44,083 nucleotides of DNA from assembly GCF_006345805.1 (NCBI RefSeq), contig NW_021834942.1:1-44083 (forward strand), given 5' to 3'. The notes under the pieces are model-generated. The model did no database searches. It was not told where the DNA came from and saw nothing but the letters and a program-made list of their open reading frames with translations. The position numbers and the translations under genes were made by a program. Shown in pieces: positions 1 through 44,083 of the stretch (positions are counted from its first letter, which is position 1; every line of letters starts with the position of its first letter). This DNA is from Octopus sinensis. Its lineage: Eukaryota.

Positions 1-18
1 ATATATATACACATATAT

Positions 19-180
19 ACGACGGACTTCTTTCAGTTTCCGTCTACCAAATCCACTCACAAGGTTCTGGTCGGTCCAAGGCTATAGTAGATGACACTTG
101 CCCAAGGTGCCACGACGTGGGACTGAACCTAGAACCATGTGATTGGTAAACAAGCTACTTACCACACAGCCACTCCTGCG
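19..180 (-). mobile_element. tRNA-derived SINE (family A)
   Basis: Reverse complement begins GCAGGAGTGGCTGTGTGGTAAG with a B-box-like GGTTCAGTCCC and ends in a (TA)/(TG) tail; near-identical to copies at 10195-10357 and 10372-10532. Confidence 0.85.
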
Positions 181-251
181 TGTGTGTGTGAGAAAGAGAG
201 AGAGAGAGAAAAACGAAGAGAGGGATCGAAAGAAAATACATGCTAACTCAC

Positions 252-358
252 AGCTCTAGATACGTTTTCTGTGGTGTTTACATTTTCAGTTAACTTCTTA
301 AAAGTCGAATATGCGTCCACGGTAAAAATCAGATGAAGTTCAAAGGAATGCGTCCAAC
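252..358 (-). CDS. Exon (phase 1 to 0), start of possible SEA-like domain: [36 protein letters not shown]
   Basis: Acceptor ttttcttttatgttcttgaatag, donor GCT|gtgagt; 107 nt = 2+35 codons, open and phase-compatible with exon 3876-3693. The SEA assignment is only a resemblance. Confidence 0.85.
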
Positions 359-1050
359 CTATTCAAGAACATAAAAGAAAAACCTAGACATTGCAATTAT
401 AAATGAGACACGTGCCACGGATGCACTGAGTGGCATATACTATGAACATAGAAATATATATTTAACAGTGTGTTGTTATATAATCACGGGTTATTTAATA
501 CCCCGTATGAAACCAATTGCTAATATCAGTTGTAGTCGGTCTATAATACCGTATACTTTCATTAATATAGCCAGTCTACGGACAAATATGCAATTGCATA
601 ATTGTTTGGCTTATGGATTCTTACACGAGAGAGATGGATGAAAATATAGGATTATTTCAATATTATTTAAATATGATTCATATGCATATGTATATTTTCA
701 GTGTGTGTTTACTTTTGTAACTGCCTTTGTGCGATGCGTTATACCCAGTTACCTTTAATATGTTCTGCCTAAGGTCTTGTATGGTTGAGAGAGTCACTGG
801 CTAGATTTCACTTTTAGGCATAGGAGATTGGAGTGTAGGTAATATGCATATGCAGGGTTTACTCACGGATATGTGTGTATGTATATACAGAAGTTCAGCA
901 AAAATTTAGATTCAAATGAATATGGTACTTAATTGGCTGATGAGTACTCAGCATTTTAAAACTGTTGTAATACTTACAACATTTAATAAAATGATGTAGT
1001 ACGAAACGATCGTACCAAATTACCGGAGTCATTCTTGTTGCTTATTTTGA

Positions 1051-1091
<41 letters not shown>

Positions 1092-1211
1092 CGTTACTGT
1101 GTAGTAGATTTGCTTCCCAATCGCAAAGGATTCAGTCCCACTGTGTGGCACATTGAGCAAGTGTCTTAGCCTTATTAGTGGATTTGATAGACACAAAGTG
1201 AAAGGAGCCCG

Positions 1212-1280
<69 letters not shown>

Positions 1281-1664
1281 CATATGCATACATACATATA
1301 TGTACATACCTACATCTATATGTATATATGAAACACGCATTGAGTCGAAGCAGGGGCAGCTGATGAAGGGGAATATTCCTAGTATTGTTTGTCTTGTACT
1401 CTGTTTTTTCGTTGTTAAAAAAGTCCGTTTTCTTGTTTGGTTTTATGTTTTCGTTTCTCGTTGTGTTCTACGTTTATTTGTGGTGTCCTGTACTCATATA
1501 TGCATGTATATATACATATAGATGTAGGTATGTACATATATGCATGTATATATGCATATGTTTTATTTATTAAATTGTTATTATATGATTGAACGCCGCG
1601 CGTTATTTTCTTCTTCTCCAAGTAAGTTTATATATATATATATGTGTGTGTGTCTGTGTGTCTT

Positions 1665-1697
<33 letters not shown>

Positions 1698-2271
1698 GGA
1701 GAGAGAGAGAGGAGGAGGAGAGAGAGATTCAATTAAAGGTTAGGTATCTCTTTAAGTAATAAAACATCCGATGAAATCATTGGTGTATGACCTAAGATAA
1801 CTGCTGAGATATTATATTTAATATTCAACCATAAGGTAATAGAATAATCTGTGGTATACGATTGTTTAAAAATAATAAGAAAACAGAGATAGACAAATTA
1901 ATAATTATTTATTAATTACAGAAATAGACATAGTCTCTGACAGCTGTTTCGGAGTTAACAAAATGAATATAAATTGATATCTATTTATAGAAGTTATAAA
2001 TATAAATATAAATACAAATATACCTCCTCACCCCTTATAAGGTTTATACCATGTTCTTTCTATAAAACAATATTCAGTTAGCTGTCATGCTCTGTACACT
2101 AAAAAAATCATGTAATTGTATATCTTTTTGCTACCTTTGTCGAGATTGAACTTTATAGTGTTTTAAATTATTCTAGTTAATTTCTAAAGATCGAATCGAA
2201 ACAGCTGTCAGAGTCTATGTATATTTTTGTAATTAATTATTAACTTTTCCATCTTTCCATCTCTATTATCT

Positions 2272-2303
<32 letters not shown>

Positions 2304-2496
2304 CATACATACATACATACATAAATACATACATACACACACATATATATATACACATATATATATAGACATACATACATACATACACACACATATATAT
2401 GTACACATTTATATATAGACATACATACATACATACATATATACATACATACATACACACATATATATGTACATATATATATATATATACACACAC

Positions 2497-2527
<31 letters not shown>

Positions 2528-3102
2528 ATATACACATATATATATTCAAATATATATATATACACATACATACATACATATATACATACATACATACTAC
2601 ATACATACATACACACACGCACACACATATGTAAAGATGCGTATACAGGTGCAGGGATAGCCAGATGGTTAAATGGTTCGACACATACTTAAGAATTCAG
2701 TCCTACTGCGTAGCACCTTAGGCAAGTGTTTGCTACTCCGGCCGATCAAACCCTGATTTGTAAATTTCAGATATCTAAACTGAAAAAAGCCCTGTATATG
2801 TCCATATATGTGTGTGTTAAAAAACGTACTCTTTGTTAAAAAACGTACTCTGAAAATCGCAAGCGCTTTTCCTGTCAACAAATCATTCAATCGTTCCATG
2901 CATTGGAAGAAATGTAAAATAAGAAATTCGTTACCAGAAAATGCGTAAGCATTAGTGATAGGAATGGCATTCGATTGTAAAACAATTGTTGTATAGTATA
3001 TCCGTCTAACCCATGACAACATGGATAACGGTCGTAAACCCAATGAAGGTGCAATGCATGCATACTTGATATATAAATGTGTGTGTGCGTATTTGTGTGA
3101 GC

Positions 3103-3144
<42 letters not shown>

Positions 3145-6100
3145 TGAGAGAGAGAGATTTGTATATATGTGTGTGTATATCTATGTATATATATATGTAC
3201 ATATAGGTGTATGATATACATACAACACTCACACACATGCGCATATATATTATATATTATATAGTATATATGTGAGTATATGTGTGTGTGCGTTTGTGTT
3301 TGTGTGTGTACACAGTAACTCATTTTATCATATATCAACTATTATCCAATCTTCATATTAAACATCCATCTATAAATAAATCAGAAATATTAAATTTCTA
3401 AATATCTCATAGAGATATGTACGGTGGTGGAGCGATAGAGTGGTGGTTGTATACTGTCAAATTAACGTGACAGCCCTGTAAGGGATTTACACCACTGCTG
3501 TTTAGCCCTAGGAAGCATCGACGCTTCCTGTCGGCCTTGACACATTTAAGGCCGACAGGAAACGTCGATGCTTCCTAGGGCTAAACATCGGTGGTGTTAT
3601 TCCCTTACAGGACTGTCACGTTAAGTTGGCAGTATACAACCACTCTATAAATAAATCAGATGCGATTAAACCAAAGAATTAACAACACTTACCAGGGAAA
3701 TCATTCTTATTGCATAAGTTGTCTCTGCAACAAGCAACACAAGCAGTGCCATTGGACCAATTTTTGCATGTAAGGGAATTGTTTCTGAAAGCTTCAAGGC
3801 AGTTGTTGTATGTGCTGCAGGATCTTTGAAACTTCAATGTACTGCCATCCACTGATAGCCCATATTGGCAGAGAGGCTGTAACAATGAAGATAACAGCCA
3901 TATAATACTTATTTCTTTATTACCCTCAAGGGGCTAAACATAGAGAGGACAAACAAGGACAGAAAAACGGATTATCTCGATTATATCGACCCCAGTGCTT
4001 AACTGGTACTTATTTAATCGACCCCCGAAAGGATGAAAGGCAAAGTCGGCGGAATTTGAACTCAGAACGCAGCGGCGGACGAAATACCGCAAAGCATTTC
4101 GCCCGGCTTGCTAACGATTCTGCCAGCTCGCCGCCTTAACAGCCATATAATGCTACCAAACGAACGTCGACAATAGCAACGCAGGATTTTTAGCATGTAA
4201 AAGTCAAATCTTTACTTCAAAAATTATTCAAGACAACAAATGAAACTGAAACAAAGCTGTTGGGAGATGAGTTTCAGTCATCCCCTGTATAATATATTGA
4301 CATATTCCACTTATACATGATGCGTTATAAATGCTTACACTATCCACCGTTATCATACGGCCGATGAAGTACGGCACATATCAATACCACACCTCTTCCC
4401 CACCCATAATAAAGCGCAAAATATTACAACTTACTCTGATACAAGCAGTATTCTTTAGCCATAGCTGAATAGCGGAATGGACTTTAAATTTTGTGCACAA
4501 AACACACGAAAAACCACGCGTGCAAACCTCATGAATAACAGAAAAAAGACAGCGGCACACGTCACAGAAAGCGGTTGTCTTAATAGGCTCCTCAAGCCTT
4601 GCAATGCAAAAGCAAAGACATGTATAAATTGATACCGGATATATATGTTTCTATTCTACGTGTATATTTTATAGGTACGGAGTAAAATACAATTTTGTCG
4701 CATGAAATTTGGAGAGAAAATCGCCCTCATAACCGGGTAACAACAAACTTGTTAGCATAATACTGTATATCTTCAAAACGCAAATAATGTCAGAAATTGA
4801 AGAGAGTATCACAAAGGAAGGATACCTGTTCTCATACCTTTCGTTCCCATCAACACAACTCTTTCACTATACTACCAGACAGAAGAAAGCTGCCTAGCCT
4901 GCCCGGTAGAAAGAGGTCAGTGAGTCAATCCTCGCGATAGACTTCGCTATTAACCGGATATGTTCCACACGTGATGGCAGCTGTTCCATAACTCTGCAAA
5001 TCAGCTTTGCCCAGACACTGAGCATGAGGAACGATTTCATCTCTCTGCGCGCCTCTCAGACGGCCTCATTTAATATGTTTCTGTACTTGCAGAGTTTAAG
5101 TCGCACCTGAAGCATCTGTTCGCAGCACATGTAAAGCAAAGGCTTCTGCCAATGTCCCATTGAAGACTTCGATCCGAAACTCCTCCGGAACGGACTAGGC
5201 AGTCCATTTCTATCAGCACCCAGAGATTCAGCGAGAATATAGTTACTCTTCTCCGCCGTTAAAACTCTATAAGTTATGGAGAGAAACATCTATCGATTTC
5301 GTTATCCGCATATCTGGGGGGTTTGACCACCTGATGGCATCGTAGATATCAAGGGCAGAGTTTCGCTCTTTGCTTTATTAAGATGGAGCACCTGATGAAC
5401 GGAACACGTCCCTTGCACGACGTTCCAAAGCGATCGCGTGGAAACTGGATCTAGGCACTATTGTCTGGCTAAACAATAACACAAGCAAGGTGAGACTTTG
5501 TCACGTCTGCCAAGATTTCACAGGATCTTTTCAGACCATGTTTGGATAAGACTGGCGACCCTGCTCATTGTTATATCTCAAATTTTGTCCGCCTGGACGT
5601 AAAAAGCTATCCAAGCCCCAAGTAGCTTAACCGGTCTGTAAGTCCAGCATAGCACGACGCCCTTCCCCGGCATGAACATACCTCTCCAGAAGCCGAGCTA
5701 CAAACTCGCAAGATCTCTAACTTGTCTGAGTAGATTTTAAGCCTTGCCATCTTTCCATATAAACTTTGAAAATATAGCAAACTCTTTACCATCGGTGTTA
5801 TCCGATACCATGGCGATGGCGTGGTTGGCATGTGCTGGCAAGGCTTTTGCTGTTTGAAAGTTATGCTCCTCAACTATTCTAACTTCTGTAATGGATCAAC
5901 AGCCAGGACCTACAAGAGAGGCAAGAGGGAGCAACCCTGTTGAACTGATTGAATTTAAGTTTTTTAAGAAGTTAGCCTTAACCATAGTTCAGGTGTTGCA
6001 GTACATTGCAGCGATTCAGCTTGTGAAAATAAACAGGATCGAACTCGCCAGATTTTAGTATACGTTCGAAATAATGATTGTAGACCCAGTCGAAACCTGT

Positions 6101-9100
6101 TGATCAGGACCATGTTTGAAGCCAGTTTTGTTCCATCAATATGATGCATGAGTTGGCAGGTTTCCAAGGTGGACATTTTCGTGATAACATACTCTTGCAC
6201 TTCCTCGACCAGATCACTAAAGGCAAGCACCACCCATTTTGCTAACACCTTGGCTAAACTATTATACTGTGTTTAGCGGAGTTATTTGACAACAATTGTT
6301 AGTTACGTCTCCCATAATGACCTCTTTTCTCAACAGCGTTAACACTCCCCAGCTCATACTGCTAGGGATTCTCCCGTTCAGTAGCCAACTGCAGTAGACG
6401 TCTTTCAAAAGGTCATCATAGAAATCTGTCATGAATTTGTAACACTCGGAAGGCAGACTATGAAACCCGAGCTGTTTATGCCTTGTGCAAGCGCTCGTTA
6501 CCTCCAGTATTTCATCTGCTGCAATCGGCTTTTTTTTCCTGCAACTCATATCTGTGTCGGTAGTTATTGAAGTAAACAATGAAGTACACCTGTCTTCTCC
6601 GATCTACGGTTTGTTCCGAACACTCACGGAAAGTGCAGCTGGAAAGCTGCACATAGTGTTCGGAACCGACCAGCATGTAGCCGTTTCGATCTCTAAAAGA
6701 TCAGATTGTATTTTTGTTGCCACGTTGCTCATCTTCCACACGAGCCGAACGAACAGCTTTTGTTCCTTCATATTTTAGCGAAGAAGCTTCTACTCTTAGA
6801 GCACAGTCTTCTTGCTTTACAAGGAAACATTTGTCAATGGTCAAAGTCGCTACTAGCATGTCGGTCGCGATGCTTCTATCAATTAATTCTCTTCTAATGC
6901 TCATTAGATCTCTCTTCACTCTATTTTCTTCTGTCAGTAACACGTTGCTAAATGCATTCGATTCTCATTTAATCGGCCTCCTAAAGACATCCGACTACCA
7001 ACAACTGATGGTCACTTCCATCAGTTGCTACTTAACGAATTTATTAATCTTGTTCCTGTAAAATTATTCTTGCTCCTTGTCGAGACACTTGTAACCTGCA
7101 GTAACTGTGTTCCCGTTTGAACCTGGATTTAGTTGACCGCGTAGATCAATAATTTGTCTGTTTTGTAGACTTCTTTGAAAAAAAGATCCCACACTCTCCT
7201 TATCCTCTGGCCTAGCACATTACTCTTTCTCAGACGATCTGGATAGCCCACTCTTGTTGTCCGATGTTCACACTGGCGCAGTTGAAAACTTCTAAGCGGG
7301 ATTTTGACGTTTTTGTAACCTCTTCATTGTTATTGCGTTAGTATTGCGTCTAAATGCAGTTCCAAATACCCCTAGTAAATATCAGAACGTCCCTAAAAAA
7401 GCTGCCAGACGTCAGGAGAAATCGAGACGTCCTTTTTTTCTGTTGTAGCATACACAGCCACTCGGCACCCTCGCTGTGCAGTGGTTGTGCTTTCAGATCT
7501 TTGTGCAGCAGGGGCCAAAAGAACTGCTTATACTATGAAATTTAAGGATTTCCAGTATAACAATGCAACCCAATCGCCCAAACACAACATTTTACGAGAT
7601 AAGAATATATTAGCCATCAACTATGAACGTGGGTGCGAGCGGTCCAGAGGTCCTGCCCCGCTAGTCGCTACATTTATGTAGAGGGATTTGTATTCAAGCT
7701 GATTCCTGGTTACGTACATTCATACACCCAACTGAAAGTGATGTTTGCCTGAGACAAAGAGAAAAAAGTCAAGTCTGAAGCTTGTGGTTTCGATTCCCGG
7801 ACCGGTTGATACTTTGTGAATTAAACACGACACTTCCTCATATAGTGTTCCAGTCTGCTCTGTTGTAAACGAGTATCAGCTTTGAGTTGGTCGTCCCTCT
7901 CTCTCTCGCCTTCAATTCTCATATCCTTGGCACCCAACTGAGTCGTGAAATTGGAATACCGAGAGAGTGTTTTCCTTCTGACTACATATATTTCTTTATT
8001 ACCCACAAGGGGCTAAGCATAGAGGGGACAAACACGGACAGACAAAGGGATTAAGTCGATTACATCGACCCCAGTGCGTAACTGGTACTTAATTTATCGA
8101 CCCCGAAAGGATGAAAGGCAAAGTCGACCTCGACGGAATTTGAACTCAGAACGTAGCGACAGACGAAATACCACTAAGCATTTCGCCCGGCGCGCTAACG
8201 TGTCTGCCAGCTCGCCGCCTTAGTCACCGAAAACAATTAGCAAAAGCATGGTTCAAGCTACCTGGTCATACTGAGTTGCTATTGACGGTTATGGACATAT
8301 TTTGATAGAGAGGAGGAAAGTAACATTTCATTTTACCAGTAGTCCTGGACAACTTCTCATTTGCGAATGATCGCAAATCATCCCTGAACATGTTTGACAC
8401 TGCAAATTCTTTTGAAATAAAGTCTTTCCTACAGAATATAAAATAATATAGTGTTGGAATCAATGTATGTTAGATAAATAAAGGAAATAATCAATTATAA
8501 CTATGCACGTCTTTTTTTTTAATTATCTTTGGGAAATGTTTCAGTTTTGTCACAAATTCAACTAAGAAAATCATGCAACCTAATTGCTGTGTTGCTTCTA
8601 TATCCCACTTTCACAAAGACCTGCAATTATCCAAAGAGGGAAGTTACTCCAAGTTATGATTACGCTGTTATAGAGTTAGCTTCCGTTAAAACCTGGGAAT
8701 ATCTTTTAAATTATGTCACAGGCAGCTCCTTCACAGTGTCCTCTCAGAAGAAACCGCCTTAACACTTTCCAAGCGCGACCAACTAAGACTATGTATATCA
8801 TCCAACCACCTTGCTTTGTTCTACTCCTAGGCCCCCAGAGATCTGCTCCTAAGTCCCCGGCACAACGAATCCGTCATTCTTGCACTATTTTCATCTTACG
8901 TCCATAGTACCGGAGCTGTGACTTCTCAATGATCTCATTGCAACCCTTCACTTCTTTATTATTCGGCAGTTAGCTACTTAATTACTTAATTACGAAATGT
9001 GTTTCTTTATCAGTCATTCACTCACTATGCAATGGTTGTCAAAACGTTTCCTCCTCAATAGCAAGTACTCTCTACTCCAGGTTAGTTTTAGATATGTACG

Positions 9101-9121
9101 TTTGTCTGCTAGACTTTTAGT

Positions 9122-9174
<53 letters not shown>

Positions 9175-9396
9175 TCATATATATATATATATATATATAT
9201 AAAGAGATAAGTGTATTTTTGCCTTGTTAAAAATTAACACGGAAAAAATAAATAAATAGTAACCAGGATAGCAAAAGATCACACGAGTAAAGTGGTTGTA
9301 ACTCGTTTTTAAAGGTAGAAACTTCGTCTTTACGTGAAATTTTTTGTATAAGAAAAATAAATAAATAAATGGATTTTAACGAAGGTAAACTCCACT

Positions 9397-9429
<33 letters not shown>

Positions 9430-9430
9430 G

Positions 9431-9469
<39 letters not shown>

Positions 9470-9489
9470 TATGCATGTATGTATGTATG

Positions 9490-9529
<40 letters not shown>

Positions 9530-11199
9530 CATGTATGTATGTATGTATGTATATATGTATGTATATATATATGTATGTATATATATGTTATATGGATGGC
9601 GATGGGATTGTGAAAGAGAGAGAACGAAAGATAATAAGAGACAACAATAAAGGAGACGGAGAGAGATGGTATGTGCATGTGTGTATCTGGATATGTGTGT
9701 GCACGCTTTTATACATGCAGTCACTTTGGTGGCCGTGTGCGCGGATCTATGTTTGTGTGGTACAGTTGATTCTGTGAGTGCTTTAGAGAGAATATGAGTG
9801 TTTGTCTCCGTGTGCCGCTGTGTGTGTGTGTATGTGTGTATGCATGTGTGCACGCTGGTTCATGTGTTTAGTGGGTGGGGGGCGTGGTATTTGCGAAGGG
9901 TGTGGATGGTAAAGCGTTCTTTATATACTCTTTCTCTCTTTTTTTTACTCTTTTTACTTGTTTCAGTCATTTGGCTGCGGCCATGCTGGGGCACCGCCTT
10001 TAATCGAGCAACTCGACCACGGGACTTATTCTTTTTGTAAGCCCAGTACTTATTCTATCGGACTCTTTTGCCGAACCACAAAGTAACATGGACATAAACA
10101 CACCAGCATCGGTTGTCAAGCAATGCTAGGGTGACAAACAGACACACAAACACACACATGCATATATATATAAATATGAATATATATATATATATACGAC
10201 GGGCTTCTTTTCAGTTTCCGTCTACTAAATCCACTCACAAGGCTTTGGTCGGCCCGAGGCTATAGTAGAAGACACACATTCCCAAGGTGCCACGCAGTGG
10301 GACTGAACCCGGAACCATGTGGTTTGTAAGCAAGCTACTTACCACACAACCACTCCTAAACCTATAATATATACGACAGGCTTCTTTCAGTTTCCGTCGA
10401 CTAAATCCACTCACAAGGCTTTGGTTGGCCTGAGGCTATAGTAGAAGACACTTGCCCAAGGTACCACGCAGTGTGACTGAACCCGGAACCATGTTGTTGG
10501 TAACCAGCTACTAACCACACAGCCACTCCTGCGCCTTTATCTTTTGGCCCTGATTCAAAACATAATTTGAGTAGCAGAGAATGACCTGAAGTTTTGTTAT
10601 TGGTAAAAGTAAAAACAAACAACAGAAGTAAGGAAGAGTTTACTAACCTTTACATTGTGAATATTTCCTTATAGATATTAATTTATCTTTAGAGCCTAAA
10701 TTTGTGTGACACTTGCCCTGAATTTTCACAGTTCTGTTGTATGTATTGTTTATATAATTTAACATAGCTGGAAGTTGACATCCACACATCATGTCTGTAT
10801 TGTTTCTGAGGTCACTGTAATTATAAGACAACTTTTTAAAGTTATTATCATTATTATTATTATTATTATATTATCATTGTCATTTACTTTTAATCTGCAT
10901 GTTTGATGCAATCACCTGCCGGGGCACACCCAGCGCCCTAGGGCAAGTGAAGGTTAAGAGTTGTTGAAATATAGCTGAAAGCTTGGGGAGGGGAAGTAGA
11001 GATATATCTCCATGTAATGCAAACACAAACATTTACATTGATAGGGTTTTTCTAAGGATGTGGGCAGTACTTGTTAGCACAATCTTTTGGATTTCCTTGA
11101 GACATGGTTTTCCAGGGATATTGTCTAGGTGTTTCTGACATCCCTTTTTTATCATACCTAGGGCACCTACAATAACCTACAATATTATTATTATTATTA

Positions 11200-11248
<49 letters not shown>

Positions 11249-13990
11249 ATTATTATTATTATTATTCTTTCTTTCAACGCGGATGGACGTGTCTCCGGAA
11301 GCTCCGTGATTTTTGTGGCAATTTCATTGGAAATTTGTTTGTGAGTTGAAATATTTTTTAATATTTGTGTGGCCAAGCCGACTAACTTTTTACAGAGCTA
11401 GTTGGCTAGGCAAAATTTTACCCCTTTGGGGGTGAAATTACTGTTTATATTATTGACATTCACATTATTTTGCACACACACAGTTCCAAAATGTCGTTAA
11501 AAAGAGCTGCTGGCTCTTCCCTCCTTGCAACACCACCCCCTCCACAAGAAGAAAAAATTTTGTCAGCGGTTCCGAACCGCCCATTTCAAGCCGTGAAAGG
11601 CAAAGAAAACATTACAATGGAACGTGCTGAAAAGCAAAGCGTTCCAAATAAGAACAAAAAAGACGGCGTGTCTTGCGACGTCATTTTAGATTTCCCCCCT
11701 CTACCTTCAATTAATGTTATAGTACCGAAGGGGGAGGAAGGGAATGATATGAATAAGAGAGAAATAAACAAAGAAACAAAAATTGAAGAAAATTCCAAAG
11801 GTTTTGCTTCAGCTGCGAAGCAGATTTCGGAAGAGATACAAGTTTCGATGGAGGATATTAAAATGGCAAAAGAGTTGTTGAGAAAAGAGGGAAACAGTGT
11901 TTTCCTCAACACACCTCAACAACTCATACATGACACCAACAAAAAAACAATTTTCTACAAAGTTTTCGAAAAGAAAACTAAAAGACTGGTTAACGCCACA
12001 CCCCAACAGTTAGAAATGGCTCTGAAGCCCATTTGGGGCCAAATGAGCTATGTGACAAGAGGGAAGCGATTTGGAACCGTGGAGGTTCGCTTCCCAACAG
12101 AGGAGCAAGCAAGGGCGCATGCCATTTCGCCCTTGCAAAATGAACATTTGTTCCTCGTTCCGATGTACCTCGGGCGTAAGGTCCAAAAAATAACAATAAA
12201 TACAATACCCCACAAACTGAATATCTCATGGCTAGTGGCGGCTATCCTCTATGGCATAGAGGACACTGCCACTATTCTAAATGTTCGGAGGGTAAGAGAA
12301 AAGAACTGGTCAGGTATGGGTATTGAAATGCTGGTACAGAGCCAGCAGGAAAACATCAATGCCATACATGACTTTGTCATTTTACTAGATGGGATCAGGC
12401 TAAACGTTACTGTAGAGGGGCGAAAGCCAAAATGTTTCCTCAGCAGTAGCGAAAGCCACCTGAAGAGGGACTGCCCCATTCAAAAAAAGAGAATGGAGGA
12501 ATACAGCAAGAGGCAGCAACAACAACAACAACAACAACAACAGAAACAGCAGAAACAGCACGAAACACCAAAGGCTGCCACACTACCAACACCATCACCA
12601 GCACCAAGACGAACAACACCACCTCCAGCAACAACAACCACCAAACCAACACCAACACCAGTACCTAGAAGGTCGACAGCAGCACCATCAACAGCAACAG
12701 GAGCAGCGGCACCACCGATACCGGCGGAACCAACGACTTTTCGTCCTGCTGCTGAAGCAGACCCCTCAACCATTCCTTTGCCGGATGAAGAGTACTCGGA
12801 TTGTGCGAGCTCTGATTCCAACAACGGAGAATGGAGCACAGTGCTTCCAAAAAAGAAAAGGAGGAGAAAACAAAATGACACACAGGGGAAGCACGAACAA
12901 ATAGTGCTTCCCAACATCAAAAACAACAACAACAACACATACTCACAACAACAAACAACAATAACACTTTCGACACCACTACTGCCATTGCCACTGCCAC
13001 AGACACAAACCCACACAGACACAATTACATCAATAAATACAAGAAACCAGGAACTGGTTGAGTATTTGAAAGAAAAAACAAGTACAAATATAACGGATTT
13101 CGTTATACCAACACAAAACACACCACCAGCACACATTCTCTAGGCGTTGAAGATGACGAACTGAGCGGTCTGTTCGAGAGGACTTTCGGGCCGGTGCCGA
13201 TGGATAATTTCCAGAGGTCGCTCGCCTGGCAGTGCTACCGAGGGGCTCTGCCTGTTCGAGATAAACTCTACTTGCACGGAAGTGCCGTCAGCCGGGCCTG
13301 CCCGAGGTGTTGCCAGGACGACGAAACCGTTCTGCACGCACCCGTCCAGTGCCCGAGTATTGCTGAAATATGGGTTTATGTCGAACAGCTACTGTCACGT
13401 GTAGGACGGATCCGACTATCGGCCGAATCCATAGTGAAGATTGTCCCGCCGACCTCCTTTAACAAGGAGGGCGAGGCCGTTTTCTTGTGCCTAGTGGCTG
13501 TGGCGAAAGAGGTGGTGTGGTGGACTCGTTTGAAAGGGCTAAAGTCAGACACTTTCCTCTTTGGTCAAGGCCTCATCAACTTTTTCAAGTTTCACTTGAA
13601 AAGGAAGATGAGGTTAGAGAGGAAAGTGCTGTCCGATAGCAAGTTTTATGAAAGGTGGGTGAATTGTGCGAGACTGGCCAGTATAAATGGACCAGTTCTC
13701 AGGTTTCGCCTGTGATTTCAAAAGGGTAATATAAAAGGAGAAAAAAAGGGACTCTCTACACCCCTTTTTTGGCCAGACTCCCGTTGGCTTTTGTAGGGTT
13801 TTTTCCACCAGGAACCTTTCGTAACGCCTCCCCCTTTTGGGAGTTTTTCATTGTTTTATAATTATTGTTATACAGTTTTTACTCGGATTTTTTAACAAAC
13901 GGACAAAACCCTTTGTAACCTTTCGTCCTGTTTTGTCCCTTTATGTTTCCAATCATGTGTGTCAGCCCTTGTGGCCAATAAAAAGAATTA

Positions 13991-14026
<36 letters not shown>

Positions 14027-15134
14027 ATTATTAATATTATTATTATTATTATTATTATCATTATTATTATTATTAATGTTGTTGTTGTTGCTGCTGCTGC
14101 TCTTGCTGTTGTTGTTATTGTTATTATTATTATTATTATTATTATCATTATCATCATCCTCATCATCAACATCATCATCATTATTATTATTATTATTATT
14201 ATTATTTATTATTATTATCATTATCATTATTATTCAGTAGTTTTATTTTTATAGCGTGCTTTCACTTCACTACCGAGCGCAGCTCTGTGTGCCTTGGGTA
14301 TGTGCTGTGATTTGTTGTGATGCTCTGATGGTTATTGTATGGAAAGTGTTCTGCGTAGGATGTGTGCAGTGCCTAGTAGTGCAATTTTCTGTATGTTATA
14401 TGTGTTTGTAAGTCCTGGTGTTTTTGTTATGTATTTGTCTGAATATTTTTTTATCATGCCTAATGCACCTACTATGATAGGAATTGTTTCCGTTTTCAGA
14501 TTCCACATTCTAGTTACCTCTATTTCCAGGTCTTTGTATTTTGAGAGTTTCTCCATTTCTTTTAGAGACACGTTGTCATCTGCCGGTATTGATACATCAA
14601 TTAGAAAGCATTTTTTTTCTTCATGATCTCTGACAACTATATCTGGTCTGTTGACCTTAATTTCTCTATCTGTGTGTATCGGCATATCCCAGAGTATGGT
14701 TGCTTTCTCGTTTTCTGTGACCTTTTCTGGTGTGTGCCTATACCATCTTTTTTCTGTTGTTATTCTATAATGTTGGCATAGCTTCCAGTGTATGTAGGTT
14801 CCAACTCTGTCATGTCTATGAATACATTCCTTCTTAGCCAGGACTGGGCAGCTAGAGATAATATGATTTATTGTTTCTTGTCCATCTCCACATATTCTGC
14901 AGTTACTTGTAATATTTCTTTTCATTACATGTTTTTGGTAATTTCTGGTGGGGAGGCTTTGGTCTTGTGCTGCAATTAAAAATCCCTCTGTTTCTGCTTT
15001 GAGTCCTGAGCTTCTCAACCATTGCTGGGATTTTTCTTTGTCTATTTCTTTTGCGTTATTATTATGATTATTATCATTATCATTATTATTACTATTATTA
15101 TTGTTGTTGTTGCTGATGTTGCTGTTGTTTTTAC

Positions 15135-15189
<55 letters not shown>

Positions 15190-15318
15190 ATTATTATTAT
15201 TAATATTATTATTATTAATATTATTATTATTATTATTGTGATTATTATTATTATTGTTGTTGTTGTTGTTGTTGCTGCTGTTGCTGTTATTGTTATTATT
15301 ATTATTATTATTATCATT

Positions 15319-15397
<79 letters not shown>

Positions 15398-18300
15398 TAT
15401 GTTTGACTTTTGCTTTATATTTGTACAAGTTGGCTCCAAGTCTCACCCAGAGACAACATGATCAATGGTTTTATTTTGTCGTCGGCATACACGGCATGTT
15501 GGGCCACTGCCTTTCTTTAATATGTTGACCAGGTAGTTTCTTGTTAGTCGGCATTGATCTTGAGCTGCTATGATAAACCCTTCTGTTTCAGATTTTAAGC
15601 CAGAGGCCATTAGCCATTGATGGGTCAGGGCTTTGTCGATATCTGCATTATTCGCTCTCTTTGGGTATTTGCCATAGAGAGTTTTTTCATGCGCCTAGCT
15701 TTTTCTGTGCTTGTTTCTTGTATGTCTATCTCTAATTCCGAAATTTGTTGTATTCGGAATTCACTTAGATATTCCTTTGCCTGTTTCGTTACTGAGTATG
15801 ATGCTTTCTTGTTTTCATGTTTTGAGACAAGTTTTAACATCCAGTCCTCAGACTTTTTCAGGTAGGTGTCTAGGCCAATTGTAGCAATCTTCATTGTTAT
15901 TGCCAGTTGTAAAAGACCACGGCCTCCCTCTTTTCTTGGCAGATAAAGTCGTTCTGTATCTACCTTAGGGTGGTGCATTCTATGCATTGTCAACAGTTTT
16001 CGTATTTTTCTGTCGAGCTGACATATTTCAGTAATTGACTAGTTAACGATATTGAAACTGTAAGTCACGACTGGTATGGCTAATGCATTGATCGCTTCGA
16101 TCCTGTTTCTTGCATTCAGCTCTGTCTTGAGTATTGCTCTCACTCTTCGATAACATTCTCTCCTGATCCTTTCCTTCATCTCTGAATGCCTTATTCCGTT
16201 CCCTTCAATTACCCCTAGGTACTTGTAGCTCTCCGCTGGGTCTAGTTCTTTTATGACATTCTGCTGGTCAAGGTTAACGTTAGATATTTCTGTCATTTTT
16301 CCTTTGATAAAGGTAGCTTTTGCACATTTATCGAGGCCGAATTGCATTCTGATGTCGTCACTGAATTGTTTGACTATCACTACTAAGCCCTTGAGTTGTT
16401 GGTCATTTTTTGCAAAAAGCTTTATATCATCCATGTAAATGAAATGATTTATATTTTTATCAAACATTTTATACCCGTACTGCGCGTCATTGAGCAGTTT
16501 TGAGATAGGTATTAAGGCTAAACAAAAGAGGAGTGGTGACAGTGAGTCACCCTGGAAAATGCCACATGAAATGTTTACATCACCAGCATTTAGGGATTCA
16601 TTGTCACTGTTCAGAGTTAGTGTGGTTCTGCATGATCTCATACTTACAGTCAAAACGTTTCGCAGAGTAGGTGCTATCTTATACATTTCCAGGCATTTCC
16701 TAATCCAGCTATGTGGTAGGCTATCAAAAGCCTTTTTATAGTCCATCCAGGCTATTGATAAGTTTTTGTGTCGTTTGTGACAATCTTCTAAGATCATCTT
16801 ATTGATGAGTAGTTGATCTTTACAGCCGTAGGATCCACGTTTTTACCTCCTTTCTATTCATTAGTGAATATGCTGCTGTCTGTTAAAAACTATAAGTATA
16901 TTCCGTCAGGACAGATTTTAGCGTTTTATACATAGTTGTTAAGCAGGCTATGGGTCTATAGTTTTTTGGTTCATTTGTTTCTTTACTTTTTGGAAGCAGA
17001 AATGTTAACCCATTAACTAGCCAAGGAGGCATCCTACTAGGGTGTTGCAAAACATCATTGTACAGTTCTGTTAGCAGTTCATGGCTCTCTGGGAAGGCAT
17101 TCAGCCAGAAGTTAGGAATTTTATCCTTTCCTGGAGACTTCCATTTGCTTGACCTCCTGAGAGCAGATCTTATATCTTCTACCTTGACACCCTCCCACTT
17201 CTGCTCTTCTAAGGAGTCCAGTTCTGTAGATATTCTGTCAATCCAGGGGGCCTTTTCGTTGTGTATTTTTTCTTCTGCCCAAATTTTATTCCAAAATCCC
17301 TGCACTTCTTCTTTTGATGGTACAGACCTTACAGTAAACGCTGTTTTTCCTATCTTCCTGTAAAAATTCTTGGGGTTATTTTTGAACATGTTGTTGTCCT
17401 TGAAAAATCTAACACGCTTTTCATACCTCGCTATGCGGGCAGCTTTGGCAGATACCTTTTGTTTGATGGTTTCTATGGTGGCATCAATATCAAGTATAAT
17501 TTTCATATTGTATTTTTTCAGTATTTTGGGGTTTTTTGTAGGTTTGGTAGTCTTGTGAACCGTAAGGTTTTTCAAATATTCAATGTCAGATCTAAATAGT
17601 TTAATTTGTTGTTGCAAACGCTCTTGCCAAGAAGGCTTTTTGTGGGAATGTTGCCGTTTTCTAATCTTTACACCACATAGGATCGTTGAGATTTTCGCGG
17701 ATGCATAGTATAGGTGGTTGAGATTTGTGATAGCTGAAATTATATCCTTAAGTGCAAGCCGGATTTTACCAATTATTTTCATGTTTTGGTTAGAGTTGCG
17801 GATTTTAGGGAGTGTATCACGTTCATCCATGCTGGTTGCTTTAATTTTCAGCCATTCAATCATGAATTATCTATTTGATGTTCATCTGTCTTAGTGTTTA
17901 TGATTGGTTCAGGGAGTGTTTCACTTTGCCTATCACTTATACTAACTCTTTCAATCCTTACTTCGTTTTTATCAGCCCTGGGCTGCTCTATAATTATTTC
18001 CTCTGTATTATCTTCTCTAGCTGCAGCTTCGTTCATTTTATCCGATATTGCTTGTCTAACTTGATCAATCTCTACTTCAGTCAGTGATTTTTTCTTTTAT
18101 AATGTTTCTTCTGACGTTGGCAAGTTTGTTACTGTCTACGTAGGGTCCTACTTCAGGGTGTTTCTGTCTCCAGTTTATGTAGGTTTGTACAGTGTTAGAT
18201 TTATCTGTGGGGAAATATATGGCATGGTAGAAGGCCGCAAGAACTTCTTTATTATCTTCCCTAGACCATTTTTCCTTCTTTTTCTTTTGATTATTTGGTG

Positions 18301-18956
18301 ACGAGCATGGATGGCCATTTGTTGGAATATTGTGGGGTACGTCCAGCTCCTGTGTGTTGGGAAGATTTGATCCAGTAGCTGATTTTTCAATCAGAATTTG
18401 GTTCAATTTTCGGGTACGTGGTCTTTGTAATCCGCGCGATGACCAATGCGGTTTTTAGTTTGATTTGTTGACATTGAGCATGACGAGCTTCCACTCTTAC
18501 ATTAGGAGATGGATCTGTCAGTTTAGGGTTCTCTACACGTAAGCATTGCTCGTAGCGCAGCTTCTTATGGCTAGTAGATCTGTATTCGTCTGTATCTATT
18601 TTGTTGATAGTTTTATCTTCGAACATTTTTTCCTTCTCTTCCTTTTTTCCTCTCTCTTTCTTTCTTTCTCCTTCTTCCCCTTTTCCTTCCTTCTCTTCCA
18701 TTTCTCTTTTAAACTTATAAAAGGCTCACTCTGCCTGTATTAGTTCGAAATAATGAGAATAAAATACGAAGGAAAAAAAGGAAAAAAAAGGGATTATTAT
18801 TATTATTATCATTATTATTATGATGATTATTATTATTATTATTATTATCATTATTATTATTATTACAATTATTATTGTTGTTGTTGTTATTGTTGTTGTT
18901 GTTGCTGTTGTTGTTACTGCTATTGGTTTTATTATTGTTATCATTATTATTATTAC

Positions 18957-18998
<42 letters not shown>

Positions 18999-21358
18999 CA
19001 TCATTATTATTGTTATTATTATTATTATTCAGTGAGAGAGCAGTGCATTCCATCAAAGTAGCACTGGGGTAAATTATATGAAGCCCAGCATACCTATCAT
19101 GACTACCCGTCATTCAGAACTTTATCTGAATACTCTTCAGACAAGAGAAAAACTCCTGCAGCAGTTGACAACAAATGATGATTAATATAATTTCAGCAAG
19201 TGTATAGGAGTCACGACATTCATGTTCTTTCTTTCCATGTGTTAATAACAACAAAAAGAGAAATGGTTCTCGTGAAAACTGAAAAGTTGTTACATCGCTA
19301 CATTCTAATAGCCTACAGCTTGAATAAAAAAGTGTCACTTTAAATAAGAAGAAAATTCATAGTCACTTGAAATTACTTCATTATATCGTAGATTAGGCAT
19401 ATTTTGGTGTCGAAAATTTGATGGTTGTGATTTCAAAGTGTCTTTCAGAAGAGCAGTTTAGACGGAATGTTTTGGTGCTAGGATAATTGTTTTATTCTAC
19501 GTAACAATTGGTCTTAAAGGAATGCATGAACTGCGGTAGAAACAATAAAAGCAACGATTTGCACTTTCAGTTTCTGAGGCATACGACAGTGAAAGAATAC
19601 TCATAATAAACATGGGGGAAAATTAATAGCGATATATTTTTCGCAAATACAGGGTATCAGTTTAGAGACAGTAAAGGAAAAATTAACAGTTGCTCTTCAT
19701 GGATGATCTGAACCTTTTTAGCAAGAATAAAAAAAGATATTCTTTAAAACAAACTGTAAAACACTTCAGCAAGTTTATAGATATAGGATTTTTCATGGAT
19801 AAGTGTGCAGTATTAGTCATAAAACTGGACAAGTGGTCAGCAATAAAGTCTCCAATTACTAGATGACAAGACTTTAAAATCACTGAAACAATGCGAGAGT
19901 TATCTGTACCTAGGTGTACTAGAATCTCACAATGTACTAACTATAGAAATTAAAACGGAACTGGAGAAGGCGTAAATAAGAAAGGTGAGGAAGCTAATGA
20001 AATCATAGTCAAATGGGACGTATCTAGTGAAGGCTGTAAATACATGGCCACTAACGTTACGTGTATTTACATGGATTAAGTTAGATCAAACCAACTGTCA
20101 TGCAATTCAAAGCAGACTTTACAATGACTGAACACAATACTCGGAAATAATCATTTCGACTTATTAAAATGTAAACCAACACATCATTATTTATTGTCAA
20201 CTGCATTAAATATTTGTGAATTTGATAATCTTTCTTTATGCTATTAGATTTACAAAGTGTTAAACTTTTCCAAGAAATAAAGAGTATTATTGTACATACA
20301 TCTCATTTATGCTGGAAAGGTATGAGAAAGCGCCATCAAATTTTTGTAAACGGTTGTAGCTCAAATTTCTGAAAGAATCAAAGATAAGTTAAAATACGTA
20401 AAAATAAAAACAAACTGTTTTATACCGTAAAATACTTTCTAAATTTCTTTTTTCTCAAATGCAGGGTATCCGTTTAGAGACAGTTTAGAAACAGAAAAAG
20501 ACAGTGTGCGTGTGTGTGTGTGGGTGCGTGTGCACACACCACACACACACACACACACGCGCATACTGTCTTTTCTCTCTGTGTCTGTCTGTGCTATTTT
20601 CTCTCTCTTTTTCTCTCTGTCTCTCTCTCAATCTCTGTGTCACACACTTTTGTGTTTCGCTCACCCCATCAATGTGCTGATGGGGTAAAAGAAAACGCAT
20701 ACACACACATACACACAGACACACACACACAGTGTGTCTTCCTCAATGTTTCTGTATGACACTGTCTTTCTCTCTCTTTCTCTCTCTATCTGTGTCTCCC
20801 TGTGTGTCTCTCACTGCAACTCTTTTCAATTGCAATTCCTCGCACAAAACAATCCGTCGGCAGGAGCACTACGACACATAACAGTGGTATCAACAAGCTT
20901 CTCAATTGTTCGATGACTGTTCTCCAAGATGAGTTCATGAACTTTTGTGATGTTTTCATTCTTTCGGGAAGTCATTGGTCGCCCTGAACATAGTTATTTT
21001 TCAAGCGACAAGTGACCGTTCCTGGAGTGTGGAAACAACTTGTAAACTTGTGCTTTGCTCCTGGTAACGTCCTTGTCAGTTGTGTCAAATATGACAATTG
21101 TTTCGGCTGCCGCTTTCCCCAGCAGAAATCAGAATTTCCCGGATGCACGCTGTTCCTTCGTTTCAGCCATCGCAAAAAAATCAATAAACAGAGGAGAAGC
21201 ACTGCAAAACAACGATACATCACGTGGCAGTACGAGTCTAAATGACAATGCCGGTCGGCACACTGATGTCTGATAGTGGCTTCTAGCAGAGTAAGACTGA
21301 ACTACAACTGGTTTACCCAACAGAGATAATTTCGGTTACTTTTAGGTACCTCATGTAT

Positions 21359-21412
<54 letters not shown>

Positions 21413-21813
21413 ATTATATAATATATATATATATTATATATATAATATATATATATATATAAATATAATGTAGGATAACATTTTTTCGGGAAAAACATTT
21501 TATCAATGGCCAGCATATCAAAAATACCTTTAAAGGTTACGTTTATAAATAATTTACAAGATAAGGGCAAAAGAAATATTTTGTAATGCCAAATATGCCG
21601 AAAAAAAGACAAAAATTGTCAATAACCATTATAATTTATGCGTCTCGAAACAAATCGATAGAAATTTCAAAAAAATTCGTTATTACCGTATTGGTCCCAA
21701 TTTCGGGGATAATTCATAAGAATTTTCACTTCATCAGCGATAAATTTTAGTCTTTTTGTCTTTCTTTCGGCATATTTGACATTAGAATTTTCCTTTGCCC
21801 TTATCTTGTAAAT

Positions 21814-21886
<73 letters not shown>

Positions 21887-22101
21887 ATATATATATAATA
21901 TATATATATATACATATATATATGATACAAAAAAGAAAATGGAGAAACAAATTTAGTTTGTTAATCAACTTTCATATATTAGAATGTTGGATCATATATT
22001 CATTTAACAAAATGAGAAACTTAATAGCATACATATATATATCTTATAATTCAGTACATATAAGAATACAAATTATAAAAATCATAATATATTATTGTCT
22101 A

Positions 22102-22145
<44 letters not shown>

Positions 22146-22278
22146 GTTTCTGTATATATCTGTGAACATGTGTATATATATTTGCATGACTATAGTGTAT
22201 GACTATAAATTGTGTTGTGGTTGTGTATGTGTGTTCGTGTTTGTGTGTGAGTGTGTGTGTGTGTGTTTGTGTGTGTGA

Positions 22279-22325
<47 letters not shown>

Positions 22326-25105
22326 TCTGTATCTGTAAATCTGCCTCTCTGTCTGCTATTACAAAAATGTTATTGAGTGCAACGAAATTCAGTTTACAAT
22401 TCAGATTCGTCATATTTTTATTTATGTACAGATATATGTGTGTGTATATAAGCATTGTATCTTTGTGTTTGCATCTATGTTACCAACCTTAAGTGTTGCT
22501 CCTGCTACATCTGTATATTGAAGGTTTTATCAATGTTAATAAAATAGAAACAATTGTAGGCTTTATACTGAGCAAACTAATAAACGCCACTGTCTCTATA
22601 TTTATCGTTTCTTGTTAGAAAGTCTGTGTTTCTTTCCGAATTCTGCCATAGGATATTTCTATTTACTTATCATACAGGAGGAATTCACCTGGATGTGTAT
22701 TCTACTTCTTATTACTGGTGCCTAATTGTCGAATATTGTTAGATCTGAATCTCTGGATTCCCCTCGTTGTCCTACATGGCTTTTCCCTGTATTTGGGAAA
22801 ATTTGTCTTTAATTGTTAATTGTTACGTTGTTCACATTAATTTATATAAATCACATCACAAACGTAAACGACAAACACTCATTTTCATACCCGCGCGCAC
22901 ACACACACACACACAGAGAAAAAGTGAGCGTCTGTTTGAGAGGATGAAAGAGAGAGCGAAGATAGAAGGGAAGACAATATATATAGAAACATACAATTAG
23001 ATTAATAATATCAAAAAGATCAAACTTACACCCTCTCTAAATTGGTGAGACCCTCGAACGATCCATGTTCAATAATCGCGATTTTATTATTGGCTAGATT
23101 TCTGTAATTTGGGAGAGAATTGGTGAGAAATGGTATAAAAATGATTAGTCACACAATTTTAAATACGCATATGTCTAATCAACTGGATGTAGATGTAGAA
23201 GAAAAGGAAGTAGAAGTGCAAAAATTAGATGAAGATGAAGATAATGAGGAGTGAAGGTTATGATGATATTGATAATGATAACTTGTGACGCTATTGACTG
23301 ATGAGGAAGATGATGCGAATGATGATGTCGTTTATGATGATGATGATGAGATGATAAGGAGTGTGGTGTTGAGGACGGTTAAGCACGTTGATGGTCGCGA
23401 TCATGGCCATGATGCTTATGATGACAATGAAATTATAGAGGTACAAAAAACACAATTTGAAGCGGAGATTACAAGAAAATTATGAATTGAAATATGCATG
23501 TTTAAATCTGCCTCTCTGTCTGCAATTACAAAAATGTTATTGAGTGCAACGAAATTCAGTTTACAATTCAGATTCGTCATATTTTTATTTATGTATAGAT
23601 ATATGTATGTGTATATAAGCATTGTATCTTTGCGTTTGCATATATATTACCAACCCAAACTGTTGCTCCCGCTACATCTGTATATTGAAGGTTTTATCAA
23701 TGTTAATATAATAGAAACAATTGTAGGCTTTATACTGCGAAATCTAATAAACGCAACTGTCTCTATATTTATTGTTTGTTATCAAAATGTCTGAATTTTT
23801 CCGAATTCTGCCATAGGATATTTCTATTTACTTATCATACAGGAGGAATTCACCTGGATGTGTATTCTACTTCTTATTACTGGTGCCAATATTGTTAGAT
23901 TTGAATCTCTGGATCCCCTTGGTCGTCCTACATGGGATTTCCCCGTATTGGGGAATTTTGTCTTTAATCGTTAATTGTTACATTGTTCACATAAATTTTT
24001 TAAAATGACATCACAAACGTAAACCACAAACACTCAGATCCTTAATCATTTTCGTACCCGCATGTACACACACACAGACAAAGTGAACGTTTGTTAGAGA
24101 GGATGAAACAGAGAGTGAATATAGACGGGCAGACTTTATATGTAGAAACATACAATTAGATTAATAATATCAGGAAGATCAAACTTACAACTTATATAGA
24201 TTGGTGAGATCTTCGAACAATCCATGTTCAATAATCGCGATTTTATTATTGGCTAGTTTTCTGTAATTTGAGAGACAATTGGTGAGAAATGGTATAAAAA
24301 TGATTAGTCACACAATTTTAAATACGCATATGTCTAATCAACTGGATGTAGATGTAGAAGAAAAGGAAGTAGAAGTGCAAAAATTAGATGAAGGTGAAGA
24401 TAATGAGGACTGAAGGTTATGATGATATTGATAATGATGGCTTGTGACGCAGTTGACTAATGGTGAAGATGATGCTAACGATGATATCGTTTATGGTGAT
24501 GATAATGAGATGATAATGAATGTGGTGTTGAGCATGGTGATGACCGCGTTCATGGCCATGATGCTTATGACGACAATGAAATTATAGAGGTACAAAAAAT
24601 AGAATTGGAAGCGGAGATTACAAGAAAATTATGGAGTAAAATATACATATATATATTGTGATGGATATATATATATATGTCGGTCCCATAGGGGATAATG
24701 TTACAGTTGTTTATAGCTCCGGGATCATATCTCCGCTAACTGCCAAAACGACACAGCACTTGTGTCTTACTTGTATTTGCAAACTAATATCATGGTTCCC
24801 GTCTCTGGTTTTACGTAATAAACACAGGCCCTGATTTCTGGGTAGTAACTCGTCATCGAAACACGGGTGTGTGTGTATCACGTTAGGCTAGAGATGGCAA
24901 TGTTTTTTTCCTTTCACATATACTAATCAGACACAGACAGTGTGTCATTAGCCAATTGGAGAAGATGTTCTCCTGGGGCTATAAAAACTAGAAGCATCGT
25001 TCCCTATGGCACTGACACGTTTACGTGGTAAATATACTTTACGATTCCCTGCTACTACTGTTTACGTCTCACTCACAGATTTAATATTGCTTTCATATAT
25101 ATATC

Positions 25106-25137
<32 letters not shown>

Positions 25138-26890
25138 AAGGGGCGGGCAACAGGTTGCTTAGCCACATAGCGAAAAATTAGAAATAGCAGACAAAAACTG
25201 TTTATTTCTGTTTTCTACTATCAGGGGGGAAGGGCATAAGTTTTGATAAAAAATACAAAAATCGATTTCAGGTGAGTATGCGATCGATAGAGCTGTGGGA
25301 ACGTGCATTTGTAAAATCGTTTTTCTTGAAATAGAGTAAAGTCTATCTTTATTTCTTCTTTTGCTGGAGTCTGAAATTTGGGTTAAATCAGAGTTTCTGA
25401 AAGGGAAAGCCTATGAGACGGTCGCACAATATTTTTGAAAAACTTTGGTTTTAATATTTGACACCTCAGCACCGTCCATGGGATGGGGGGCGTTGTGTAT
25501 ATATATATATAAATGTATGTATGTATATATACACATATATATACATATAATATATATACACTATATATATATATATGTTTGTGACACATGTTTATTTACT
25601 ATATATATGTATGTGAGACTGTGTATGACTACAAATTGTTTTGTGGTTGTGTGTTGTATATGTGTGCGTGTGGTGTGTGTGCCTCTCTGTGGGTGTGAGG
25701 GAGAGAGAGAGCGAGCGACTGAGAATCTGCATTTTAAATCTGCCTCTCTGTCTGCAATTACAAAAATGTTATTGAGTGCAACGAAATTCAGTTTACAATT
25801 CAGATTCGTCATATTTTTATTTATGTACAGATATATGTGTGTTGTATATAAGCATTGTATCTTTGTGTTTGCATCTATGTTACCAACCTTAAGTGTTGCT
25901 CCGGCTACATCTGTATCTAAAGGTTTTTTAAATATTAATATAATAGAAACAATTGTAGGCTTATACTGAGCAAACTAATAAACGCAACTGTCTCTATATT
26001 TATCGTTTGTTGTCAAAATGTCTGAATTTTTCCGAATTCTGCCATAGGATATTTCTATTTACTTATCATACAGGAGGAATTCACCTGGATGTGTATTCTA
26101 CTTCTTATTCTGGTGCCTAATTGTCGAATATAGTTAGATCTGAATCTCTGGATTCCCCTCGTTGTCCTACATGGCTTTTCCCTGTATTTGGGGAAATTTG
26201 TCTTTAATTGTTAATTGTTACGTTGTTCACATTAATTATATAAATCACATCACAAACGTAAACGACAAACACTCATTTCATACCCGCACACACACACACA
26301 TACACACCACCAGAAAAAGTGAGCGTCTGTTAGAGGGATGAAGAGAGAGCGAAGATAGAAGGGAAGACAATATATGTAAAACATACAATTAGATTAATAA
26401 TATCAGGAAGATCAAACTTACAACTTATATAGATTGGTGAGACCTTCAAACAATCCATGTGAATAATCGCGATTTTATTATTGGCTAGATTTCTGTAAGT
26501 TGGAAGAGAATTGGTGAGAAATGGTATAAAAATGATTAGTCACACAATTTTAAATACGCATATGTCTAATCAACTGGATGTAGATGTAGAAGAAAAGGAA
26601 GTAGGAGTGCAAAAATTAGATGAAGTTGAAGATAATGAGAAGTGAAGATTATGATGATATTGATAATGATGGCTTGTGACGCAGTTGACTGATGGTGAAG
26701 ATGATGCTAATGCTGATGTCGTTTGTGATGATGAGATGATAATGAATGTGGTGTTGAGGACGGTGATGGTCGCGTTCATGGCCATGATGCTTATGACGAA
26801 AATGAAATTAAAGAGGTGCAAAAAAACAGAATTTGAAGCGGAGATAACAAGGAAAATTATGAAGTGAAAATATACATATATATATGTGAA

Positions 26891-26951
<61 letters not shown>

Positions 26952-27355
26952 GGTCCTTAGGGGATAATGCTACTGTGTTTATAGCCGGGATGATATCTCC
27001 GCTAGCTGCCAAAACGACACACCACTTGTGTCTTACTTGTATTTGCGAACTAATATTATGGTTCTCGTCTCTGGTTTTACGTAATAAACACAGGCCCTGA
27101 TTTCATGGTAGTAACTCGTCATCGAAACACGGGTGCGTGTGTATCACGTTAGGCTAGAGATGGCAATGTGTTTTTCTTTCACAAATATTAATCAGACACA
27201 GACAGTGTGTCATTAGCAAAGTGGAGAAGATGTCATCCTGGGGCTATAAAAACTAGAAGCATCGTTCCTATGGCACTGATACGTTTAGTGATAAATATAC
27301 TTTACGATTCCCTGCTACTACTGTTTACGTCTCACTCACAGGTTTAATATTGCTT

Positions 27356-27389
<34 letters not shown>

Positions 27390-27832
27390 GGGGCGGGCAA
27401 CAGGTTGCTTAGTCACATAGTGAAAAATTAGAAATAGCAGTCAAAAACTGTTTATTTCTGTTTTCTACTATCAGGAGGTGGGTATAAGTTTTGAAAAAAT
27501 TACAAAGATCGATTTCAGGTGAGCTGTGCGATTCGATAGAGCTGTGCGAAAGTGCATTTGTAAAATCATTTTTCTTGGAATAGAAAAAAGTCTATCTTTA
27601 TTCTTCTTTAGCTGGTGTCTGAAATTTGGGTTAAATCAGTGTTTCTCAAAGGGAGGGAGGCCGATGGGACGTTCGGACAAGTTTTTTGAAAAACTTTGGT
27701 TTTAGTTTTTGACACCTCAGCACCGTCCATGGGATGAGGTGGCCTTGTATATATATATATATATATGTAATATATATATATAATATATAATATATATTAT
27801 ATATAATATATATAATATATATTATTTATATA

Positions 27833-27890
<58 letters not shown>

Positions 27891-28039
27891 TATATTATAT
27901 ATAATATATATATATACACACATATGTATACATATATATAGATAAATATACATCTATATTATGTTTGTGACACATGTATATTTACATATATATATATGTA
28001 TGTCAGCATGTGTATGACTACAAACTGCTTTGTGGTGTG

Positions 28040-28071
<32 letters not shown>

Positions 28072-29713
28072 CGAGAGAGAGAGAGTCTGCATGTTTAAAT
28101 CTGCCTCTCTCTCTGCAATTACAAAAATGTTATTGAATGCAACAAAATTCAGTTTACAATTCAGATTCGTCATTTTTCATTTATGTATAGTTATATGTAT
28201 GTGTATATAAGCATTGTATCTTTGCGTTTGCATCTATATTACCAACCCAAACTGTTGCTCCCGCTACATCTGTATACTAAAGGTTTTATCAATGTTAATA
28301 AAATAGAAACAATTGTAGGCTTTATACTGCGAAATCTAATAAACGCAACTGTCTCTATATTTATCGTTTGTTGTCAAAATGTCTGAATTTTCCAGAATTC
28401 TGCCATAGGATATTTCAATTTACTTATCATACAGGAGGAATTCACTTGGGTGTGTATTCTACTTCTTATTACTGGTGCCTAATTGTCGAATATAGTTAGA
28501 TCTGAATCTCTGGATTCCCCTCGTTGTCCTACATGACTTTCCCCGAATCGGGAATTTTGTCTTTAATTGTTAATTGTTACGTTGTTCACATTAATTTTAT
28601 ATAAATCACATCACAATTCAAAACCACAAACACTCATATTCTTAATTATTTTCATACCCGCCCGCGCGCACACACAACACACGCGCACACACACACGCGC
28701 ATACACACAGACAAATTGAAAGTCTGATAGAGAGGATGAAAGAGAAAGCGAAGATAGAAGGGAAGACATTATATAGTAGAATATACAATTAGATTAATAA
28801 TATCAGGAAGATCAAACTTACAAATTGTATAATTTGGTGAGACCTACGAACGATCCATGTTCGATGATCGCGATTTTATTATTGACTAGAATTCTGTAAG
28901 TTGAAAAAGTATGTGAGAAATGGTATAAAAATGATTAGTCACACAAATTTAAATACGCATATGTCTAATAAACTGCATGTAGATGTGGAAGAAAAGGAAG
29001 TCGGAGTGCAAAAATTAGATGAAATGAAGAGAAATGAGGAGTGAAGGTTATGATGATATTGATAATGATGGCTTGTGACGCAGTTGACTGATGGTGACGA
29101 TGATGCTAATGATGATGTCGTTTATGATGATGATGATGAGATGATAATGAGTGTGGTGTTGAGCACGTTGGTGGTCGCGTTCATGGCCATGATGCTTATG
29201 ACGACAATGAAATATAAGAAGTACAAAATAGGATTGAAGCGGAGATTACAAGAAAAATATGAAGTGAAAAATACATATATATATTGTGAAGGATATATAT
29301 AATATATGTCGGTCCCATAGGGGATAATGCTACTGTGTTTATAGCTCCGGAATATCTCCGCTAGCTGTCAAAACGACACACACTTGTGCCTTACGTGTAT
29401 TTGCGAACTAATATCATGGTTCCCGTCTCTGGTTTTACGTAATAAACCAAGGCCCTGATTTCTGGGTAGTTAACTCGTCATCGAAACCTGGGGGTGTGGT
29501 ATCACGTCAGGCTAGAGATGGCAATGTTTTCCTTTCGCAATACTAATCAGACACAGACAGTGTGTCATTAGCCAAGTGGAGAAGAGATCTCCTGAGGCTA
29601 TAAAAAGAAGAAGCATCCTTCACTATGGGACTGATACGTTACGTGTAAATATACTTTACGATTCGTGCCACTACTGTTTACGTTCTCACAGATTTAATAT
29701 TGCTCTTATATAT

Positions 29714-29770
<57 letters not shown>

Positions 29771-30155
29771 GAGAGCGAGAGAGAGAGAGAGAGATAGATA
29801 TATAAAGGGGCAGGCACAGGTTGCTTAGCCACACATCCGAAAAATTAGAAATATCGGTCAAAAAACTGTTTATTTGTATTTTACTATCAGGGCATGCATA
29901 AGTTTTGAAAAAATTACAAAGATCGTTTCAGGTTTGTGTATGCGATCGATAAAGCCGTGGGAACGTGCATTTGCAAAAATCGTTTTTCTTGGAATAGAAA
30001 AAAGTCTATCTTATTTCTTCTTTTGCTGGTTGTCTGAAATTTGGGTTAAATCAGTGTTTCTCAAAGGGGAGGCCTAGGGACGGTCGGACATGTTTTTGAA
30101 ACACTTTGGTTTAATGTTTGACACCCCAGCACCGTCCATGGGAGGGGGGGGTTTG

Positions 30156-30190
<35 letters not shown>

Positions 30191-33100
30191 TACCGGAGTA
30201 AACACATAAATGTGAAACAAGGTGGAAAAAAGGTACTCAAATACCAGTGGTAGAGAGAATATGCTTTATTTAAAGCAGCAGAAAATTCAACAAACCTGTT
30301 ACTCTGAGTTTCACGTTGCCGTTCTTCGGACAGTTTTTGCTAGAATAGAACCGATACGTCAATTCTATCCAGACTAGTATAAACGCTACACCTTTGAAAA
30401 TTGACTTGTTTGATTGGTCCTTTACAAATAACTGTGAATTTTCGAGTGATAAACAAAAAGGAGCTCAAAAATATATATATCACCCAGGCATGTTTGAAGA
30501 CTGCCTAACAAAAATAGAAGAAGTCCTCACAAACCTTGAACAACACTTCATGGGTGACATTAACTTCCCCAATGTGGAATGGCCTGGGGCGGGGCAGATG
30601 CTCCCAGTGATGACACACCATCAGCAGGCACAGGCAGAGTCCCTGCTCCATCTCACAAATGCCTCTTTCATGGAGCAAATAGCTCTGCAACCAACAAGGG
30701 CAGATAATATACTTCACAAACAATATGTATATTATCCATAATGTTAAAGTGATGCCGACAATGAGCTCGGATCACAACATAATAGAGCTGTCTATGTATG
30801 GACCAAAAGCCCCCGTAGACACACAGCCTATACGAAGCATCCACCATCTCTCCAACTTAAACTTTCATAAAGCAAACTGGAAGTTGATTGCGAAAGAGAT
30901 CCTCAAACAGGATTGGCCTAAATGTCTCTCCACACTGGACATTAACATGAAGCACAAACACTTCATGTCCATAATACAAGCCATATGTGACAAATATGTC
31001 CCAGTGTACAGGGCCAGCACACACAAAAACAAAAACAGGATCCCTAGAGAAAGGAGGATTCTTATGAGACGACGGACAATGATTGCGAACCGCCTGAGCA
31101 AGCACACCAAAGGTGGTGAGAAGTCTCGGCTCGAGAGAATGCTAATGGAAATTGAGAAAGTCTGCATCAATCTCATGAAAAGGAGAGAGCAGATAAAGAA
31201 GTTTGGGTAATAGAAAATATAAAATCAAACCCTAAAGCTTTCTTTACGTTTGCCAAAGAGACAGCCACAGTGCACCAGAGAATAGGACCTCTCTTCCAAA
31301 AAGATGGCTCTCTCACAGGAAACCCCACGAGGATAAGTGAAATACTGAACGAACATTTCCAAAGTGTGTTCACTACATCTCTAGGACACAGGCAAGTAAA
31401 CAACCCAGAAGAATTCTTTGCCACTTTACCTGCGTCCAAAGAGGCAAAAATTGAGTACATCAACATTGAAGATGATGATATCACACTAGCCATAGATGAG
31501 ATTGACACAAACTCAGCTGCTGGACCTGATGGATTTCCAGCGATCCTTCTCAAATCGTGCAAACGAGCCCTTGCAAAACCGCTACAGCTTCTTTTTCAGA
31601 GCTTCCTTGCAAGTGGTAAGCTCCCAGTCAAATTGAAAGAGGGTGTAGTATGCCCTATCCATAAGGGAGGTAGCAGAGCAGATGCTGAAAATTATAGGCC
31701 TTTCTCTCTGACCTCACACATCAGCAAAGTCATGGAACGAATAGTCCGCAAGAAACTAATCATGTTCCTTGAAGAAAATGACTTGCTATCTGACACCCAG
31801 CATGGATTTCGGCCAGGCAGAAGCTGCTTAACAAAGCTCCTGCAACACTATGACTGGGTGTTAAAACAGCTACTAAATGGCTCAAATGTGGATGTAATAT
31901 ATCTCGACTTTGCAAAGGCCTTTGATAAAGTCGACCATGGTATGATCTGTCACAAACTGCGTGGTCACGGCATAGGCGGAAAACTTGGAGAGTGGCTGCA
32001 CAACTTCCTAAAAGACAGAAGACAGGCAGTTGTGAGCAATGGAGCCACTTCCAAGGAAACACCAATAACAAGCGGTGTTCCACAGGGCACTGTCTTGGGG
32101 CCACTGCTGTTCATAGTGGCCCTTTCAGACATGCCTTCAGTTGCTACGATGGCCACCCTTGCTAGCTATGCAGATGACACAAAAAATCCCACACAATACA
32201 AAACCCTGAAAATATTGCGCATCTGCAACAGGAGTTGGATAAAATATACAGGTAGGCGGAGGACAACAACATGCAGTTTAATGCAGGTACGTTCCAGGCC
32301 TTGCGTTACCGTCACACAAAGGTAAACGACGTGCAGACTGGATACACTGGCCCAGGAAGAATTGCAATCCCTGAGTCAAAATCAGTGCCTGACCTGGGCA
32401 TTGACATGAGCAATGATGCATCTTTCCAAGTGCATATTACTAATCTGGTGATAAAATGCAAATGGCCAGCTGGATGGATTCTCCGAACTTTCAGAACAAG
32501 AGAGAAGGAGACACTGATGGTCCTCTGGAAAACATTCGTCCTCAGCCGCTTGGACTACTGCTCCCAACTATGGTCACCACACAATATAAAACTAACAGCA
32601 GAACTTGAAGCAATTCAGAGAAGCTACAAAGAAGATTGTCTCAATGTAAAATATCAGCTACTGTGAAAGACTGAAAGTATTAAACCTCTTCTCCCTAGAG
32701 TGGAGGCGGGAGAGATATGCGGTGATATACACATCAGGAAAATCCTGGAGGGTCTTGTCCCAAACTTTGGCATTCAAAGTTACCCCAACCGCAGAACGGG
32801 GCGCCACTGCATGGTGCCAAAGATTCCAACATCACCATCAAAATACAGGTCCAGATACTGCAACAGCTTGGGTTTTAGAGGACCACAGCTCTTTAACATC
32901 CTCCCTAAATGCCTAAGACACTTACATGGTGTGGATGTGGGTTTCTTTAAAACTAAACTGGATCTCTTCTTGTCGGGAGTCCCAGATGAACCTACCACGA
33001 CAGGAGACGCAGATGCGGGCAGCAGTATCGAACTCCCTTGTTGATCAAGTGCCACGTATCAGAGGTGGATTCACATATTAGTGTAGCTCATTCAGCGGTG

Positions 33101-36100
33101 GTGCCCCAGCATGGCCGCGGCCTTCGGGATAAAACATTTTTAAGGATTTTAAGGATTTTATATATATAAATAAAAATTATAAAATTCGAGGAAAAACCTT
33201 TTATTGAATAAAATACATATTGTCATTAATAAAGTAAATATAATTAATACATGGAAATTGAGATTAAAATGTTAAAATGCATTAAAATATTACACGGCAG
33301 TACATATTCATATTAAACTATACATATATACATCAACATACACAGATAGATGCGTGCAGACCGCATACATATACAGACGTATAAATATAAAGCTAAAATA
33401 TACACACAAATGCATGTACACATATGCATACGCAATCTAGTTCGCACGCAAAACCACTGTATCTATAAAGACTATAAGCTAAAATCATGGATGGGGAGGG
33501 GCGTTCTTATTTACGATATAAAGTTGAAGACATGGGTAAGGGAAGGGGGGACGTAAAGTTACAGGACTCTACAAGTAACGGAAAGTAAGATAGAGAAAAC
33601 ACGAAAGAAAGGAAGAGAGAGAAAAAAGAGAAGAGAGAGAAAAAAGAAGGAAAAGAGTGGGGACGGAAAACGAAAGAAGAAAAATTATGTATACAAACTT
33701 CGTAATCACATATACTGACACATATATATAGAGACAAGTACGCAAACACACAAGTTCAAGTGGATACATACACATACAATCGTGTATGTATGTGCTTAAG
33801 TACAAACATACGCTCACTTACACATATACAAAGACGTATACTTACAAATACATATTCGTGGCTATACACATATTTACATCAAAATGCCTAGGTTCTGACA
33901 ACATTGCTTTTTAAAAATGGTGAGTGTAATAATAAAAATTATACGAAAGACATGTAAAATATAACACCCTATTTCGGATCATCTATAAATTAAATATCAA
34001 AGTAAGCCTATACAATATAATAACATGAAATAAACTAAGTCGAAGGTATTTCCTAAGGAATATGTAGAAATATTAACAAAATAAACAAAATATATGCACG
34101 AGACTTTGCTATACGGAATGAAATCTGCATAGCGCGAAACAAATCCATCGGTGCGTTTACAGACTAGTCCAAGAATCAAAAATCAAAATTTCAAAATTCA
34201 AAACTACAAAACAAACAAAATATACTCTATCCATATGCCACATTTATGTTTGACATTTTAAATTTGGTTGCGTGCCTGCATAAGTTCATCAGCTCACTTC
34301 TTTGATTCAAAGAATTATTGTCTTTGAATAAAATATACAGTTTCTCTAACAGGCAAAGATTGCACTTAAAATTTTTTTCTTATGCGCTCCATGTCTGTAT
34401 GGTACCGTTCTGTCCAGAATGCTCCATGTCACGTTGAAAGGTGGTGTTTCCTTTTCTTTTAGTTCCCAAACATATTTTGCTAGGCTGGTCCTCTTCCTAT
34501 TTTCTGGGTATCTAAATGGATTTTTATGCGAATAAAATCGCGTTTTAAATGAATTTTCTGAAGCCCCTATATAGGTCTAGTATTCCGATGAGCCTTCTAT
34601 TTGTACCTTGGCTCTATAAACGATCCCTTTTACTAGACATTTCCCTCCCAACGGACAGGAGGATTCATTTTTGAAATTGCATTTCTTGAGGGGCTCGGCA
34701 CCATGCTTAATATCAATCAGATTCCTATTATGCTGGCTAATATAAGAGGCGAAATTTCTGCAACAAGAATAGCTAACCTTAAGGGTTCTTTTATTAAATA
34801 TTCTTTAGAATTTAAGGTCCAGCTTAAAATGCCTAGAGACTAATTTCAAAAATTCCTTACCTATATTAGTCTTTACGGCCAAATTGAAAGCCGGGTTGAA
34901 CCACAAAACTTTCCTTCGCGCAGCATTATTACCAGCATTAAGCTGGTTGTACTGGATCTTCTCAGAGAATCCACCATTCCTTAATGCGCTATCGTAATAC
35001 GGTGCAGTATTATGGAATGCTGCCTCATCCGAAGAAATTGAAGATATTCTTCTACCTACATTGCTGACTAAGTTCCTAAGGATAACTGGCGGATAACTGC
35101 AATGGCAGGTGTCTACAACAAAGGGAAGAAGAACGAGATGGTTCTTTGCCCTGATAAAATGTGGGGGTCACGGCAATGTTGAGAAGGAACTCGAAAAAAA
35201 TGTATTTGATAATAATTTGAGACCCGTAATTAGGCTAAATGCCGAAGATTCCACATCAAAATCATCTAAGCACAGCAGGTTCCTGCTTGCACAGTACATC
35301 ACAGACAGAATGAGTAACAAATGCGTTCTAATGAAATCCTAATTTTGTGTTAGTCAAATGCCACCTGTTGGCGCCTGCACTGAAGGAAGCCGGATTCGGT
35401 CCTGTTTCCAGAGGCTGGATCGCAGTAACCTACGACAAATTGTGCTTGTTGGAACCATTCAAATGAACTGGAACTAAGAAGACCTGGCGAACAGGCTATA
35501 AGCAGAGAGGTAGTGTGGTGGAGAATACAGAACAATTGAAGAGAGAGAGATAATACGATCAAACTCTCATCGAAGCCTTAAAATTCCATTTAAAATTACA
35601 GTGAGGGTGGAGTGAGAGAGAAATCTACACCACCCAAGTAAATGTAGTGAAAAGTGGGGGAATACTAAACTGCACCTGTAAGCTGAGTCATACCGAGGAC
35701 GATGGAGTACTTGTAGTCGTAGTCTTGACCTAACTTTCTTTACAACATCTGCCATAATGGCATGGACGATCCTAAAATTACTTGAGTAGTTTATGACTGG
35801 GAGTTACATGAGTTTCAACTTCGTCAGTCAACAATATTGGCCTCAGAAGCGGTCAGAAGCGGTCACTTACTATCCGTCATCTAGAAGACAGTGGAAAACC
35901 TGGGGAAGGTGTTTAAATTTAACCGGAGTGACACATAATCTAATTGTGAAAGCAACAAGGATTCTGAAAGGCGACTATCTACAGTGGCCATGTGATGTCT
36001 CCCAGTAATTTTAAGACCTGGAGTTAAAAATAGAGCATCCGCCATGGATCATTTGGCAGTTCTCCGTACATGACATTTCAATATCCTCATTGAAGAGAAG

Positions 36101-38720
36101 GAAGCGATTGCCTGTGAAAAAGGCTGAGCAACGTAGTCCTGAGCGGAAAATACAATTTAAAGCACTTCATAAGCAGCCTCAGAGAAAGCTTGGTTCTCTG
36201 TGATTAGATGTTGCTATTGCGAGGCTTTCGGTACGAGGGCAATACATCACGGAATTGGAGTGCGGTGGAGGATTTCCTGGCTTCACATGTATGTGATGAA
36301 AAACCTGATTTGGGTAGCACCACACCACCTCACTGTGACAAGTGGCCAGAAAGGTATAGGAAGTTACTGAAAAAGAAAGGTGTGTATGTCTTACTACTTT
36401 CATACTAATACAGAGTCTATGATTTCCTTTTGTTTGTCATCTAACCTTATGGTTACTCTTATTTTACGAGAGTGGCAGAAGCTTTTGCGCACTCTTACAT
36501 CCTCACGTGGGACGTATAGTTTATTTATATCAGCCTCTAGGAGATGCATGTAGTGTATCGTGACAGAATTGCTTTGTTTTGATTCGGTGATACACATCTC
36601 ATTCGTGGATCATTTTATGGTATCAAAGCTGCTGCCTAGAGGACCTATATATAAGGTATTCATTGCATCAGTCTTTTCTTCAAATGGAAATAGGTTTTTA
36701 TAGTGGCGGCTCATAAGAATGCGGTGTGACGCGAGAAATCATATCAGCACATTCAATAATAGAAGAGACTAGCCATAACAGTTTTAATATATCGACGGAA
36801 TTAAATGCAGGAAGATAAGGAAAAAAATGCGGTGTTTGGGGATTTCATGAAGGAGATGACCATAATGATGTTCAAAGGATATGAGTTTGTCATAAAATTT
36901 AAAATTAAATACACAGTATTTTACGTAGGATATGGGCGGTTCCGATTAGCGCTATCTTTTGAGTTGCTGCCATTTTGGGGTTTCCTAGTATCTGAGATGG
37001 TATGATTCAGGCCTTTTGCTATAATTCCTCGGGCAACTATGACAACAGGCATTGTTTTACTTCCACATTTTGCTAATTTCTATTTCAAGATCTTTACACT
37101 TGCTCAGTTTTGTAGGTTTTGATAGATACTTTTTTTGTCGATTGGGACAGTTTTAAATGAGGAGGCATGGTTTTTTTCCTGTAGTTTTTCTATATAATGC
37201 CTGTTCTATTCGCATCTATCTTTCTGTCACTTTGAATGGCAAGGTTCTAGAGGTTAAGATGCGATCATCTTCAAGAACTGGAGTGTGTTCGGGTCCCCAA
37301 CCGATTGTATCATGTGGCACGTGTATGTTTTTGCAAATTAACTAGTAAATATGATGTGCTGCTCAATCATGCCTGTTGAGATATTCTGTATGCACAAGAA
37401 GACTGCACATGGAGACAACATGATCAATGGTTTCATTTTGTTGTTTACAAGACATGCTGGGTGACTGCCGTTCTTTAATATGGTAGTTTCTTGTAGGTAG
37501 GCCTTGATCTTGAGCTGCTATATTAAATCCGTCTGTGTCTGATTTTAAGCTAGAAGACACTAAACATTGATGGGTAATGGCTTTATCCACATCGGCACTA
37601 TTAGCTCTCTTTGGGTATTTGCCATTGAGCTGTTTTCTTTGTCATTTATCTGTAAGAATATCTAAGTCAGATTCTTTGCATGTACTTTCATTCGCTTAGC
37701 TTTTTTCTGTGCTTGCTTCTAGTACGTTTAATTCTGGGAATTGTTGTATTTGGAATTCACTTAGATATTTCTTTGCATGCTTTGTTACTTTGTATGACAC
37801 TTTCTTGTTTTCGTGCTTTGAGACAAGTTTTAATATTCAGTCATGAGAGTTGTTTAGGTAGGTGTCACGGTCAATTGTGGCACTATCCATTGTTAATTCC
37901 AATTGTAAATGTTACGGCCACCCTCTTTTCTTTGCAGGTAAAATCGTTCTACATCTGTTTTAGGGTGGTGCATTCTATGCATTGTCAACAATTTTCGTAT
38001 TTTTCTGTCACGATTACATATTTCAATAATTGACCAGTTAATGATATTGAAACTGTAAGTCACGACTTGTACGGCATAGGTACTGATCACTTCGATCCTG
38101 TTTCTTGCATTCAGCTCTGTCTTGAATATTGCTTTTACCCTGCGATAATATTCATCACTGAATATTTGATCATGTCCACTTCAAATATCGATAAGTACAT
38201 GTATCTCTCCGCGTGTTCTAATTCCATTATGACATTCTGAGGGATGTTTCTGTCGTTTTTCCTTTGATAAATGTAGCTTTTGCCCATTTATCGAGGTAAA
38301 ATTGCAACGTGATATCATCAAAGAATTGTTTAGTATCTCCCGCCCAAGACGAAACACTAAAGGACTATATATTTATCCACACATTTCAGGAATAAATATA
38401 CATATGACTATATACGCACTTTTCACAATATACCAAACAGTGATGTAGAACACAAAGACTTATGTAAACACACATCGTCACACACAAACACGCTCAACTC
38501 ACACACACTCACATACATATATATATAGAGAGAGATAATGTGAGGTAGAGAAGGGCAACCGAAGGTTAAGAAAGTAAGATGGAAAGGTATTAAATTTCAG
38601 GAAATATATACTCAGGAATATAGTATGAACAAGACTGGTTCAACTTACAATTCACCTAAGTTTGGAAGATTTGCAAACGATCCATTTTCAATTTTCACGA
38701 TTGCATTACTGGAAAGATCT
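252..38720 (-). CDS. Multi-exon gene (5' and 3' ends outside window): extracellular LRR x>=6 - LRRCT - Ly6/uPAR (three-finger)-like - possible SEA-like protein
   Basis: Ten exons found by hand on the minus strand, all with AG acceptors and GT donors, and with splice phases chaining 2-2-2-2-2-2-2-1-0-1-0. Nine give a continuous stop-free frame: [48 protein letters not shown]/[71-nt copy]/[84 protein letters not shown]...[18 protein letters not shown]...CPGLL/PLCQYG...[25 protein letters not shown]...VSRA. About 10 N-x-S/T sequons. Confidence 0.9.
1089..1215 (+). mobile_element. Degenerate SINE family A
   Basis: ttcagtcccactgtgtggcacattgagcaagtgtctt...gtggatttgatagac matches the family A body; flanked by (TA)n. 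Confidence 0.7.
1264..1575. repeat. Inverted duplication (~65 bp arms) around a ~170 bp core
   Basis: atttaataaataaaacatatgcata...catacctacatctatatg (1264-1330) is the reverse complement of ~1510-1575. Confidence 0.75.
1911..2237. mobile_element. MITE-like element with 41-bp terminal inverted repeats
   Basis: 1911-1951 attaattacagaaatagacatagtctctgacagctgtttcg versus the reverse complement of 2197-2237 (3 mismatches); non-coding AT-rich interior. Confidence 0.7.
2275..2630. repeat. Compound (TA)n/(TACA)n/(CA)n microsatellite
   Basis: Directly visible; source of the spurious Y/I/M/C/V ORFs. Confidence 0.95.
2640..2805 (+). mobile_element. Degenerate SINE family A
   Basis: aattcagtcctactgcgtagcaccttaggcaagtgt...ggccgatcaaaccc...aaactgaaaaaagccc matches family A. 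Confidence 0.65.
3435..3648. repeat. Long near-perfect palindrome (~100-bp arms, 9-nt loop)
   Basis: The left arm ends ...cttcctgtcggcctt (3538), the loop is gacacattt, and the right arm starts aaggccgacaggaaac; pairing extends to atagagtgg/ccactctat with few mismatches. Confidence 0.92.
3693..3876 (-). CDS. Exon (phase 0 to 1), C-terminal half of Ly6/uPAR three-finger-like domain
   Basis: Acceptor cttcattgttacag, donor CCTG|gtaagt; 184 nt = 61 codons+1; ends in the LU signature CCRDNLCN. Confidence 0.92.
3907..4136 (-). mobile_element. tRNA-derived SINE (family B) with 15-bp target-site duplication
   Basis: Head AAGGCGGCGAGCTGGCAGAATCGTTAGC...GAGTTCAAATTCC and central GCCTTTCATCCTTTCGGGGGTCGAT; TSD taacagccatataat at 3892-3906 and 4137-4151. 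Confidence 0.9.
4720..7500 (-). mobile_element. Heavily degenerate Tx1/L1-clade LINE ORF2 (APE endonuclease to C-terminus)
   Basis: Translated fragments align by eye with ORF2 at 41641-44083 and 13140-13715, e.g. VAVYA...[44 protein letters not shown]...[11 protein letters not shown] and [10 protein letters not shown]; many stops and frameshifts. Confidence 0.8.
7991..8222 (-). mobile_element. tRNA-derived SINE (family B)
   Basis: High similarity to 3907-4136 over its full length. Confidence 0.88.
8337..8428 (-). CDS. Exon (phase 1 to 0), N-terminal half of Ly6/uPAR-like domain: (G)[30 protein letters not shown]
   Basis: Acceptor tattttatattctgtag, donor CTG|gtaaaa; 92 nt = 2+30 codons; supplies the LxCxxC start that the downstream CCxxxxCN exon needs, and both phases match. 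Confidence 0.9.
8560..8900 (+). mobile_element. Possible ancient Gypsy-type LTR retrotransposon RNase H relic
   Basis: [33 protein letters not shown] resembles the Gypsy RH motif YxxxELE...hxYLxGxxFTVxTDHKPL; very degenerate. Confidence 0.35.
9940..10140 (-). mobile_element. SINE (family C) with CR1-like 3' tail
   Basis: The minus strand ends ggcggtgccccagcatggccgcagcc...tgaaacaagtaaaaagag, matching the 3' end of the LINE at ~33097-33125. Confidence 0.75.
10195..10357 (-). mobile_element. SINE family A
   Basis: Near-identical to 19-180. Confidence 0.88.
10372..10532 (-). mobile_element. SINE family A (tandem with the previous copy)
   Basis: Near-identical to 19-180 and 10195-10357. Confidence 0.88.
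10648..10814 (-). CDS. Exon (phase 2 to 1), last LRR plus LRR C-terminal cap
   Basis: Acceptor gtcttataattacag, donor AAAG|gttagt; 167 nt = 1+55 codons+1; [14 protein letters not shown]...GKC...SQCK has the four-Cys LRRCT pattern (CxC...C...C). Confidence 0.9.
10880..11185 (-). mobile_element. 5'-truncated R4/Dong-like (REL) LINE 3' end
   Basis: [47 protein letters not shown] followed by a 3' UTR and a (TAA)n tail at 10846-10880. Confidence 0.85.
11267..13988 (+). mobile_element. Internally deleted Tx1-clade LINE (5'UTR-ORF1-ORF2 C-terminal remnant-3'UTR), flanked by (ATT)n on both sides
   Basis: ORF1 is homologous to 39712-41584 and joined at ~13140 directly to the ORF2 C-terminal Cys region ([15 protein letters not shown]...CPRC...ETVLH...C). 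AATAAA at 13977; (ATT)n at 11184-11266 and 13989-14235. Confidence 0.88.
11491..13143 (+). CDS. Tx1-like ORF1 (gag-like; RRM-like segment, degenerate zinc knuckle, poly-Q and Pro/Thr linker), 551 aa open frame
   Basis: ATG at 11491; [13 protein letters not shown]; [21 protein letters not shown] (CCHC with the second Cys replaced by Ser). Confidence 0.8.
   Translation: MSLKRAAGSSLLATPPPPQEEKILSAVPNRPFQAVKGKENITMERAEKQSVPNKNKKDGVSCDVILDFPPLPSINVIVPKGEEGNDMNKREINKETKIEENSKGFASAAKQISEEIQVSMEDIKMAKELLRKEGNSVFLNTPQQLIHDTNKKTIFYKVFEKKTKRLVNATPQQLEMALKPIWGQMSYVTRGKRFGTVEVRFPTEEQARAHAISPLQNEHLFLVPMYLGRKVQKITINTIPHKLNISWLVAAILYGIEDTATILNVRRVREKNWSGMGIEMLVQSQQENINAIHDFVILLDGIRLNVTVEGRKPKCFLSSSESHLKRDCPIQKKRMEEYSKRQQQQQQQQQQKQQKQHETPKAATLPTPSPAPRRTTPPPATTTTKPTPTPVPRRSTAAPSTATGAAAPPIPAEPTTFRPAAEADPSTIPLPDEEYSDCASSDSNNGEWSTVLPKKKRRRKQNDTQGKHEQIVLPNIKNNNNNTYSQQQTTITLSTPLLPLPLPQTQTHTDTITSINTRNQELVEYLKEKTSTNITDFVIPTQNTPPAHIL
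14240..15058 (-). mobile_element. 5'-truncated R4/Dong-like LINE with intact C-terminal CCHC and restriction-like endonuclease
   Basis: [47 protein letters not shown] and [11 protein letters not shown]; 3' UTR then (TAA)n; the 5' end fuses into (TAA)n at ~15058. Confidence 0.9.
15398..18792 (-). mobile_element. Near full-length R4/Dong-like LINE, frameshifted, lacking the REL domain
   Basis: N-terminal [11 protein letters not shown]...KLANVRRNI; RT motifs [41 protein letters not shown] and YMDDIKL; thumb and CCHC up to HVVSG, then ~50 nt and (TAA)n; (TAA)n also at the 5' side. Confidence 0.9.
19030..19110 (-). mobile_element. Short 3'-end fragment of another (TAA)n-tailed retroelement
   Basis: The minus strand ...ccccagtgctactttgatggaatgcactgctctctcactg runs into (AAT)n at 18795-19030; family recognised from memory only. 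Confidence 0.5.
19640..20080 (+). mobile_element. Degenerate R2/R4-type RT fragment
   Basis: [39 protein letters not shown] and LVKAVNTW across frameshifts. Confidence 0.7.
20300..20368 (-). CDS. LRR exon (69 nt, phase 2-2): [22 protein letters not shown](I)
   Basis: Acceptor ttatctttgattctttcag, donor GAGAT|gtatgt; joins the LRRCT exon to read INEIDLRNN. Confidence 0.92.
20815..21357 (-). mobile_element. Mariner (Tc1/mariner) transposon relic, 5' part
   Basis: From ATG 21170: [25 protein letters not shown]...[15 protein letters not shown]...SGRPMTS...[12 protein letters not shown]...EELQLKRVA (mariner HTH region); TIR-like TACATGAGGTACCTAAAAGTAACCGAA at ~21325-21357. Confidence 0.8.
21544..21821. 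mobile_element. MITE-like element with ~70-bp imperfect TIRs, TA-flanked
   Basis: ataatttacaagataagggcaaaag...ccaaatatgccgaaaaaaagacaaaaa versus its reverse complement at ~21752-21818. Confidence 0.75.
23030..23101 (-). CDS. LRR exon (72 nt, phase 2-2): [23 protein letters not shown](V)
   Basis: Acceptor ttctctcccaaattacag, donor GT|gtaagt; open frame. Confidence 0.92.
24189..24260 (-). CDS. LRR exon (72 nt, phase 2-2): [23 protein letters not shown](L)
   Basis: Acceptor ttgtctctcaaattacag, donor TT|gtaagt; open frame. Confidence 0.9.
26422..26492 (-). pseudogene. LRR exon copy with a 1-nt deletion (71 nt): pseudo-exon or assembly error
   Basis: ATT GAA CAT in sibling copies reads ATT CA CAT here; acceptor ctcttccaacttacag and donor gtaagt are intact. 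Confidence 0.75.
28822..28893 (-). CDS. LRR exon (72 nt, phase 2-2): [23 protein letters not shown](L)
   Basis: Acceptor tactttttcaacttacag, donor TT|gtaagt; open frame. Confidence 0.9.
30190..30395 (-). mobile_element. Probable Penelope-like element terminal (pLTR) segment
   Basis: Contains a minimal hammerhead on the same strand as the Penelope ORF at 34240-35105 and is separated from it by the CR1 insertion. Confidence 0.55.
30292..30337 (-). ncRNA. Minimal type I hammerhead ribozyme motif
   Basis: Minus strand: stem I CUGU / core CCGAAGA / stem II ACG-GCAA-CGU / GAAA / stem III CUC-A-GAG / UA / stem I ACAG; cleavage triplet GUA; U4C core variant. Confidence 0.75.
30397..33158 (+). mobile_element. 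5'-truncated CR1/L2-group LINE (APE C-terminus plus RT), frameshifted
   Basis: [70 protein letters not shown] and [11 protein letters not shown]; 3' tail (TAAGGATTT)2. Confidence 0.92.
33160..35105 (-). mobile_element. Penelope-like element relic: RT thumb, GIY-YIG endonuclease (~34240-34700) and long 3' region
   Basis: [38 protein letters not shown]...[16 protein letters not shown] and [11 protein letters not shown]...[13 protein letters not shown]. Confidence 0.88.
35110..35660 (+). mobile_element. Degenerate, internally deleted Tx1-like ORF2 fragment
   Basis: [29 protein letters not shown] and SREVVWW...LKFHLK match the RT and C-terminal motifs of the other Tx1 copies. Confidence 0.65.
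36900..38335 (-). mobile_element. Degenerate R4/Dong-like LINE (RT end, thumb, CCHC, REL)
   Basis: [53 protein letters not shown] and [12 protein letters not shown]. Confidence 0.85.
38649..38720 (-). CDS. LRR exon (72 nt, phase 2-2): [23 protein letters not shown](L)
   Basis: Acceptor gaattatctttcag, donor TT|gtaagt; canonical 24-residue extracellular LRR. Confidence 0.92.
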
Positions 38721-39268
38721 CTGAAAGATAATTCATGAAGAACAAGCATAGAAGTGATTAGTCATATATTTCAAATATTATGTCTAATGAAATAGCTGCT
38801 GAAATAGAAGAAAAATAAGTACAAGTGAGACAATTTGGTGAAGACGATTATGAAAATGATAAGTGAAGATTATGAAGATAATGATGAAGATGTATGGCAT
38901 TGTGTTAAGTAATGATGAAAGCGATAATTATTATGATGAGGGCATTGACGGTGACGGATTTGGTAGTGATGAAGTTCTTTCGGTCTGCTGGCATTGCACT
39001 TGTGGTTCCATATTATGACTGATAAGGATGATGATGATGGTGGATGATGGTTACGACCACCACGAGGACGTAGACGATGATTATGATGACAATATTTACT
39101 GATGGTGCTCTTAATATTTGGAATGATCATGTGGAGGATGACGCTGATATACAAAGTTGAAACTATAACAAAAGAGAAGGATGAGAATAAGAATAAAATT
39201 AACGACCAGCAGTAATTGATAAATGAGATTAAAAGGGTAAAGAAGACTAAACTAGAACTGGCGATATG

Positions 39269-39423
39269 TATCTATCTATCTATCCATCTATCTATCTATC
39301 TATCTATCTGTCTACTTATCTAACAATCTATCTATCTAACTATCTATGTAGCCATCCATCTATCTCTCTATCCATCCATCCATCTATCTATCCATCCATA
39401 TATCTATCTATCTAGCTATTTAT

Positions 39424-39491
<68 letters not shown>

Positions 39492-39514
39492 GTATCTATC
39501 TATCTATCTATCTA
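39269..39514. repeat. (TATC)n / (GATA)n microsatellite
   Basis: Directly visible; abuts the 5' end of the Tx1 element. Confidence 0.95.
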
Positions 39515-42500
39515 CGGACGTGCTGTCACTTCGGCTCCGAAGGTAATCGTTTATTTTGACTATTTATAGCCCATATTTTGTGTATGTTTTTAAAAATAAG
39601 GTGTGTAAGGCACCCAACTTTCGTTTGAGTGCGTTTCCAAGGGAGGAATTCGGCCCTAGGGGCTGTTTCAACCCCATTTCATTTCTGTAATTTTCTTCTC
39701 GACATTAGAAAATGCCGAGAAATTTTATTGTAGAACGCTGGTCGCGTTCCTTTATGGACCAGCATTTTCCTAGTTTGGAAACGCTAGGAGAAGAAAAAAA
39801 GAACTCATGCACGCAAAGTGCAAACATGAATATCGTTGGAATGAACGCTGCAACCACGTGCGGTAACAGCCCTGTCACCACCGCCACCACCACTACAACA
39901 ACAACAACGAAACTGCTACTGCTACCACCCCCATCCACCACCACCACCACTACCAACACAACCAACATAAATGATAAAAATGAAACTCACGCGAATACTA
40001 TTAAGAAAAACAACAACAACAACAACAACAATAAAAATGAACTATCTAATAGTGAAGATGTTAATACAAAAAAATCAACAACACCAGTAAATTTCGCTGA
40101 CACTCTGCGTCAGAAGAAAGAGATTGTAACATTTACAAATGAAGAGCTCATAGAAACGAGAGCTCTCTTTACAACCCGTGGGCAAGATTTAGTGCTACAT
40201 ACACCTCAACACATAAAGCAAGAAATAGAAAATAAGACAATTATATATAAAATTATAAGAAAAAACAAAAAACTAAATGAGCAGATTACAGAAACAGATG
40301 TAGAAAAATGCTTAAAAAGCATAATGAAAGAAAAAGAATATATAAACTGGGGTCCAGTTTAACACAGTAGTGGTCCGCTTCCCTAACTAGGAAGTGGCAA
40401 AAGCTCACTCTACTGAGTCTCGGGAATTGATGAAATCATCATGGTCCCATACTATAAAAACCAGAGAGTGAGTCGAATCACTATTAAAAATGTACCTCCC
40501 GATCTTCCTAACAAATGGATAATAGGGGCAATCTGTTACCATTTAAAAAATATCAACATTTTGGAAACCGCCGTGTACCTTCGCGACATTTGGGGTGGGA
40601 AGACAATAGTGGTGACCATACAGATTGAGGGGGCCTCTATCGAGAGCCTACCGGATAAGATCCACTTGGAAAATGTTGTAGCAGAAGGCAAAAAACCTAG
40701 ATGCTACAACTGTGGCAGCCCCGAACATTTAATTGCCAAGTGCGCTCTGGTACAGAAAAAACAAGAAAGAACAAATCAGAAAACAAATAAAAAAACCCTT
40801 GTTGCCAACACCAACATCAGCACCAACACACTCAATTATGGAACAATGCCAAGAAAAACAACAAACCAGCAAACAAACCCCAACAACATCACAAAGAAAA
40901 GAAACAGTACCAACACAATCACCGTTCACGTCACAACCAATTCAACATGCTGAACCAACAAAAAATAGACCAACACCAACACCGAGAACGGCAATTAAAA
41001 AGACAGAAAACAGTGACGAGAAGACAAATTCTACCCCTAACACCACAACAACACAAACACCGCACAAAACATCAACAATTTCTAAAAGCATACATAGTAA
41101 TGCAAATGCTTTGCCTTTACCTCCTACTGATACGTCGGACGACGAAAGTTCGACGGAATGGCAAATAGCCACAAGGAGTAAAAGGAAAGGATTCAAAAAA
41201 TCCACCAAACAAGGAAGTAAAGCAGGGAGATATCTAACTCCGGACAACATCCCCCTAGACAATCAAAAAAGCAATGAACCCGTAAAACCACACACACAAC
41301 TAACTGCAATAGACACAGTCAATAAAGAATTAATGGACTACATCACATCCAACACGGACATCTGTGAAGATGACTTTAAGACAAACAATCATCCGCACAC
41401 CACACCACCGAAACACATCAGAATTTTACACATAACACAAGCACAACACCACATACTGAAAACAATATTTCCGAATGCGGTAGGCGGGTTTCAACGATAC
41501 CTGTCCAGAAAACTATACAAACACCTCATCAAAAACAATACAAAAGAAGAAGAAAAAAATGAAACTTTTAAAATGAGTAAGTGACCTCCCTCTTGCCTCT
41601 TGTCTCTTCTAATGTAGTGAGTAAAACACAATTTTCGTAAATGTCAAGTATGCTTAAATTAGGTTGTGTGAATGCGCGTGGTTTGGCGTCGGCTTGGAAG
41701 CAAGGTTACCTTCTAAACGACATCAAGTCACTGAACGTGGATATAGTAGCTATCAGTGAAACCAGACTCAGTAAGCCGCGGGCCCTCGAGTCCATGTTTG
41801 GCAATCAATTTGACATTTATTTTTCTCCCTGTCTGCCGAACATGGGTGGTGGAGATACCGCGGTGCTTTTTCGAAAGAGTCTAAATGTAAAAGTAAGAGC
41901 AATATTCCTAGACCCGGAGGGTAGGCTGGTTGTCTTGGACGTGGATGGCAGAAATGGGTGTGCATTCCGTCTGATGGCAGTTTATGCACCCTCATTAACG
42001 GGTCGGGCGGATTTCTTCAGACGTCTAGAGGTTTTCCTGGGTACGTCTAGACCTTTACTGTTAGTAGGGGATTGGAACGCTACCTTGGACACGCATCTAG
42101 ATTATGTGGGAAGGGATAGGAATAGAAGGGGGTGTAAGAGCCTCTAAGACCTGCTCAGACGTTTCCATTTGTCTGACAGGTTCCGACTCGACCATCCGAA
42201 CGTGCCAACGTGGACTTGGACAAACCGCATCGGATCGTCGAGATTTTATCTAGATAGAATTCTATGCAGGACAGCGGATAGGGATAGTGTAGGATGTCCA
42301 CAATTTAAAATAGTCAGCTACACAGATCACAAATTTGTTACGTGTACGCTCGACTTAGATAAAACACATAGGCAGGGTCCCGGTTACTGGAAACTGAACA
42401 CGTCGCTGTTAGCGCGACAGGTTTACAGGAACCGGATTAGCGAGTTAATTAAGAGGGAACTGACGGGAGCCGTCGTTAACAACCGCTGGTGGTACGCCCT

Positions 42501-44083
42501 GAAAATGGCAATAAAATCGGAATCAATTAGGTTTAGCAAGGAATTAGTGATAGAACGAAATAGAGTAGAGGGAGACTTGGTTAAGAAACTAGAAGAGGCA
42601 CTTACCACTGGCAGCGCAACCAACGTGCTGGCTGCGTCAGAGCTAAAATGCGTGCCTTAAGGAACGAAGGGATCGAAGCTGCGCGTGAGGCCCGGGTAGC
42701 GGAGGCGCAGCGTGGCAACAGAGCCACCATTCGGTCTCTAATAGATCAACAGGGATGCAGTTTACTCTAACCCGAAAGGATGTGTGAGGCCTTTCAACAG
42801 GACTTTGCTCGACTGTTTGGTGCGAGTGGTGGGTCGGAACGCGGGATGGATTTCAGTGCCTACCTGACCGACCTGCCACGGCTCTCGGCAAGAGAAGCGG
42901 AGTGTTGTGAAAGTCCCATCACAGCCGCTGACGTGTGGGATGCGATGGCGGGCTGCGCGAGGGATAAGTCGCCTGGATTGGATGGTTTACCCTACGAGCT
43001 GTATTGTCAAATGCCAGACTTGTTTGGCGACCTCTTCGCATCAAGCTACTGCAACTGGCAACAAAACGGGAGAATCCCCGGTTTCGTGAGCCGAGGTGCA
43101 GTGACGTTGCTGAAGAAAGACCCAAACAAGGGGAATTTTATCGATAATTTCAGGCCCATCACTCTGCTCAACGCAGATTTGGAAATTTTGGCCAAAGTAA
43201 TAGCCGAGAGGTTGGCGCTTGTCATTGGTAAACTGGTCGACAGGGCGCAAACATGCGCCGTGCCGGGCAGAACCATACATGACAACCTCCATCTGATGCG
43301 CTACATTGTGAACAGGGTAGTTAAGGATCCTGGCATGGGTGGGGCGCTGATAAATTTGGATCAGTCTAAAGCCTTCGATAGGGTCGACCATCGGTACTTG
43401 GCGGCCGTCCTCAGGGCGGCTGGCTTCGGTCCCGTCTTCCGCGGTTGGATCGCTGCCTTGTATAGCGGCATCCGATCGGTGATTCGGTTGAACGGTCACC
43501 TGTCGAAACCGTTTGACATCACGCGTTCGGTCCGTCAGGGGTGTCCCTTGTCGGCGCTTCTGTATGTATTGACTCTCGAGCCGCTACTGCGGAAGCTGGC
43601 GACACTGAGGGGCATCCCATGGGAACTGGGTTGCGGGACGAGCGTGTCGGCATATGCGGACGATCTCACCGTCATAGTGTCGAGCGACAAACACATCCAG
43701 ATGATAGGCGAGACACTAAGAAAATACGAAACGGTGACGGGAGCAAAGATTAACCCGGAAAAGTCAGTGGGTTTGCTACTCGGCACCTGGAGAAGCATGC
43801 CCATGCCGTCCGACTGCGGCTCAGTAGTGGGACGCTGGACGGACGGACCGGTTAAATTGCTCGGGGTCTGGTTCAGTCCGGACCTCCAAATGGATAAGAA
43901 CTGGGACGAGATCATGAGTAGAGTGGTCGCTCTCAGCCAAACATGGGCCAAGAGAAAGCTGTCTCTAAAAGGCCGGGTGGAGGTGGCGAACGCGTACATC
44001 GCATCCGTCATCGATTACCGCCTGACCGTCGTACCTTGTCCCGACAACACCATCACCAAACTGGAACGCATACTCTTCCGCTT
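39515..44083 (+). mobile_element. Tx1/L1-clade LINE with 5'UTR, ORF1 (39712-41584, broken) and ORF2 (41641 to window end; APE plus RT, several stops and frameshifts)
   Basis: ORF1 zinc knuckle CYNCGSPEHLIAKC; APE motifs VNARGL, ISETRL, VGDWNA, LDRIL, TDHK and GPGYWKLN; RT motifs KSPGLDG, FRPITLLNAD, LDQSKAFDRV, VRQGCPLS and YADDL. Confidence 0.93.

What the first reader, a model, noticed from the sequence alone, without database searches (positions are those of the whole stretch)
252..38720. Unusual domain architecture: LRR solenoid + LRRCT + Ly6/uPAR three-finger + possible SEA-like module
Seen: phase-compatible exons put an LRRCT directly before a complete three-finger-like domain (LQCQTC...CCRDNLCN), then a segment resembling the start of a SEA domain, with ~10 N-glycosylation sequons. 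Established: LRRCT is usually followed by Ig/FN3, TM/TIR or a GPCR body, and LU domains usually occur alone or in LU tandems. I do not recognise a named family with this fusion. Inference: a possibly undescribed mollusc or cephalopod cell-surface or secreted recognition protein (immune, chemotactile or skin role).
Basis: partly seen in the sequence, partly recalled or inferred. Interest (0 to 1): 0.78.

Follow-up and report, generated by a model that had tools for sequence, protein, structure and literature searches.

The report
Octopus adhesion-GPCR ectodomain: LRR, Ly6, SEA
The window holds the outer, ligand-binding part of an octopus adhesion-type G-protein-coupled receptor gene, in which a leucine-rich-repeat arc is followed by a Ly6/uPAR "three-finger" module and the start of a SEA domain. 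The fusion is real and conserved in molluscs and annelids, but it belongs to a receptor family that is already annotated and already known to be expanded in octopus.

Summary
On the minus strand, nine intact exons with canonical splice sites and compatible phases (38720 to 252) encode 5 LRRs, an LRRCT-like cap, a complete 12-cysteine Ly6/uPAR (LU) domain and the first exon of a SEA domain, with 10 N-glycosylation sequons.

The window is a whole unplaced contig of Octopus sinensis (VCDQ01010816.1). NCBI already has a partial model with exactly these limits ("LRR-containing protein egg-6-like, partial").

The gene is not a stand-alone new protein family. About 45 octopus paralogs, one intron-free transcript contig, and full-length proteins from abalone, whelk, scallop, oyster, zebra mussel, a sea slug and tubeworms show the complete order. 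That order is signal peptide, LRRNT, LRRs, LRRCT, LU, SEA, HormR, GAIN/GPS and a 7TM.

The 7TM is closest to ADGRG6/ADGRG2, and ADGRG6 has the same SEA-HormR-GAIN stalk. The octopus expansion was published by Ritschard et al. 2019 ("group 3"), which reported LRRs but not LU or SEA. LU-bearing adhesion-GPCR fragments have been noted in starfish.

Two points remain of interest. The LU and SEA modules of this receptor family are uncharacterised. The window also carries a recent four-fold tandem duplication of a one-LRR exon. The contig ends before HormR/GAIN/7TM, so receptor status of this particular copy is inferred.

The parts
38649..38720 (-). LRR exon (72 nt, phase-2 introns on both sides): [23 protein letters not shown]. 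It is the first exon of the NCBI partial model. Its 5' phase requires an upstream exon that is not in the window.
   Evidence: matches paralog contig L001 103-210; part of P0002
28822..28893 (-). LRR exon, copy A of the tandem duplication (72 nt, intact): [23 protein letters not shown]. Not used in the NCBI model.
26422..26492 (-). LRR pseudo-exon, copy B of the tandem duplication: 71 nt, with a 1-nt deletion that shifts the frame
24189..24260 (-). LRR exon, copy C (72 nt): [23 protein letters not shown]
23030..23101 (-). LRR exon, copy D (72 nt): [23 protein letters not shown]
22400..30200 (-). Four-copy tandem segmental duplication. Start-to-start spacing is 1159, 2232 and 2399 nt, and block identities to the reference copy mostly range from 62 to 98%. 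Each unit carries one of the LRR exons above.
   Evidence: the near-identical second contig L002 is collinear with the window over its whole length at 99.8% identity
20300..20368 (-). Last LRR exon before the cap (69 nt): [22 protein letters not shown]. It corresponds to the conserved '...YEDGAFLFLPSI...' repeat of all paralogs. Not used in the NCBI model.
   Evidence: matches L001 3025-3123
10648..10814 (-). LRRCT-like cap exon: [55 protein letters not shown] (CxC...C...C)
   Evidence: 62% identical to L001 4782-4961
8337..8428 (-). LU (Ly6/uPAR) domain exon 1: [31 protein letters not shown]
3693..3876 (-). LU domain exon 2: PLCQYG...[17 protein letters not shown]. With exon 1 it forms a 276-nt cassette bounded by phase-1 introns on both sides.
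252..358 (-). SEA domain exon 1 (first strand and first helix): [36 protein letters not shown], with a canonical GTGAGT donor. The rest of the domain lies beyond the contig end.

Best explanation
Window positions 252-38720 (minus strand) are the middle of a large gene for an adhesion G-protein-coupled receptor. It belongs to a lophotrochozoan family related to ADGRG6/ADGRG2 that is tandemly expanded in octopus. The family's order is signal peptide, LRRNT, a variable number of LRRs, LRRCT, one Ly6/uPAR (LU) domain, SEA, HormR, GAIN with its GPS cleavage site, 7TM, and sometimes a cytoplasmic Death domain. The window encodes only LRRs, LRRCT, LU and the first SEA exon. Both ends of the gene run off this 44-kb contig.

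Shown: the exon structure, the domain identities, membership of this family by homology, and the full architecture in relatives.

Inferred mechanism, from established adhesion-GPCR biology. The glycosylated LRR arc and the LU three-finger module form the distal ligand- or partner-binding head. SEA and HormR form the stalk. Binding or mechanical pull on this N-terminal fragment exposes the tethered agonist that follows the GPS cut. Relatives carry a CxC(D/N)HL|T(S/N)F..LL motif at this site. The exposed agonist then activates the 7TM.

The number of LRRs is varied by duplication and skipping of single-LRR exons of 72 nt. These exons are frame-neutral because phase-2 introns flank them on both sides. 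The window shows this process in action, with four recent tandem copies, one of them already broken.
For: Exons and phases.

Identity of the locus: the window is O. sinensis contig VCDQ01010816.1, and NCBI model P0002 joins the same exons.

Collinearity: paralog contig L001 carries LRR, LRR, LRRCT, LU1, LU2, SEA1, SEA2, SEA3, HRM1 and HRM2 in order on one strand.

Family: about 45 octopus paralogs were found at E from 1e-136 to 1e-23.

Domains in relatives:
- Overlapping models carry GPS (P0039, 6e-15) and 7tm_2 (P0034).
- Full-length single models with LRR_8 + GPS + 7tm_2 exist in O. bimaculoides (P0059, P0065, P0061), Haliotis, Dreissena, Nucella and Ylistrum. The annelid Lamellibrachia model has them too, with its 7TM cut short at the end of the model. 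The LU-SEA-HRM profile matches between the LRRs and the GPS in these proteins.
- Transcript contig L004 encodes the whole architecture in one uninterrupted ORF.

LU domain: PDB profile hits are LYPD1 1.1e-6, LYPD6 1.4e-6, LYPD6B 9e-4 and SLURP1 0.017. All 12 Cys align to LYPD1. The top Foldseek hits are mostly three-finger proteins, led by Lynx2. Weak Pfam hits fall mainly in the uPAR/Ly6/toxin/activin-receptor group.

SEA domain: the AlphaFold model has pLDDT 87 with strand-helix-strand-strand-helix-strand order. Pfam SEA matches 4 of 13 family members, best 1.3e-6. Haliotis scores 5.5e-5 in the full protein. The best PDB hit is a mucin-type SEA (1ivz), and the ADGRF1 SEA fragment also appears.

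7TM and GAIN: the closest solved structures are ADGRG6 (1.3e-87) and ADGRG2 (2e-85).

Literature: an octopus-specific adhesion-GPCR expansion with LRRs in 5 of 22 members and a Death domain in one, expressed in axial nerve cord, suckers and skin (PMC6408891). ADGRG6 has the order CUB-PTX-SEA-HormR-GAIN (PMC11475505).
Against: The window itself contains no HormR, GAIN or 7TM exon, and no signal peptide or LRRNT exon. Receptor status of this particular paralog therefore rests on homology only.

Pfam does not detect the LU or SEA domain in the window's own sequence.

The AlphaFold model of the LU domain is of low confidence (pLDDT 47.5).

Foldseek places the octopus SEA-like model only among generic ferredoxin-like folds, with no SEA structure among the 50 hits listed.

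HormR scores in octopus paralogs are below Pfam's threshold (15-17 bits against a cut-off of 26.2).

Many octopus gene models are short or end without a 7TM. Some copies may therefore be truncated or encode secreted products.

No expression data for this locus were available.
Confidence: 0.8

Rival explanations
1. This copy, or a major isoform of it, encodes a soluble or otherwise 7TM-less LRR-LRRCT-LU protein, such as a decoy or secreted binding protein, rather than a receptor.
For: The contig ends 251 nt after SEA exon 1. Read-through of that exon's donor gives ...NVSRAVS followed by a stop. The O. bimaculoides model P0007 ('decorin-like isoform X2') ends by a similar read-through directly after the homologous exon. 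Several O. vulgaris and O. sinensis models end after HormR with an ...SSSTGNGTEDRTAETNF tail instead of GAIN/7TM.
Against: The SEA exon has an intact canonical GTGAGT donor. It encodes only one strand and one helix of a domain that needs three exons, as seen in paralog L001. All full-length relatives and the transcript contig continue to a 7TM. Many of the short models come from contigs that end or from frameshifts in the assembly.
Confidence: 0.13
2. The locus is a decaying duplicate (pseudogene fragment) of the expanded family, stranded among retrotransposons.
For: One of the four duplicated LRR exons is frameshifted. The last LRR has lost a codon and is skipped by NCBI's model. LINE elements flank and invade the gene. 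The paralog on L001 has a frameshift in its SEA exon.
Against: Nine exons keep open frames, canonical splice sites, all 16 cysteines and the LRR consensus across junctions. The second, near-identical contig is collinear with the window over its whole length at 99.8% identity. A frameshifted extra copy of a frame-neutral exon can simply be skipped.
Confidence: 0.06
3. The LRR exons and the LU exons belong to two neighbouring genes that only appear phase-compatible.
For: NCBI's model of the paralog (P0001) starts at a methionine inside the LRRCT exon and has no LRRs.
Against: The LRR exons lie upstream on the same strand in the same order in both contigs. More than 20 models and one transcript contig join LRRs to LU. 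The junction reads as a perfect LRR leading into the cap.
Confidence: 0.01

Closest known systems
ADGRG6 (GPR126) and ADGRG2, vertebrate adhesion GPCRs of group VIII
   Same: The closest solved 7TM/GAIN sequences to the family are ADGRG6 (1.3e-87) and ADGRG2 (2e-85). ADGRG6 has the same membrane-proximal order SEA-HormR-GAIN-7TM (PMC11475505). Relatives keep the GPS motif and a tethered-agonist sequence (TNFALLMD in non-cephalopods). NCBI names most members 'ADGRG6-like'.
   Different: The distal head is LRRNT-LRR-LRRCT-LU instead of CUB-PTX. The octopus SEA is short and divergent, and no furin or GSVVV-type cleavage motif is evident. One member has a cytoplasmic Death domain.
ADGRA2/ADGRA3 (GPR124/GPR125)
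   Same: An LRR block with an LRRCT cap at the N-terminus of an adhesion GPCR, followed further on by HormR-GAIN-7TM. One O. bimaculoides member is auto-named ADGRA3.
   Different: ADGRA has an Ig domain after the LRRCT (from my own knowledge of the family). Here an LU domain plus a SEA domain occupy that position. No ADGRA sequence appears among the 60 best PDB hits listed, so the comparison with ADGRA itself was not made; the best-matching 7TMs are of the ADGRG type.
Octopus-specific adhesion-GPCR expansion, 'group 3' of Ritschard et al. 2019 (PMC6408891)
   Same: Most likely the same gene family. It consists of octopus-only paralogs with GPS and an adhesion-type 7TM, LRRs in some members and a Death domain in one. 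The genes are co-localised and expressed in axial nerve cord, suckers and skin. P0059 shows LRR + GPS + 7tm_2 + Death.
   Different: That study was built on 7TM signatures and reports neither LU nor SEA. I did not map accession numbers one-to-one, so identity with group 3 is inferred from the shared unusual features.
Ly6/uPAR single-domain proteins LYPD1 (Lynx2), LYPD6 and LYPD6B
   Same: The LU domain of the family matches them over its full length at E around 1e-6, with all cysteines aligned and the C-terminal CCxxxLCN motif.
   Different: Those are small GPI-anchored or secreted one-domain proteins. Here the LU domain is an internal module of a multidomain receptor, encoded by a two-exon cassette bounded by phase-1 introns.
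Starfish LU-bearing adhesion-GPCR fragments LyAr2/LyAp2 (PMC9410279, PMC11595613)
   Same: A single LU domain, most similar to Lynx2/LYPD6, in the extracellular N-terminus of a protein that NCBI annotates as an adhesion GPCR.
   Different: Echinoderm, not lophotrochozoan. Whether it has the LRR and SEA neighbours is not stated, and I could not fetch the sequences. No echinoderm was among the 20 of 58 profile hits that I traced.

Membership tests
Adhesion GPCR (class B2) | Secretin-type seven-transmembrane domain | not testable with these tools
   Not present in the window, because the contig ends 251 nt after SEA exon 1. It is present in relatives: 7tm_2 at 1e-23 to 6e-52 in P0059, P0065, P0061, P0079, P0080, P0085, P0090 and P0096.
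Adhesion GPCR (class B2) | GAIN domain with GPS autoproteolysis motif directly before the 7TM | not testable with these tools
   Not in the window. In relatives, GPS scores 2e-11 to 1.5e-15, GAIN or GAIN subdomain A is found in Haliotis and Dreissena, and the motif CSC(D/N)HLTSF is visible in P0039 and P0059.
Adhesion GPCR (class B2) | The window's protein is homologous over its whole length to the N-terminal region of proven members | tested here: met
   Profile searches link the window's LRRCT-LU-SEA segment to full-length receptors. The profile matches residues 271-545 of P0059, between its LRRs and its GPS.
Hormone-receptor motif (HormR/HRM) | Cysteine and tryptophan pattern; Pfam PF02793 | tested here: inconclusive
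   Absent from the window. Octopus paralogs score 15-17 bits against a cut-off of 26.2. The annelid member scores 30.3 bits, above the cut-off. Two phase-compatible HRM exons are present on paralog contig L001.
Ly6/uPAR (LU, three-finger) domain | 8-10+ cysteines in the LU spacing, with N-terminal LxCxxC and C-terminal CCxxxxCN | tested here: met
   The window has LQCQTC...CCRDNLCN with 12 Cys. All 12 align with the 12 Cys of LYPD1. Ten Cys are invariant across molluscs and annelids.
Ly6/uPAR (LU, three-finger) domain | Significant sequence-profile similarity to known LU domains | tested here: met
   Family profile A6, whose first row is the window's sequence, hits LYPD1 1.1e-6, LYPD6 1.4e-6, LYPD6B 8.9e-4 and SLURP1 0.017. 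These are the only hits. Pfam UPAR_LY6_2 scores 1.5e-4 for one member. The window's sequence on its own gets no Pfam hit.
Ly6/uPAR (LU, three-finger) domain | Three-finger beta fold | tested here: inconclusive
   The AlphaFold model has pLDDT of only 47.5. Foldseek nevertheless ranks Lynx2 first (prob 0.99, E 0.07), followed mostly by three-finger proteins: cobratoxin, BMPR1A, TGF-beta receptor I, LYPD6B and uPAR. No hit is below 1e-3.
SEA domain | Alpha/beta sandwich with strand-helix-strand-strand-helix-strand order | tested here: met
   The model of paralog P0003's domain, built on a family alignment that includes the window's exon, has pLDDT 87 and pTM 0.79. Its elements are E3-12, H22-33, E39-46, E51-60, H65-77 and E92-95. 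The window encodes only the first strand and helix.
SEA domain | Sequence-profile similarity to SEA (PF01390) | tested here: inconclusive
   Four of 13 family members hit SEA, best 1.3e-6. Haliotis scores 23.7 bits against a cut-off of 26.4. The best PDB profile hit is the mucin-type SEA 1ivz (E 0.01), and an ADGRF1 SEA fragment scores 0.017. Octopus members alone give no SEA hit, and Foldseek finds only generic ferredoxin-like folds.
SEA domain | G|SVVV-type autoproteolysis motif between strands 2 and 3 (present only in some SEA domains) | tested here: not met
   Octopus paralogs have CGS/CGL/CGN followed by polar residues, not GSVVV. The region is not in the window. This motif is not required for membership.
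LRR solenoid with LRRCT cap | LxxLxLxxNxL repeats; Pfam LRR_8 | tested here: met
   LRR_8 scores 5.7e-34 over three stretches. Each repeat is encoded by one exon, and the consensus reads across junctions.
LRR solenoid with LRRCT cap | C-terminal cap with the CxC...C...C pattern after the last repeat | tested here: inconclusive
   The four-Cys pattern MMCGC...GKC...SQC is present and conserved in the octopus paralogs examined. Non-cephalopod members have the canonical NP.QC.C form. UniRef labels paralog P0032 'LRRCT domain-containing'. Pfam LRRCT gives no hit at E<=1.

The most novel reading that the evidence does not exclude
The Lynx/LYPD-like LU module built into this sucker- and nerve-cord-expressed receptor family may be a functional partner-binding site for Cys-loop (nicotinic-type) receptors, including the octopus chemotactile receptors. 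Free Lynx proteins bind nicotinic receptors in this way. That would couple contact chemosensation or cholinergic synapses to adhesion-GPCR signalling. The exon-by-exon LRR duplication seen in the window would then diversify a second binding surface among paralogs. Nothing here tests binding. The idea rests only on two things: LYPD1/LYPD6 are the closest known LU domains, and the published expression is in suckers, skin and axial nerve cord.
Probability: 0.05. Interest if true: 0.8.

Novelty: new variant of a known kind. Interest (0 to 1): 0.4.

Why it matters
Adhesion GPCRs are defined by what their ectodomains bind. The vertebrate families do not include an LRR-LU-SEA head.

This work shows that a conserved mollusc and annelid receptor family has exactly this head. 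Automatic pipelines label the family 'ADGRG6-like', 'slit-like', 'decorin-like' or 'LYPD1-like'. The result gives a correct architecture to dozens of fragmented octopus gene models.

It also adds two unreported modules (LU and SEA) to the octopus-specific expansion that has been linked to suckers and the arm nerve cord.

Finally, it documents a concrete mechanism for varying repeat number among paralogs: tandem duplication of frame-neutral one-repeat exons.

It is useful annotation and a lead for receptor deorphanisation, not a new kind of system.

Tried and rejected
1. Regular-expression search for a canonical LRRCT (NPxxCxC...W) found nothing. The cap is divergent and was located only through the paralog.
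2. Pfam on the window's spliced protein and on its LU domain alone gave no LU, LRRCT or SEA hit, even at E<=1.
3. A first homology search with the LU domain alone found a single protein. A two-sequence profile was needed to reach the family.
4. The AlphaFold model of the LU domain from 19 close paralogs was poor (pLDDT 47.5). Its Foldseek ranking is suggestive only.
5. Foldseek with the good SEA-like model returned only generic ferredoxin-like folds, with no SEA structure. The octopus-only SEA profile found nothing relevant in the PDB. Only the alignment that includes non-cephalopod sequences linked the domain to SEA.
6. A sensitive tblastn search with seven LRR-rich or full-length relatives found no further exons in the window. 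There was no LRRNT, signal peptide, SEA exon 2 or 3, HormR, GAIN or 7TM.
7. The extra 1.1 kb at the 3' end of the second contig L002 holds no further exon.
8. I first considered an ADGRA (GPR124/125)-type receptor because of the LRR-LRRCT-...-HormR order. I dropped it as the closest relative because the 7TM and GAIN match ADGRG6/G2 best and a SEA domain precedes HormR.
9. Looking up the genomic place of P0059 returned nothing.

Full report
WHAT IS IN THE SEQUENCE

Reading that strand, I found ten exon-like segments, nine of them intact, with canonical AG...GT boundaries and polypyrimidine tracts.

There are five intact one-repeat LRR exons:
- 38720-38649
- 28893-28822
- 24260-24189
- 23101-23030
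- 20368-20300

The first four are 72 nt and the last is 69 nt. A sixth copy at 26492-26422 is 71 nt and frameshifted.

The remaining exons are:
- a cap exon, 10814-10648
- two exons for the cysteine-rich domain, 8428-8337 and 3876-3693
- a last exon, 358-252

The phases fit throughout. Phase-2 introns lie between the LRR exons, a phase-1 intron lies between the cap and the Cys-rich domain, a phase-0 intron lies inside that domain, and a phase-1 intron follows it. The LxxLxLxxN consensus reads correctly across every LRR junction, for example ...SSINE|I|DLRNN.

The spliced product is a single open frame of 302 aa with 10 N-x-S/T sequons and 16 cysteines. No other exon of this gene could be found in the window with sensitive tblastn.

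WHERE IT COMES FROM

The window is the complete contig VCDQ01010816.1 of the Octopus sinensis assembly GCA_006345805.1, in reverse orientation. NCBI's partial gene model on it spans exactly 252-38720.

Its 255-aa product (P0002, 'leucine-rich repeat-containing protein egg-6-like, partial') is identical to my splice except that it leaves out exons 28893-28822 and 20368-20300. A second contig (L002) is 99.8% identical and collinear, most likely the other haplotype.

Both ends of the gene run off the contig. The first LRR exon starts in mid-codon, and the last exon ends at an intact donor 251 nt from the contig end. Upstream of the first exon there is only a LINE on the opposite strand: an endonuclease domain at 41641-42144 and reverse transcriptase at 42771-44081, which runs to the contig end.

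DOMAIN IDENTITIES

LRR. Pfam LRR_8 scores 5.7e-34.

Cap. The four-cysteine pattern MMCGC...GKC...SQC follows the last repeat. It is conserved in the octopus paralogs examined and is canonical (NP.QC.C) in non-cephalopod relatives. Pfam's LRRCT model does not score it, so I call it LRRCT-like by motif and position.

LU domain. The window's sequence alone gets no Pfam hit. A profile of octopus paralogs puts LYPD1 first in the PDB (E=0.036) with all 12 cysteines aligned, followed by two activin-receptor ectodomains.

A profile that adds gastropod, bivalve and annelid members, with the window's sequence as its first row, hits only LU proteins:
- LYPD1, 1.1e-6
- LYPD6, 1.4e-6
- LYPD6B, 8.9e-4
- SLURP1, 0.017

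All of these matches cover the whole domain. Single members reach UPAR_LY6_2 at 1.5e-4.

The AlphaFold model is poor (pLDDT 47.5). Even so, its top Foldseek matches are mostly three-finger proteins, led by Lynx2. I regard the LU assignment as established by sequence and supported, but not proven, by structure.

SEA. The window has only the first exon ([12 protein letters not shown]...ENVSRA). In paralogs this exon is the first strand and helix of a ~100-residue module. That module models confidently (pLDDT 87) as strand-helix-strand-strand-helix-strand.

Foldseek sees only generic ferredoxin-like folds, and the octopus-only profile finds nothing relevant. With non-cephalopod members added, the picture changes:
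- Pfam SEA matches 4 of 13 members, best 1.3e-6.
- Haliotis scores 5.5e-5 in the context of the full protein.
- The best PDB hit is a mucin-type SEA domain, and an ADGRF1 SEA fragment also appears.

So this is a divergent SEA domain. No GSVVV-type self-cleavage motif is evident in the octopus copies.

WHAT THE GENE IS

The LU domain alone retrieved one protein, an O. sinensis paralog on a 15-kb contig. That contig carries, in the same order and on one strand:
- two LRR exons
- the cap exon
- LU exons 1 and 2
- SEA exons 1-3
- two phase-compatible exons with a hormone-receptor (HormR) motif

This is shown.

A two-sequence profile then found about 45 paralogs in O. sinensis, O. vulgaris and O. 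bimaculoides. They carry a mixture of automatic names: 'adhesion GPCR G6-like', 'slit homolog-like', 'decorin-like', 'LYPD1-like' and 'uncharacterized'. Overlapping models extend the order to GAIN/GPS (6e-15) and a secretin-type 7TM.

A profile of LU-SEA-HormR was scored against 1.84 billion representative proteins and gave only 58 hits. Among them are full-length single models with LRR_8, the LU-SEA-HormR match, GPS and 7tm_2, from these species:
- O. bimaculoides (P0059, P0065, P0061)
- Haliotis
- Nucella
- Dreissena
- Ylistrum
- Saccostrea
- Plakobranchus

The tubeworm Lamellibrachia model has the same parts but its 7TM is cut short. Paralvinella is represented by a 455-aa N-terminal fragment. 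P0059 also carries a Death domain.

A 4.2-kb contig from a public sequencing run carries the whole architecture in one uninterrupted ORF. Each LRR is a separate exon in the genome, so this contig must be a spliced transcript.

The GAIN-7TM part is closest to ADGRG6 (1.3e-87) and ADGRG2 (2e-85). ADGRG6 is the vertebrate receptor with the same SEA-HormR-GAIN stalk (PMC11475505).

HOW IT PROBABLY WORKS

By homology, the window encodes the distal head of an adhesion GPCR. The glycosylated LRR arc and the LU three-finger module are both classical protein-binding surfaces. They would engage a ligand or a partner on another cell or in the matrix, and SEA and HormR would form the stalk. Force or binding on this N-terminal fragment would expose the tethered agonist behind the GPS cut and activate the 7TM.

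These last steps are established for vertebrate adhesion GPCRs and inferred here. The cleavage motif and a conserved TNFALLMD/TSFALL sequence are visible in relatives.

The LU cassette (276 nt) and the SEA cassette are each bounded by phase-1 introns. Some models lack one or the other (P0026 and P0030 lack LU; P0006 and P0024 lack SEA). Cassette skipping is therefore possible, but transcripts were not examined.

THE TANDEM LRR EXONS

Between 22.4 and 30.2 kb, four copies of a 1.2-2.4-kb unit each carry one 72-nt LRR exon. The exons are 60-63 of 72 nt identical to each other and 46-48 of 72 identical to the first LRR exon. One copy has lost a base.

The paralog contig has no LRR exon in the corresponding interval. 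Paralogs range from about 2 to about 13 LRRs. Because these exons are frame-neutral, duplication and skipping change repeat number without breaking the frame. This is a plausible source of the variation among paralogs.

COMPARISON WITH WHAT IS KNOWN

Ritschard et al. 2019 described an octopus-specific expansion of adhesion GPCRs ('group 3') with GPS and 7TM, LRRs in 5 of 22 sequences and a Death domain in one. The genes are co-localised and expressed in axial nerve cord, suckers and skin (PMC6408891). The features match this family, although I did not map accession numbers. That paper mentions neither Ly6/LU nor SEA.

LU domains inside proteins annotated as adhesion GPCRs have been noted in starfish, with Lynx2/LYPD6 as the closest relatives (PMC9410279 and PMC11595613). 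A review of LU-domain proteins that I checked does not mention GPCRs or leucine-rich repeats.

VERDICT

The interpretation needs one correction. This is not a stand-alone new surface protein. It is the N-terminal part of a member of an already annotated adhesion-GPCR family, conserved in lophotrochozoans and expanded in octopus.

Three things remain new in a modest way:
- the explicit LRR-LRRCT-LU-SEA-HormR-GAIN-7TM architecture
- the firm LU and SEA assignments
- the exon-level LRR duplication

For this particular copy, receptor status is inferred, because the contig stops. A 7TM-less isoform or a decaying copy cannot be excluded.

Noticed in passing
window 22400-30200: Four tandem copies of a 1.2-2.4-kb unit (spacing 1159, 2232 and 2399 nt), each carrying one 72-nt LRR exon. 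Copy B (26492-26422) has a 1-nt deletion. The orthologous interval of the paralog contig L001 has no such exons.
   Followed up: yes
window 39709-44083 (+ strand): A LINE-type retrotransposon on the strand opposite to the gene. It has a long ORF1-like frame at 39709-41581, an endonuclease domain at 41641-42144 (Exo_endo_phos, 9e-11) and reverse transcriptase at 42771-44081 (RVT_1, 3e-30). It runs off the contig end, which is probably why the assembly breaks here.
   Followed up: partly
window 14335-18454 (- strand): A second retroelement lies inside the intron between the last LRR exon and the cap exon. It has RVT_1 at 16042-16842 (3e-22) and is interrupted by long (ATT)n/(TTA)n arrays at 13991-14234, 15056-15396 and 18793-19029.
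   Followed up: partly
L002 (VCDQ01005335.1, 45222 nt): A second contig of the same assembly is 99.8% identical and collinear with the whole window and encodes the identical partial protein. It is most likely an uncollapsed haplotype.
   Followed up: yes
L001 8114-8205: In the O. sinensis paralog LOC118760947, the first SEA exon has a 1-nt frameshift relative to the window and other paralogs. As a result, NCBI's 160-aa model ends in ...IFNQHLRAS. This may be an assembly indel or a real disabling mutation.
   Followed up: partly
L001 6842-7687: Six tandem copies (141-nt period, 98% identical) of the acceptor region and first codons of LU exon 2 lie directly upstream of the real exon. This is another very recent micro-duplication at an exon boundary in this family.
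   Followed up: partly
paralog proteins P0009, P0011, P0014, P0015, P0026, P0035, P0044: Several O. vulgaris and O. sinensis models end after HormR with a second, half-length SEA-like segment and a tail ...SSSTGNGTEDRTAETNF instead of GAIN/7TM. They could be an alternative 3' end (a secreted isoform) or chimeric models across tandem genes.
   Followed up: no
paralog proteins P0026, P0030 (no LU); P0006, P0024 (no SEA): Some gene models lack exactly the LU cassette or exactly the SEA cassette. Both cassettes are bounded by phase-1 introns, so the frame is kept. This suggests alternative splicing or loss of modules between paralogs.
   Followed up: no
window 252-249 and downstream (minus strand): Read-through of the donor of SEA exon 1 adds only Val-Ser and then a stop (...NVSRAVS*). 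The O. bimaculoides model P0007 (isoform X2) ends by a similar read-through. A short secreted isoform is therefore conceivable.
   Followed up: partly
window 85-255, 10238-10435, 10414-10536: A repeated short element whose translation reads ...SGCVVSSL(L/F)TNHMV(P/L)GSVP(L/R)RGTLG... occurs several times. It lies next to the SEA exon and in the intron downstream of the cap exon, and is probably a SINE-like repeat.
   Followed up: no
P0059 (O. bimaculoides XP_014788728.1), residues 1203-1277: A cytoplasmic Death domain (3e-6) follows the 7TM and a long (STSQQ)n low-complexity tail. This is unusual for an adhesion GPCR and matches the single Death-domain member mentioned by Ritschard et al. 2019.
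   Followed up: no

What the first reader, a model, noticed from the sequence alone, without database searches (positions are those of the whole stretch)
22150..30150. Hidden LRR exon-cassette array: the 8 kb tandem repeat is an amplification of one 72-nt LRR exon
Seen: each of four 1.2-2.4 kb repeat units contains a 72-nt (one 71-nt) minus-strand exon with a pyrimidine-rich AG acceptor and GTAAGT donor, encoding one 24-aa LRR in phase 2-2. The splice falls inside the LxxL|xLxxN beta-strand motif. The LRR exons end in TT/GT/AT and they and the LRRCT exon start with A or T, so every possible skip keeps the frame and a hydrophobic residue (L/V/I/F) at the conserved position. Inference: the ligand-binding solenoid can change length and recombine concave-face residues, by unequal crossing-over in the germline and/or combinatorial exon skipping. 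This would be a diversification mechanism for a cephalopod surface receptor, conceptually like modular LRR exon shuffling in other lineages.
Basis: partly seen in the sequence, partly recalled or inferred. Interest (0 to 1): 0.88.

Follow-up and report, generated by a model that had tools for sequence, protein, structure and literature searches.

The report
Duplicated LRR exons in octopus receptor gene
An 8-kb stretch of an Octopus sinensis adhesion-GPCR gene is four tandem copies of a segment that each carry one 72-base leucine-rich-repeat exon (one copy is broken); this is the ordinary way LRR domains grow, and nothing here shows that it is used to generate receptor diversity.

Summary
Window 22336-30193 is four tandem units, and each carries a minus-strand LRR exon with a pyrimidine-rich AG acceptor and a GTAAGT donor, in phase 2/2. 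Every junction-codon claim is correct.

The window is Octopus sinensis contig VCDQ01010816.1. The exons lie inside a gene whose RefSeq model (XP_036355800.1) joins E38, E24, E23 and the LRRCT exon, and omits E28, E26 and E20. Orthology and paralogues place the gene in the octopus-specific family LRRNT-LRR-LRRCT-Cys-rich-GPS-7TM, the adhesion-GPCR "group 3" expansion of Ritschard 2019.

The 71-nt copy (E26) is a frameshifted exon. Including it gives TAA at the next junction.

Sister species O. vulgaris keeps only one of the four exons, plus remnants that fit a 4.3-kb deletion out of repeat register. The array therefore predates the species split, and copy number differs between species.

Between the two species the exons diverge at least as fast as the introns (pN/pS about 0.8), but they spare cysteines and LRR core positions.

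No RNA evidence was available, so combinatorial skipping remains speculation. Single 72-nt phase-2 LRR exons, their duplication and their skipping are already described for Slit, gonadotropin receptors, NLRs and brown-alga ROCO genes. Verdict: real, a new member of a known kind, moderate interest.

The parts
22336..30193 (-). Tandem array of four units in gene order U4, U3, U2, U1. U4, U3 and U2 are each a ~0.95-kb 'extra' segment plus a ~1.15-kb exon-bearing core. U1 is core only.
   Evidence: Cores are 87-89% identical to U2. Extra segments are 82-88% identical.
28822..28893 (-). E28: 72-nt LRR exon ([25 protein letters not shown]). It is the orthologue of the only copy kept in O. vulgaris. 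The RefSeq model omits it.
   Evidence: L001 97155-97226; 4/72 nt differ; AG and GTAAGT kept.
26422..26492 (-). E26: 71-nt copy with a 1-nt deletion. Its splice sites are intact. Including it gives TAA at the next junction, so it is a pseudo- or poison exon.
24189..24260 (-). E24: 72-nt LRR exon ([23 protein letters not shown]). It is used in RefSeq model XP_036355800.1.
23030..23101 (-). E23: 72-nt LRR exon ([23 protein letters not shown]) that ends in GT. It is used in the RefSeq model.
38649..38720 (-). E38: upstream 72-nt LRR exon of an older type ([23 protein letters not shown]), with the same phase. It is the first exon of the partial RefSeq model. This type has eight copies in O. vulgaris.
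20300..20368 (-). E20: 69-nt LRR exon ([22 protein letters not shown]) that ends in AT. It is homologous to the conserved last LRR of paralogues. It is intact in both species but left out of both gene models.
10648..10814 (-). LRRCT-like cap exon (167 nt; starts with T; four Cys: MMCGC...GKC...SQC).
   Evidence: There was no Pfam LRRCT hit, but the AlphaFold pLDDT is 61-89.
8337..8428 (-). First exon of the Cys-rich module ([30 protein letters not shown]).
3693..3876 (-). Second exon of the Cys-rich module (...[16 protein letters not shown]).
252..358 (-). Last exon of the partial RefSeq model that falls in the window ([35 protein letters not shown]). The contig ends before the GPS/7TM part of the gene. 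Coordinates are approximate.
19517..19585 (-). Counterpart of the 23-aa terminal exon of O. vulgaris model CAI9743665.1. Its acceptor CACAG reads CACTG here, so it is probably not a real exon.

Best explanation
The 8-kb repeat is a germline tandem segmental duplication inside the LRR-coding part of an octopus-specific adhesion GPCR gene. The gene's architecture is LRRNT, single-exon LRRs, LRRCT, a Cys-rich module, GPS and 7TM.

One ancestral 72-nt phase-2/2 LRR exon was copied together with about 1-2 kb of intron, giving four units. Because such exons are frame-symmetrical and split inside the beta-strand codon, each intact copy that is spliced in adds one 24-residue turn to the solenoid. No special mechanism is needed for this.

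Three copies are still intact. One has a 1-nt deletion and can only be skipped or yield a premature stop.

The array is older than the O. sinensis / O. vulgaris split. O. vulgaris later lost three of the four exons in one 4.3-kb deletion, so the sister species differ in how many LRRs the gene can encode.

Shown here: the duplication, the exon anatomy, the frameshift, the gene identity, the between-species difference, and scaffold-preserving fast evolution of the ectodomain exons.

Inferred: that E24 and E23 (and possibly E28 and E20) are really spliced into mRNA, and that E26 is skipped.
For: Repeat and exon anatomy.

Identity of the sequence. The window is the reverse complement of contig VCDQ01010816.1 of GCA_006345805.1. 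RefSeq protein XP_036355800.1 / XP_036355822.1 matches window exons E38, E24, E23, LRRCT, the two Cys-rich exons and one more at 98-100% per exon.

Receptor family.
- In O. vulgaris the next gene model downstream on the same strand is 899 aa with GPS and 7tm_2. Its start coordinate falls at the MMCGC of the LRRCT exon.
- Octopus paralogues carry LRR_8, this LRRCT, the Cys-rich module, GPS and 7tm_2 in single models. One also has a Death domain.
- This matches octopus-specific aGPCR group 3 of PMC6408891.

Copy-number difference.
- Only one [12 protein letters not shown] exon exists in the 118-kb O. vulgaris locus.
- Its unit-B remnants are at orthologous-level identity to the U1 core (93.9%) and the U3 extra segment (94-95%), but only 84% to the U2 extra segment.
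- The deletion junction is clean and out of repeat register.

Constraint.
- Among the copies, all 8 variable residues avoid the 8 LRR core positions (p about 0.013).
- Between species, six orthologous exons (656 nt) have intact splice sites and 0 indels, against 4.0 expected from the intron rate (P=0.018).
- The same exons show 27 residue changes, none at 40 Cys or LRR-core positions (P=0.0025).

Recent LRR duplication recurs in paralogues, where LRR pairs are 87-91% identical within one protein.
Against: - No transcript data were available, so use of any of the four exons rests on one Gnomon model whose evidence level I cannot see.
- That model omits E28. The O. vulgaris model omits the orthologue of E28.
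- The exons are not more conserved than flanking intron among units: 25% variable columns against 20% in the pooled 400-nt flanks (up400 plus dn400).
- pN/pS among copies is 0.3-1.0 on only 23 codons. Neutral decay of the extra copies is therefore not excluded.
- The dating argument assumes no gene conversion among units.
- The O. vulgaris state comes from a single assembly.
Confidence: 0.8

Rival explanations
1. One reading: the array is a diversification device. Regulated combinatorial skipping of the frame-neutral LRR exons, and/or frequent unequal crossing-over, produces receptors with different solenoid lengths and concave faces.
For: - All skips among intact exons keep the frame and a hydrophobic core residue.
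- The two independent gene models leave out different subsets of intact LRR exons. XP_036355800.1 omits E28 and E20. O. vulgaris CAI9743665.1 uses 5 of 8 E38-type exons and omits the E28 and E20 orthologues.
- E26 must be skipped for any productive mRNA, so some skipping is obligatory.
- The ectodomain exons evolve at least as fast as the introns while sparing scaffold residues.
- The family is reported to be under positive selection and expressed in the axial nerve cord, suckers and skin.
- Alternative splicing of shuffled 72-bp LRR exons is documented in brown-alga ROCO genes.
Against: - No RNA evidence was obtained.
- Omitted exons in automatic models are as easily annotation noise.
- The O. 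bimaculoides paralogue isoforms X1-X3 have identical LRR regions.
- The copies differ at only two concave-face positions.
- The species difference arose by a deletion out of repeat register, not by unequal crossover.
- Units are 10-18% diverged, so turnover is slow.
- The phase symmetry is generic to this exon class.
Confidence: 0.12
2. Decaying by-product: only the ancestral copy, or none of the four, is functional. The extra units are neutral intronic pseudo-exons on their way to loss.
For: - E26 already has a frameshift.
- O. vulgaris lost three copies and kept the rest of the gene's sampled exons intact.
- The exons are no more conserved than intron.
- pN/pS reaches 1.0 for some pairs.
- No predicted protein in the 5.8-billion-sequence collection other than XP_036355800.1 contains the [12 protein letters not shown] repeat.
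Against: - The RefSeq model uses exactly two of the derived copies, E24 and E23.
- All four keep the AG acceptor and a GTAAGT donor, and three keep the open frame, at 10-18% unit divergence.
- Replacements avoid LRR core positions (p about 0.013).
- The 100 nt upstream of each exon is unusually conserved among units (p=0.007).
Confidence: 0.25
3. Assembly artefact: the four units result from mis-assembly of one unit.
For: The sequence is a small unplaced contig from a 2019 assembly. The second contig is 100% identical over the array, so it is not an independent witness.
Against: - Units differ by 10-18% and by indels.
- O. vulgaris retains remnants that match U1 on one side and U3 on the other at orthologous identity, which requires at least three distinct units in the ancestor.
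Confidence: 0.02

Closest known systems
Modular single-LRR exon genes: Slit1-3 (Little et al. 2002, cited in PMC6642158), gonadotropin/LGR receptors, human NLRs (PMC6642158)
   Same: One LRR per short exon (72 bp in Slit). All introns are in the same phase (phase 2 in gonadotropin receptors, as stated in PMC11378527). The LRR domain grew by duplication of a prototype exon. In-frame exon skipping is possible and, for NLRP3, is shown to occur.
   Different: Here the duplication is recent enough that whole intron-plus-exon units are still alignable. Copy number differs between sister species, and one copy is already broken. The host gene is an adhesion GPCR, not Slit, LGR or NLR.
Brown-alga ROCO / LRR 'exon shuffling' genes (Zambounis 2012; Teng 2024, PMC11378527)
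   Same: 72-bp phase-2 LRR exons are amplified in tandem. Variable residues sit between conserved core positions. Alternative splicing of LRR exons has been proposed as a way to diversify a receptor repertoire.
   Different: In the algae, alternative transcripts are documented and arrays hold up to 16 or more exons. Here there are four copies and no transcript evidence. The lineage and the protein family are unrelated.
Octopus-specific adhesion GPCR expansion 'group 3' (Ritschard et al. 2019, PMC6408891)
   Same: This is the family the gene belongs to: GPS plus 7tm_2 with N-terminal LRRs, and a Death domain in one member. The genes are clustered, show positive selection, and are expressed in axial nerve cord, suckers and skin.
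   Different: In the passages I read, that paper treats whole-gene duplication. It does not mention intragenic LRR-exon amplification, the LRRCT plus Cys-rich module, or copy-number differences between species.
Lamprey/hagfish VLR cassette assembly and Dscam1/protocadherin exon arrays
   Same: There is a conceptual resemblance only. In each case a repeated set of modules could diversify a surface receptor.
   Different: VLR cassettes lack splice sites and are assembled somatically by gene conversion. Dscam1 uses mutually exclusive exon clusters, and protocadherins use per-exon promoters. The octopus units are ordinary cassette exons with canonical splice sites in one transcription unit, and no selection mechanism is evident.

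Membership tests
Extracellular 'typical' LRR domain (Pfam LRR_8 / LRR clan) | Repeated 24-residue LxxLxLxxNxLxxLxxxxFxxLxx motif recognised by LRR profiles. | tested here: met
   LRR_8 at E=1.6e-35 on the concatenated window exons. AlphaFold pLDDT is 83-95 with one short beta strand per repeat.
Extracellular 'typical' LRR domain (Pfam LRR_8 / LRR clan) | Cysteine caps: LRRNT upstream and LRRCT downstream. | tested here: inconclusive
   The LRRCT-like exon has four Cys and 24 octopus homologues in the same position, but no Pfam LRRCT hit even at E<=5. LRRNT is seen only in the O. vulgaris orthologue, below the Pfam cut-off (20.7 against 25.8 bits). It lies outside the window.
Adhesion GPCR (octopus-specific group 3, 'ADGRG6/GPR126-like') | GPS/GAIN autoproteolysis motif and a family-B 7TM domain on the same polypeptide as the adhesive N-terminus. 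| tested here: inconclusive
   Neither is in the window, because the contig ends first. In O. vulgaris the adjacent same-strand model (899 aa) has GPS and 7tm_2 and starts inside the LRRCT exon. Paralogues P0013 and P0023 have LRR_8, GPS and 7tm_2 in one model. No cDNA links the two halves for this gene.
Modular 72-nt phase-2 LRR exon genes (Slit / LGR / ROCO type) | Each LRR is on its own ~72-nt exon, with the same intron phase on both sides. | tested here: met
   E38, E28, E24 and E23 are 72 nt and E20 is 69 nt, all phase 2/2. Nine such exons occur in the O. vulgaris locus.
Modular 72-nt phase-2 LRR exon genes (Slit / LGR / ROCO type) | Documented alternative inclusion of LRR exons. | not testable with these tools
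   No RNA-seq or cDNA data were accessible. The gene models disagree on exon use. The O. bimaculoides paralogue isoforms do not differ in their LRRs.
Somatic LRR cassette assembly (VLR-like) | Germline cassettes without splice sites flank an incomplete gene and are joined by somatic gene conversion. | tested here: not met
   Every unit has a canonical AG acceptor and a GTAAGT donor inside a normal intron-exon series.
Mutually exclusive / stochastic exon-array systems (Dscam1, clustered protocadherins) | Arrays of alternative exons with a selection mechanism: docking/selector RNA pairing or per-exon promoters. | not tested
   I did not search for selector elements. The only hint is that the 100 nt upstream of each exon is more conserved among units than the remaining flanks.

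The most novel reading that the evidence does not exclude
Octopus group-3 adhesion GPCRs, which are expressed in the axial nerve cord, suckers and skin, may use arrays of recently duplicated, frame-neutral LRR exons as alternatively spliced cassettes. On this reading a frameshifted copy acts as a poison exon that couples splicing choice to NMD. Individual cells would then display receptors of different LRR length and surface, giving a splicing-based recognition code alongside the expanded octopus protocadherins.
Probability: 0.1. Interest if true: 0.75.

Novelty: new member of a known kind. Interest (0 to 1): 0.36.

Why it matters
This is a clean, datable example of how an LRR ectodomain changes length: an exon-plus-intron tandem duplication, decay of one copy, and loss of three copies in a sister species. 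It sits in a receptor family that expanded only in octopuses and is thought to serve their peripheral nervous system.

It also exposes annotation problems. In O. vulgaris the gene is split into an "IGFALS-like" LRR protein and an "ADGRG6-like" receptor. In O. sinensis it is a partial "egg-6-like" model.

If transcript data showed regulated use of the copies, it would add an animal case to the LRR-exon splicing diversity described in brown algae and NLRs. Without such data it is ordinary gene-structure evolution.

Tried and rejected
- A strict LRRCT regular expression found nothing. The cap exon was found later by reading the sequence.
- A word-indexed protein search with the 56-aa LRRCT exon returned nothing. 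The exhaustive HMMER search then found 24 relevant hits. Its top hit, P0003, is a 7883-aa repetitive protein with no LRRs and no aligned stretch reported, and I discarded it as spurious.
- I first took the O. vulgaris model's hydrophobic 23-aa last exon as the gene's end. I rejected this because its acceptor AG is absent in O. sinensis, and because an LRRCT exon and receptor exons follow.
- The idea that the repeat unit is a transposable element is not supported. It occurs only in the array and at the orthologous place in O. vulgaris.
- The second O. sinensis contig was examined for copy-number variation. It is 100% identical over the array and so is uninformative.
- RefSeq isoforms of an O. 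bimaculoides paralogue were checked for LRR skipping. They differ only at the C-terminus.
- Pfam does not recognise the Cys-rich module or the LRRCT. AlphaFold modelled the Cys-rich part at pLDDT below 50, so I ran no fold search, and the Ly6/uPAR-like reading stays a motif-level impression.
- Exon-versus-intron conservation and pN/pS among the four copies have too little power to separate selection from neutrality.
Full report
**1. What is in the sequence**

Repeat finding gives four-copy direct-repeat families with start-to-start spacings of about 1159, 2232 and 2400 nt between 22.3 and 30.2 kb. Splitting a unit into a 1.14-kb core and a 0.98-kb extra segment gives this map:

| Unit | Core | Extra segment |
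|---|---|---|
| U1 | 22336-23484 | none |
| U2 | 23500-24640 | 24660-25640 |
| U3 | 25733-26868 | 26935-27868 |
| U4 | 28093-29268 | 29288-30193 |

Cores are 87-89% identical to U2, and extra segments are 82-88% identical. The unit occurs nowhere else in the window. In the 118-kb orthologous O. vulgaris locus it occurs only at the orthologous place, apart from weak (~69%) matches of the exon region to the older E38-type units. It is therefore not a dispersed transposable element.

A scan of the minus strand for AG|60-90 nt|GT[AG]AG[TA] with an open frame finds one exon-like segment per unit:
- 28822-28893 (72 nt)
- 26422-26492 (71 nt)
- 24189-24260 (72 nt)
- 23030-23101 (72 nt)

Each has a pyrimidine-rich tract ending in TTACAG and the donor GTAAGTTTG. 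The 72-nt copies read [23 protein letters not shown] from exon base 2. Both flanking introns are therefore phase 2, and the split codon is position 4 of LxxLxLxxN.

**2. The rest of the gene**

More single-LRR exons of the same phase lie outside the finding:
- E38: 38649-38720, 72 nt.
- E20: 20300-20368, 69 nt, ending in AT.

It starts with T and carries four cysteines. Two Cys-rich exons follow at 8337-8428 and 3693-3876. Concatenated, the LRR exons hit Pfam LRR_8 at E=1.6e-35.

**3. Where the window comes from and what the gene is**

The window is the reverse complement of contig VCDQ01010816.1 of Octopus sinensis assembly GCA_006345805.1.

RefSeq protein XP_036355800.1 is named "leucine-rich repeat-containing protein egg-6-like, partial". 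It matches window exons E38, E24, E23, LRRCT, the two Cys-rich exons and one further exon at 98-100% per exon. It leaves out E28, E26 and E20.

The O. vulgaris chromosome assembly holds the orthologous locus. Identity is 92-97% including gaps, and mismatches alone are 2.6-3.8%. There the LRR part is annotated as a 190-aa "IGFALS" protein spanning 97.6 kb.

The next model on the same strand is 899 aa with GPS and 7tm_2. Its start coordinate falls at the MMCGC of the LRRCT exon. The 190-aa model ends in a 23-residue exon whose acceptor CACAG reads CACTG in O. sinensis. I conclude that the two O. vulgaris models are halves of one gene.

An exhaustive HMMER search with the LRRCT exon finds only Octopus proteins among those I looked up. 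Several carry LRR_8, this LRRCT, the Cys-rich module, GPS and 7tm_2 in one chain, and one has a Death domain.

This matches the octopus-specific adhesion-GPCR expansion "group 3" of Ritschard et al. 2019. That group has LRRs in 5 of 22 members and a Death domain in one, is expressed in axial nerve cord, suckers and skin, and shows signatures of positive selection. So "cephalopod surface receptor" is right.

**4. The frame argument, and the broken copy**

All exon ends (TT, GT, AT) combined with all exon starts (A, or T for LRRCT) give L, F, V or I. In the AlphaFold model of the RefSeq product, the junction codons (residues 24, 48 and 72) sit inside the short beta strands.

E26 is the exception. 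It has a 1-nt deletion relative to the other copies. After it, the leftover T plus the AA that begins E24, E23 or E20 makes TAA.

The deletion is not in a homopolymer. It is also present in the second contig, but that contig is 100% identical over the whole array and is not an independent witness.

E26 keeps splice sites as good as those of its neighbours. A productive mRNA must therefore skip it.

**5. History of the array**

The O. vulgaris locus has only one [12 protein letters not shown] exon, at L001 97155-97226. It is the orthologue of E28 and differs at 4 of 72 nt.

O. vulgaris also keeps a remnant of a second unit, in two pieces:
- A 0.39-kb core piece. It lies within a 93.9%-identical orthologous alignment to U1 and its downstream flank, and it is 92% identical to U2.
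- A 0.84-kb extra piece. It is 94-95% identical to U3's extra segment but only 84% identical to U2's.

Both pieces match different O. sinensis units at orthologous-level identity. The simplest history is that the four-unit array already existed in the common ancestor. O. vulgaris then lost window-equivalent 22743-27053, which contains E23, E24 and E26, in one deletion.

The junction is clean and not in repeat register. It was therefore not an in-register unequal crossover. This dating assumes no gene conversion among units.

O. vulgaris also has a 5.4-kb insertion with a mariner-like fragment at the equivalent of window ~27.8 kb.

On a larger scale, window 35098-42636 (E38 plus LINE sequence) matches at least seven places in the O. 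vulgaris locus at 90-97% identity. Eight intact E38-type exons occur there, so the whole LRR region was built by nested tandem duplication.

Paralogues contain LRR pairs that are 87-91% identical within one protein. Recent LRR-exon duplication is therefore a family habit.

**6. Are the copies under selection?**

Among the four units plus the O. vulgaris copy, the exon is not more conserved than its flanks. It has 25% variable columns, against 18% (up400) and 23% (dn400) in the 400-nt flanks. pN/pS among copies is 0.3-1.0 on 23 codons. That comparison has no power.

Two weaker signals point to constraint:
- All eight variable residues avoid the eight LRR core positions (p about 0.013).
- The 100 nt upstream of the exons is more conserved among units than the remaining flanks (p=0.007).

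The between-species comparison covers six orthologous exons, 656 nt in total:

| Measure | Result |
|---|---|
| Nucleotide divergence in exons | 5.6% |
| Mismatches in aligned intron | 2.6-3.8% |
| pN/pS | 0.79 |
| Splice sites | intact in both species |
| Indels in exons | 0, against 4.0 expected from the intron rate (P=0.018) |
| Residue changes | 27, none at 40 Cys or LRR-core positions (P=0.0025) |

The ectodomain is thus evolving fast on its surface while keeping its scaffold. This fits the positive selection reported for the family. It also means that the absence of exon conservation in the array is the norm for this gene.

**7. What is not shown**

I had no RNA data.

The gene models omit different intact exons. 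The O. sinensis model omits E28 and E20. The O. vulgaris model uses 5 of 8 E38-type exons and omits the E28 and E20 orthologues. This is compatible with exon skipping, but equally with annotation noise.

RefSeq isoforms X1-X3 of an O. bimaculoides paralogue have identical LRR regions and differ only at the C-terminus.

Among the copies, only two concave-face positions vary.

**8. Comparison with what is known**

Several precedents are published:
- One LRR per 72-bp exon, all introns in phase 2.
- Growth of the domain by duplication of a prototype exon.
- The resulting potential for in-frame skipping.

These are described for gonadotropin receptors and for brown-alga ROCO genes, where alternative transcripts are documented. 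They are also described for Slit genes and human NLRs.

The octopus array is a recent and unusually legible instance of the same process in a different receptor family. It is not VLR-like, because the cassettes have canonical splice sites. No Dscam- or protocadherin-type selection mechanism is evident.

**9. Verdict**

- Observation: confirmed.
- Interpretation: partly supported. The duplication, modularity, surface receptor and germline copy-number change hold. A dedicated diversification mechanism is not shown.
- Novelty: new member of a known kind.
- Interest: moderate-low (0.36). It would be raised mainly by transcript evidence for regulated use of the copies.

Noticed in passing
window 8337-8428 and 3693-3876 (minus): A ~95-residue Cys-rich module lies between LRRCT and the GPS region and is conserved across the octopus family (LQCQTCS...CP...C...SCSTY..C...C...[11 protein letters not shown]). 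Its C-terminal CCxxxxCN motif recalls Ly6/uPAR three-finger domains, from my own knowledge. There is no Pfam hit, and AlphaFold pLDDT is below 50.
   Followed up: partly
L001 10001-107623 and 109392 onward; window 19517-19585: O. vulgaris annotation appears to split one gene into an 'IGFALS' LRR protein (CAI9743665.1) and an 899-aa GPS/7tm_2 protein that starts inside the LRRCT exon.
   Followed up: partly
window 35098-42636; L001 15-96 kb: A higher-order 4-7.5-kb repeat made of the E38-type LRR exon plus LINE sequence has at least seven further copies in the O. vulgaris locus, at 90-97% identity to the window. The whole LRR region was therefore built by nested tandem duplication.
   Followed up: partly
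window 20300-20368 (minus): E20 is one codon short (69 nt). It is clearly homologous to the conserved last LRR of paralogues (NQIQxxEDGAFLFLP) and is intact in both species, yet it is left out of both gene models.
   Followed up: partly
window: ~100 nt upstream (gene sense) of each array exon, e.g. 23102-23200, 24261-24360, 26493-26592, 28894-28993: The intron stretch just upstream of each duplicated exon is more conserved among units than the remaining flanks (10% against 22% variable columns, p=0.007) and than the exon itself (p=0.012). It could be a splicing-regulatory element or a gene-conversion tract.
   Followed up: no
L002 (VCDQ01005335.1) versus the whole window: The O. sinensis assembly holds a second contig that is colinear with the whole window at 99.8% identity and carries the same RefSeq protein (XP_036355822.1). 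It is a haplotig or a redundant contig.
   Followed up: yes
window 30349-33041 (+), 39709-44083 (+), 14335-18454 (-), 11410-13712 (+): Intronic LINE-type retroelement remnants with reverse-transcriptase and endonuclease ORFs (Pfam RVT_1, Exo_endo_phos). One runs into an (AAT)n tract translated as poly-Asn. About 7-8 kb at window 10.9-18.8 kb has no counterpart in O. vulgaris.
   Followed up: partly
window 23282-23482, 24438-24584, 26670-26864, 29069-29299 (+): Each unit carries a plus-strand acidic open frame (…[20 protein letters not shown]…) opposite the intron upstream of the LRR exon. It looks like a GAT/GAC-rich low-complexity tract rather than a gene.
   Followed up: no
L001 98195-103635: O. 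vulgaris has a 5.4-kb insertion at the place of the window's TA microsatellite (~27.8 kb). It contains a mariner-like transposase fragment (…WTISVRQCQWWFQKSRA…), identified only by eye.
   Followed up: no
Orthologous exons, window versus L001 (E38, E28, E20, LRRCT, Cys-rich exons): Exon substitution divergence between O. sinensis and O. vulgaris (5.6%) exceeds the aligned intron mismatch rate (2.6-3.8%; p=2e-5 to 0.014). This suggests positive selection or gene conversion from paralogues in the ectodomain.
   Followed up: partly
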